DNA of 64,000 nucleotides from Eutreptiella sp. 'Long Island Sound 2002' (GCA_964036045.1 OZ038378.1:3720001-3784000), one strand, 5' to 3'. Counted from the first letter of the stretch, positions 1 to 64,000 are shown. Program-made: numbers and translations. The notes: generated by a model from the sequence alone, not told the origin.

Positions 1-635
1 CATCCCGCTCATACTCGATTGCCAAATAATCTGCACCCCTGGGAGAGGGACCAGCGACAACACCGCGACTTCCTGCACCAGTGGACCGTGTACTGTGGAC
101 TGGGCTTTATCCAATACATGGTGTACTACTACTAATACCATTACTATGTACCAAGAGGCAAAACACGCTACAAATGCCCTCTTGGCCAACAGAGCTGCCT
201 CGACACAAAACATGAACATCATGTATCTCAAAACCAAGGTATCAGGAAGCACACGTGGCACACAGTGGAACGAGTTGAAAAACGCACCGCAAAAACCAAC
301 GGTGCAAAATTTGACGGAACCACCGCCTAGTGTTGCTTGGACATGGACAGAGCCAGAGACTTTCTTCAGTACGTTGCGTGCTGCTGTTTGGCGGAACCTG
401 CTGACCCAGAAAAAAGGGAGGGTTCTGGTTGTCCCGGTTTCGGTCAGCCGCACTTCATCTATGTGTTCCGTTTTGTTGGCTATGACCCAATCTGCTCCGC
501 ACGCCCTGTGTCCGGTGGTGGGACGTGTCACGGCAACAGGAGCAGGTGTGGTGGCGCAGAGGTTGTGGGGTTGGGCATCTGTGGTGAAGCCTGTGGCCGC
601 AAAAATCCGCATGTAAGAACAAGGGAAGGTTGAAC

Positions 636-3289
636 CTGCAGATACGCAATGCGGTTGTTCAAGCCTTGTACTTGCTCTTCAGTCTGTATGGCTGAAGTCA
701 ACTCGGCAGTGAGCGTCTCAATGGTACGGGCCATTGAAGCAATTTCAGTATCCTTCTGTGCTTCCGCCGCTGCAGCTGCACTTCTCACCTTGTAACAATG
801 CAAGGAGTGGGCTCGCTGGATGTGCTGCACGCGGATGACGGCAAACATGGCGCTCGTGGGGGGTTGCCCAACATGCTGCACGCCTCAAAAACTACAGGGC
901 TTCGAGAAATAGAATCAGAGCAGTCAGCACTTTCAAACACAAACGCCGTTGGTGAAAGTTCGACGTATTTCCATGCTGTTGTTTCATCCGCTCAGAGACT
1001 TGCCCCTGCGACTAGCCTCGTAAGCATTCTCGCGTAGGATCCAAACCTCACCAACTCTAAGCCCAGCAAGCACAGGTGCAGATGTCAGGACGCAGCCATG
1101 GGTAATACCTGTTCCAGTTGCAATGTGGTCTGGCGAAAACGTTGCTCCAGGGCTTCGCGCTCGTGGTTCTGGGGCGGCCCAGGCTCAATCCCCCGCGGAC
1201 TGCCCTGCAACTGGCTCTTCAGGTTTGCAATTTGCGAATGCAGCTCCTGCAGCTGTGAGTCATGATACTTCAGCGTTTGTGCGCTCATATCCTTCGAAGC
1301 CTGCAACTCTGCCGTCACCCGGGAGAATTCTTCGCGCATTCTTCGCAACTCCGTGTCTTTCTCCGCCACCTCTTGGGTCAGCGACTCAACTGCAGCGCGA
1401 AGTCGTTGTTCTGTTTGTGCCGCTTGAGCATCTGCATCTTCCATCATAGGCTCGTCCACATTTGGGCTCGAACCACACTGCACCTCTGCATCCAGGCTAT
1501 AGGAAAGGGGGAACAAAGCCGGTCGCATATACAAGCCAGCCTACAAGAGCCCAAAAAACTAACGCATCGCACCTGGTTCGCTTTCGCTTTTTGCTTTGCC
1601 TGGTGACGTCCTCGCCTTCGATACCCTGCTTGAGCACTTGGTTGTCCATCTTTAAAGACTGGTTCTCAGCCTCCAGTTTGTCGATGGTCTCCTGGAGCCT
1701 GCAAATTTGTGCGGGACACTTCGATTGGCGTTCGCTTGAGGGATTATAGTGGTGTCAAAATTTCGGTGCTGAAAACCAACGTAGAAATCACTACTACATG
1801 CGCAATACGATGGGCGGTGGCATGCACAGGACCTTGCATCCATGAGTATGCCAGATGGACGGCCCAATACAGCATCCGAATCGCTCATGGTTGAAACCAC
1901 CGAAGCGCGTCCTGCCCACCCGCTCAGTCGCCAGCAGTCGTCGGCGGTCGGAGAAAGAGTTTGTTTGACGGGCGAGAACAGATAAGGTCTCATCGGATTG
2001 CAAGCCAAAGTGAAGCGGCGGTTGAATGGTTCACTTTTCGCCATAAGCTTCATGGGCTGGTTTGAAACGCTGATCATCTTGACATATGCATCCAGCTTTT
2101 TCGCCATTTGTGAACGTTCGTCCTCCAGTTCACGTACCTTTTCGTGAACGTCGTCACGTTCTTGCATACTCTGACGCATGCCCTCCATTTTTGTTTCATG
2201 CGCTGATAATAACTTCTTAAGGTCACTGATTTCTCTCTTACACTTCTTGAGCTGCGTTTTGTCATCCGTCACCTCGTTAATCTTTGCACTGTTGCGGATC
2301 TTTTTCGCACGTGACGCAAACAGAATAGTGGAGTTGGTTTGTTGATAGTTGCTGGCAGCCGGGCTGATGTTGCAGACGATGGCTGTTTTTGAGTTGCCAC
2401 CCAAGGCGTTCTGCAACATGCGGGTCAGAATGCTGTCCCTGAAATTGATGAAACCATTTCCCGAACCTGGCTTCATGGAGCTGAGCTTCTCGATGACAGT
2501 GCTAAGAGCAAGGAGGCTTTTATTGATGCAGGCACCCTCTCGGCGAGCGGTACCCTCGGCGCCAGTCAGAGCTGCACACTCGGAACCCGCAAGATCTACC
2601 AGGTTGAGCTCAGACTGCAAAGCTAAACTTTGAGCAGTATCTTCATCGGTTGTCCGCGCCTTGCTTTCGATGTAGACTCGGAAGATCGTGTGGGATCGAC
2701 TGCTGTCGTTGTTCATATTTGTAGCAGTGCGTGACGCCTGCCGTTCTCCCTCCAGAAGTACAGCAAGAATCTGCTCAGGTGTCGAAACTGCTTTCTTCTC
2801 CGCGTCAAGGATGATTCTTCCATGGTAGTCTTCTCTGAGTTTTGAAGCCCTCCTTCCCAGCAAGTCCCTGATATTTTCGTTGTAAATCTCAACCATAGCT
2901 GCCGAGATGTAGTATTCTCTTTCAGGGGTTGACTCAATAATAGAATAAATATCCCGTGCAGCAAGTCTCACGATCCCCGGATTTTCCTCCGTTCCATACA
3001 TAGTGTACGTTTTTCCACCAGACGTCTGACCGTAACAAAAGACAGTGCCGTTGTAGCCCGTCATTGCTGCCTGAATTATTCTCTGTACCACCTGGTCATA
3101 CACCTCTGGTGTTGTACAGCTGGGTTCGAAGCAGCGGTCGAAGGAATAAGTGGATCCAACCTGGTCTTGGCCACCTTGGTTGACAGCAACAATGGTATTT
3201 TCTTTGATTTGCCAGCAGTCATAGTCTCCAAGCGAATTCTCCCTCTCATTCAAGGGACGAACTCGAATGCAAACTGGAATGTTATCCAT
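636..3289 (-). CDS. CENPE: Kinesin-7 / CENP-E-like motor protein with coiled-coil tail; exons 3289-1833, 1698-1573, 1496-1109, 788-636 (3' end unresolved)
   Basis: Kinesin motifs IPVCIRVRP, GYNGTVFCYGQTSGGKT (P-loop), NxxSSRSH (switch I), LVDLAGSE (switch II) and FRDSILTRMLQNALGGNSKT, closest in wording to kinesin-7. ATG at 3289. GT-AG introns 1832-1699, 1572-1497 and 1108-789 give consistent phases (2,2,0) and join coiled-coil exons. The exon-4 acceptor and the last exon are uncertain; subfamily call is from motif recognition. Confidence 0.85.
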
Positions 3290-3385
3290 GTTCACGAGTT
3301 TTCACGCTTCGATGTCTGCCAGCGTGAAAGTCCAATCACAAAGTTCTGCAGATGCGGAGCAACAACTGGAGAATCACAGAAACAC

Positions 3386-3388
<3 letters not shown>

Positions 3389-3420
<32 letters not shown>
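3389..3420. repeat. (CAG)n microsatellite upstream of the kinesin start
   Basis: Pure CAG run read directly. Confidence 0.95.
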
Positions 3421-3421
<1 letters not shown>

Positions 3422-4579
3422 AAACAGATGGAATTGTAGTGCCAATTAACGCGAGATAACCACTCCGTCTCGTTGGTGCGACAGCGAAGTCGCTGTGGCT
3501 ATCGTGGCAACCAGCTAAGTCACTGCCAGCCAGCTCCAATCTGAGCTCTGACAGGCCCCATCTGAGGCACTTCTGGGAGATATTGCCTGTCACATGCATT
3601 TGGCCTTCAAAGTAGCTTATACTATAATCATGATGCAGGAAATGCGAATTCAAGGAAAATCACACAGTGAGTTGGCCCCTCGAGTGAGTATAATGTAGTT
3701 TCCAAATGGGAAGGGCGAAGATCAACCAAAATGGACGGAAGTAGTACCTTGTCCCTCCCTCAACTTGCAACGAGTTCCGTTTTGGGATACATTATTATTT
3801 TTGAGATTTAGATTCTTCTCCTCGGTGAGTTTGCTTTTTTGAAGATTAGAATCTGTGTTATTGCAGCGAATTTCACAATGGTCGCATTGATCTTTGGTGA
3901 TCTTGATTTCTTAATCGTGTAGAGAAATGTTGGTTTCTTGCATGTATGAGGAATTAGTGAGAAATAGCGAAGCAAAACTAGGTGGAACTATGGAAGAGGG
4001 CCACAAGTAATCATGGAGAGGTAACGCGTAAAACTAGACGTTTTTCAGCGGTTGTGGCTTTGTCAAGTTGACTTCATGAACCGGCTCCTTGCAACCTACC
4101 TTTTCTCTACCATTGTTGAGTGCTTGCCGAGGTTTGGTATTCGTGAAGTACATTCCTATCGGACCTGATGGTTGGTTGTTCCGTTGGTGTTCTGCACAGG
4201 GTTCTCCATGCTGATGTTCGTAAGGATTTTCGAACAAGTTTCTAGGAAACTATCACTTGAAAGAGTATGTCACCCTAAAGTATGTGCCAAAGCAAGCTTT
4301 GAATGAAGGCCCAACGCAAACACAAAGCATGTATTTCATTACCAATCTCTTACCACGTGTGGAATTGTATTGTATGCTGCTGAAAAAGTGAGGTGGGCGT
4401 GATTTGGAGGTGCACCATCATTAAGTGGCACGTATCAAGATAGTGGCTCATCCTTTTTTGTGTTGGGCGAGTGTGCACCCTAACAACCCCATTCCACCAC
4501 TTGGCAAGTTCCTCTCTGCAATCCCTGCTCCCAAGTCTAGTGTAATGTGTCTTTGCCACTGATGCCATTTTGGGGGTGG

Positions 4580-4700
4580 GGGGGTGGGGGAACACCCCAA
4601 TCCAACCGGATCCATTTTTATTGGTGTGCACACTTGTCCGATCTAGTTTGATGCATTTTGGATTGGCAAGTTGATGATGTGGACGTTGTGTGGATAGTAA
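4580..4700 (+). repeat. Dispersed repeat, second copy at ~7150-7275
   Basis: Shared GGATCCATTTTT...TCCGATC...TTTGGATT...CAAGTTGAT...GTGTGGATA at both loci. Confidence 0.65.
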
Positions 4701-5353
4701 CTATTGTTTTTGGAAGAAGGACTTTCATCTTTGTACCTTTGAGGTTTTGTGGCCAATTGTATGTGTGCTTTGGAGTAACATGTTAAATTCATGTTATTTT
4801 GCTTTTATGAGGAACTTCGTTGTGCATCAAGAACTTTTTTGCAAATTACTCTCGTAACTTGTGAAACCTGCTAATTGATTACCCCACCTACGGATTACTG
4901 GAAAAGAAATTAACAATTCGGACCGCTTCGCGAATTAGCGTAAAAATTGGGGCATTTTTATTGCTGAATTGTTTTGGAGCCGGGCCCTCCCATTGTGCCA
5001 CTGATCGAAAAATTTTCACTGCCGTTGGCGTAATTTTTTGCCCTCCCTACAACCGTAGGAAGCCATACATGGAACACCACACACATGACAAGAGCATGGA
5101 ACATTCGAATACCCGTGCTAGTTTGCTTTGCATTGTGTACCCACCATAACAACGCCACAATTTTGATAGTTGCACATTGAAAATACGTGAAAAAAATTCA
5201 CACATTGCAGAACACGCATTCATACTTGCAAGCAAAACTCCAAAAAATTTTGCCCCAAGAAGCAAAACCTAAGCCAGTAAGCCGCAGCACGCAGTGAGAA
5301 ATTTCGCATCCATCACAGGTGCGAGCCTAAATAGATTTCTAGTGCCTATTATT

Positions 5354-6174
5354 TAGGAATGTAACGTAAGTTACAAACGTAAGTTACGACGTAAGTTACG
5401 GCCGTAAATTACGTAAGTTACGGCGATCATAAATTACGGGCTGTAAGTTACGCCCCGACCGAAATTTTTCGCCACACCTTCTCCATAGGCCTCTTTTCAC
5501 ACACATGAAGACTAAAGGGGCTATTTGGGAGGAATACACCATTGTTGAGTTCAAAGATGATGGGAAAACACCCAAAACGGTTCAATGCAAGCACCCTGGT
5601 TGTGACTACCGCAAGGTTGCGAACCAAAACTGGATGCTTCAACATTGGAGGGACAAACACATCATCCATTTTTGTTTTGGGCAACCTTACATGTGGATAG
5701 CTGCATTGCTCCGCTCGGCAAGCTCCTGGCCTCCATCCCCGCTTCTCAAGCCTCGGTGGAGCGTGTGTTTAGCACCGCCGATTGGTTGGCAACAAATCGG
5801 GAGCGGTTGGGTTTCCGGAAGCTTGCCCGTGACATGTTCTTCCGCTACAACCACACGGCTCTTTCTAAGCGGTAGGTGAAACCCACAACCAATGAATTCA
5901 GATTGCGATTTGTCTCCTCTCTTGCACATTTGGGAAGGTGGAAGGTTGTGGCTCGCCCATGGGGGCCCCACAAAAGTTGCCAACAACTCCCCCTCCCCTC
6001 ACCCCCCCTACAAAAGCGGGAAAAGTACAATTTTTGGCAAAATTACATGCTTTTGGCGTAAAACCTTGGTCCCGACCATAAATTACGTATTTTTCGTAAG
6101 TTACGGCGTAAGTTACGGCGTAAGTTACGGCCCGTAATTTAAAAACCTTAAATTACCGTAATTTAACTTCCCTA
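5354..6174 (+). mobile_element. Non-autonomous hAT DNA transposon (internal-deletion derivative)
   Basis: Perfect 8-bp TSD CTATTATT (5346-5353 / 6175-6182); termini TAGGAA...TTCCCTA; subterminal CGTAAGTTACG(G) arrays at both ends; internal transposase remnants. Confidence 0.9.
5505..5875 (+). pseudogene. hAT transposase remnant: BED-finger-like N-terminus joined out of frame to the hATC dimerization domain
   Basis: W..Y....VQCKHPGC...HWRDKH (BED-like) in the 5505 ORF; LASIPASQASVERVFS...R.RL (hATC) in the 5645 ORF; catalytic core absent. Confidence 0.8.
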
Positions 6175-7623
6175 CTATTATTTGGACAATTATTTTCTAG
6201 CCCCGCAAAAATAGGGGTCCACAGATTTTACAAGCTACAAGGAGTAAGCACTCCGTCGTGCATCACGAATTTTTTTGTGCATGAAGGCCTTGCTTGCTTG
6301 CTTGAAAAATTTTACTTCTATTACCGAGGGACTTTATTGCATCAAGAACTTTGTAGCAAATCAAGCATTTTGTCATGCATCGAGAATGTGGATTACAAAC
6401 ATTGTTGTACTTTGTCGTAGCTTTCGAGAATGTGGTTTACAAACATTGTTGTGCTTTGTCGTACCTTCAGCTCTACTCATGAGTGATGTGCCCAATGCTG
6501 CAGACTGATGTTGAGTTACCGATGCATCATGTGTCATATGTTGTGCTTGCCATGTAAAGGATGCATAATGCGCTGCCTTGTCCGAAAATAGTTTTGTTAT
6601 ACTGCCATGATGTTGCTTGCCTGTGCGCTTGACGAGGAACAGGGTTGTCGGAACGTCAAGACCTGGGATTGAAGCTAGGCAGGTGCACCTTTTGCCATCT
6701 AATGTGGAAGACTTTGAATTTAGCATCATCAATGATCTGTATTTGCGCTGCTATGTGCCTATCTCTTGCCTATGCATGCCATTGTGGTTCACATTGGAAG
6801 GTTGAAGGAAGACTTGGCGCAGCGCACCACGGTTTCGAGTGGATTTTTTGGCTCCGGAGGGGTAGGAAGGGGGGGGTCTCACTTCCTTGTCCAATCCGTG
6901 CTCCGTCCATTTGGCAAGGGGGGTGGGTTGGGGTTTCCACCACCCCGATCCGGGCTGCCCCTAGTCCCCAATGACAATTTTTTGTTTTTAGGTGTTCAGC
7001 CTTTTTTTTGGTTTGTTTTTGAACACCAAGGATTTGTAAAGACCAGGGCGACGTTGAGTCCCATCCCACTTAGAGTACGGAAGAACCATAAGTGCACCAT
7101 AGACTAGGCAAAAGGGGGGGGGGTAACGTCCCCGATCGACGATCGGGTCCGTCCGTTGGGGGGGGGGGGGTTACACCACCCCATCCTCCCGATCCATTTT
7201 TGTTGACGCACACACCGGTCCGATCCACTTTCATTCACTTTGGATTTTGCCAAGTTGATTTGGATGTGGTGTGGATAATAGCTAGTATTTTTTCGGAAGA
7301 AGAACTTTAATCTTTGCACCTTGTAGGATTTGAGGCAATTTGTTTGCTTTGCTTTGCTGTACATGTAAGCACCACATCGATAACCCGAGCCCCAGGCGTT
7401 GATGTTTGTGTCTGCACAATGGGCTTCCCACGTTTTGCAGCCTCTCCTGCCTCTGATGCAATTTTTTGTCGATTGCCTTGGGTCGTTCAACTCCATAGTG
7501 ATATGTTGACTTCATGGTTTTTCGTTTGTATTCTTGCCCCTCCACAACTTCATTGCACATCAAGAAGTTTGTTGTGAATCAAGCACTTTGTTGTGTGTAG
7601 AACTTGCTTCATTTCTCAGCAAA

Positions 7624-10600
7624 ATGTCCGCGATGGGATGCCTTGGGAGATTATGCCACGAGGAGCTAGCAGCATGCTTTGACTACTTAGATGTGGATCA
7701 TTTGATGGCGTGCCAAGGGATTTGCCGCACATTTCAAGTGTTGGTCTCTGGCCCGTTACTTTGGTACAAGTTCTTGAGGGAGGTGCTTTTAGTACCCCAT
7801 CGAGATACTGCGGCAATAGGTACACATATGCATGCCCTAAGCGTTGCATCTATGCAATTCGTCTCCATACTATCTCATTCAATCTTGGAATGAAGGTCGT
7901 AGGGGTTACACAAATTTTTAAATGACACGTACTTGTTGCCACCCGCAAACATCCTTGAGCTCCCGCAAACCACTTAGGCCAAGAGGTTTGACCCGGGGAA
8001 GGGGGGGGTGGGGGGCATAAAATCCTCATCGTACAAAGTGGTGGGTCTTCCGTTGAGGTTATAGTGTGACACGCGTGGCTTCTTGAGCCTCAAGGATGTG
8101 TCTCATGTTTGTTTTCCCAAAACGCTCATACACATTTTTGGTTTTGGCGAAGGTGCAAAATATTCAATTCAAATAAATCAATCGTGGGCTCCATTGACAT
8201 CTGAAACTCCTCGACCCCTGGAGCCCGAATTTATGCCGCGGTCACTTGTGCCTAACATGGTCCAAAAGTGTGCCTGGTACAGATTCCCTGCAAGTCCTGG
8301 GTCCTTTGCTAGGAATGTAAGCGGAATGGTTGAAGCCTTCGGGCGTGAACAATACCCGGTACATAGGTGGAAACCTATCCTACTGGCGAAGGCATCGTGT
8401 CTTGGTTTAGAACTTGCCGCCCGCGTGGGAATTTCACTTGGTACACACCGGTCCCAACTCTCGCCCTCTCCTATTTGAACCATCAAGGCAGCCAGCCATA
8501 TGGCAAATAGACGGCCAATGCGTGTGCAAACATGGTCCCGTACTAACCTCACGACAGCCCGCTGACATAGCTCTGGTGGACGTCATGAGAACATCATATG
8601 CCGAGCATTTTGCACCCTCCTTGTTACAGATCGGCGTGTTCGCCTCGTGTCGCTTTCTTGTTGCCACCGCTTGCTTTGCTGTGCCTGATTTTTGCGACCG
8701 TGCACCCGTCGAAGTATCAAGGATTACGCGCGAGCACTGAGTGAGTTTATCTTATGTGTATTTGAAGTGTGACTACAATTGGAATTCACGTGGATAAGGG
8801 ATGGGCCAATAAGGGAAGTCAACAGGAACTACAATTGGACCGAGTGTGACAATTCTTCAATGGATATGTGCCCCGAATGGAAGGGGCTCACGCATGGACA
8901 CGGAGGACTCAAATAATGCCCCGCAACATAGCTACGAAGCCCGGACCCTCCTTTCCCCGCCGCGACTCACTATTGCCACCCTCGCCCCCAAGTGATACAT
9001 GGACAAGGCGTGGCGCATATCCTTGCCTCCGACTCAGCCTTTTCCAGCACTGCAATTTTGTTGCACCGTACAGACAACTGGGGCGACTTATACAAGGCAA
9101 CGATTTGGTATAAGAATCACGTTCCTCCTATCGAGCTCATCGGACGTGCATGTGATGCTAGTTCTACCGACCACTACTCCCAAACAATATTGGAGACTCT
9201 TCGGACTAGGTGGTTTGCGAGTGCGGATCGTTTCTTTGTAGACGTTGCACGAGGTGCACAAACGTTGTCTAACAATTCGTGCTTGTGTTGTCCTTTTGAC
9301 ACATACTTGACAACACTTGGTTTCAGCGTGGTGACGCTAGTTGTCGAAAGACGCAAGACGTCGGCACGTGTGCACCTCCTAGCAAGGCATTTTCGTGCTT
9401 GAATGAGCCTAAGAAGGATGCGAACGGTAATTGCGTTGTCCGCCCCTTTACGCAGCTCCGGGTTTTGGAGTAGCACTGGCAGCGACACAACCCAGGCCAA
9501 CGAACACCTGACCTACCAATTGTGTGAACCGTTGTGTTTGGTGCATAAAGTGTCCGTGAAGTTCTACCGGGCCAACTATCAATTGGGGCGACCTGTATAT
9601 CCCGCGCAACAAGTGCGACTTTCTTTTGGCTTCGACCTCTCGTCCTCAGGTAACACAGAGTCTCGTGTTCGTGTTCCTGGGGTTGCAAGTTCAAGCCGGG
9701 TGTATCCGCATGCGACGCTCCTCGTTAAACTTGCGACTGCCCGTGCCACGTCCTCCAATTAATGCTCCCCTTGACTGGCCGTACATGTCACAGGTGCTTT
9801 GACGACATGTGTCCACACAACCCCGGCGTATCATGCTCAGTTCAGTGATGGATGGCAGCATTTTGTGCTGCCTCAGTACATCCCTGCCCACTATGTTAAA
9901 GTGGAGTTCATCGGTAAGCGACAACGACAGCCGGGGGATGAATTGTATGTGTGCTGCTCTGTTCTTGACTGCCCTCTGCCCTTCGGTGCGGTCCGTGGGA
10001 AAGGAGATAGAGCAAGGCAACCGCTTATTGGGCTCCCCGTTGGGGCTGCGCAGTATGTGCGCCCACAGCATTCCTGTGTTTCCGGGCCCACAGGCCCACA
10101 AGTGACGTGGCTCATGGCCACCCGGGGTACAACGTCGAGAGTAGGGTGTGGCTGATGGGAATTGCATCGTCAGGTCCCATATCGGACCCAGTGATAGTGT
10201 CACGGCATGACGACACTGTCGCGTACGTCTCTTGCAGGTACTACACCGTCGTCCAACAGCTACACGTCATGGGCACGCCTCTGAGCAGCTGCCAAGCCTC
10301 CCCGAGGCTCCGTCCCCTCATCCCGGCCTGCGTGGAATCTGCATGCCAAGACCCCTCGTTTCTCACTTCACTCGGCCACCTCAGCCCTGAAGCCCCCACC
10401 CCTCCCCGCTATCCATGTGCTACTAGCCAGGCTAACCCAGCAGGCCACTATATGTTCATGCCCATGACCTGGTCTTCAGAGCCGGTCACCAGAACGCTGG
10501 CGCAGTTCCCACACGGGATTGAACGGCACAGGCCAAAGGCAGTCACGCGGCAGTTTCTGGAAACTCTCGGAGCGCATCTGGCGTCTTTGGATGCATCTCC

Positions 10601-10670
10601 TGACCCACAGTTCTGTCGTGGGGTGTCGGACATGTTTGATTCAGATGACGACTCGGATGACGGCTACTGA
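7624..10670 (+). CDS. F-box protein, At4g00755-like; exons 7624-7819, 9074-9209, 9456-9649, 9794-9944, 10238-10670 (369 aa)
   Basis: N-terminal F-box LGRLCHEELAACFDYLDVDHLMACQGICRTF...LW. Motifs DASSTDHY.QTI.ETL, FWSSTG, YPAQQVRLSFG, VKVEFIGKRQRQ and ELYYTVVQQLHVMGTPL parallel the plant At4g00755 family. All four introns are GT-AG with consistent phases; summed exon length 1110 nt is divisible by 3. Confidence 0.85.
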
Positions 10671-12955
10671 GTGAGTGGTGAATGTGATGATCTGCCACAA
10701 TTCCTGTGTGTGTATGTGTGTGTTATGTGTATTGGCATGTGTGTGTGTGGGTGTGGGTGTGGGTGTGTGGGTGGTTGTGTGTGTGTGTGGGTGGGTGTGC
10801 GTGGGTTTGGGTGTACAATTTGTGCTCGCGGAGTGTGAAAAGGCCTGCATGCAACCCCCAAACCCATGACGTTAGCGGTTGGGGCTTCGTCACGGTGACT
10901 TCATGGACGGGCTCCCCAACTCTCACTGTACCCCATTTTGGCATTTTTCCCGAGTTATGCCGACCCAATGACGAAGATTCTTTGCTTGAATCAGTGCTTG
11001 CTTCTGGAAGGGAACCCAACCTCTTTCGGTGCTGAAGGGGTCCTTCCTTTTTGCATTGTTGCATTGTATGTGTGAGTGTTGGTGTGAGCGCAGATTTTTC
11101 ATTGTGCTCTGCGTTCCTGGGCTATATACGTTTGTGATGCTGGAGGGATTGATTTTCTGTGATTTGAATCTGATTCATGCTTTTATGCAGCCGTCCTACC
11201 AATGCGGTGTCCACCCCAGAAGTCCGACAGCCTGGCATTGCACAGACCTGTCCTTGGGACCTGCACCAGGGCAATAGGGCGGGCAGGCCTAATGAGCCCT
11301 GGTCCGGACGCAGTCGTAAAAGGGGTGTCGTGATTATGTGAGACTGTCCAGAAATAAAACTGTTGGAACCCCTTCGCTGAGGTCTCGGGCAACCAAACGT
11401 TGTCTCGGTCCCTTAATTATCAACAAAGCATCCAGAACCCATCCCAAAAAAAACTTTGCTTCGCAAAGTTTCATTCTGCGGGGCAGCTCACGGTCACAAG
11501 CGGTCACAGGCGGTTGAGATGCCCGTGTTTTTGCCCTACTCCCCTCTTTTTCATTCATTTGCAATTGAACCCTATCGTCCCAAGGGCACAAAAGAGCATG
11601 AAATTTTTTCCCCAAACAAAAGCAGGCTCCGCGTAGGTGTAACATGGGTTGTGATCTATTTGCACATATAATTTTTCGTGTACATTTAAATGAGTTCAAT
11701 TTGACCGATGTTCAAGTTGTTATTGTTCTGAACTGAAACCCCCCCTTTTTTTACACGAAAATCACCGATGTGAGCACTCTCCTCCGCCATAGAGTCATGG
11801 CGCCAAGCACCCACAAGCTCATATTTTTGGATGACCGCAAATAAAACACACCTTGATGAATCTCTGAAGCCCGTTGAAGCAGTCATTTGCAGGAAGGTGT
11901 TGGGCCCAGGCTCCATGCATTCAATTATTCCTGTCCTAACAAGGAGCCGCCACCCTGTCCTACTCTATTGACAATGACAAGCTATTGCCGATGCATTTAT
12001 TCAGTGCACATCGTATTCAAGAGACAATCTTGATGCTCACTCCCAGCGATGAAAAAGTTGTACATATGGAACGCTCTTCGCAATGGTGCCAGGGAAGGAG
12101 GGACGAAGGAAGCAAGTCTTTGTATTGTGCCTTGTAAGAGGTGCATGAAATTTGTGTCAAGGATCGCCGGCGGTTGAGCACCCCCTGTTTGAAAATCTGC
12201 ACTCACATGCTTTCCAGGAGTGTTGTAGCCCTAACCTGTGGCTGCGGTGATAAAGTTGACCCTGTGTTTGTCACCAACTCCCTCTTATCTGTCCCGAAGC
12301 AGGATTTGCTACCATGGCGACTGGTGCATTCCACTCTGTAAATGTCCTGTAAATGTGGCTGCGACCATGCGCTATTACAACAACGTCAGCACAAACACAC
12401 AGCATGCTTCTTGTTTTTTTTTTTTGCTGACCACCCCCCTTGAAGAGGGTGCAACACTGCAAGATTTTCATAAGGTGCTTGGCTGGTTGGCCAACATTTC
12501 CTGGGAGCAAGCCAACACTGCACCAGACGTCACGCTCATCATTCATAGCTTGGGGCACTAGTCCAACACTAGGCCTACAGCCTGGGATAGTGGGCCAGGT
12601 TTTAGACAGCCAGGCGTAGGATTTTCTCAGATAGCCAGGACAGCTGCGATAGGGGACAGTGTTCCGTATCAGGGATTCGAGTCCGAGGCAAGCATATTGG
12701 TATTATTATCATTATTTTCATCAGTCCAGGAAAAATTTTGGCTACTGTAAGTTGTTGGTGGGGGTACAACATTCCCCGAAAGTCACAAGCATACCAACTG
12801 CATTTTTGACATGCTAAGATTCAACATAGTACCCCCCCCCCCCCTTTGTGCACTGTACATAGTAAAAAGCAGCTTTATTGTGATGCACACAACTGATTGG
12901 ACGAAAGGCTGAAAGTGCCTATGGCGGGGCATTTAGTCAATTGAAGCCGACCATT

Positions 12956-12956
<1 letters not shown>

Positions 12957-12994
<38 letters not shown>
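12957..12994. repeat. (CT)n microsatellite
   Basis: Read directly. Confidence 0.95.
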
Positions 12995-12996
<2 letters not shown>

Positions 12997-13964
12997 GCAA
13001 GCACTGCCTTGTCCAAGCATGGGAGCCCGTCTGACCGTCGTTTTCCTGACTTTCAGTGTGTTTGTGCAAGGAGGGGGGGGGGGGTAGAATCAAGCCATAG
13101 GTTGCCTTGTTCATACTGCTCCCCATCACATGCCCGCTTTTTTTTCCATGGCAGCTGTATCCACAGACATGCCTTCCACTAGGGGTACCCTCAACCACCA
13201 AAGCTCCAGCGGGTGCACCAGGGGACCTGTGCCAAATACTGTGCAAAAGAAAGCCACAACAAAACTCCCTCATATCCACCACGTAGAGCTTTTCTATAGG
13301 GATATTTGTAATTGCAAAAGCCTGGGTATTGTCCAAATGCCCATGATTCAGCCAATTCATTTCGTCTTGGTTCCAAATGGACACATGCAGGAGCCGGCAG
13401 TTGATATCACTACGACCACTGTGGCAGTTCAACCTCCGTAAGCCCGTGTCACAGCAGCTATATCAATAGCTAAGCATCCGTTGCTTCACAGCCCCCACAT
13501 CACCCCCCACCCCACGCCAGGCGCGTAGTGCCCTATGTGGGGCCGAAGCCCCCCATACGCAAGAGTATGCACATTTTCCATGGAATGCCACTCCGTTTAC
13601 CCATGCACCACACCTGTTTACCCGTGGGCCATAGGAATTGCCGTCTGTAGTCTGTAGACACCGTCTGCCCCAAATACATGTGGTCTGCTAATTGTAGGCA
13701 GTGTCGGCATGTCGCATGATGCAAAGTGCCAATGTTTGCCAAATAATGGGCCGCTAACAGTGTTTACCCGTGCGCATGGGCATGTTTTTCGAGCGAGCGA
13801 AGAGGGTGAGGAAGCCTGGGTGGGGCCACCGGACTGGCGTGCCACCGTTGAGTTTTTGGCTCAAAACTTGGATGTGGCAAGGCCACCTATATCTATATAT
13901 CTATTTATATATGGCTGTGGGGGGGGGGGGGGCTACGAACTATTGACACATTTTATGGAAATTG

Positions 13965-14230
13965 GTCGATCGCAGAAAAATGGTGTCCCGATCCCCATGG
14001 TATGTTATACCTTTTTGAAATGTACGTTTGAAGGGCTTTCTAACACAATTTCAGTTGGGGTCCATCTCACCGATACGTCAAAATGCCGGGCCGTATGAAA
14101 AATGGTTTTGGTTCCGGACGTCCAATTTTGTGAGCCGGACTGCAGATGCAATTTGTACCCAGGGATGGTTCTAGGGAAATATCTCTAACACATTGTCCGA
14201 TGAAGAAAAGGGGGGGGATGGAACTTGTGC
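13965..14230 (+). repeat. Dispersed repeat, second copy at ~18080-18360
   Basis: Shared GGTATGTTATACCTTTTTGAAATGTACGT...CACCGATA...CAGATGCAATTTGTACCC.GG.ATGGT...GGGAA.TATCTCTAA. Confidence 0.8.
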
Positions 14231-14259
14231 ATTTTGATGTGCTGATTTCAAAAATGCAA

Positions 14260-14940
14260 GAGTTTTGGTGGCCAAGTCAACAGGTGCTCTCCCAAAATTG
14301 CACATTTTCTGCCCCAAAACAACCTTTTTTGGTCCAAATCAGCCTTGGAACGCATTCAAAACGGACAAATGAAGGGAGCCGGCTGCTACACCCACCATGT
14401 GGCTTGACCTCGCTGTGTCAAAGTGCCCTCTACCTCCACGATATGTCTCAGAAACGCCCCCAAAAGGAGCGAAAAAGCCCTAAAAATCAGCGTACATTGG
14501 CCACCAACAGCCCAACCCACGAATGGGCTATATCTTGGGCTACATGGCTCAAAAACCAATGCCGAGGGAACCCAATCCACCCACAACCCCCAACTCTTTG
14601 TCGTTTCCACCTATTAGAAGTGCCCAACGAGACACCTAGGACCCCGTACTGGTGCTCACTTGGTGTTAGTAGAGGCTAGCCTAGGTCCACCATGGTTTGC
14701 CTTGAAAATGGGGCATTTTGGGGCCGAAGTGGATCAAAAAGGGTCAAAAATGCCTTTTTCCAAAAAGATCTTGGACTATGTGGGGTGGCCGAAAAGGATA
14801 ATTGCGCCCAGTTTGAGCCCAATTTGCCCCAGTTTAGGCCATCTGGCCACATGAATGCACCAAATTTTAAACTTCTAGTGTACCATGGAGCCGTGCTGTG
14901 GAGCCACGTGGAGTTGGGGAGAGGGGTGTAGATTAGAGGA
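14260..14940 (+). mobile_element. Truncated copy of the TACACCCCTCTCCCC-terminal non-autonomous element family
   Basis: Colinear with 17180-18008; ends GGGGAGAGGGGTGTAGATTAGAGG followed by an AT/GT microsatellite. Confidence 0.7.
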
Positions 14941-14949
14941 TATATGCTG

Positions 14950-14952
<3 letters not shown>

Positions 14953-14993
<41 letters not shown>
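14953..14993. repeat. (GT)n microsatellite
   Basis: Read directly. Confidence 0.95.
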
Positions 14994-14995
<2 letters not shown>

Positions 14996-15518
14996 CGATT
15001 ATTCGTTTGTGGCCCCCCAACCCCCCCCCCCCACTACCAGGTGCGTTTTTGGGGGTACAGGTATCCCCCCCCCATTTTGGGGGCGGGGAGTAAAAAAAAA
15101 ACATGTTGTTGGAAGGTATTTGGATGGGCAGGGGTGGGTTTTGGGGCTTACTAAGGGATTGAAAGGGTTAAAAACAGGGTACGACATCACCAATGACCAA
15201 CTCCTACCCAGAATGCCAAAAAAAGGCAACTTAGGGACAAAATTGGTGAGGTGAGGCATTACTCACCCCTAAAAGTGGCCTTTAATGATAAAAATAATCA
15301 GAAGGAATGGGATTGTTTCCAACTTCCATGGTATGTGGGGGGGGGGGGGGTGGGGCAAGAGCGGATCATCACCATGTACATATGCATGTCTGTTTGCATG
15401 GGGGGGAGGTACCCCCCCTTTTTTTTTACGAATTATTGACCGTTTTTTTCCCTCAATTTTTATGGAATTTCTCAAAAATATCGTCCCTCTATGGCAAAGC
15501 TAAGGTTATTGTTAACCT

Positions 15519-16933
15519 TACACCCCTTTCCCCTTGAATCTAGCCAACAAGCAAGCAAGCAAGCAACAAGCAAGAATGTCTCCTTTCCGTTTTGGCCATT
15601 CATTCTTCCCAACGCTTCATGGTGTGCTCTACTCTGGCCATCCTCGCCTCGGTGGCAGCTTTGCCAAATCCAAGTGTTGAGCCAAAACCCAAAATCTAGG
15701 CTGTTTTGGGCAAAAAATGGCTGGTTTTGCCTAAGAAAGCTCTAGGGCCCATTCAAACCGGGCAAATGAAGAAAAGTGGCAGGTACATTCCACCCTGTAG
15801 CTTGACTTCCTCGTGTCAAAGAGCCCTTTGGTGCCCTCTAACCCCACAATATGTCCAAGCAACACCCCCCAAAGCCCCCCAAAAGCCCTAGAATTTGCGC
15901 AAATCAGCCACAGCCAGCCCCAAACAAGAGCTGGCCATATCTTGGGCTTCATGGCTCAAGATGAGATTCCAAAGGCACCAAGTCCACCGTGAACCCCTCA
16001 CTATTGGTGGTTTGCAAGGTGTGTACAACAGCCCCTCAAAGGGTCCACCGTCACGAGCACACATGAATAGTGGGTCCACAACCATGTACAATCTCCATCT
16101 TAGGACCTGTAGATTCACACAGGCGAGGTGTGTCCCTAACGAGGACGCCAGAGGGGGCAACCATTGTTGGTAGTTTCCACCCTTGAGAATAGCCCAAACG
16201 GACGCCCGGACGCCCCTACCAATGCCCACTAGGCTGTGGCAAGCTGCGAGAGAGCCGAAACATGTAGGCGCCAAAATGGGTCAACGAGGTCCAGTGGGGG
16301 CAAATTTTTTTTTCAAAAATGATCCTAGATCATGTGGGATGCCAAAACAAGAGGTTTTAGCCCGTTTTAAGCCCGTGGTGGCCCGTTTTGGCCCTCCAAA
16401 AAACATGAAAAATGAGCCATTTTCGGACCAAGAATGGGCCAAAAACGCGTGTTTTCAAAATGATCTTGTACCATTTGGGATGCACAAACAAGTGAAATGA
16501 GCTCATAGGTCCATTTTGAGCCATTTTGGCCCACTAAAAGTCCACAGAAGCCTTGAAAATGGGCCATTTTGGGACCAACAATGAGTCAAAAATGGGACAA
16601 AAAACGTTTTCCCAAACCTGATTCTGCACCATTCGGAGTGCACAATCAAGTGAAATGAGCCCATTTGCAGCCCGTTTTGTGCCATTTTGGCCCCTCTAAG
16701 ATCCCCAAAAGTCTTGAAAATGGGCCCTTCGGGTAACTAAAATGGGTCAAAAACATGCTTCCCAAAAATGCTCCCGGACTGTTTGGGTGCTCAAACGGGA
16801 TCATTGCACCCATTTTGAGCCCATTTTGGCCCGCTTAAGCCCACCTAGTCACGTGAAGGCACCAAGTTGTACACTTCTAGCGTACCTTAGAACCGTGCTC
16901 TGGAGACACGTAGAGGTGGGGGTAGATTGGAGG
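15519..16933 (+). mobile_element. TACACCCCTCTCCCC-terminal non-autonomous element
   Basis: Starts TACACCCCTTTCCCC, then (GCAA)n; internal repeated TTTTGGGACCAA/ATGGGTCAAAA blocks; ends GGGGGTAGATTGGAGG. Confidence 0.75.
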
Positions 16934-16935
16934 AT

Positions 16936-18008
16936 ATATTACTACACCCCTCTCCCCTTAAACCTAGGTAACAACAAGTAACAAGCAACAAGCAACAAGC
17001 AACAAGCAGGCAAGCACCAAGCACTTCTCCTTTCCATGTCGGCCATCGCGGCCTCTCAACGCTATGGGCTCTACTGTGCTCTAGCCATTACAGACCATAG
17101 GTGGTGGCCTTGCCAAATCCAAGTTTTGAGCCGAAAACAAGTTTTGAGCCAAAAACTCACCGGTGGTACCCCGGGGCTGTGGCGCCAAATCAGCAGGTGC
17201 CCTTCCAAAATTGCGCATTTTCTGCCCAAAAACAGCCTTTTTTTGCCCAAAACGGCCCTGGAACCCATTCAAAACGGCCAAACGAAGGGAAACAGTTCCT
17301 ACACTCCGCGTGCGCCTTGACTTCCTCGTGACAAAGAGCCCTTTGTTGCCCTCTAACTCCACAATATGTCTGAGAAAAGGCCCAAAAATGACCAAAAATG
17401 GCCCAGATTGTGCATGATATTTTTCAAATTGCCCCAAAACCAAGAACGGGCCGTATATTGGGCTACGGGGCGCAAATCCCAAATCCGAGGGCACCTAGTC
17501 CACCTGCAACCCCACTTTTTGTGGTTTCCAAGCCTCAAAATCGCCCAACGAGACGTTGACACCCCCGTACCAGCGGTCACTTGGTGGAGCCAGTGGGCAA
17601 CACGAGCCGCACTCAGTGGGGGCCAACGGTGGGTCCACTGGGGTCCCCGGGGCGAAATTTTTTTTTCCAAAGTTGTTCTTAGACCACTTGGGATGCTCAA
17701 ACAAGTGTTTTTAGCGCGACTTGAGCCCGTGGTGACATGTTTTGGCCTGTGGAAAATCCCAAAATGCCTTGAAAATGGGATGTTTGGGACCACAGATGGG
17801 TCAAAAATGGGTCAAAGACTTGCCCCCCCCCCAAAAAAAAAGATCCATTTGGGGTGCTCAAACGGGATAATTGCGCCCATTTAGATCTCATTTTGACCCA
17901 GTTGACCCCATTTCGCCACCTGAATGCACCAAGTTGTGCACTTCTCGCGCACCTTAGAGCCGTGCTGTACAGCCACGTAGAGTTGGGGAGAGGGGTGTGG
18001 ATTAGAGA
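16936..18008 (+). mobile_element. TACACCCCTCTCCCC-terminal non-autonomous element, head-to-tail with the previous copy
   Basis: Starts ATATTACTACACCCCTCTCCCC then (GCAACAA)n; ends GGGGAGAGGGGTGTGGATTAGAG (inverted terminal core). Confidence 0.8.
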
Positions 18009-18030
18009 ATATATATAGAACGGATAATCG

Positions 18031-18062
<32 letters not shown>

Positions 18063-18779
18063 CCTCTAATCTACACCCCTTGATTGCGGAAAAATGTTGT
18101 TCTCGTCCCCAGGTATGTTATACCTTTTTGAAATGTACGTGTCAAGGGTTTTCCAACGCCTTTTGAGTTGGGGTCTATCTCACCGATATCTCAAAATGCC
18201 AGGCTGTACGGAAAAAAAAACATTTTGGTTTTGGCCCGGTTCTGCGGGCTACACCGCAGATGCAATTTGTACCCGGGATGGTCCAGGGAAGTATCTCTAA
18301 CATATCGTTGTTCTGCTAACAAAAAATGCCTTGTCCCCAAAACATGCAGTTTTTCATGCCCGATCCATTGGTGAGTGTCTCGCCCTCTAACTCCACAAGC
18401 TATAGCAACACACCACTGTCACCCTTGTCCCCCTGCTTTGCCGGCTGAAGTTTGTTTGTGTGTGAGGCAACCCCTCACTGTTCTCTTCGGGGCGGGATTT
18501 GTCTACTTGCGCCCGAGTAAAGGCCGCTGGGCCTAGCGCAGTTGGTGTATATACCCTTTACGGGAACACCACAGCCAGCCCGAGTAATGCCATGCATATG
18601 GCTTGTGCATTTACACTTGCAGGGGGGTCCTTAAAGGACGAGAATTTTTTTTTTGTTAAGGACCCCCCTTAAGGCCAGCCACTAGAGGCCTTTTTGCCCC
18701 GGCCCAACGTGGGCCATGTCTATCCCCCCCTTTTGGGGATCGCCGAGAAAGCAGTAGTTACGTAGCAATTCCGCCCTCT

Positions 18780-19365
18780 TTTGGGCGCCACTTGTGATTT
18801 TGCCCCCCGCTCTGAGGCGGAGGGGATCCCCGAGGCCGCAGGGGTTACGTAGCCACCTTGCCCACAAGTGGGCCACTTCTGATTCTGCCCCCCGCTCTGA
18901 AGCGGAGGGGATCCCCGAGGCGGCAGGGGTTACGTAGCCACCTTGCCCACAAGTGGGCCACTTCTGATTCTGCCCCCCGCTCTGAAGCGGAGGGGATCCC
19001 CGAGGCGGCAGGGGTTACGTAGCCACCTTGCCCACAAGTGGGCCACTTCTGATTTTGCCCCCCGCTCTGAAGCGGTGGGGATCCCCGAGACGGCAGGGGT
19101 TGCGTAGCCACCTTGCCCACAAGTGGGCCACTTCTGATTTTGCCCCCCGCTCTGAAGTGGTGGGGATCCCCGAGGCGGCAGGGGTTACGTAGCCACCTTG
19201 CCCACAAGTGGGCCACTTCTGATTTTGCCCCCCGCTCTGAAGCGGTGGGGATCCCCGAGGCGGCAGGGGTTACGTAGCCACCTTGCCCACAAGTGGGCCA
19301 CTTCTGATTTTGCCCCCCGCTCTGAAGCGGTGGGGATCCCCGCGACGGCAGGGGTTGCGTAGCAC
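18780..19365 (+). repeat. 85-bp tandem minisatellite inside hAT-like copy 1 (about 6-7 units)
   Basis: Unit GGGGTTACGTAGCCACCTTGCCCACAAGTGGGCCACTTCTGATT...CCCCGAGGCGGCA recurs at 18841 and 18926, etc. Confidence 0.9.
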
Positions 19366-19369
19366 CACC

Positions 19370-20211
19370 ATGCGTCATGTCATTCCAAGGGGGTGGGAGG
19401 AATCGTTGGGTGTTGACGTAGGGAGTAACCTCATCAAGGGTAGCCGGATGAAGTTTTTTCGCAGTTTGATTGAAGACGTGCAGACACGATTCAAGGGAAC
19501 TGAGTGGGATGGTAGTGCTAAAGTGGAGGATTGGGTTGAGGCAAGCTCGTGTTCGTGTGAGAGAGTGTTTAGCTACGTGACGGCTACGGACTTTGGCCAA
19601 AGCACGGAGCGCATGTGTGAGACGCCGTGGGTAAGGTGCAATGGGGAGGCATCAGAGGATTGGGGGCCCTTTGAGGTTTTTGATGATCTTCGCACCCCTT
19701 TCCGCCCGCCCAAACGGAAGCAAGGGCATGCAATTGAGGGGGAAGATGGCGGTTTGCTTGGGTTTGCGGCTTTCAAGGATTTGGTAGTTTCTTTGGAAGA
19801 GGATGGTCAGGCAGAGGTTCAGTTGGACATTCAAGATTTGTGGGTCGTCCCCAAGAGGGCGACACGTCACGCCGGCATTGGCGATGTGTATGGGGTTGGG
19901 TTGGAGGGTGAGGACGAAGACAGTGAGGACGAGGATTTGGAGCAGCCAGGTGAAGTTGCCAGTAGCTCCTCTTCTGACCTTGTAACCCGTCAGCTGTCCC
20001 CTCCACCTCTTCTAACCCTGCCGCGCAGTTGGTGTTTGCGTATGATGTGGATGAGGCGGTGTTGAAGGCAATGGAGAGGGGGAGGTTGCATGAGTGGACT
20101 AAAGTTGAGTTTAAGGCCATTTGTAGGAAGCATGGTTTGAGTGTCAGCGGGGGGAAGGGTGAGCTTATGGAGCGTGTCAGGGTGCACTTCCAGAGGTTGT
20201 ACCAGCTGTAG
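19370..20211 (+). pseudogene. Transposase C-terminal remnant spliced (44-nt intron 19950-19993) to a C-terminal SAP domain
   Basis: VEASSCSCERVFSYV motif, NLS-like PKRKQ and an acidic tract. Removing GTGAAG...CCCGTCAG restores frame into EFKAICRKHGLSVSGGKGELMERVRVHF (SAP consensus). Confidence 0.7.
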
Positions 20212-22632
20212 GGAGTTTGTTATCAGCTGTGCCACCGGCGATGGAACATTCGGGTGGTCGAACGCTGCATCACTGGATTTGATCAGAAAAAAGTATTGCT
20301 CTTGTTCATGTTGAATTGTGCAGGGTGTGAGGTAGGGTTCTGATGCTATCATGCAACACATGTGGGGCTAGGATCATATGGTTGTGTGCTTATACAAATT
20401 TGGGGCTAGGGACTCATGGTTGAACAGTTGGGAACACCAGGGTGAAGACATGTACTGTCGGTGGGCTCTTTTGAAAATACCAGGTTCTGGAACAACTTTT
20501 TTTTTTTTTTTTTTTTTGCGTTAAGGACCCCCCTGGTGATCATTGAATTCCTGTCTACGCCAGAGTCGACGGCGGGGTACCTCTCGGACGTGTTTATGGC
20601 TTTGGAGTTGGTCGTCGTTGCGCGCTTCCACGTGCATCACACCTGCCACAACCACACTCACTGAAAGTCAGAGAGCCCACAGACATGGCCTGTGGGGTGG
20701 AAGTACAGGGACCACAACCCTCCACAAGAAGGTGATCCATCACGGGACGCCCAAAGTGCCGGCCGCTGCCGCCCTGTCTCCTCAGCAGGTATAATCTGTG
20801 CACACTGTTCAGTCATGTATTGGCTGCTATTGCTTACTCTTTTCAGGTTTTTGCCATATGGTGTGGCGGTAGCCTACCGCACTAGAGAGCCCTCTGGTCA
20901 ACGCATATGAGCTCTGGGTCTTTGCCTTGTGCCCCGCTTTGTGGGGATCCACTGTATCATATGTTTGGAGTCGCCCAATATTCAAGAAGAGTCTTGAGTA
21001 CTCTGCGAACTGCGAGTCAGTCAAAAAAAAAAAAAAGAAACACAAACAAACCAGCTATACTAGACAACCAAGCACCAAACACGCCACCACTACAACGAGG
21101 TAGCACAGACCTTGCGCCTGACACGACGCTACACAACCCACCTCAATCACGTGCACCGCATCACACACGCACATTGCGACACATCACACTGCTGTTCCAG
21201 CTGCATAAAGCATGGCTCAACCGCCTGTTTCTCGAGTCCCAGGCATACGCCGCACAACGGGAAGAGTACGACAATGCGACCAGGCCGGTACAACAAAGGT
21301 GGGGGGCACACTGGGCTTTGCACAGACAGTGGCGATCAGGGGCTTGGCAGAGGCCATCACGATGTCGGCACGGGCGTTGCGGCCGCATGAACCCAGCCCC
21401 ACCCCACTCTCCCTGTGGCGGTGCGTGTTTTCGTGGATGCTGCCAGGCACGACTTGACACCTGGCCGGCCCCCGTCATACTCGGCCAGGGTTGTAGGGTT
21501 ACTGCAGTGCAAAGTCTCCAACCAGATCACACCGGGGTCCAAAGCCCCTAGTCGTTCAATCATGGCTTGTGGACACCAGAGTAATGCAGCAAAGCCAGCC
21601 CATGGAGCTCGGTTACCATGAGCTGCAACGCTGAATGCAGCGACCCATGCTTTGTAATGTTGCAATGCTTTGAATGGCAATGATTTGCTACCTTGAATGC
21701 AGTATCCCTAACACAGGCCTGCAAGTTGCACCGTTTGCCGTTTTGGCCAGTTTCGGGCGGCTGCATTGTAAGCGACGGGGGACGGAGCTGGCACCCCCGG
21801 CCCACGGGCACCGGTGCAATGGTGCGTGGAGTCAACCCCCACCGCAATGTGGTGTTTGGGGCGTTGAAAGGGGGGCTTAGCCCCCTGCACACCCACACTG
21901 CCACCGCCCGCGGCCTATGGACCAACACATTGTTGTGGCCAACCGATCAGAAGTTTGCCCTCTATGCCTGTGGGTTGTTCACAGGGGTGAGGGGTGGCAC
22001 GTCAACATCCCGTTTCCTTGCGAACGGGGGTTGCAGTCATTAACTGAACTTCACAGGACCATTATTTGTACTGCAGTTTGATTTTTGTTTGTGTGGTGGG
22101 CCTTAGCCTCCCACCCACCCATTGCAGATGTCTGCTATGGGATGGCCATGGGAGATGTCTGCTATGCATTGATTGAATGATTTGTGCTGTTTGCTTCGTA
22201 TCACTGCAACAGAAAGGCGGGGCCCTTCCTGGTCCCCAGTCTCAAGGCCTGTCCTTTGCACTACTTTGCATTGCACAGTACCCCACATGCTCTTGTGTAC
22301 CATGCCCTCATCCGGCGATGCGCCATCCTTGCTCAGAGGACCTCGGAATGCCGGCCTGTCACCCCTCTCTCTGATGGCTATCGGCGTTGCATTGTCCATG
22401 GCGACGTTTGTGGTCGAAGTTGACAGGTTTGCATTCGGTCTTTACACCCTGGCCCCACTGCAGACGAGCAAAACGGGAGGGGAGCAATGGGTACAGGACC
22501 GCAGTGGGGAGAGCGAGGCCTGCTCCATGCTGAATGAAGAGAATGAGGAGTTACTTCAACCCGCAACAGCAGTTAGCCAACGACCAGAGGGGGATACTGG
22601 ACAACCACTATGCCACCTTTTGGAGGGACGAC

Positions 22633-22853
22633 CAGGGATGCATTGGAAGGGGGGGAGGTACCCACCCTCCCCACCCCGGGGCGCCCAGCCTATGCCCAGC
22701 CACTGTCCCCCTGACGGCAAGTGCCGGCTTCAATGGCAGTGGTAACCGACAGTAACCGCCCCCAACCGCTTTGGCAACCTCCTCCAACCGCCTGTCTAAC
22801 CGCTGCTGCTGCTGGGGCCGCCTCGGAGGTCCCTTTCCTGCCAAGCATCCGTG
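22633..22853 (+). mobile_element. hAT-type MITE (CAGGGATGCATT family)
   Basis: Perfect 8-bp TSD GGGACGAC (22625-22632 / 22854-22861); imperfect TIR CAGGGATGCATTGGAAGGG / CCCTTTCCTGCCAAGCATCCGTG. Confidence 0.85.
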
Positions 22854-23075
22854 GGGACGACCCCCCGAACACTCCTGCACCCACTACAGCCGCCAGCATA
22901 GCACAAGCGCCCATGGCACTCTCTAGGCCAAGGCCGCGGCAGCAAAGGCACGCGGCCATCCCGACTGTGGCGGAATGGCCGCGGAAGCGAATGACTTTGT
23001 CTTGGAAACTCCCTCGGGTGTTGCCCACTACCTCCAGGCATTGAAGGTGGAGATGCAAGGGTTTGTCTCGGCCCC

Positions 23076-25001
23076 ATGGGACGGCTGGGCACGCTGAGAT
23101 GCGACGGTCGCAGCGGCATGCAGTGGACCTCTTGGAGGCGATTGTCCTGGAGCGAGGCCGTGCAGCCTGCCAAGCGGAGAAATGAGGGGTGGGATTGTTC
23201 GCCGACCTATCTCTATCGCACCACTCTTTCACCAGGGGTCTCAATGGGACCCGGGCCACTAACCGCCCCCTCCCCCCCCCCCCCCCGCCTGTTTCCCCGG
23301 GACCAAGATCTGACATCTCCATACCTAAACCTTGCGCTGGTCCTCAACACAAAGGAAACACAACTCAAGCAAGTCATCTGGCCAGGTGAAGGCCCTCTCT
23401 GTGCAACCATTGCAGTCAGCAGTACGGCAATCCGTGAAGGAGTTGAAACCTTCAATCTATTAAAGGCACAGTACCCGATAGTGGACCTGCGAATGATCAT
23501 CTTCACCCCGCACGAGAAAAAATTGCACGAGGGTGCAGACTTTCTAGCAGACACTTTGAATTTTGGCATTGACGCGGTCTCGCTTCTGAATCGCTCTCTC
23601 AGTCTGCAAGGCGACAACGGCAAGTTACATGCGTGGGTCGTCACATCGCAACATACAACCAGGCTCAATCCGTTCGTCGGTAGGCCGGTCAGGAAAATGA
23701 TAACTCTGCTACCTCCTGGATCTGATCCGCTGAAACTGTTTGTCACTGAAGACAAACAAACTGGCAAACGTGCCATCGCTATCAACAACAAGTGGCTTGA
23801 CCAGATGGTCAAAGACCTTGGCATCTCAGAAGGACATCTTGCAATATGTCCAGGGCCACACCCAACCCAGACAAGTTGGGTAATCTTCCACCCAGCACAT
23901 GCCAGCAAGGAGGCCTTGGAGAAAGTCGAAACCGCTTACTTCCAGAAGGAAAACTTTGCCATGGTACCATGGGAAGTGCAACAAGGAGAACTTGGCCCCT
24001 GCGAAATCATTGCTGAAGCTTGGATCACTAAAAAGATGCAATCGCACCAGACCCTCACCACCTTTTGGGCAACAGTACACTACCACCTCCAAACGGTGGT
24101 AGATAAACTTCAGCAAGCTCCCAGACTGCAGTATGAGGCCACCAATAAACTGCGCCTGGGGTTCCCCAAAAAAGCAGACGCCGAAATATTCATGGCCACG
24201 ACACTACAAACGTTGAAATCCCTTGGCATGGCCTTCAAAACCGAAGGCACAAAGTCGGATTACTGGGATGCTGATGGCGCAAAATCAACTACAACATCCC
24301 GCTCTAATAGATCATGGGCCACACAGGGAACGAAAGAATCATCCTGTGATGAAGATCGCATCGTGCTGGTCGACTTCCCAGAGTATCTCTCACCAACGGA
24401 GGTGCTCAACATTATGAAAGGAGTATTCCAAAAGGCTGACATCCCGCTGCAGGATACCAAAATTGAGCTGCAGCGACTCAAATGGTCAATGGGCAGCCTG
24501 CGGAAACCAAACTGGCTTCTCAAAGCCCCTGCAGTGAGGAAGCTTGCTGGTGCGACAGTCACAATAGCGTCCCACTCAGGCTCACACAGTGCAGCTACCG
24601 TCCGGTCATATGCTGACTGGGACAAAGCATTCAAGGCATGGCAGAACAGGGACAAGATGCAAACTGATTCGGCGAGGCCGAACCAGGCGAAACAAACACC
24701 ATCCTCCCTGTTACGAAACGTTCCATCCCCTGCCCCCCCACCTGTCCCTGCTCCTGTATCTGTTGGCATGCCCCCTCCTGCACTCCCCAACATCCTGCCC
24801 CCCCCCCAAAATAGCATGTTTTACCAGCCCCAAGCACCCCTCAATGCGCAACAACTGAATTACCTGCAAGCTGTACTGACGCAGTCAACACACCCAACAC
24901 AATCGCAGTCTACATCGTCGATGATGCATCTTGACATAGCTAGTGTACGCGGCAAAAGGGCACGAGATGACTCTCAAAATGACGAACAATCCCAGTTCTA
25001 G
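23076..25001 (+). CDS. LINE ORF1 (gag-like, possible RRM-like segments, Pro/Gln-rich tail)
   Basis: 641-codon intronless ORF ending 25 nt before the likely ORF2 ATG. Assigned by position; no clear domain motif. Confidence 0.75.
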   Translation: MGRLGTLRCDGRSGMQWTSWRRLSWSEAVQPAKRRNEGWDCSPTYLYRTTLSPGVSMGPGPLTAPSPPPPRLFPRDQDLTSPYLNLALVLNTKETQLKQVIWPGEGPLCATIAVSSTAIREGVETFNLLKAQYPIVDLRMIIFTPHEKKLHEGADFLADTLNFGIDAVSLLNRSLSLQGDNGKLHAWVVTSQHTTRLNPFVGRPVRKMITLLPPGSDPLKLFVTEDKQTGKRAIAINNKWLDQMVKDLGISEGHLAICPGPHPTQTSWVIFHPAHASKEALEKVETAYFQKENFAMVPWEVQQGELGPCEIIAEAWITKKMQSHQTLTTFWATVHYHLQTVVDKLQQAPRLQYEATNKLRLGFPKKADAEIFMATTLQTLKSLGMAFKTEGTKSDYWDADGAKSTTTSRSNRSWATQGTKESSCDEDRIVLVDFPEYLSPTEVLNIMKGVFQKADIPLQDTKIELQRLKWSMGSLRKPNWLLKAPAVRKLAGATVTIASHSGSHSAATVRSYADWDKAFKAWQNRDKMQTDSARPNQAKQTPSSLLRNVPSPAPPPVPAPVSVGMPPPALPNILPPPQNSMFYQPQAPLNAQQLNYLQAVLTQSTHPTQSQSTSSMMHLDIASVRGKRARDDSQNDEQSQF

Positions 25002-25026
25002 GGGGTCCAACCCCCAAACACTGAAT

Positions 25027-28000
25027 ATGGCCCAACAACCCCTCCCCCTTGGGGGAGACCTCCCCTTTGCAACCCTCAACTGCAATGGCCTGTTGACAGA
25101 GGTTCCCAATGGATCCCGCACAACCGCAAGGATCAACATTGTCCTTAAACTTTTTAAAAAGTTGGATGTCCAGTTTTTTGCCATCCAAGAGCCCCACATT
25201 GCCTTAGACACGGACAGCTATCATCGCAACGTTGAAAAGCTCAACCAATATGCAGACCAGGCAGGCTATGACTATATCCTCCAAAAAACCACCATGGGAT
25301 TGCGTGGAGGAGTGGCGCTCTTTTGGAAAAAACAATGGCGCTGCACCTGGTCAATCTCCTTCTCCCCCCGAGTGCTAGTGGCTAACCTACTGAGTGACTC
25401 AGGGCTAGAACTGTCAATAATTGCTGCACACTTTCACCACCAACCCAAAGCCAGGCAGAGCCAATGGGAGATACTTTCCCAGGACCTGCCGACCCTTCCC
25501 CTCCATCCCCATGTCATCATGCTGGCAGACCACAACTCCGTGATCACGCCAGGAGTGGATTCCGAAGTGGTGACCCTGCATGATCAAATCCCCCCCGCAA
25601 TACACGCCAGGGACTCTGAAACTGAACTGGTCTCCCAGCTGCACCTGGAAGATGCATGGCATGTGGTTTACGAACCGTCAGGGGACCCAGACTCACCCCA
25701 CACCCCGAAAGGCTGGACCTGGGGATTTCACACTGACTCTGACCGCAAAGTAGTGTTGCACCCCGACCTTCCCCCGCCCGCGGCAGACAGCACAGAGCCA
25801 GCAGACACCCCAGTGAAGCCGCACCGTAGGAGAATTGACCGAATCCATGTTTCTCAACCCATCTCCCATATGATTACCAAAGTATACACCCAATTCTTAG
25901 CTTTCTCGGATCACAAAGCAGTGATTGCCGTCCTCTCCCCCCCGGCATCACACAATCTGCGGCCGAGGCCAAGGCTCCCGACAACTTTCCTCACGGATGA
26001 GGCAGCCAGGGAAACACTCTCGCGACGCCTCCAGGCAATACAAGTGCCAGGGGAAGGGTGGTGGGACGAGGCATGTTCAGCCATGAAACACGTCGCCCTG
26101 TCGTTTGAAAGATCCCACAACCCCACGGGGCTCCAAGAAGTCCAGGCACTCCTCATGGACTGCTCAAAGGATTTCACTTCGGCGGAAGCCCGAGAGTTTC
26201 TAAAGTCAAGAGGACTAACCCCATCATCCACAGCACAGGCGTATGGAATGCTCATGTCCCTGGCGGAACGAGAGGCGATTGATCGGAGTGGGCTCAAGGT
26301 CTTGAACTCCCTAAAATCGGTCCTGCGCGAAGAGCCAACCAGCCCACACAGCAAGCAGCAGCGAAAGCAAGAAATAGCCAGACTGACACGTGAGTTGCAA
26401 GCAAAACGTCGCCTGGCCACGCTGAGAAACAAACAAGGGCAACTACTGAACCACCCACTACAGATTGCATGGGCCCTCCAAGAACATTGGCAGTCCATCA
26501 TGCGTCCAGGAACACAAACAGTGGCACAGTGTATGGAATACCTCAAATCCCTGCCCCTCCCTCGCTCCTTCTCCCAAGCAGCCCCCCTCCTCCTTAAACC
26601 GGCATCACATGCATTGGTCCTCACTGCCCTGGAACGGATGAAACCGAGGTCGTCTCCAGGGATGGATGGGATACCAGCGGAGGTCTTCATGGCCTACCCG
26701 GATATCCTAGTCCCCAAAATGCACGACTCCCTGCTTCGCTTTATCCAGAACGGGAAAATACATGAGCCCTGGGCCATAGGGCTTTTAACACCCATCCCTA
26801 AAGAGCAAGGGTCCTGCTCTGTCAACTCCCTGAGGCCCCTGTGCCTCCAAAATGTACTCTACAAATGGATTTCAGCATGCCTCCTCCTGATGATCGAAGA
26901 CCTCCTAATGCTGGTGACCCCCCCAGAACAAAAAGCGTTTATTAAGGGTCGATTCATTTTCGACCACATCTGGGATGCACGGGGGGCATGGGATGCAATG
27001 GACCAGGGACTTTTCATCTCCCTGGATTTTTCAAAGGCATTTGACTCAGTCCATCATAACTACTTCATTGCCTACTTCCTGTTTGTAGGCATCCCTCTTC
27101 CCCTCATATCCCTGATCATGTCCCTCCTACGCTCCCCCTTCTTGTTTGTTGTCGGAAAGGGAATTGTACAGGGAGTAGAAGTAATTCCCCAGTCAGGAGT
27201 CCGCCAAGGGGATCCGCTGTCCCCAGCACTGTTTGTAATGGTAACTTCAGTTTTAATCAAAGTCATTCAATCAGTCTCACCACACATCAAGGTCCTGTTT
27301 TATGCTGATGACCTCCTGCTGTACCTCCCAGTCCCCCCCCCCCTGGTGCTTCGTCTCCTCCCACGCATCTTAGCAGTCCTGAACAGCTACGGAATTTTTG
27401 TGGGGCTGACCTTGAACTTGGAAAAATCAGCTCTGCTCTTGAAAGGTCCCTGGTCTGATGACTCCATTGCACAGCTACAGACGCATGGGATCCCTGTGAA
27501 GCAAAAAACCAAATACCTGGGCAATTTGATTGGGCATGTCACACCGGAGGAAGCCTACGCCCCCCTGCTTGCACGCGCACTCAAACGAGCACAGTTTATG
27601 AAGGCCCTACCCCTCACGCTGGACGAGAGGGTAGCCCTGCTCCAAGAGTGGGTGCTCCCTCTATTGATCTACCCGGCGCGCGCATACTTCCCCACCACCT
27701 CAGTTATTGCCCAGCTGAGCAGCATCTACAAACAGGCACTCAACATCAGCAGCTGGGGACTCACATTGCCCATACTACAGCTGCCCCGAAACAAAGGGGG
27801 AGCACTTCTGCCCCAACCGCATATATATCTGCTGTGGCAGCATGCCACCCCTTTCTTTCAAGCAATCTCTGAAATTCTGAGTGTCCCGGAGCTGTCTAGA
27901 AACCATTTTTTACAGTGGACCAGCCAAATGGGGATCTCACTTAACCTCCAACACCTGCCCTGGCTCCAGCTGGGGCCGATACCGTGGAAGACTTATCCCT

Positions 28001-30129
28001 TTCTGGGCACCTCGTGCAAGGCATTTTCCCTCCTGCGCAAACATGCACCAGTACCAGTCCCGACTCTGGATCAGTATGTCAAATTGCCTGCATGGCACTC
28101 AGCATTATTCCGCGACACCAAAGCCAACTCCTACTACTCCCCTTCCCTGCTACGCAAAGGTGTCACCACCCTGGGACAACTACTTGAAATCCCAGAGTAT
28201 TCTGCCCTCCTGCCCCCCACTTGGGCGCCGGTTTACAAAGCGTGCATAACAGAAATCCAAGCAGCAGCGCCCCACACGAAATTAAAGGAAGCAAGCCCCA
28301 TGTTTTGGTCAGAATGGAACAAACGGCACATGTTGCATTACCTAATGTCCTTGACCCCTGAACCGCCCAGACAGACGGCGGAAACCTGGCAAGCATGGGC
28401 GAAGTTGCGTCTCCCTCCCAGAGACACCCAGTTCATCCAACTAGCGCTCTGGCACAAACTCACGGTGGGCACCAGGCTGGCCAGTTGGCAGCCAAATGGC
28501 ACTGCATGCCCACTACACCCAGGGGTTCAAGAAACAATCAAGCATGCCACCCTGCACTGTAAATTTCTGCAACCTGCATTTTTCATTGCCCAACAATGTG
28601 TGGGACCTGCAGCGCTAGCGGACGGCTCCACAGCAGACCCAGAAGCAATCTTATGGGATCAACCTGCACTCTCTGTCTCATCCCCCCTAGGGCTGCTCTA
28701 CTGGTCTGCGGTCAGGGCAAACTGGATGGTCCGCAGCAGATGCAAATTTCATCACCCAACCTTCCAACCCCCGTGGCAACAGTTTCTGAAACAGTGGAGA
28801 GCCAACCTCAGCGATTGGGTGGACCACCCCTTCCCCTCCTTCCCCAAATCAGAAACACAGTTGTTCTTGCAGGCACTCGATTCTCTGAGTGATCCGAACA
28901 CGCTCACGATCCAGCACCCGAGGGTCCACACAGCACACAACTCCTCCCTCCCCCCCCCCACACTGGTAGCCCCGGCACGCAAGAAACGGAGAAAAGAAAC
29001 ACACAAACAAGAACTCTGTGAGTACTATGAACAAATAATCCAGCGGTATGTCGAAGCAGGGTGGGAAGTCATATATCCCGACGGATCATCGGAGGACCAT
29101 GAGGTAGTAGGACGAGTGGGAGGGTATGGCGTCTCCTTTGGGGATTCCAGGGATACAGCCGAACCAATTCCAGTGAGTGAACCCCAAACCAACAACAGAG
29201 GGGAACTGAGGGCAGCCCTGCGCGCGCTGCAAGCACGGTCACCAGACAAACCTGTCCTGATCTGCCCTGACTCCTTACTCGTTGTAGACGGTGTCCACGG
29301 CAAGGCCCAAAAGTGGCGCAGGCACAAGTGGACAGGATCCGCGGGCCCGGTCAGCCACGTGGACCTGTGGACCCAGGTACTGGACCTAATTGAATCAGCA
29401 CACTCCCCCACCCACTGGATGCACATCCCCTCCCACATAGGAATCAAAGGCAATACCAGAGCGGATCATCTGGCGGATGTCGGTCGGCGAAAATCCCCCC
29501 TCCTTTTTGGACACGTCTCCGTCTCGCAAACAGGGCAACAACAGCCACCAGACAATGATGATGTACAATCCTTAGCGGACCTACTGGAGGAAGAGGCCCC
29601 AGAGCTTGACGAGCCCCCCCTCCCAGAGTCGCAGCTCACACCACTGCGGCACACAGCGGAAGAGTACAGCACCCCCCCACCCCCCCCCAGAACCCCTCGC
29701 CGACCGACACCGTCACAGGACATTGAAGATTGCACCCCGGCCAGGAACCCCAAATACCCGAAGAGATTCACACCACACACCGTCGCCTACACGCCACTCT
29801 CCAACCTCCGAGCCCGCCTCCCTCACACCTCATTGGCCACACCGAGCACAGTGCACTGCATGCACACACCGTGGGAGGCGCTGGAACGCAGAACTACATT
29901 TCACACCCCCCAACCACCATCACCCATGTCGCCACGTGTAGCAGCAAATCTGTTGGCAGAACTGCAGCTGGTTGAAATGGACTGGGAGCAGGGACCAAGC
30001 CAGGCAGACACCGAAAGCATGCCGTCCTCCCACACCTCATCAAGGCACACATCGCCAGCGTCACGCATGTCTGACGACGCCTCCACACTGTCCTGCAGCA
30101 CCATGTGTTCTCACTGCACCACTCCATAA
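25027..30129 (+). CDS. LINE ORF2: AP endonuclease, reverse transcriptase, zinc knuckle, RNase H
   Basis: APE: ATLNCNGL, IQEPH, LADHNS, RIDRIHV, FSDHKAV. RT: PGMDG, LRPLCL, LDFSKAFDSV, GVRQGDPLSPALF, YADD. CPLH...ETIKHATLHC knuckle. RNase H: IYPDGS, QTNNRGEL, CPDS, HIPSHIGIKGNTRADHLA. Confidence 0.95.
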   Translation: MAQQPLPLGGDLPFATLNCNGLLTEVPNGSRTTARINIVLKLFKKLDVQFFAIQEPHIALDTDSYHRNVEKLNQYADQAGYDYILQKTTMGLRGGVALFWKKQWRCTWSISFSPRVLVANLLSDSGLELSIIAAHFHHQPKARQSQWEILSQDLPTLPLHPHVIMLADHNSVITPGVDSEVVTLHDQIPPAIHARDSETELVSQLHLEDAWHVVYEPSGDPDSPHTPKGWTWGFHTDSDRKVVLHPDLPPPAADSTEPADTPVKPHRRRIDRIHVSQPISHMITKVYTQFLAFSDHKAVIAVLSPPASHNLRPRPRLPTTFLTDEAARETLSRRLQAIQVPGEGWWDEACSAMKHVALSFERSHNPTGLQEVQALLMDCSKDFTSAEAREFLKSRGLTPSSTAQAYGMLMSLAEREAIDRSGLKVLNSLKSVLREEPTSPHSKQQRKQEIARLTRELQAKRRLATLRNKQGQLLNHPLQIAWALQEHWQSIMRPGTQTVAQCMEYLKSLPLPRSFSQAAPLLLKPASHALVLTALERMKPRSSPGMDGIPAEVFMAYPDILVPKMHDSLLRFIQNGKIHEPWAIGLLTPIPKEQGSCSVNSLRPLCLQNVLYKWISACLLLMIEDLLMLVTPPEQKAFIKGRFIFDHIWDARGAWDAMDQGLFISLDFSKAFDSVHHNYFIAYFLFVGIPLPLISLIMSLLRSPFLFVVGKGIVQGVEVIPQSGVRQGDPLSPALFVMVTSVLIKVIQSVSPHIKVLFYADDLLLYLPVPPPLVLRLLPRILAVLNSYGIFVGLTLNLEKSALLLKGPWSDDSIAQLQTHGIPVKQKTKYLGNLIGHVTPEEAYAPLLARALKRAQFMKALPLTLDERVALLQEWVLPLLIYPARAYFPTTSVIAQLSSIYKQALNISSWGLTLPILQLPRNKGGALLPQPHIYLLWQHATPFFQAISEILSVPELSRNHFLQWTSQMGISLNLQHLPWLQLGPIPWKTYPFLGTSCKAFSLLRKHAPVPVPTLDQYVKLPAWHSALFRDTKANSYYSPSLLRKGVTTLGQLLEIPEYSALLPPTWAPVYKACITEIQAAAPHTKLKEASPMFWSEWNKRHMLHYLMSLTPEPPRQTAETWQAWAKLRLPPRDTQFIQLALWHKLTVGTRLASWQPNGTACPLHPGVQETIKHATLHCKFLQPAFFIAQQCVGPAALADGSTADPEAILWDQPALSVSSPLGLLYWSAVRANWMVRSRCKFHHPTFQPPWQQFLKQWRANLSDWVDHPFPSFPKSETQLFLQALDSLSDPNTLTIQHPRVHTAHNSSLPPPTLVAPARKKRRKETHKQELCEYYEQIIQRYVEAGWEVIYPDGSSEDHEVVGRVGGYGVSFGDSRDTAEPIPVSEPQTNNRGELRAALRALQARSPDKPVLICPDSLLVVDGVHGKAQKWRRHKWTGSAGPVSHVDLWTQVLDLIESAHSPTHWMHIPSHIGIKGNTRADHLADVGRRKSPLLFGHVSVSQTGQQQPPDNDDVQSLADLLEEEAPELDEPPLPESQLTPLRHTAEEYSTPPPPPRTPRRPTPSQDIEDCTPARNPKYPKRFTPHTVAYTPLSNLRARLPHTSLATPSTVHCMHTPWEALERRTTFHTPQPPSPMSPRVAANLLAELQLVEMDWEQGPSQADTESMPSSHTSSRHTSPASRMSDDASTLSCSTMCSHCTTP

Positions 30130-30646
30130 ACCCAGTGCCCCACATGGGCACCATCAGCGCAACAAACCCACCCAAGCAACCCCCCCCCCCCCCTGAATGG
30201 CTGTGTGTTGAATGTGCGCTAACCAGCACCACCAGGGCACAGTGAGCCCGAACCAAGATCCCAGGAGTACCGGCCGAATGGGGCCAGCGTCAAGCAGGTA
30301 TCCCAGGGACTGACCCTGACCACCATGCACGCCACTGACCCTGTAGAGTCAAAGCCCCGCAAACTTGGGTACGACAGTGTACATATGGAAGGTAGGGACA
30401 AGCGAACACTGGCGGAAGCACCGGGACAGTCGCCTAGCAAAAACCCGGACGCACTGCTGTGAACTTGCTGAAGAACAATGGCTGGAAGTGTCTATGGCGG
30501 GGACATCCAGCTCAGCCTACCGACCAATTGAAGCCCCCCGCCTGCACCCAGGCACCGCTGCACACACTGTTTGTGATGCCTGGTCCCCCCCCCCCCCCGA
30601 CTGTGGAGTGCATTACCTCATGTTTGCAAGTGTTGCTGCACTGTCT

Positions 30647-31689
30647 GGGGGTGTTGCCTGAACCGTGCGCGCACCGTGCGCGCACCGTGCGCGCACCGTG
30701 CGCGCACCGTGCGTCCTTTTGCTTATTCTGTGTCCGGCAGATCCACATTGCCTGAATCTGAGCTGCCCTGGCTTGTCGCCGGACTGCCTGTGTACTACCA
30801 CCGCTCCAACGGGGATAGGGTGTCGGCCACTGTCGTTGACCCTTCTTCAAGAGGTGGGCGCCGCGTCTCTATTCGGTACGAATTGGGTGGTGAAGAGGTC
30901 TTGTACGAGCATGCACCCGAGGAGCGGTTGGAGTTTGCAATTGTGACTGCTGAGAGCCCCGATTCCCCCCAACCTGTGCACCATGAGGCGCCGATGGACG
31001 CTTTGCTGGAGCCCCAATTACCTGAAGTGGAAGCTGAAGCCCCTAGAATTGATGATCATGAGCCAGAATGCTGTGGCGGATGAAATTGAAATTCCCGTAA
31101 CCCAACCATTGTTGTCGCTTGTGTTGTCGCCTGTGCATGGTTTGTTACGGAGATGCGTGCGAGGTGCAGAAATTGGGAGCCTGGAACCTGTGACAAGCAT
31201 CAGACTAAAAATTGAAGAATCCTGGTATGCCAGTATGGACTGCAAGGTGCAGAAATCAGGACCCTGGGTGTGTTTCTATCAGGGGTTGCCATAAGGACGC
31301 TCAGCCTTTTTTTTTTTTACTAAGGCAGCCACTCTCTGATGTTTGGTGGCTACCCACCAACCGCCATCGGTTACCCACCAACCGCCATCGGTTACACACC
31401 AACCGCGATCAATTACCCACCAGCCGCCATCGGTTACACACCAACCGCCATCAGTTACCCACCAACCGCCATCGGTTACCCACCAACCGCCATCAGTTAC
31501 CCACCAGCCGCCATCATAGGGCGTATTGGACACTCCGAGTTTTTTTTTATTATTATGGCAACCCCTGGTTTCTATGGGGGCCATTCAACGGGGTACAAGT
31601 TGGGCAACCATCCCAAAAACATTGAACCGTGCGCGCACCGTGCACGCACCGTGCGCGCACCGTGCGCGCACCGTGCGACAACGCCCCCT
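30647..31689 (+). mobile_element. TIR element with 11-bp subterminal arrays and an internal ORF
   Basis: GGGGGTGTTG / CAACGCCCCC inverted ends; CTGTCT on both flanks (30641-30646 / 31690-31695, 1-nt asymmetry); (CCGTGCGCGCA)n at 30663-30713 and 31627-31677; internal ORF 30676-31083. Confidence 0.6.
31280..31567 (+). mobile_element. hAT-type MITE nested in the 30647 element
   Basis: Perfect 15-bp TIR CAGGGGTTGCCATAA / TTATGGCAACCCCTG; perfect 8-bp TSD GTTTCTAT (31272-31279 / 31568-31575); internal 21-bp CCACCAACCGCCATCGGTTAC repeats. Confidence 0.92.
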
Positions 31690-31925
31690 CTGTCTGTTTT
31701 TCATTCAATCCAATCCAATCTCCTAATTAGCCCCCCCCCCCCCTCCATCATCCAGGGGCTCCGTTGACACAACCAAACGACGTTCGGACCCACAGAGGGT
31801 CGGAATGAACAGTGGCGGGAGGCCAATGGGCGCCGCCAATGACAAACAAACCAACAATATGGCCTCCTGCCAAACCCCCCGCCCCTCCCTCCCTTTGGCA
31901 TAGAGAATAAAGATGCACTTATGCC

Positions 31926-32470
31926 TTACTGTGGAGTGCACAACCTCTGGTTTGCATTTATCTGTTTTTTAATTAGGTCTCCCCCCCCCTCCCCCCCTCC
32001 AATGCACGATATGCTCGATGCTGTGTTTCCCCCAACGGTCTCTGTGCTCCAGCGGCGCCTTGTATAGCCACCTGAACTGCCGGTTTCACTCGGATGCCTT
32101 CCCCGCCTGTTAAGAGCATGCAATGGGACCTGCACCCCCATGACCGCTGCCCACGCGGGTGGCAACCCCCAGGGAACGTGGTTCCCAACGTAGGAGGACT
32201 GAGCCCCCTCTCCAGCCTTCCACAAGACCCATAGAGTGTGGCCATTGAAGAGGCATGTGGCGTCATGCAGCTTGTGCTGGACATGTGGCGCATGTAAGTC
32301 GCGCTCGGATGCGCCAAAGGTCCACCGAAGCCCGCGATTTGAGTAGGCAAGTGCCCAGCCCGTCCGCTTGACTAAGTGGAACGGCATCTGGCTGATGGGC
32401 TGTTTGGCCTGTTTGATCGGCTTGACTCGAATCCCAACGTGCAGATTGTGCAGAGGGGGTGGCAAGTACT
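31926..32470 (-). pseudogene. Probable degenerate LINE 3' remnant
   Basis: Open frame with HTLWVLWKA resembling LINE C-terminal regions; weak. Confidence 0.3.
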
Positions 32471-32559
32471 GGAGCTTGGCCTGCGGTCAAGCCTGTGCGT
32501 AATTATTTTTTCCGCAAGGAGGAGGGTACCCCCTTCCCTGGACCCCCCCCCCCCCCAGA

Positions 32560-32780
32560 CCAAAGGGAACATCGTGGGAAAAAAACGAAATCACCTCGAA
32601 GAGAGGTTGTTAGATCAAGCCCAGGTGCGGATGCCATATCTCTAGAGATATACCCCCCCTTTTTGGGGTCGTTCGCGTAGCATACCCCAGGCCATGACAT
32701 TGGATGTCTAACCCCTTGTGAAATCATTATTTTGCACAACAAAACGATCCCCCAATGGATTTTTTGATTTTGAGCGCTCT
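32560..32780 (+). repeat. Dispersed repeat, second copy at ~63200-63400
   Basis: Shared GAGAGGTTGTTAGATCAAGC.CAGG...GTAGCATACCCC...GGATGTC.AACCCCTTGT.AAATCAT. Confidence 0.8.
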
Positions 32781-33644
32781 ACCCCCCCATAACTGGGTAC
32801 CCCATTTTTGGGGGGGGGGGTGGGGGGGTGGGGGCAGAGAGTTTGTGCTTAGGAGGATCCGAACCATGGTCTAGTAAAACAGCTAAAGGACAGACCAGCC
32901 GTTGGCGGCGGTTCGCCATAACGGGATGCGATCCAACGTGCGGCGAACTGTCAGCTGACTGTCTGTCTACTCGACCAGTGTTCACGGCTGCTCAAATGTT
33001 TTTCCCATCGCTTGTAGCTGTAGGCTGCCACCAAAAAAGTCAAACTGTGTGTTTCTGCCTGCCTGTCTGCCTGTCTGCCTGCCTGCCTGACTGACTCACT
33101 GATTGGCTGACTGTCAGCCTAACTGACTGACTCTAGTCTTCTAGCACTCTCTTCGAGGTGCCTTGCCGAGGGCAATAGAATTTGCAAAAGGGAAAATATG
33201 GTCAGGCCATTTTTGGTACACAAACTTTTGCGTCCCAGACCCCCCCCCCCTGTCTCACGGAAGTAGGGTCGAGGGCTGAACATGAGATCACAAATCGCAC
33301 TGTGGAAGCATCGTGCATTGGCAGATGGACAGAAAGCGATGACAGCCGTGGGGCAGGTGCGGGCAGAGCCTAATGCGGACATTGCAACCTGACCATTGAG
33401 CCCCCCCCCCTTCAGCACAGCCCTGCCTGCGGTCGTTGCTCCTCCTTCGCCTTGAGTGTTGATACTCTGGGGGCGGGGGGCAATGGGCTGACTGCTGCGC
33501 CATCCTGTCGACCCTCCCCAGAGTTCCTTTAAACAACTCAGCACCCCTGGGGGGGGGGGGGGGGAAGGGGGGGGCAGACCCACCCACCCACCCTTCCCTC
33601 CCGCCCTGAAAAGGAACTCTGACCCTCCCCCGTGCCTCACCCAG

Positions 33645-33846
33645 TGCCAAGACCCCCTACGGCATGCAAAGCCTGGGCACAGGACACGCGAAGTTCTTGC
33701 CTCAGAGCCATGAGCCCGACGACCGATGCCACGAGTACTGCACCTTCGACCTGGCGGCCGAGTTCGACGCGAAGGCCTGCCGGGCCCTGGGCGGCACGGA
33801 GGCCCGCGCAAAGGCCGCGGTCGCGAAGATCATTGAGGACGTGTCG
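33645..33846 (+). CDS. Exon of a reprolysin/M12B-type Zn metalloprotease (start of catalytic domain)
   Basis: Acceptor CCCAG at 33644. CTFDLAAEFDAKACRALGGTEARAKAAVAKIIEDVS resembles the first strand and helix of M12B domains and joins in phase 0 to VMYKREL at 39675. The donor could instead be at 33841. Confidence 0.6.
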
Positions 33847-35049
33847 GTGTGTGGAGGGGGCCTGTGGGGGTGCGGGCGGGGAGGGCATGCGCGTGAGGCG
33901 GCCCACGGAGGTGCTGGCGGTTATGTGAAAGTGTGCGTCCTTCCCCCGATTGCCCTGTCCGGTGGGGGTTGTGGTGGGGGATTTGAGCAAATGCATCACC
34001 CAGTCTCCCGTCATGGACCTCATGGCATTGCCCCCGCCCCCCCCCCCCCCCCAAGTATGTCGGTTGTGGCGCTTCCATGAGGTAATCTGGGACCGGGAAT
34101 CGTGGCTAAGCTAACACAAGGACCACCCCCCCCCCCACCCCTAGAAGGCCCCCTGAGCCCAGTACAGTGGCACTTGGCCACGACCTGTGACGACCAGGGA
34201 CCTGTGACGACCAGGGACGCATTAGAATAAAAAAAACTGTAAGGATGAGGTCCCCCCCCCCCCCCCGGGTCCAAACCCTCCACCTCCCACCCCTCCTCCC
34301 CTTCCAAGTCACCTGAAAAAAAATTCGGCGCCTTCGGCGCCAATGCGCCAATGTACTGTGTGTTCCTCAGGGTCATGTTCAGGGTGTGAGTCAGCTGTTC
34401 ATATTGAATAGTATGTCTGTATGAAAATGGACTGTCATGAATTGATACTGTCTTATTGTGGACACACATTTTGCCACAAATTTATTGCTTTGGGGGCACC
34501 AGAAACGCGCATCCCAACCATCTGCAAGTACTCAACACAGTAGGAAACATGCACAGCTCTGCGTGTTGGTCCTCCTTCTCATCACAGTTTTGCTTTTTGT
34601 CCATTTTGGTTGATATAAATCATTGCCAAATGGCGCAGCGTAGCATTTTTCATATGCAGGCGATCATGTGTAGAAATGCGCCCCACTAAACTAAATGCGG
34701 GCTTACCTGCACTGTGACATTCGTTGACAAGGAGGAGGGTCAACCAAGTATGGGCTTTTGTCATGGAAAACCAATTTTCTGGCGCTTTTGGCGCCGAAGA
34801 TGTTTGAAAGTCCTGTTGGCAAAGGAGGGGTCCCCTCCTCCTCAGACCCTTTGCCCCCCGGGTCCAAACTGCCGCCCCCCGCCCTCCTCCGCTCCAATGC
34901 ATGCGTGCCCCGCCCCCAAGGTGGGGGACCCCGACACAGTGGGGGGTATTGTTAGCCAATTGGGTTGCTTCCCCTGTCCAGCCCATCTGCTATCATCACT
35001 TGATGGATGAGCTGCCAATTGACGCCCCAAGCACCCGCCCCTTCTGCCG

Positions 35050-35410
35050 GTGGGTGGGTATGGGGCCACTGTCCTTGGGGAATGGTGCACCAGTTCCGCC
35101 CTACCCACGTGCATGAAACAAACTATCAACAGAGCGGAAATCTTGGCGGTTACCGCTGTGATACGCCGGTTTGGTGGCACTTCACGCAAGATTGGCGTTG
35201 CCATGGATTCTGAATTCGTATATGCAGGACTCCAAAGAGTGGCGGCCAAGTGGGAATTAAATAGGTGGGTATCCTCTGCGAGCCCAATGTTAAATGTCAA
35301 TTTATGGATTGAGGCTCATTTTTGTTCAGGCAGTTTTTCACTGGTTGAAAATCCCTAGCCATGCTGGGCTGCATGGTACCGATGAAACGGACAGACTAGC
35401 AAAATAAGGG
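35050..35410 (+). pseudogene. Degenerate retroelement RNase H remnant
   Basis: GGYG, QTINRAEILA, MDSEFV, NVNLW, PSHAGLHGTDETDRLAK, with frame disruption. Confidence 0.7.
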
Positions 35411-35999
35411 CAGAATGGCTTCTCCGCTCTATGCGTCTCTTTCGCAGCCGCTGCATCCGCAAAGGTTGGGTCTAGCAATTCACACGCCTGCACTTCCAAG
35501 GCGGCAGGTGGTCTCCGCCTGTGATTCTCCGCCATCTTCTCGTGTACCCAAGTCAGCAGTTAGGGAGCCCATCACCCCTGCACGCAATTTATTTGCGGCA
35601 ACCCACACTGGGATGCTATGTTTTGAAGATGAGCTTGTAGGTGTAGCTTGTAGGTGTAGGTGTAGCTTGTTTGGACATGGAACCAGCAGCTTTACAATTT
35701 TCTGATGTTAGCTCGATGTCGTTTGCTAGATCTCAGTGGTTCCCTTGATTAGATTACAGAGTGCCGTAGATTGGGAGTGCCCCCAATGGAGCAACCTCCT
35801 AAACGGAGACATTGCAGGTCGTACTAGCCCAGCACGGAAGCCAATCCAGGCACGCTCGACTTAGCGGGAGGTAGTGAACTCACAGATGCAGGTTCAAAGG
35901 TGTCCGACTCGCTCTTTTAGACAATAACGTTGCGTTGTCTTTTCACACTTTTGGCCTCTTCTTCGGGCCATTGTTTTCCCGACACTGATTGTTGTCATA

Positions 36000-36073
36000 G
36001 GGCGTGGCCTAATGTAGTGGCATCTTGCTCGTCCATCGAACGATAGTTGCTGGTTCGATTCCCGGCATGGCCA
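36000..36073 (+). pseudogene. tRNA-like sequence (Gly-TCC-like, degenerate)
   Basis: B-box GGTTCGATTCCC, A-box-like upstream segment, loop containing TCC; poor stem pairing. Confidence 0.45.
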
Positions 36074-36332
36074 GGGAGCCCGTCGTGACGGCCCCCACCA
36101 CCGCCCATTGTAGTAGTGCGCCCCTCCACCGATACCGTGGGTCGCCGGGTGGTGCACCTCTTCTTTGATTTTTTCCTGCATTTTCAGCCATGTCATGTTT
36201 TCAGCTTGTAGCACCAATCAAAAAAGACACACACCTCCACCTGTAGCAGTGCGCTCCGCCGCCGACTCCTTGCGCCGCCGGAACTACATCTCCTCTTCGT
36301 ACCCTTCCTCCGTGCGGAGAGGCCGGAGGAGG

Positions 36333-36403
36333 GGTGCATGGGCGGGAATCGAACCAAGCATCAGCGGGACTGAAGCCTGGCGTTCTACCACTGGAGCACG
36401 GGT
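36333..36403 (-). pseudogene. tRNA-like sequence (Gly-like 3' end, degenerate)
   Basis: Minus strand reads CAGTGGTAGAA (A-box) ... GGTTCGATTCCCGCCCATGCA (B-box and tRNA-Gly-like end); anticodon stem does not pair. Confidence 0.5.
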
Positions 36404-37499
36404 CTTCTGTCCTTTACTGGACACATTTCTGGTGTGGATGCGTCCACACCACTCTACTTAAACAATTCGTTTCTTTGTCTTTTCCATGCACTCAGCTTTT
36501 ACAGCCCATGGCTGGCAAGTTTTTTGATAGTGGCACACTAACTTCCTGTGCTAAATTTCCTCACTCACCACACCTCCTTTAATACTCTTCCGCCGCGGTG
36601 AACTGTAGGAATTGTTTTGCGTGATTAATTGGTATCATCCACACACGGCAAGGTGGTGCGCCTTATTGTTTGTTGAATGCAGATCCTTTTGGGGTTGACA
36701 AAAGGAGGCACGACCAAGATAACTAGCGGTCCTCGGGGCAAGAAGCATGAGAAGTTTGCTGTATTACAGGGCATGGCCCATTCATATGATAAACCGCCGA
36801 ACATTGCTGCATATGTATAGAGGACGTGCATGTGCGGAGCGCTTTGTGACCTGTGTACGGCCTTCTACTGGGGCCCGCCCCGCGAGCCCTAGGAGAGTGC
36901 TGACCGACCAGGTCTACACCTGCTACGCCGGGACTCCCGTGTAATCTGCGTTGTGCAGCGTGCGATCTAGCGCCAAGGGCCACTTTGCAGTGTTATGCAA
37001 CTCTTCTAGTTGCAGCCAATGATGCCGTTGACTTGGACTCTACGTGTAGCCTTCCTTGTACCCCCTTGCCACTTGCCAAGGTGCTGTTGAGCTCTGCACA
37101 CACACCCCCCTCCGCCCATTGAGGTGCAACTGATGGGCGGCGCGGGAGGTGACTTGTTGGTCTTTGTTATTTGGCGTCTCTACACACTTACGGCGGATAC
37201 TTTGCAGCCCTCATGGCATGTTGTTGTATTTTCAATCAAGAGAACCACCGCAATTGAGCAATCAATTTAGAGCAGCTTTCGTTCATGCTTGCATCTGACA
37301 ATTTTGCGGCAAGATGTCAAGCAATCTGGTGGTTGTAGACCAGGTTGTTGTACAAGTGGATTGCCGCAGGATGCATGTGGCATGTGGTATGTAGGTGGGT
37401 ATGTGGGTATTGTTCGCTGGAATATGGTGACCCGCCCCCCTGCGTGGAGATGTTGGTCATCAATGGGAAGTAATGTGCTCGGTTTTCTCTAACGCCGCT

Positions 37500-39310
37500 C
37501 TATTCATGTGGCAACTCTTCAGAGCGGGGGACAAAATCAGAAGGGGCCCACAAGTGGGCGGTATGGCTACATAACCCCTGCCGCCTGGGGAGTCTCCAAC
37601 CCTTTAGAGCGTTAGACAAAATCACAAGTGGCCCAGAAGTGCGCACATTGGCTCTATGGCCCAGAATTAGGCAGATTGGCTCTATAACGCCTGGTGGTTC
37701 CCCAACACTTTAGAGCGGGGGACAAAATAAGAAGTGGTGCACAAGTGGGCAGTAGGGCTACATAATTCCTACCGTCCGGGGGGTCCCCAACACTTCAGAG
37801 CGGTGGACAAAATCAGAAGTGGCCCACAAATGGGCAGATTGGCTATATAACGTCAGGGGGGTCCCCACCGCTTCAAAGCGGGGGACTGAATCGCAAGTGG
37901 CCCACAAGTGGGCAGTATGACTGCATAACCCTTGCCGTCTGGGGGGTCCCCAACACCTCAGAGGTGATCACGACCACTAGGAAACGCCGTGCCACGGCAT
38001 GTGCAGATCTCTCCTCGGTGTCTCGGCTGAAACGAAGGCGGGAACCAGAGGACAATGCACCTTGGGAGGTACAGCTGACGGGATCCCCTCGACGCATGAA
38101 GGAATAGGACCAGTCTGCACACACGCATAACCTGCAGAGTGTCTGTGGCTTTGGCTACAGCATTCAATAGAGCGCACGACCGTACGCTTGACCAGATGCT
38201 TGCCTTGTAGACCTGCTTACAAAACTCAACTGATTGGACACCTGGTGTCCGTGGCAGACCTCGTCTGTGCTGACATGACAACCGACACGTGAGGATACTT
38301 GTCCCCACAGATGTTCTATTGTGGACATGCATGAATCTGTGGCTATGATTACAGTGGTTGTATATACGCGAGGCCAACGCCTGAGAGTGTCTCCTTTGTT
38401 CATAGCTCTGCCTGCGAACTCAGAACTTATGTGGCGCCGGAACAGAAAAGAATCAGAAGTGGCCCACAAGTGGGTAGTATGGCTACATAACCCCTGCCGT
38501 CTGGGGGATCTCCAACGCTTTAGAGCGGGGGACAAAAGCAGAAGTGGCCCACAATTGGGCGGTCCCCAACGCTTCAGAGCAGGGACAAAATCACAAGTGG
38601 CCCACAAGTGGGTAGATTGGCGATATAACCCCTGCCGTGTCGGGGGTCCCCAACGCTTCAGAGCGGGGGAGAGAAGCAGAATTGGCCAACAAGTGAGCGG
38701 TATGGCTACATAACCCCTACCGTATGGGGGTCCCCAACGCTTCAAAGTGGGGGACAAAAGCCGAGCTGGCCCACAAATGGGCGGTAGGGCTACATAACCC
38801 CTGCTGTCTGGGGGGTCCCCAACGCTTCAGTGCGGGGGACAAAATCACAAGTGGCCCACAAGTGGGCAGATTGGCTATATAACTTCTGGGGGGTCCCCAA
38901 CGCTTTAGAGCGGGGGACAAAATCACAAGTGGCCCACAAGTGGGCAGATTGGCCATATAACGTGTGGGGGGTCTGCAACGCTTCAAAGCGGGGGACAGAA
39001 TCAGAAGTGGCCCGCAAGTGGGTGGTATGGCTACATAACCCCTGCCGCCTGGGGGGGTCCCCAACACTTCAGAGCGGGGGACAGAATTAGAAGTGGCCCA
39101 CGGGGGGAATTGCAAGGGGGGCAGGGGGGGGGTGGGATGCGAGCGTCTTTCTTCTGTCCTTGACGCTATTGCACATGGGGGCTGGCTCCGGCGCATTGGG
39201 GACCCCCCAGACGGCAGGGGTTATGTAGCCATACCACCCAGTTGTGGGCCACTTGTGATTTTGTCCCCCACTTTGACGCGTTGGGGACCCCCCAGATGGC
39301 AAGGGTTATG
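37500..39310 (-). repeat. Diverged arrays of the 85-bp minisatellite, inverted relative to 18780-19365 and interrupted at ~37980-38440
   Basis: Recurrent CAGAGCGGGGGACAAAATCA(G/C)AAGTGGCCCACAAGTGGGC...GGCTACATAACCCCTGCCG, the reverse complement of the unit in the hAT-like copies. Confidence 0.85.
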
Positions 39311-39674
39311 TAGTCACTTGGTCCAAAAAAGCATAGAAAATACTAGGCGCCAAAGGCGCCGAAGAAAATTTTCTTTTAGGTTATACTAGAATTGCTGCAG
39401 TTTTAGTGCTATCATTGTGTGGTGCAATGCCCCCCCTCCCCTTAGGGGGGAATCGTCACTTTGTGACCGTCCCCCCTTCCCCATGAGGGGGAATCGTCAC
39501 GACATTAGGGGGGATATTTCAAGGGGCGGGTGGTTGGTTCTGCTCCCTGCACGATTTCTGAGAAGTTCTCAGACATTTGGCACTCGTGTGTGCACTGCGT
39601 TAGTGCAAGAAGAAAACCATAGGAATTAGCCCTCTCCTGCATTGGACACTTAGCCTCTCCTCCTGCCCGTGCAG

Positions 39675-40218
39675 GTGATGTACAAGCGAGAGCTCTGCTT
39701 GATCATCAGGTTGGTACACAATGAAGGGTCTTGCGATGCACTACAGGATGCCTATTCAAAGCCGCCACTGGATTACACCAACGACTGTGTCCAGAACCTG
39801 TGGGATCATCTGACGCCCTTCTGGAACGCAAATCGCAAGGCAGTCAAACGAGCTGTTGCCGTTGTGTTCACTGGCCGGATCATGGGGGATGCCTACGGAT
39901 GTGCGGGATGCGGCAATTGTCTGTGTCACACGAACGAGGCATACGTGTTCTGCGAAGTCACTGATCCAGACTGGACCACATGGCGCCTGGACACCGACAA
40001 GGCCAGAGCCTCGCTTGTTGCACACGAGCTGGGCCACATTATAGGCAAAGTGGGTCATTACACAACGAGAGCAGATGGAAGTCATGTGATGGAGGCGGGG
40101 GCTACAAAAATGAAGGATGATTTCTCAAGACAGTGGAGTCTGATTATTAAAAAAAACATCGATGCAATTCGACTTGAAGAGCAGGGCATGAACGAGGCTG
40201 ACAAATGTGTGCGGTGCG
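39675..40218 (+). CDS. Exon of a reprolysin/M12B-type Zn metalloprotease (zinc-binding site)
   Basis: VAHELGHIIGKVGH fits the metzincin HExxHxxGxxxH pattern with one extra residue, followed by Met-turn HVM. VVFTG and GDAYGCAGC segments. Acceptor GTGCAG at 39674, donor GTATGC at 40219. Confidence 0.85.
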
Positions 40219-40227
40219 GTATGCGCG

Positions 40228-40568
40228 TTGGGTGAGGGTTGGGCGAGGGTTGGGCGAGGGTTGGGTGAGGGTTGGGTGAGGGTTGGGCGAGGGTTGGGTG
40301 AGGGTTGGGTGAGGGTTGGGTGAGGGTTGGGTGAGCTTTGGCCGAGGGTTGGGTGAGGGTTGGTTGAGGGTTGGGCGAGGGTTGGGTGAGGGTTGGGTGA
40401 GGGTTGGGTGAGGGTTGGGTGAGGGTTGGGTGAGGGTTGGTTGAGGGTTGGGTGAGGGTTGGGTGAGGGTTGGGTGAGGGTTGGGTGAGCTTTGGGCGAG
40501 GGTTGGGTGAGGGTTGGGTGAGCTTTGGGTGAGGGTTGGGTGAGGGTTGGGCGAGGGTTGGGTGAGGG
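40228..40568 (+). repeat. 11-bp telomere-like tandem array (GGGTTGGGTGA)n, about 30 units
   Basis: Read directly, with GGGCGA, GGTTGA and GCTTTG variants. Confidence 0.95.
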
Positions 40569-40933
40569 TGTCATCTCTGGGGGGGGGGGGCTTCTCTGGG
40601 GCATTTGAGCACACGGAGCCAGATTGGATTCTGTGCAACGCACCTGCGATCACCACTGCCCTTTCCCAGAAGAGGCCCCTGGGGGGGGGCTGGCCAGACC
40701 ATAATCCACAGTGATCATCCTCGCAAGTGTTCGGCCCAGTGCTAGGGCAAGACTTCGGAGCGGTGACATCCTCCCGCAAGGCAGATCTCCACACATGGCC
40801 TGGGACAGGGATGCATTAGAACGGCTGGGGACCCCAGGAGGAGCCCCCCCCTCCCCTTTGACCCCCCCCCCCCCCTTCTCCCCCCCTCCTCGCCTTCCAG
40901 GGTTTCGGGCTGACAGGACATTGCACACCAATA

Positions 40934-41952
40934 CAACCCCCCCCCCCGTACGGGAATCCCGTATTTCCCGTACAGCCCCGAACAGTGGCCCGTACAGTGG
41001 GTTCTCAGAACCATAGCACAGAAATAGGCAATATTAGGCACCCATTTGTCTCTTTTTCCTGCCCTCCCCTATGCTCTTGACCAGACTATGCCTTGTAATG
41101 TATGCCACTCCAAGAATGCTGAAACTGTTGCTTTTTTGTCTTTGGCCGAGTCGGATCGTTGTACCCTTCGACAGAAGCATTCTGATTGTGCTGAAGATTG
41201 GGTTATTTGTGAGCTGTGTGTCCGCCAAGCCCGCCCAAACCCTTTTTTTGGGTCAACGTCTAGTCGGTCCGCTACTTCAACCAGTACTACTACTGCTGCT
41301 ACTAACGCTACTGATACTGCAACAAGTTCAGCCACTACTACTGCCACACGTGCTGTACCAGTGAAACCAGTGAAACCTTTACGCAAGGCAAAGAAAGAGA
41401 AGACATTGAAGACCATCACCGTGGATGACCGTGTGCCTCAGGGTACATTACCCAGCCGGCGAGTGGCTGGATTCAAAGATTTGTGGTCCCCAGCTTTTTT
41501 GTTGTTGTTTGTGATTGTGTTCAATGCATGTCATGTGCACTTGTAATGCTGAAAAAGCGCCAGAAAAAGCGCCAGAAGCGCCAGAAAAAGCGCCAGCAAA
41601 AGCGCCAGAAGCGCCAGAAAAGTACCAAGCTTTTTTCTTGTTGTTTGTGATTGTGTTCAATGCATGTCATGTGCACCTGTACTGCTGAAAAAGCGCCAGA
41701 AAAAGCACCAGAAAAAAGTGCCTGTAGCGGGAATCGAACTCAGGACTCCCCGGTTGTGAGCGCATGCATCTACCAACTTGGGTATGACATGTCTGTGGTA
41801 CCTTGTGGGTTCTTGGTGGTATAGACTCTGAACATATTTTGGTGATTGGGGTTACCAGGCAGTGCCCTGCTGAGGGTTTTTACCAAAAAAGGTCCGCCCC
41901 GCACAGTGGCCCGTACAGTGGAAAATTTTTGCCCCGAACAGGGGGCGGGTTG
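40934..41952 (+). mobile_element. Nested TIR element with 6-bp TSD, C4 zinc-finger ORF and antisense tRNA-like module
   Basis: CAACCCCCCCCC / GGGGGCGGGTTG ends; TSD CCAATA (40928-40933 / 41953-41958); subterminal ACAGTGGCCCGTACAGTGG at both ends; ORF 41046-41546 with CNVC...CELC. Confidence 0.8.
41718..41788 (-). pseudogene. tRNA-like module (Val-CAC-like, degenerate) followed by a T-run
   Basis: Minus strand reads TTGGTAGA ... CTCACAA ... GAGTTCGATTCCCGC ... TTTTTT. Confidence 0.55.
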
Positions 41953-42290
41953 CCAATAAACAATGAGAACCACAAAAATTTTGCTTCGGCGCCCTCTACC
42001 TTGGGGGACCCCAGGAGGAGGGGGGGTCCGGCCAGGACCCCCCCCCCCTCTCCTCTCTTCCAATACATCCCTGGCCTGGGAACTCCCGCATCACTTCATA
42101 GTCCTGCTTTTGCGTGGTGCTGCTGTCTGGTGCATGACCCCGGCACCGACACTGTCAAATGACAGAGTGCATGTCATGCATGCCCTGCGCGGGTTTCCTT
42201 TGGATGACACTGTACTCATCCTTCTCATTTCATTTCTATGAACACGTTGGGTAGGACTAATTTTCTGACCCTCCCCCTAAAAACAGTTGG

Positions 42291-42530
42291 TAGGGGGGTC
42301 CTTAAGAAGCCTGATTTTTTTTTGCTAAGGACCGCCCTTAAGAACCGCCCCCAGGGACCACCAACCACCAACCGCCGCCAACCGCCACCAACCGCCACCA
42401 ACGGCCAACCGCCAACCGCCGACGTTTGAACTAGAGAAGGTCCCATGACCAGGACGCAGAGAGCGTCCCTGTCAGCGTTCGTTTATGCTGGTGTTACGAA
42501 GGCTTTTTTTCCCCCTTGAGGACCCCCCTC
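42291..42530 (+). mobile_element. Older MITE of the GGGGGGTCCTTAA family
   Basis: AGGGGGGTCCTTAA / TTGAGGACCCCCCT ends; decayed 8-bp TSD ACAGTTGG vs GCAGTGGG; internal CCAACCGCC repeats. Confidence 0.65.
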
Positions 42531-42685
42531 GCAGTGGGCACCCAAATTGGCTACTCCCTAGCGCCGCGAAGTGGTGTGGGTTGAGGGGTCTAGAAGGGAC
42601 GGGGGGGGGGGTCAAGCCTGACGCGTAAGCGCCCCCGTCGCATCTGTCTTGGTGTGGCTTCTTTCATTTCATGTGGTATCCACAG

Positions 42686-44715
42686 AGACCGTGACACCAA
42701 CGGCGACTTTGGCACCAACTATGACCCCAAGCCCCACTCACACCGCGACCCCTGTTCCCACTGTGACCCCCAGCCGGACCTGCACAGCAACCCCCATGCC
42801 GACAGTCACTTCAACACCCACATCTACCGTTGTACCCACTGCCACCCCAACCCAGACTGGGACAGCGACTCCTGCACCAACTGCAACCCTGACACACACT
42901 CCCACAGTGACCCCTGCACCAACTGCAACTCTGAGCAGCACAGCAACCATTGCACCGACTGAGACCCCCACTTGCAGTGTCACCCGCAGTTCAACCTCCA
43001 CAGTGACGCCTGTCCCCACAACGAGCCCAACCACCACTGCAACTGTTGCACCAACTGCAACTCCCACCCACACTTCCACAGTGACGGCTCTACCCACGGC
43101 AACTCCAACCCGCACTACTACAATGACTGCTGCACCGACTGCAACTCCAACGCCAACCCCGACATTTGTACCAACTACAACTCCAACCCCCACCACCACA
43201 GTGACTGCCGCACCAACTGCAACTCCAACCCAAACACGAACACTTGCACCAACTGCAACCCCAACGCGCACTACCACAGTTACATCGGCACCAACTGCAA
43301 CTCCAATCCCAACACTAACAGTTGCACCAACTGCAACTCCCACCCAAACTTCCACAGTGACGGTTCTACCCACAGCAACCCCCACTCCAACAGTGACCAT
43401 TGCCCCAACAGCAACAGCAACTCGAACCTACACTTCCACTTCAATTCCAACAAGTCAGAGACCAAGCCCCAGTCCAAGCCCCAAACCCAGGCCAAGTCCA
43501 AGCCCCAGTCCAAGCTCCAGTGTACACCCCAGTCCAAGCTCCAGTGTACACCCCAGTCCAAGCTCCAGTGTACACCCCAGTGTAAGCTCCAGTGTACACC
43601 ACAGTCCAAGCCCCAGTCCAAGCTCCAGTGTACACCCCAGTCCAAGCTCCAGTGTACACCCCAGTGTAAGCTCCAGTGTACACCCCAGTCCAAGCTCCAG
43701 TGTACACCCCAGTGTAAGCTCCAGTGTACACCACAGTCCAAGCCCCAGTCCAAGCTCCAGTGTACACCCCAGTCCAAGCTCCAGTGTACACCCCAGTGTA
43801 AGCTCCAGTGTACACCCCAGTCCAAGCTCCAGTGTACACCCCAGTGTAAGCTCCAGTGTACACCACAGTCCAAGCCCCAGTCCAAGCTCCAGTGTACACC
43901 CCAGTGTAAGCTCCAGTGTACACCACAGTCCAAGCCCCAGTCCAAGCTCCAGTGTACACCCCAGTCCAAGCTCCAGTGTACACCCCAGTGTAAGCTCCAG
44001 TGTACACCCCAGTCCAAGCTCCAGTGTACACCCCAGTGTAAGCTCCAGTGTACACCACAGTCCAAGCCCCAGTCCAAGCTCCAGTGTACACCCCAGTCCA
44101 AGCTCCAGTGTACACCCCAGTGTAAGCTCCAGTGTACACCCCAGTCCAAGCTCCAGTGTACACCCCAGTGTAAGCTCCAGTGTACACCACAGTCCAAGCC
44201 CCAGTCCAAGCTCCAGTGTACACACCAGTCCAAGCTCCAGTGTACACCCCAGTCCAAGCCCCAGTCCAAGCTCCAGTGTACACCCCAGCCCAAGCTCCAG
44301 TGTACACCCCAGTCCAAGCTCCAGTGTACACCCCAGTCCAAGCCCCAGTCCAAGCTCCAGTGTACACCCCAGTCCAAGCCCTAGTCCAAGGTCCAGTGTA
44401 CACCCCAGTCCAAGCTCCAGTGTACACCCCAGTCCAAGCCCTAGTCCAAGCTCCAGTGTACACCCCAGTGTACACCCCAGTCCAAGCTCCAGTGTACACC
44501 CCAGTCCAAGCTCCAGTGTACACCCCAGTCCAAGCTCCAGTGTACACCCCAGTCCAAGCCCGAGTCCAAGCTCCAGTGTACACCCCAGTCCAAGCCCCAG
44601 TCCAAGCTCCAGTGTACACGCCAGTCCAAGCCCGAATGCCAGGCTGAGCCCTAACGCAAGCCCCTATGCACACCCAAGTCCAAGCCCAACTCAAGGCATG
44701 GCCGGCATTGCATAG
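42686..44715 (+). CDS. Mucin/extensin-like Thr-Pro and Ser-Pro-His repeat exon, probably part of the metalloprotease gene
   Basis: Open frame of ~675 codons: (TVAPTATPT)-type repeats then (SPSSSVHP)n. Acceptor CACAG at 42685 is phase 1, matching the 40219 donor. Repeats keep several frames open, so frame choice rests on splice phase. Confidence 0.65.
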
Positions 44716-45363
44716 CATGGCATGGCAGTGTTTGCTCGCAGGGCATGGATTTCCTGGTTTGTGTCCACAAATGAGCCTCTAGCGCGTAGCTCCCCATTTC
44801 TGTGGGTCTCTGTGGGGTGTACCCTGTCTCCCTAGGCCTCTAAACCCCGCCCCCAACCTATAGCCCGCCCGGGGGCTATATGATTCTAGATGAATGCCAG
44901 AGCTGAGGGGGGGGTTATAGGTGGGGGGGTTTGGCACAAGGCCAGGGTGCTGGTTTGTTTGCTGTTGGCGGCGCCTATTGGCCTTTCTCCACTGTGCATT
45001 CCGACCCTCTGTGGGCCTGAACGTGGTTTGTTTTCGGTGCGGGGGGGGGGGGTGTAGGTCAGGATCTTGTCCAATTTTGCCTTCGGCGCTTCGCGCCATG
45101 TGTTGTCTGTGTTTAGTTTCCGCTACAGCACATGTGACACAGGCTGTCAAGGATGCTTTTGCAAACCAGGACACCTCCATTGTGCTGATCCCTGGGGGTT
45201 TGACAGCTATTTTGCAAAGCCTGGACTGTGATTTCATTTTTGTATACAAGCATCAGTACCAGAAACTGGCTGATGAGTGGGCTTCCAAGAACCCCAACAG
45301 AGTCTTTGAAGTTTGGTCAGAGGGGGGGCTATAGGTCCCTAGATGACTGCAAACAACAGAGGG

Positions 45364-46154
45364 CAACCCCCCCCCCCCCCCCGTTCCGGTCGCCGGAATT
45401 ACCGGAATGTGCCGGAACGTTTTGCCGGAACATTGTGATTCTGTGAGGCTCAATGTTTTTCAGCGGAAACGCTTGCTGCTACTGTCAACCGTTCTTGTCC
45501 ACTTTGCCAGTAACACTTTTGTTCCTCCATCCACTGCCAGAGATGTTGAAATGTTGTTTTTGTGGCTCCAAGGGGGTATCCATGACTGATTTCCATGATT
45601 TGCAACTCAAGGAGCAGATATTATTGCAACAAAAATGGGAAGATGATGTTGACGTTGATGAGGGAAATGTCTGTGATTTGTGTGTCCGTTCTGTCAAACC
45701 TAACAAGTTCTTTGACAAGACCCGTGTTGCTGCCCAGCGAGATGAACCTGGACAACGCGACGCCTCATCATCTACCCAGGTTCAACCAGTCAAACCAGTC
45801 AAAAAGGTCAAACCTGTCAAACCAGAGGAGAGGTGACAAAAGTGGTTATATTGGGAATTGAATCCAGGATTTGCCAGCTGCAAACTCAGTGCTTGACCAC
45901 TAGAGTATTGACTGCATCTGACATGATACTGCTCAAGGCCAAAATACATATCTAGGGGTGAATTTTTTTTTCGAAAATTGACAAACATTTTGGGTTTCCA
46001 CATGACTCTAACTACAACAGCAACTGAAATGAAGGCGTGTTTGGGGCTTGGGAACGCGGAGCATGCCAGAAAATGGCCCTAAAGTGATTTTTTGGGTTCG
46101 CCGGAACGTTGTCGCCGGAACGTTGGGTTTTTCTCGCCGGAAAGGGGGGGGTTA
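45364..46154 (+). mobile_element. TIR element related to 40934-41952 (C4 zinc-finger ORF plus antisense tRNA-like module)
   Basis: CAACCCCCCCC...GTTCCGG / CCGGAAAGGGGGGGGTTA ends; subterminal GCCGGAACG repeats; ORF 45453-45836. No TSD found. Confidence 0.65.
45842..45912 (-). pseudogene. tRNA-like module (Ala/Cys-like, degenerate) followed by a T-run
   Basis: Minus strand reads CTAGTGGTCAAG ... TTTGCAG ... GGATTCAATTCCC ... ACTTTT. Confidence 0.45.
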
Positions 46155-46971
46155 TAGGTGTGGAGGGGTTATAGGTAAGGGGGGGGGGTTACAACTGGGC
46201 CCCTAGTCCTGTCGGCCTCCATGGCCTACCCCTTACCCCTGTCAGCCTCTATGCCCCGCCCCCCCCCCCCGCCCCTGGGGCAAGACTGGGTCAGAAGATG
46301 TTGCTTTTTGAATCATGGCGTGGCCACTTGGGCCTACATTTCTGTTCCAACACCCAATGTTCTCTGGAGGACAGCCATGGGATTGACGGCTCGTCCGCTG
46401 CATCCGCCAGCTTTTGGACTCAAGAAACACTGCCAATTAGCCAAGAGGCGTTCAGGAGGGTAAAGAGTTGTACACCGATGAGGCCAAAGCTAAACAGCAC
46501 CACAGGGCCATGGGGATTGATTTCACTTCCGAATGAATACGAGAAGGGGTTGCCTTTGTTGTGTGTTTCTGTGCATCACAGGCCCAAAGGCCAATGGTCC
46601 TCTCAGATCTCCAGAGGAGGGACGAATTTTCGCCCCAAGAAATGATGCTAAGGAACGACAGAAGCCCCTAAAATGTTTGGCAAAACCTTGCTAGGGTTCT
46701 TGGCCATCATCCCCAGAGCAATTACTCTTTGCCCTCAACTAGACCAACAAATATTCCGCTAGGATCAAGAAGTTCAAGTAGAACGACCAACGAATTCTCG
46801 GGGATCCCATGTTTGGACTCCCATGTGCAGCCCACGGCTCAAAGATTGGAGGGGTGCAGCCTGACTGCATCAAGCGTGCCCCTTGCCCAGCCGCCTGTGT
46901 CTTCCCACTGTTAGGCCTCACCCTTGCCCAGGCCGTTGCGCGTCTGGTGACCCCATTACTCTTTCTTTCAG

Positions 46972-47189
46972 ATTGTGACCTCGAAGCCGGCCACTTCGTC
47001 ACCTTCCATTGCCAACACGAGTCCGTTTTGCTCGAGTACTGCTTCAAGTGTTTCCGCATCGAAGGGTTCAACGTCCATGTGGACGCCGTGCCGGAGGTGG
47101 TGGTATGCCCAGGGTGGACCGAAGACCATATCAGGGACCAGTGCGAGAGTCCCGAGCCCTTGTGGTATTCGTTTTCAGCGGTGCCCTGA
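46972..47189 (+). CDS. Putative Cys-rich downstream exon of the protease-mucin gene
   Basis: Polypyrimidine acceptor CTTTCTTTCAG at 46971 (phase 1); coding-like C/G third positions; DCDLEAGHFVTFHCQHESVLLEYCFKC...VCPGW...C. Joining it needs a GC donor at 44696. Confidence 0.45.
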
Positions 47190-48311
47190 GGTGACCAGGT
47201 GGGAACTGGAGTGCCAAGCACTGGGACCTGGGAGTCACGATCTCGCTAATCAAGACTGGATATTGGGACCGAGCTCGTGGGGAAGTAGGGCACGCATACA
47301 ATAGCCGGAAGCGCAAGAAATTTGGTGGATGCTCTACAGTTGATAGTTTAAGTGCGGGTTTACTTTCTTGGATGTAAGATGCACAATCATAGGAGGCACG
47401 GAGCACCACTCTATTTCCTCGTTACTCGAAGCGTGTAGATATCACACAGCGCTTGGTACTGCCAGCCAGACACGCTCATGTACAGCTTAGCAAGAGACCC
47501 GGGGTGTTGCCTGCCTGCGTGGCATCCAAGCACGACCCCCTCAAAACAGGGGCACACAATGTCGTGAGGGAAATGTTTTGTGCTGGTGTGAACCATGTGC
47601 AATGTACAGCTGGTGACAGCACAGCGACACATTGGAGGCTGTGCCATCGAAGGCTACATATGGTCCACCGCGGCACAAAGCCACGGCCCTTCACAGCCGT
47701 GCACAGCACATTTGCTGCCGAACACCGTTGGGTAGAGGTGTGTGTGTGCGCGCGGTGTCCCTGTTTTGACATCCTCAATGGGTGTGCACTCCCCAGTCTC
47801 CTTCACCAAGTGTATGTATGTATGTATGTATGTATGTGTGTGTGTGTGTGTGCGCGCGCGCCCCAGGCACACAGGCATGCCCTGATCGCATGCTGCGATT
47901 CGGCCTCCAGGGAATGCCTATCTGCATACTATTGTATTGCACAAAGACGCCTGGCCACCGTTTGTACTTGTGGTCTGACGAGGGAATCAACTCAGGGCTT
48001 TTGCTGCTCTCAGCACACGGGTATTTTGGGTTGCCATACAAAGTGTGCGCTGGTGATTGTGTGTGTGTGTGTGTGTGTATTGGTGCTGTTGGTGTATTTC
48101 GCGACATGTGTTTTGGTGCTACATCAAATTGAACACTCCGAACCGTTTGTTCCGCACATAGGCAAGGGCACGGCACAAAATAAGAGACACCTACAAAGGC
48201 ATGGTAACGCTTATGCGAACCTGAAACCGGCCTTCTCCAGCACGTAGTTTATATATCTATCCACCTATATGTATATGGCATAGCATGTGTATATATATAT
48301 ATATACATATA

Positions 48312-49510
48312 TCCTCCAATCTACACCCCTCTCCCAGCTCTAGGTGGCTCCACCACACGGCTCTAAGGTACGTGCGAAGGACACAAAGTGGTGCATACAT
48401 GTGGTCAAAGGGGCTAAGCTGGGTCAAAACGGGCTCAAAATGGGCTCAAAACACTTGTTTGAGCATCCCAAATGGTCCGGGATCACTTTTGGAAAAACGC
48501 GTTTTTGACCCATTTTTGACCCACTTTTGGTCCCAAAATGGCCCATTTTCAAGGCATTTTGGGATTTTCCATGGGCCAAAACCCGTCGCCACGGGCTCAA
48601 AATGGGCTAAAACCACTTGTTTGAGCATCATAAATGGTCCAGGATCATTTGTGGAAAAACGCGTTTTTGACCCATTTTTGACCCAATGTTGGTCCCAAAA
48701 CGGCCCATTTTCAAGGCATTTTGGGATTTTCCATGGCCCAAAACGCGCCACCACGGGCTCAAAACGGCCGAAAAACACTTGTTTGAGCATCCCAAGTGGT
48801 GCAGGAACAACTTTGGAAAAAAATGATTTTTTTCGCCCTGGGGACCCTGGTGGACCCACCGTTGGCCCCCACTGTGCGTGGGCTGGCCGGCCCTCCGGCT
48901 GCACCAAGTGACCACTGGTACGGGGATCTACGTGTCTCGTTGGGCGAGTCTGAGGCTTGGAAACCACAAAATGTGGGGGGTTGCGGGTGGACTAGGTGCC
49001 CTCGGAATTCGTTTTTGAGCCACGTAGCCCAAGATACGGCCCGTTCTTGGTTTCGGGGTGCTGGTGCACATTGCGCAGTTTTTGGGGCTTTTTGGCGCCT
49101 TTTTGGGCCGTTTCTTGGACATATTGTGGAGTTAGAGGGCACCAAAGGTCCCTTGGTCGCGAGAAAGTCAAGCCGCACGTGCAGTGTAACAGCCGTTTGC
49201 CTTCGTTTGGCTGTTTTGAACCCTTACTAGGGCTGTTTTGGGCGAAAAATGGCTGTTTTTGGCCCAAAACTGCGCAGATTTGGGAGGGCACCTCCCGACT
49301 TGGCGCCCCCGCCCCGGACCGCCACCGGTGAGTTTTTGGCTCAAAACTTGGATTTGGCAAGGGCACCACCTAGGCTCTAGGATGGCTAAAGTAGAGTTAG
49401 GCCCGAGGCGTTGGGAAGGTGCAATGGCTGAAACGGCACGGAGACGTGTTGCTTGTTGCTTGTTGCTTGTTGTTAGCTAAATTTAAGGGGAGAGGGGTGT
49501 AGTAATATAT
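48312..49510 (-). mobile_element. TACACCCCTCTCCCC-terminal element, inverted copy, beside an (AT)n tract
   Basis: Begins TCCTCCAATCTACACCCCTCTCCC and ends GGGGAGAGGGGTGTAGTAATATAT; reverse complement of 16936-18008. Confidence 0.85.
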
Positions 49511-49639
49511 GACATTCATATATATGATTCCCTAGGCTCCGGGAACCTTGTACATTTGAAGATCAATCTGCATTCAGTTTTATTATGGGTTTATATGCAC
49601 GGGGGGTGACCTGTTCAGATGCTGGACCCCAACACCCCC

Positions 49640-50160
49640 CCCCCCTCCCCCCCCCCCCTCCGGGCCTCCAGCTACCACTCAGGTCTCAACCATTGTTGGA
49701 GCGGCTGGTCCCCCAGCCGAGCTGCCGGTAGCGTCCACACGAGGAAGCGCCGTGCTCCCGGCACTGCGCCCCCACCGACCCCCTGCCTTCTCCCTGGCGC
49801 CACGGCCGCTGCGCCACAGCCCAGTCTATCCCGGCCCCCTGTTCCCGCCGCGGCCGGTAGGCATAGGGGACGGGATGAGCGTCCGGCAGCGGTCCAATGG
49901 CTCCCCCTTGCAGGAGCCAGCCCGCGGCCAGGTGTCGCTGCAGGAGCCGCACCGCCTGGCACACCTGCGCCCGTTCCCCCCGTGGGAGCCGCGTGCCCCG
50001 TAGTTTGTGTTGGGGCGACGCCGGCAGCGCCTGCCCCACAAATAGCTCATAATCCAGAGCCAGCTGGCCTCGTGAGCCTCCTGCCAGGAGAGCGCCCCTG
50101 CCCAGCGGACCAAGTCCTGCGCCAAGGCCGGTTCCCAGACCCGTCCCGGTGGTCTTCCCG
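49640..50160 (-). pseudogene. Probable 5'-truncated LINE remnant
   Basis: GC-rich frameshifted ORFs with RRC.RRCGSC.DTW and FLVWTLP...QQW resembling zf-RVT and LINE 3' regions; weak. Confidence 0.35.
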
Positions 50161-50276
50161 GCGCTAGAATCTTGGCGCCAAAGGCGCCAGGAAATTTTTT
50201 TTGGTCAAATGCTGGGTCAACAAAACTTTTTCACTCCATGTGTTTATACTCAAAATGCTCAGAATTTAATGGAGAA

Positions 50277-53103
50277 TTCAATAATGATGATAAAACATTA
50301 AAAAAAGAATTGACCCGACCCAACCCCCAGCCCCCCTGCTCACCATAGCTGCAGGTACCCACCCTGGGAGAGGTAATTTTTTTGGAAATTTTTTTGACCC
50401 CAACATGCATACCTCAAAATGATCAGCGCGACATGGCGATCATTTTAAAATATGTATGCTGGGGCCCCCTGGACCCCTCCCCCCCCGGCCGCCCCCTGGA
50501 CCCCCCCCCCCCCCCTCCGGGGCCTTCGGCTACCACAACCCTGTTGGGGTCCGGCACTTGAACAGGTACCCCCCCCCCATGTTTACATGCTTTTTGGATT
50601 TGCAGGTTTGGCAATGTGTAACACAACGAAATTTACATTTTGTCCACTGCTGCACGGAGCCAAAGGCCTTCACAGCCCTGCACAGCACATGGCCTTCGAC
50701 AGGGCTGAGCTATGCACCGGGGCCCAGGCCAACATATGGTCCAGGTAATCGCAGTATACATTGTGCATGACCCCTCTCGTCCCAAGCTGCTGCATTGTGC
50801 AACACAAAGGTACGCAAGTAAATTTTGTTGTGCCACAGGCAGAAGTGGGACCCAGACATATAAGAGACGAGGGGTTACCAGTGACTGTGGCTGCTTCAGA
50901 GGGCAGCATGATTGCCTGCCTGCCTGTCTGACTGTCTGAAAGATACCATAGGCCGAGTGTATTTGTACATATTTACATTTGTGTGGCCAGTCTTGACGAA
51001 GGTTTGGGTAGCACCAGCTGCTGCCATGTGCCCGCCTGTCTGATTTCGCGCCTCAGTACATATCCATGGCTCCATTGTACTCCACCGGAGCACGCGGCAT
51101 AGTCCCAGTATTTGTGTTTTGTGTGTTTTGTGATTTCTGTTGCTTTTTGTTGGGCAGTGGACCAGATCAGGCCGTGTTGGCCATGGGCTGGGGCCTGGCC
51201 CATTGCGTATCCGGGACACAGCTGATGCAACAATTGTCACAAGGCCACAGCCCACCCCCAAAACAATGCTTGTCAACTCTGGTATTCTGTCCTGGACGAT
51301 TGCTATCTGTTCTCTGGCTATTTGTCTTCGCATTGTGGAGATCTTGCAGCATTGGCAGGTGTTCAGAGCAGCATTCTTAACACCAGGGCATTGGATTCAG
51401 AATGTCTGTAAGCTGCGACATGAGGCATGAAGGTGGTGGCAACCATGGCAACCGATGGATATTCATGTCAGTGCCAGGTTGTTGGCTGGGCCCCTCAGAT
51501 GTGTGTTTGGGTGTCAAGCTCTGTGTTTTGTTGGCAGACTTCAACAGGAGTCACAGCCGGGCGTTGCGCACTCCCCAAACCGGTTGCACTGCAGCGGGAA
51601 TGTTTCGACAGGGATCCTCCTGCAGTTAGAGCTGACCATGTCCCGCGCTCCGGCTTCAGCACCCTCGTTAGATCCGCCAGACAGAGGTTCTGAAAAACCT
51701 CCTGGCTTCAGCGTTCAGCTGATTTTGTCACTCTTGTACCACGTGCAACGGCCCCAAGAGACCAGCTGTGTCATGCTGCAGCCTGGGTGGCATGTGTGAC
51801 GCATCGAAACGTTCTCACACCAGTATTTGTACAAATTTTACTCCGCAAAAATGACGCTTAGTTTCGCCATCTGCTGCATCCGCTTTCTACATATGTGCAA
51901 CTGGTTACTGCACGCCAACACATCGCATCGTTATTTTCCTGCTGTCCAATTTGCTATTGAAGACCGTTAGGCGCGTGTGTGTGGGGGGGGGGAGGGTGCG
52001 TGTGTTTGGGTCACAGGGATGCTCTGATTGCGCACTGGGTTTCACTCTCCAGGGAATGCCTATCTGCTCCAGATGTAGCCGGCAGATCCCTGCCCCTATA
52101 ACAGCTGGTAGCCGAAAGGCCTACACCACATTCTTATAGGCCCTGAGCCTCTGGTCTGGAATGCTGCATATGCATGTTTGCTGGACGTTGCAAGGGTTTT
52201 CTGAGTACCCCCCATCCATGTATCTGTTCAATAATGATGATAAAACATTAAAAAAAGAATTGACCTGACCCAACCCCCAGCCCCCCTGCTCACCATAGCT
52301 GCAGGTACCCACCCTGGGAGAGGTAATTTTTTTGGAAATTTTTTTGACCCCAACATGCATACCTCAAAATGATCAGCGCGACATGGCGATCATTTTAAAA
52401 TATGTATGCTGGGGCCCCCTGGACCCCTCCCCCCCGGCCGCCCCCTGGACCCCCCCCCCCCCCCTCCGGGGCCTTCGGCTACCACAACCCTGTTGGGGTC
52501 CGGCACTTGAACAGGTACCCCCCCCCATGTTTATATGCTTTTTGGATTTGCAGGTTTGGCAATGTGTAACACAACGAAATTTACATTTTGTCCACTGCTG
52601 CACGGAGCCAAAGGCCTTCACAGCCCTGCACAGCACATGGCCTTCGACAGGGCTGAGCTATGCACCGGGGCCCAGGGCATTGGATTCAGAATGTCTGTAA
52701 GCCGCGACAGGAGGCATGGATATTCTATCAGTGCCAGGTTGTTGGCTGGGCCCCTCAGATGTGTGTTTGGGTGTGCAACTGGTTACTGCACGCCAACACA
52801 TCGCATCGTTATTTTCCTGCTGTCCAATTTGCTATTGAAGACCGTTAGGCGCGTGTGTGTGTGTGGGGGGGGGGTACGTGTGTTTGGGTCACAGGGATGC
52901 TCTGATTGCGCACTGGGTTTCACTCTCCAGGGAATGCCTATCTGCTCCAGATGTAGCCGGCAGATCCCTGCCCCTATAACAGCTGGTAGCCGAAAGGCCT
53001 ACACCACATTCTTGCAGGCCCTGAGCCTCTGGTCTGGAATGCTGCATATGCATGTTTGCTGGACGTTGCAAGGGTTTTCTGAGTACCCCCCATCCATGTA
53101 TCT
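50277..53103 (+). repeat. Tandem duplication: 50277-52225 followed by a shortened copy 52227-53103
   Basis: Near-identical blocks; the second copy lacks ~50731-51385 and ~51514-51893. Confidence 0.85.
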
Positions 53104-53186
53104 CAGAAGCACTACTTGTAATTGGCACACCCCCCAATTTATTTACGCAATATGATTGCATCCATATATCGTTCTTCCAGTAACCA

Positions 53187-54360
53187 ATGTTCAGTACCTG
53201 CTACGGCGGGGTATCAAGGAGGGCTTCCCCCTTTCCCCCTCCTTGTTTATCCTGGTCTATGAGGCATTTCACGCTGACCAGGGAATTCCCCACCCGCTTC
53301 TTTGTAAATGTCGATGATACCGCTGTAGGCGCACCAGATGAAGCCACCCTGCTCAGGGTATTCCACTGCACCCATAGGTATTCCGCTAGGGTTCTCTCCT
53401 ATCACGATTGCTGGACATCAGTGGTACTCCAATGGGAAACGAAATCGGAGACTACCTGGTTCAGTGACGGTAGCAAACTGGAAGTCCCTTAACTGGAGGG
53501 ACGGAGGGACAGGTAGACAGGGTGGGTGTTGCGCTGTCCTGTGGGCCACTCATTATTATTGCGCGCGTAACAGGACTGCGGACCTCATACAGCGGTGAGC
53601 TGCAGGGTGCAGTACTTGTAACAGCACCAGACCTCACTGAACCTGGTGACACACTGACCATGGACAACCAGGCAGTTGTATGCTGGGCACCCAGACCCCT
53701 CCCCCCAACAGGAGTGTGTGGATATGGACCTACGGCAACAGGTTACCCGGCACCTGGAAACCCAGTCCATGCCTTTTTCTTGGGTCCCCAGTGATTGCCA
53801 CCTGTCAGATGCCAAGAGTCCAGAGGATTGTGAGGTGATACTGCGAAATGATGAGGTAGACAGATGGGCAAGGATAGCTATACCCCTTCCATTGCCACTA
53901 TGTGAGCCTACCGACCCATCTGCCATTGTAATCTGTGGTGGGATAGTGTCCGCACCAGCAAAGAAATGCGTCATTCAACGCCGCCAAACATTCGGATTTC
54001 CAAACGTGCACTGGGTCTCTTGGCTGCCTTTGAAGGGCACTGGGCTCATGTTGTGGCTCCGCTGGCTGTGGGAAATGTGTGATGGGTGGGATGTGCACCC
54101 CCTTGGGAAAAGACAGTCAGCCTGTGCCCACTGTGTGGTACATGCCATAGAAGCACAGTTCATCTGCGACTCAGTCAATGTCCAGCCTGGAAGCTGCTCT
54201 TCCAGAAAGCCGGGCTCAGTAACTGCGGGAGTTGCACTGAATATGCCATTTCCTGGTGTCATCAGGCGGCGCATGATGACGTTGTACATATCTCCCGCTT
54301 GCGGATCCCCTATCCTTTGTAGATGGTCTACCTTGACCACTGCGACCGGCTCCATATGAA
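53187..54360 (+). pseudogene. Degenerate non-LTR retroelement fragment with RNase H
   Basis: WFSDGS, SYSGELQG, DNQAVV, FSWVPS, NDEVDRWA and downstream CPLC...H...C, with stops and frameshifts. Confidence 0.75.
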
Positions 54361-56023
54361 CATGTTGCACATCATCAGTACCATTTGCTGCTATTGGTGA
54401 CATCCCTCTGTGGCGTGTTGCCATGTCCCCTCAATACACTGATTCCTTTGTTGGATCATCCAAGATGCAGAACAAACCAATGTTTTGCCAAAAACATAAG
54501 TTTTGCATTCCGGTTCAGGTCTGTTTCTATTTTATTTGGTGTTCATGGACTGACCGGAGACATTTACACACAGTGACAGAGTGCTGACTGTATTGGCTTT
54601 GCAGGGAGGAGGGTGGAGACGCAAAACCTCAAGGGGATAGCAAGGAGAGTGTTGGGAGCTTTCAGGCCGCTTTTGGTATGGTTTTAGGGATGTGAATATA
54701 TAGCATGAATTTTTGGTTTTCCAAATGTTGATCTCCATTCACCCGTGGGCTGTTATTTTTGTGAGGAATTGAAAATCGTAGCTACAGTGGAAGAGGAAGC
54801 AATGTGGATGTGTATAATATCCAACTATGCGTGGGCCAAATCGTAGGAGTGCATCGTAGGGATTGCAACTATCCGAGCATGGGTTAGAGATAAACTAGAA
54901 AATAGTGGCCGTCTTGTCCCACTGCTCTTTTCATGGTACAGCTCGTGATGTCAAGGTCATCGGAGGGGGGTATCTATGGGGGCATCACACAGTAGTTTGG
55001 TCGCCTCAATGAAACAAGGAGGGAGGCCAAAAATTTCCAATAGTTGCTAGTGCGGTGGCGATCTGCAGCTTTATTGAAGCACTTCATATTGCATTATTTG
55101 CAATCTCTACTTTGTATCATCATTACTGGGTGATTGGTATCACTAGTCCACCGGCTATCACAGGCCGCAAAACTAAAACAAATGTCATTTGACATTCAGT
55201 TTACCGCAAACTCACTGTATTTTACGGTTGCACCGATTGTCTTGTTACAAGCTGCTCTAGCAATTTTTCAAACCTTTGCATTGAAGATTTCTAAAATGTC
55301 GGGCAATGAAGAGATGAAGGTTTGTAAATTCTTCATTGGTGTTAGAATCTGTTTTTTGATGAAAATTGTTTGCTACTGTTGCACAGTTATACAACGGACC
55401 CAAAGTTGAATTGATCCAGTGGTACATTGTAATAAGGCCAATAGACCATCTACAAAATGGCGGGCCACATGTTCACTAACCATGGGCAGATGTGCGGTAA
55501 CCGTCCCACGACACGCCTCCGCCTAGCCCTTCACCTCATGCCTATGTAGTCGCCGAGGAATCTCGGGTTGAAAATCTCACGAATTTTTTTTTGGAGAAAA
55601 TGTTGACGCAAAGATTCAAAAACTCGGCTGAGCAACCTGCAACTATGGTGGGACGTAGATTGCCGCAACTCTGAGAATTGACCATCAGCGCATGTTAAAA
55701 GGCAAATCACATCCCACCAATCATTTGATGTCGAAGGAATGACATTTCGGAACCATTTGGTTCAAAGACTACGAAGATACACACTTTATTGGTATAGTCT
55801 TTTTGAACGCAGATACATACATGGTCCCTGCTTGCCTATCATGGGGGACAAGCCCCCCCCCCTTTTTTTTGCTTTGTTTGGATTAGAAAGGTAGGTAGGT
55901 AGGTCTCTTCGGGACGGGGTAGCCTTCATGGGAAAGTCTTATCTATGGAGCTTTGCCTCGCTCACTCACGGCCCTGTCTGAACGTCCCCCCCCCCGCCGC
56001 CATGGGAGAAGGGCTTCTACGCC

Positions 56024-57602
56024 CAGGGGGGTCCTTAAGGACGAGACTTTTTTTTTTGGTTAAGGACCCCCCTTAAGGACCGCCCCTAGAGTCCTTTTTG
56101 CCCCGGCCCAACGTGGGCCATGTCTATCCCCCCATTTTGGGGATCGCCGAGAAAGCAGGAGTTGCGTAGCAATTCCGCCCTCTTTTGGGCGCCACTTGTG
56201 ATTCTGCCCCCCGCTCTGAAGCGGTGGGGGTCCCCGAGACGGCAGGGGTTACGTAGCCACCTTGCCCACAAGTGGGCCACTTCTGATTCTGCCCCCCGCT
56301 CTGAAGTGGTGGGGATCCCTGAGGCGGCAGGGGTTACGTAGCCACCTTGCCCACAAGTGGGCCACTTCTGATTTTGCCCCCCGCTCTGAAGCGGTGGGGA
56401 TCCCCGAGGCGGCAGGGGTTGCGTAGCCACCTTGCCCACAAGTGGGCCACTTCTGATTTTGCCCCCCGCTCTGAAGTGGTGGGGATCCCCGAGGCGGCAG
56501 GGGTTACGTAGCCACCTTGCCCACAAGTGGGCCACTTCTGATTCTGGCCCCCGCTCTGAAGCGGTGGGGATCCCCGAGACGGCAGGGGTTACGTAGCCAC
56601 CTTGCCCACAAGTGGGCCACTTCTGATTGTGGGGCAAAGGGGGGAAGTTTTGTTTCTCCCCCCGCACTGGTGTGTGTTGGGTGGAAGCGATGTTCCACGA
56701 GCTGGATATTGTGCTAGAGAATATGCCTGCTGCCGAGTGCATTAATCATGAGGCTGACCTGGGGCGTAGGGAGAAGGCCCAGGGACGCAAACGGAAGCAA
56801 GGGCATGCGGTTGAGGTGGAAGATGGTGGTTTGCTTGGGTTTGCTGCGTTCAAGGATTTGCCAATTTCTTTGGAAGAGGATGGTCAGGCAGAGGTTCAAT
56901 TGGACATTCAAGATTTGTGGGTTGTCCCCAAGAGGGCAACACGTCACGCCGACATTGGCGATGTGTATGGGGTTGGGTTGGAGGGTGAGGACGAAGACAG
57001 TGAGGACGAGGATTTGGAGCAGCCAGGTGAAGTTGCCAGTAGCTCCTCTTCTGACCTTGTAACCCGTCAGCTGTCCCCTCTACCTCTTCTAACCCTGCCG
57101 CGCAGTTGGTGTTTGCATACGATGTGGATGAGGCGGTGTTGAAGGCAATGGAGAGGGGGAAATTGCATGAGTGGACTAAAGTTGAGTTTAAGGCCATTTC
57201 TAGGAAGCATGGTTTGAGTGTCAGCGGGGGGAAGGGTGAGCTTATGGAGCGTGTAAGGGTGCACTTCCAGAGGTTGTACTAGCTGTAGGGTGTTTGTTAT
57301 CAGCTGTGCCACCGGCGATGGAACATTCGGGTGGTCGAACGCTGCATCACTGGATTTGATTGAAAAAAGCATTGCTCTTGTTCATGTTGAATTGTGCAGG
57401 GTGTGAGGTAGGGTTCTGATGCTATCATGCAACACATGTGGGGCTAGGATCATATGGTTGTGTGCTTATACAAATTTGGGGCTAGGGACTCATGGTTGAA
57501 CAGTTGGGAACACCGGGGTGAAGGCATGTACTGTCCGCGGGCTCTTTTGAAAATACCAGGTTCTGAAATAACTTTTTTTTTTTTGCGTTAAGGACCCCCC
57601 TG
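56024..57602 (+). mobile_element. hAT-like element copy 2 (85-bp minisatellite plus transposase-SAP remnant, different internal deletion)
   Basis: TIRs CAGGGGGGTCCTTAA / TTAAGGACCCCCCTG; minisatellite ~56180-56630; same 44-nt intron (57027-57070) and SAP exon as copy 1. Confidence 0.85.
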
Positions 57603-58082
57603 ACACTTGCAATGCGACAGGGCCTGGGTCAGGGGCAGGGTGGTACAGCGAGGACAGCGAAGACAGTGCGCAGCATACATGCAAAATGAGTGCCCTGGCG
57701 TGACACCTGTCAACACTCGTGTGACACTTCCCTCCAAACGAGAGTGAGCCACCAATTTCCAGAATGCAGGTGTGGTACCAATCAAAGGCAGAAATGCAGC
57801 TGCAGCAGGACCACAGACAAGAAGGCAGAGGATCTGGGGAGACCGCTGTGTAGTGCACACTCAACCTGCAAACATGACAGTGTCAACAGTGGGGCCAAGT
57901 AGTACCCGAGCATCCACTCAGGACTCCTTTAGCGCTGATGTTGTAGGCCTCTTGGTGATGAATGTGTTGCATGTCCATACATACTCTACCATCAAGGAGT
58001 ACGCCTCGCTTGTCCTCGCTTGCAGACACTCAATGTGTGCGTCACACTGCCATAGCTTCTTATGGTCGGTTGCTGGGACAAT

Positions 58083-60760
58083 ATGATCCAGAACAGACGG
58101 GGATCCAGGGACAGCCACATCCAGTTGGTTTCCAACCTCCGTGCGTGCTGGCAGCTGCGGATACGGGGTGACCCCTCATGGCCCTCAGCAATCACTGCTC
58201 TTTCACATCTTCTGCAAGAGGCACTGGCTGCCGAAGATGTTGACCTGCTGCCAGAGCATTGCGAGACCCTTGTGCAGTCCGTGCAGCGGATTCATAGCCT
58301 CGTTGCGGCGGTGCCGGAAGGGGGTCCTGCTGACGTCGAAGAGTTGCGACGGGATCACCTGACGGGCAATACATGTGCAGCGGCAAGCCCTACAGACTTG
58401 GCCTCTCGGTTGGGCTCATGCAGACGCGGCACCCCATCATGGCCTGTTGCACTCGTCGACCTCTCACAGTTCTTGGCCGAGGCACTTGCCTCAGCGGATG
58501 TGCGGCTGCGGCCAGAACAATGTTGTGCCATTCAGCTGGCTGCCCAGCACATGCGACGATCTGTTGCTCGGATGGAGATATTCATCGGTGAAATCAAAAG
58601 TCTGCAGGCAGTGAGTACATTCTCAGAGGCCACGTTGAACGGTATGCCGCTCCGATGGGTTTTGGAAACAGACGGTGACCTGCTTTTTATTGTCCGAGCA
58701 AGCAGTATGTAGCTGTGGGTCAAACCAGGCACCGCCCAGTCGAAAAAAAAAAGCGACTGTGAGCCCTGAAGGTGTTCCAATTGTGCTTTTGTGTGTGTCC
58801 ACCCTGTGCCAATCATGTCCATTGTGTGTCTGTTTCCTGTTTTATCACGATGAGCTTTGACTCTTCCTGCTGGTTTTGCCTGGCAGTTTCCCTGTGAATG
58901 CCAGAAGTGGTTCCTCAAGGTGTCCCCAGCTGTTGTGGTTTTTTGGGTTTCCATGATCTGTTAATCATCGTGAGCATGTCCATGCCTATGCAATTCGTTT
59001 TCTCTTCTCACCCACCATGATGGAAATTTTGTATTTTCCAGCTGTGTGCGTTGCATGAAGAAATTTGGGGTTTGGAGTACCGCTTCGGGAATATCAAGGC
59101 GTGGAGCCCGGGGGGGGCGACTCCGCGGGTCCTAGGACGCCAACTACCCCCCCCCCCCCCCTAGGGGCCTCCGGCCGACAGTTAGTTGTCAAAGGTATGA
59201 GCCCAAGGAGCCAACGGGCGCCGAAGGCGCCCCGGCGCCGAAGGCGCCCAACGGGGTTATGTAGCCATCTTGCCCACTGGGAAGGGGCGGTGCGAACTGT
59301 CGGATCACACCTGGGCCGCATACCCAACTGTTCGGAGGTGCCCGACACCCCCCCCCCCCCCGGGAACCGCCCTCCCCGGTGCCCCTACCAAAACCACCCC
59401 CTCCCAGAACCCCACCCCCTCCCAAACCCCCCCCCCCTCCTAGCCCCCCCCCCCCCCCCCAAGGGGCCTCCGGTCGACAGTTAGTTGGGGGGGTAGTTGG
59501 CGTCCAGAACCGAGGGGTCGCCCCCCCCGGGGCGTGGAGTGGAATGAAATTCCCTGTTGGGACTTGGGATGCATCACCTTTGCAGCAGTGACCTGGAGTG
59601 TGCAAGTCACAGCTGGGTTCTTGTTTTTTTTGGATGGTTGTTGGGAGGCTGAATGCGGATAGTGGCCTTAACCCCCCCCAAAATTTGTCCGATTTGTGAT
59701 TCATCCGAAGTTCACCACGTATATGTTCTTTGGGAAAACTGGTTGCGAATGCGAGGGTGGTATTAGATTAAAGGATCCCATGCTGCCAAGCGATATCATT
59801 TGGTGTGCTTGCGCTCGTGATCGCCTTTACTCTCTTCCTCCTCAGACTGATGCTCATGCATATACTCGTGCATGCCCATGTTCATGCTTGCCTTGCTTCT
59901 TCCCCAACTCTGCCGTCTGGCCAATCCTCGATTCTACCTTTGCTGTTGCATCAGACGGTGCTGCTGCGGCCCCTACGAAAGGCGATTTGCTGCCTCATTT
60001 GGATCGTGTCGGCGACCCCAGGGCTGCTGATGGCAGTGAATTGGTGAGTGGATGGCAAGAGAAAGTGCAAAAGATGCTGATGGATGCTGGGGCAGTGCAG
60101 GGGGATTATGACCGTGCTTTGGAAACGTATGAGGAGCAACTGGGTAGAATGATTGCAAAACGGGGCAGCAGCCATTTGGATGTCGCCACCATCTACAACA
60201 ACATGGGATCGGTGTACTTCTTCAAAGGGGAGTATGAGCAAGCTGTGAAAATGTACCAAAGGTCTGTGAATATGAAGGTTGCGCTGTTGGGCAAAAATCA
60301 CCCTGATGTTGCAAGCAGCTACAACGACCTACAGTCAGTGTACAAGTTTCTTCGTGGCAGCGCTTCAGCAGCGAAAGCAGGAGTACCTTCATTTGCACCT
60401 CCACTGGCAGCTGCTGTCGCGCCTGCCCATGCACCTACACCTCCTCCGGCTCATGCTCCTACGTCTTTGCCTGCGCTGGCCAAACCAGGAGTAAGAACAC
60501 AAAAAGGATCAAGAGGAAAACGACGAAGGGTGAGGGCGGGAGCAGGAGGAGGAGGGCGAACACAAGCACGAGCAGCAGCAAGAGCAGCAGCAACAGGAGT
60601 ACCAGCGGGGACCGATTCAGGATCAGGTGCTGATCCAAGGTTTAGTGCAGGAGCCGGAGCGAGAGCAGGGGCACGAACACAAGGTGGAGTGGGTGCTGGG
60701 GCAAAAGCAGGACCCCGGTCACGAGCATGGGTGCGGGTACGGGGACGGGTAGGGACATGA
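58083..60760 (+). CDS. TPR protein (kinesin-light-chain/NPHP3-like TPRs); exons 58083-58704 and 59955-60760
   Basis: HLDVATIYNNMGSVYFFKGEYEQAVKMYQRSVNMKVALLGKNHPDVASSYN is a TPR_12-type motif. Donor GTATGT at 58705 and acceptor CATCAG at 59954 are both phase 1. Start codon uncertain. Confidence 0.75.
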
Positions 60761-61395
60761 GGGGCACAAAGCAAGGAGAACAGGAGGTACGAAAATGGGC
60801 TGTACAGGGCAATCTGCTGCCCAACAACATGTGCAGTATGTGGCAGTTTGAGCAAGGAGGGAATGCTCCGAGGGATGGATTGTGTGAAAACGAACATTTC
60901 GATGGTTTCAAGTTCTGTCCAAATAATAATACTCAATTGTTGCTCTCACCTACACCAACGTGGGGTTGGCATATTTCCACTGGAGGAAATGGATCGCTTG
61001 GTTTCATTGAGATAGCAGTAATCTTTCAGTTTTGATGTCCTGAGGCCTTGCGTGGATTTCAGGGCCTACATTCATTGAAATGCCCAGATTCCGGGAAGTC
61101 TGACAATGGCTCAGGGTTAGCATCACTTGGAGTGACGCCCAGATTTCGGACACTCCAGAGCACTTGCTCAGGTTCAGGTGAGCCTGTATCCACCTCCCAG
61201 GTTCAAGACAGTACCCGCTAGGCTACACTTGTTTATATGGTTGTTGTTGTTCTACGAAAATATTATTATTACGACAGGAGGATTTCAATTAGCATATTTT
61301 CAGGAAAAGCGAGCGCTCTCTTGATATATAGTGTCACAGCGAGGGCGACCATGGTTTCCGAAATGAAACCATTGGCCGCTCTTGGCACCCAAAAC

Positions 61396-61396
61396 G

Positions 61397-61431
<35 letters not shown>

Positions 61432-61460
61432 GGTGTTGGTGTTGTTGTTGTTGGTGTTGG

Positions 61461-61503
<43 letters not shown>

Positions 61504-61526
61504 GGTGTTGTTGTTGTTGGTGTTGG

Positions 61527-61560
<34 letters not shown>

Positions 61561-61582
61561 ATTGTTGTTGTTGTTGTTGGTG
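61396..61582. repeat. (GTT)n microsatellite with GGT interruptions
   Basis: Read directly. Confidence 0.95.
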
Positions 61583-64000
61583 TTGCCGCGGCTGCTGCTG
61601 CTGTTGATGGTGGGGTGGTGCCGCCTGCTGTGACAAGGTATCAAGAGAGTGCTCGCAATACCTCGGTGGTGGCTGTGGCCAAAGGGTGGAAAAACAACAG
61701 CTGTCATGTGCCATACTGTGTCAGAGGAATCACTTTAATGAGTGCTTGGTCTGTGAGATTTTTCTTACCACATGGGGAAGTTCAATTTATTTCTGCAGGG
61801 TGCAATGTGAGTGCTCGCTCGGTATTTTTCAGTGCTTGCCTAGCACTTGCTGCAACTTAGGCTTGGGAAAGAACACTGGGGCTGAAGAGAGCCTGGGAGG
61901 CTTAAAGGACAGCCCGGGAGGCTTACAGGACAGCATGGGACAGGGGCCCAGAATTAGGTTTAGGACAGCCTGGTACAGTGGCCCATATTTAGCACGGTCT
62001 GGGACAGTTGTCGAATTGTATGCTTTCCCCTTTTAATTGTGAAGTTTGGTTTCTGTTTTATTGCCCTCGGGCTACTTATAAAAAGAGTGCCAGGCGATCC
62101 CTCTAGCTTGTCCAGCATGCAGCCCACCCACAGGGCAATGCACAGCAGGACAGGCAACTTCTGAACAGACCTGAAGAGGGCCAGCAGCGGAGCCTCTAGC
62201 TCTGTCGGCGCAGGAGGTTCCCGGCCAACGCAACCCATCGGGGAAGCACTGGCAGGATCCAGCCCCCCCAAGCCCAAGGCCTAAGCTCCTTAACATGCTT
62301 TCCTTCCCACTGTTCCACAGGATCGTTATGAACACACGCATCAGAAAGGCGTGCGGTTGCTTTGTGGAGTTTGCAATGGTGTTGTTCTGTTGCAGAGCTC
62401 AGAGGCAGGCTGTATCCTGACCCATGGGCCGCAGGAAGAACGGCGTATGAAGTTGTCAACCAAGCTGCGAATCCGAACAATAACACAATATAACAATAAC
62501 ATCCTGGCCTGTGTGTGGTGGTCATAGAAAGCAACAGAACCCTAACAACACCACCATGCACCTTGCTTTTTTTTGTTTCCTACAAGGTATCCTTGCTGCT
62601 GCGAGTCAGTTTAACATTGTTGAATTGCTCAGGGATCTGGGTAATGTGCCTAAACAAAGTGACCATCCCAGGTCCCTTTCCAATTGGTTCCACCCTCTTG
62701 CAGCTTTTGTATCATGGGCAGTTGCTTCTGCAAGAACGCAAACTAAACCTGCACCAAAGCCCTCTCGAACACGATTGCCAATGCATTCAACGTCAAATCT
62801 GACAGATGAGTGAATTCCTTTTGCTTTTTTTGTGCTTTCCGGTGTATTTGGTAGTGCATGTGATGTGTGTTGCAAAGAGTGATGGGGCTGAGGGGCTACA
62901 TGTCCGCATACGGTACACTGTTTTGCATTATTTTGTGTACAAGTGTGGGCAGCTTGTCAGGGCACCTTTACATTATGTTATCATAGTGTGTGTATGTGTT
63001 GCTAAGTGTTGGGTATGGCCAATGCATGTCCAGTTGCGCTGAAAATTGTGTGTGACCCCCCCCCCCCCCCTGAATAGGGGATTCAGGCTCAGGGCCAGAA
63101 GTAGGGAGTGGAGGGAGCACCCCCTCATCCCCACTGGTGGAGCAGGAGAGGGGGACAGCCTAGGGCACGCCTTGTGGAAAATAAATGCTTGTGAGTGGAT
63201 CACCCTTGCAATCACCCCGAGAGAGGTTGTTAGATCAAGCACAGGCGCGGGTGCCATACCGCCCTATTTTGGGGTCATTCGGGTAGCATACCCCTGTGGG
63301 TGATGTCGGATGTCCAACCCCTTGTAAAATCATCATTTTGGGAGACAAAAAAAAAATCCCCCAATGAATTTTTGGATTTTGATTTTGATCCCCCTACCCC
63401 CCGCTACCCGGACGCCATTTTTTTGGCAGTGGGGAGGGGGGTGGGGACAGAACTTTTTTGCGTATTGCGGCCGCTGTAGACCGATATGGACCCACGTCCC
63501 AAACAAATTTTTTCTTGTACATGGACCCCCTAACCTATGGCGGGGTCTCAGGTCCGAACTCTGGGTCCCCCCCCCCCCCCAGGCTATTGGCCCTTGCCAG
63601 CGAGTTGTTGCCCCTGGGATGGGTTTGGGTTATCATTTGGTGACGATATGGGTACTTAAGCACCCATAGGGACCCATGTAGTGGCCGCTAGGCCCATGTA
63701 GCCCGGGCCATGGGCCCCGCGAAAGCCCCAAAATTGCCGTTGTTTAGGGGGGAACGTTAGTGCGCCGGGCGCACGCCGGGCATCTTCTGTGACCCGTGCC
63801 CCACCGGTGGAGTGTTGCCGTTGATATGTTGGGCAACATTATATGGATTTGCCCCTTGGCCCCCGGGACATTAGCAGATGTTTTGATTTGGGATGGGTAT
63901 GGACCTTCTCGTACCCGAGGTGATTTCTTTGATTTCGAAGTTGGGGGCCATGATGGTGCTTATAAAGGCCGGATTCACGTCATTGTGCCATTCATTGGAA

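Follow-up and report, generated by a model that had tools for sequence, protein, structure and literature searches.

Did the outermost ends of two neighboring transposable elements once move all the DNA between them as a single unit? The question is raised by a locus in a 64,000-nt stretch of DNA (hereafter the window, which is without any N) from the 2.28 Gb genome assembly of a protist. Based on sequence comparisons, we lean towards the interpretation that the segment at positions 18620–57602 (38,983 bp) is a macrotransposon.

Two elements of one hAT-like family

The block is bounded by two elements, E1 and E2. Re-reading of the sequences reproduced the positions, direct orientation, and common terminal inverted repeat (TIR) described for the two copies in the original prediction.

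18620–20535, plus strand: E1, 1916 bp, a complete non-autonomous hAT-like element with 15-bp TIRs, without a duplication of its own
56024–57602, plus strand: E2, 1579 bp, from the family of E1 and likewise complete and non-autonomous, without a duplication of its own

The 15-bp inverted ends are perfect and identical between the two elements; CAGGGGGGTCCTTAA opens E1 and E2 alike, and its exact reverse complement closes each of them. The end pattern, with up to two mismatches, has eight matches in the window compared to 0.23 expected. E1 has a 5′ hairpin and seven subterminal repeats of 85 bp each. Of a transposase-like ORF it contains the tail, which is frameshifted and ends with a SAP domain. 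The identity between E1 and E2 is 94–95%, with the differences evenly spread, and the internal deletions of the two elements differ. Because of the even divergence of approximately 5% and the different internal deletions, E1 and E2 are two independent elements, and we rejected their origin as a one-element cointegrate or by duplication.

E1 is flanked by TACACTTG on the left and GTGATCAT on the right, which are identical at one of eight positions. The flanks of E2, TCTACGCC on the left and ACACTTGC on the right, share two of eight. The claim that neither copy has its own target-site duplication is borne out by these values. Tabulation of duplication lengths in the family, as the original prediction had proposed, covered a sample of 11 complete copies besides E1 and E2, fetched from the same genome. 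The duplication is perfect (8/8) in nine of them, 6/8 in one, and absent in one (L007). The duplications do not extend to a ninth base, and the length is exactly 8 bp; none of the 11 copies has a 7-bp duplication.

The affiliation of the family was evaluated from its termini and its proteins. Short TIRs beginning with CAG or TAG, according to the YARNG rule, are a hallmark of hAT elements, and the perfect 15-bp TIRs of the family begin with CAGGG. The 8-bp duplications (nine of the 11 perfect, one 6/8) are likewise those expected of a hAT family. A second subfamily has the TIR CAGGGCCGTCCTTAA. Mutator-like elements are characterized by target-site duplications of 9–11 bp and long TIRs of about 100–200 bp; the family does not fit this group, since its duplications are exactly 8 bp and its TIRs 15 bp long.

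Open frames of 820–900 aa were detected at three family loci, C14:36652983, C11:64538387, and C3:182839692. In the longest transposase-like ORFs among the copies analyzed (L026, 564 aa; L016, 501 aa), the only Pfam match is SAP, with no hAT domain, and searches of PDB sequences and NCBIfam with the transposase-like ORFs returned the Ku70 SAP and nothing else. A search of 1.84 billion protein representatives identified short fragments of the SAP-bearing tail only, and the AlphaFold model of the transposase-like protein is poor (pLDDT 50). Every named neighbor in the ESM Atlas is hAT-derived (FAM200/ZBED5 RNase-like, DUF4371, Dimer_Tnp_hAT), with scores of 0.85–0.88 that serve as leads only. By eye, the motifs SDGAG...AAHCL and SCSCERVFS look similar to hAT blocks. 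The designation hAT-like is consistent with the duplication length, the CAG termini, and these motifs, but a hAT domain was not detected with Pfam.

Outer flanks and the probable insertion site

The outer flanks of the block are the following.

18410–18619, plus strand: outer flank on the side of E1 (P), corresponding to the left half of a low-copy repeat unit of ~294 bp; ACACTTG at 18613–18619 abuts E1
57603–57686, plus strand: outer flank on the side of E2 (S), corresponding to the right half of the ~294-bp unit that holds P; begins with ACACTTGC

As predicted, ACACTTG is common to both outer flanks, at 18613–18619 and 57603–57609, and lies directly against the element ends. The probability of such a 7-mer match by chance is approximately 1.4e-4, as measured on random window positions. 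The shared sequence is 7 bp long, compared to the family norm of 8 bp, and a full ACACTTGC presupposes the loss of one C at the left junction.

Both flanks have relatives at a single place on contig 13 (C13). Window positions 18429–18590 in P (162 bp) match C13:37802987–37803156 on the minus strand with 81% identity (E 3.9e-38), and positions 57618–57686 in S (69 bp) match C13:37802851–37802910, also on the minus strand and with 81% identity (E 4.8e-10). Within C13:37802851–37803156, the P-like and S-like parts are colinear, in the same orientation, and 76 bp apart; in the window they would be separated by 44 bp if the block were removed. The modules are rare, with three P-like and about five S-like copies in 2.28 Gb, and in a third copy, on contig 4, the two are rearranged. 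Since the contig-13 paralogue has both outer flanks adjacent, the whole 38,983-bp block is an insertion. The empty site sought by the original prediction was found to this extent: the outer flanks are contiguous in contig 13, but at 81% identity the site is a paralogue rather than an allele. The homologous spot in the paralogue is a short GACGT/GACTT microsatellite. An alignment to the paralogue that keeps both copies of ACACTTG scores 360.5, compared to 350.5 for one that keeps a single copy. The score of the two-copy alignment is slightly higher, and therefore part of the ACACTTG repeat could predate the insertion.

The same observations bear on whether the block moved jointly at all. E1 and E2 might have inserted independently and lost their duplications by rearrangement or mutation, or the block might be misplaced in the assembly, with the 7-bp match and the adjacency in the paralogue coincidental. 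The absence of a duplication around L007, which is also a complete copy, the shared flank of 7 rather than 8 bp, and the microsatellite-like nature of the site in the paralogue agree with such a history. However, it demands several independent coincidences, namely that two neighboring copies both lack duplications, that a terminal 7-mer matches at the low chance given above, and that rare flank modules are colinear on contig 13. The window has no gaps, and a long-read assembler would not confuse E1 with E2 because approximately 5% of their positions differ. We consider independent insertion or misplacement quite unlikely.

Inner flanks and the DNA between the elements

The DNA adjoining the inner sides of the elements would record a different origin from that of the outer flanks if the block was moved as a unit.

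20536–20705, plus strand: inner flank of E1; begins with GTGATCAT, followed by native low-copy sequence
55889–56023, minus strand: fragment of a retroposon-like repeat, R; ~135 bp of ~420 bp, with a (CCTA)n tail at 55889–55903; ends with TCTACGCC

Each end of the interior (positions 20536–20935 and 55624–56023) has its own locus as the sole 100% match in the whole assembly. Because the interior ends are single-copy in 2.28 Gb, no donor copy was kept, which fits with cut-and-paste movement. This result weighs on two explanations that also yield foreign DNA between two elements. Composite insertions generated by reversed-ends transposition have reportedly been described by Zhang et al. in 2014 and Su et al. 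in 2020. In a mechanism of this type, alternative transposition of reversed ends, as in maize Ac/fAc, is coupled to re-replication, and the interior consists of fused outer flanks of the donor. The outline resembles that of our locus, in that foreign DNA is enclosed by two directly oriented ends of one family that share a single duplication, presumed in our case (PMC9910405). Re-replication, however, retains the donor, so that the interior ends would be expected twice, and no fusion junction was noticed within the interior; a composite insertion is improbable here.

Homologous recombination is the second explanation. A family member resident at ACACTTGC would have acquired the 35-kb segment and the second element by recombination within the element, either because an excised circle with one element on it was integrated or because a break in the resident element was closed by gap repair, copied from an ectopic locus with two elements. 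The final structure would be identical to that produced by macrotransposition, with one duplication in the outer flanks and foreign inner flanks, and ectopic homology is plentiful, as this very abundant family gave at least 3626 candidates in the genome at first look. Gap repair or gene conversion would nevertheless have kept the donor intact, in disagreement with the single-copy ends of the cargo, and the circle route requires two rare recombination events and the survival of an acentric circle. Furthermore, E1 and E2 have no long identical tract or obvious mosaic structure, and recombination accounts for the one-base deficit no better. Taken together, the recombination routes appear unlikely.

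The inner flank of E1 has just one other copy in the genome, C11:61289484–61289595 on contig 11 (71% identity), which extends leftward into sequence absent from the window. Repeat R stops precisely where E2 begins, and the rest of it was found neither on the right side of E2 nor in any other part of the window. It could be that the R fragment is simply a 5′-truncated copy. We also considered L072 as a second paralogue that might bear on contiguity, since it also carries a match to window positions 54006–54147 with 70% identity. The matching sequence belongs to a repeat present at least 148 times, and no alignment exists between the two islands of similarity; the candidate was rejected as uninformative for these reasons.

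The original prediction proposed to look for a donor locus. We searched the genome for an excision footprint in the form of the exact pattern GTGATCAT-N(0–14)-TCTACGCC, which base-altered footprints would escape. Four other sites match the pattern, two of them in apparent coding sequence, and none is followed by the remainder of R.

The octamer TCTACGCC occurs not only at 56016–56023, next to E2, but also 18 bp to the right of E1, at 20555–20562. This exact recurrence, with a post-hoc chance of approximately 0.01 (an estimate, not a computed value), suggested that the interior might be circularly permuted, or that a circle opened at TCTACGCC might have been integrated in a reversed-ends or cointegrate-like reinsertion. 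However, the contig-11 paralogue reads TTGAGTTCCTG-GCCACGCC-CGAC where the window has TTGAATTCCTG-TCTACGCC-AGAG, and is unbroken there, with no breakpoint. The sequence downstream of 20555–20562 is not the remainder of R, while at E2 the octamer is native to R. Because the paralogue places the octamer in native sequence, its recurrence near E1 is a coincidence, and we rejected a permutation at TCTACGCC as extremely improbable.

The segment between the inner flanks of E1 and E2 contains the following features.

20536–56023, strand not assigned: inter-element segment, 35,488 bp, mostly repeats
23076–30129, plus strand: LINE with two intact ORFs of 641 aa and 1728 aa (RVT_1, zf-RVT, RNase_H)
37502–39328, minus strand: block of the 85-bp satellite of the E1/E2 family, in inverted orientation, ~78% identical, with no recognizable TIRs
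39669–40235, plus strand: unique 188-aa ORF with the zinc-metallopeptidase motif HELGH (HExxH)
42291–42530, plus strand: MITE, 240 bp, its TIRs related (TAGGGGGGTCCTTAA) and its 8-bp duplication degenerate, ACAGTTGG / GCAGTGGG (6/8)
42649–44715, plus strand: Thr/Pro/Ser-rich open frame of 688 aa, built on 12-nt repeats, previously described as a mucin

The 188-aa ORF matches Reprolysin_3 with an E-value of 3.5e-4 and 21.5 bits, under the cutoff of 22.4. It is single-copy, with one 33%-identical relative on contig 14 (C14) located within a 725-aa open frame. The Thr/Pro/Ser-rich frame has no match in Pfam. The secreted protease-mucin gene of the original prediction is not supported as a single gene or as secreted: the two ORFs are separate, 2.4 kb apart with the MITE between them, and the metallopeptidase match of the 188-aa ORF is below threshold. 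The putative metalloprotease-like ORF of 188 aa is the sole host-gene-like cargo. Of the other predicted cargo, the LINE is present with both ORFs intact, but it may be a later insertion that entered after the block had moved. The 8-bp duplications ascribed to related MITEs are real as a family rule, but the MITE at 42291–42530 itself has only six of eight positions.

Probable macrotransposition of the block and known systems

A macrotransposon is bounded by a same-family pair of directly oriented elements whose outer termini are intact, and E1 and E2 form such a pair. Neither has the duplication that the family makes, and the contiguity of the outer flanks is seen via the 81%-identical contig-13 paralogue only. 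The proposal that the outer ends moved the whole block is supported by the adjacency of the flanks in that paralogue, the 8-bp rule of the family, the single-copy inner flanks, and the interruption of R at E2. It is weakened by the 7-bp flank, the 81% identity of the paralogue, the absence of a donor footprint in the exact-pattern search, and the equal product of recombination.

We hypothesize the following course of macrotransposition. E1 and E2 would originally have resided at another locus as independent family members, approximately 35 kb apart and in direct orientation, E1 within a GTGATCAT duplication and E2 within a copy of repeat R and a TCTACGCC duplication. Transposase acting in trans, rather than recombination, would have brought the 5′ end of E1 together with the 3′ end of E2 and excised the whole unit. 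The unit would have inserted into the small low-copy repeat at ...TTTACACTTGCAATG..., duplicating ACACTTGC, and one C at the left junction would since have been lost or was miscalled. The intervening DNA, including the unique metalloprotease-like ORF, would have travelled along from the locus where the unit presumably originated. The inner flank GTGATCAT and the TCTACGCC next to E2 would be left as the presumed orphan halves of the original duplications of E1 and E2, respectively. We regard the evidence as evenly balanced on whether, in a protist, two defective hAT-like elements naturally moved a 35-kb piece of chromosome, together with a unique metalloprotease-like gene, to a new place.

Macrotransposition is well documented experimentally in maize. 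To our knowledge, natural fixed examples are few, with the White Cap locus being the best known, and no report of macrotransposition from organisms other than plants and insects is known to us. A literature search for macrotransposition in protists, including euglenid-type genomes, found no report.

In maize, Ac/Ds macrotransposons of 10–28 kb excise and reinsert (PMC9910405; Wang et al. 2022, Sharma et al. 2022); an earlier account is that of Huang and Dooner 2008, as cited in 10.1101/082677. Like these, our locus has a same-family hAT pair in direct orientation, in which a 5′ end and a 3′ end would act as a single transposon, carries tens of kilobases, and has a single presumed duplication shared by its outer junctions, with no duplication around either element by itself. 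However, genetics revealed the excision and reinsertion in maize along with their footprints and donor sites, whereas here the end product alone is seen, with a block of larger size (39 kb) and a shared flank of 7 bp.

The maize White Cap (Wc) locus arose from the natural Tam3L macrotransposon, which carries genes (Tan et al., 10.1101/082677). This macrotransposon resembles our locus in the features by which it is recognized: a bounding element without an 8-bp duplication, sides that are non-contiguous in the reference, a duplication, in our case presumed, common to the outer junctions, and host genes as cargo. For Wc, reference genomes contain both the unoccupied target and the progenitor locus, the 8-bp duplication is perfect, and the donor copy was retained, whereas here the empty site is a diverged paralogue only and the exact-pattern search found no donor.

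Composite insertions share with our block two element ends around foreign DNA and one duplication, presumed in our case, but differ in the donor that they keep and in an interior of fused outer flanks, where ours has single-copy ends. Bacterial composite transposons, consisting of two IS copies and cargo, are similar in that a pair of small elements mobilizes the DNA between them. They are, however, prokaryotic, often replicative, and form recurring families, while this block is eukaryotic and single-copy.

The existing knowledge of the mechanism of macrotransposition is unchanged by this case. A case from a large, repeat-rich protist genome would show ordinary cut-and-paste families moving tens of kilobases of host DNA. 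If the interpretation is correct, pairs of this very abundant family, with its thousands of copies, could generally drive the relocation of genes and the rearrangement of segments in the 2.3-Gb genome. The locus is concrete and lends itself to testing: it has four junctions, and an 8-bp target as well as two orphan duplications are predicted for it. It also suggests a genome-wide screen for duplication-less copies of the family whose outer flanks pair with each other. The duplication-less copy L007 could, if the interpretation holds, mark the junction of another macrotransposon.

Elements E1 and E2 and their family

The 38,983-bp block at 18620-57602 is delimited by two non-autonomous hAT-like elements of one family:

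18620-20535, E1, 1916 bp, in direct orientation with E2
56024-57602, E2, 1579 bp, in direct orientation with E1

Both elements start with CAGGGGGGTCCTTAA and end with its exact reverse complement. This TIR pattern has eight matches in the window, allowing up to two mismatches, against 0.23 expected. Each element contains a 5' hairpin between the TIR and its inverted copy some 36 bp downstream, an 85-bp repeat array, the tail of an ORF with a terminal SAP domain (PF02037, E 7.7e-8), and a T-run preceding the 3' TIR. The common blocks of E1 and E2 are 93.9% (5') and 95.2% (3') identical, with evenly spread differences and a longest identical run of 144 bp. A one-base deletion common to both (window 19980-20030), relative to the longer copies L016 and L026 from the same genome, shifts the frame just before the SAP part, so that no 44-nt intron has to be invoked to explain the frame change. 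Segment 56620-56790 of E2 is missing from E1, and segment 19350-19700 of E1 is missing from E2. Judged from their sequences, E1 and E2 are independent elements. Models in which a single element was duplicated (cointegrate, tandem duplication) are ruled out, because E1 and E2 lack different segments, both of which are retained in longer family members (for example L019, L022, and L026).

In the 2.28-Gb eukaryotic assembly, in which the window spans 3,720,001-3,784,000 of contig 1 (G000), the family yielded at least 3626 first-look candidates with a DNA query and 1282 with a protein-tail query. Its 8-bp target-site duplications and short CAG-type TIRs fit the hAT superfamily. Continuous ORFs are present in L016 (501 aa; 1791-3293, minus strand) and L026 (564 aa; 656-2347, plus strand), and contain the motifs SDGAG...AAHCL and SCSCERVFS, which we take to resemble hAT blocks. 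Pfam recognized only SAP in these two ORFs, and a PDB sequence search and NCBIfam found only Ku70 SAP in the family ORFs. In the ESM Atlas, all named neighbors belong to hAT-derived families, with scores that serve as leads only. The AlphaFold model of the family ORF (pLDDT 50) is too poor for fold comparison. Assignment of this family to Mutator is at odds with its duplications of 8 bp and its TIRs of 15 bp. The family coding tail also occurs within open frames of 820-900 aa, for example at C14:36652983, C11:64538387, and C3:182839692 (contig:position), which are candidates for the autonomous element.

Flanks of the elements and the interrupted site

Re-inspection of the window confirmed the flanks given in the original prediction: TACACTTG and GTGATCAT to the left and right of E1, and TCTACGCC and ACACTTGC to the left and right of E2. 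The two outer flanks have ACACTTG in common, in register with the element termini; the chance of such a 7-mer match between left and right flanks is 1.4e-4 at random window positions. Related MITEs had suggested a duplication of 8 bp, and this length holds for the family: both ends are present in 11 other copies from the fetched loci, nine of which carry perfect 8-bp duplications, none with a matching ninth base. One further copy matches at six of eight positions and one (L007) has no duplication. Therefore, two neighboring complete copies both without a duplication are unusual. The L007 element (C4:156121877-156123462, within the fetched G000:C4:156120377-156124845) is 1586 bp long, with perfect TIRs and the flanks AGCAACGGT and CCGCAAAAAA, and may mark a further rearrangement or macrotransposon junction.

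We searched the genome with 400 bp from each outer side of the block. The left flank (18429-18590) matches C13:37802987-37803156 (minus strand, 81%, E 3.9e-38) and the right flank (57618-57686) matches C13:37802851-37802910 (minus strand, 81%, E 4.8e-10). The contig 13 pieces are colinear, with 76 bp between them, compared with 44 bp in the window once 18620-57602 is removed, and the joined flanks give a gapped alignment that crosses the junction without a break. In a reverse search of the genome, the left-like piece had three copies and the right-like piece about five; on contig 4, the modules of one copy are rearranged. On these alignments, chance cannot account for the colinear adjacency seen on contig 13; the window copy of this roughly 294-bp unit is therefore split by the 38,983-bp block in its entirety. 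The empty site envisaged in the original prediction thus has a counterpart with adjacent outer flanks, as an 81% paralogue rather than an allele. At the homologous spot, contig 13 contains a GACGT/GACTT microsatellite. The alignment scores 360.5 with both ACACTTG copies kept versus 350.5 with a single copy, and because of this slightly higher score, part of the repeat could be older than the insertion. GACGT-type micro- or minisatellite sequence occupies C13:37802935-37802985, and long arrays occur at many genome loci, including C6:28.585-28.589 Mb and C9:56.280-56.281 Mb.

The inner flanks were also compared with the genome. To the left of E2, 55889-56023 corresponds to the tail-side portion of R, a retroposon-like repeat of about 420 bp, whose (CCTA)n lies at 55889-55903. 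Further copies of R run on beyond the point occupied by E2, and this continuation is absent from the window, including the positions right of E2 and right of E1. Because similarity among R copies is low (about 70-78%), and many of them part from the others or break off at differing positions, the cut in R is supportive of block movement rather than decisive. To the right of E1, the flank has a single paralogue (C11:61289484-61289595, 71%), which extends leftward into sequence missing from the window. This paralogue lies at 1501-1660 of L072 (G000:C11:61287984-61291095), where another family copy runs from 1723 onward; its position 110 bp upstream of the 5' end of that copy is unexpected for a family whose members lie, on rough average, several hundred kb apart.

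The 8-mer TCTACGCC of the E2 left flank recurs at 20555-20562, 18 bp right of E1, which raised the possibility of a circularly permuted interior, produced by circle integration or reversed-ends reinsertion. The contig 11 paralogue rules this out: it reads TTGAGTTCCTG-GCCACGCC-CGAC versus TTGAATTCCTG-TCTACGCC-AGAG in the window, and therefore the 8-mer near E1 sits in unbroken native sequence. The 8-mer in the E2 flank is part of R itself. By sequence comparison the recurrence is a coincidence, with a post-hoc chance that we estimate at about 0.01.

Proposed movement of the block

The 18620-57602 block is a real, well-bounded composite insertion. For coincidence or misassembly to produce it, several accidents would have to occur independently, and the window sequence is free of gaps. 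Most likely, the insertion represents a macrotransposon. We hypothesize that two directly oriented family members, separated by about 35 kb, were mobilized as a single unit by the E1 5' end and the E2 3' end and pasted into ...TTTACACTTGCAATG... GTGATCAT and TCTACGCC would then be orphan halves of the original E1 and E2 duplications, and ACACTTG(C) the duplication made on insertion, whose left copy lacks one base, possibly because CC was reduced to C or a base was miscalled.

The interior ends (20536-20935 and 55624-56023) have themselves as their sole 100% matches assembly-wide, and the search with both ends found no second copy of the cargo. A single copy fits cut-and-paste and disfavors a composite insertion generated by re-replication. 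The main rival is recombination into a pre-existing solo element, retained because its end product would be identical to that of macrotransposition. The macrotransposition proposed originally is partly supported, by the insertion of the whole block, as seen against contig 13, and by the elements' lack of duplications of their own; the outer match is 7 bp, and an exact-pattern genome search for the donor site gave four matches, all unrelated. In maize, a naturally occurring macrotransposon (Tam3L, Wc locus) was recognized by the same criteria as applied here to the E1-E2 block (10.1101/082677), and excision and reinsertion of 10-28-kb Ac macrotransposons have been observed (PMC9910405).

Cargo

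The 35,488-bp interior consists mostly of repeats, several of them additional to those listed:

23076-30129, LINE with two uninterrupted ORFs of 641 aa and 1728 aa, the latter with RVT_1, zf-RVT, and RNase_H
35050-35358, RNase H fragment
37502-39328, block of the 85-bp satellite also found in E1 and E2, inverted, 1.8 kb, about 78% identity
39669-40235, unique 188-aa ORF with a HELGH motif
42291-42530, family-related MITE
42649-44715, Thr/Pro/Ser-rich frame of 688 aa with 12-nt repeats

The LINE looks young and potentially active, and may have entered later. The 188-aa ORF has a Reprolysin_3 match just below threshold and one relative, on contig 14 (33% identical); by sequence, it is the only host-gene-like piece of the cargo. 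The protease-mucin gene proposed originally corresponds to two frames, this metalloprotease-like ORF and the Thr/Pro/Ser-rich frame; their union in one gene and the secretion of the product are putative. In the latter region, several frames are open on either strand. The satellite block adjoins the metalloprotease-like ORF and has no recognizable TIRs, and an 11-bp minisatellite of about 45 units (40145-40635) overlaps the end of the ORF. Inverted repeats of 148-276 bp (80-82% identity) between 14511-17807, outside the block on the left, and 48676-49358, inside it, probably belong to another repeat family. Direct repeats at 50277-53071 (families D13, D17, and D20), 95-99% identical and spaced by 878 and about 1950 bp, look like a recent local duplication within the cargo.
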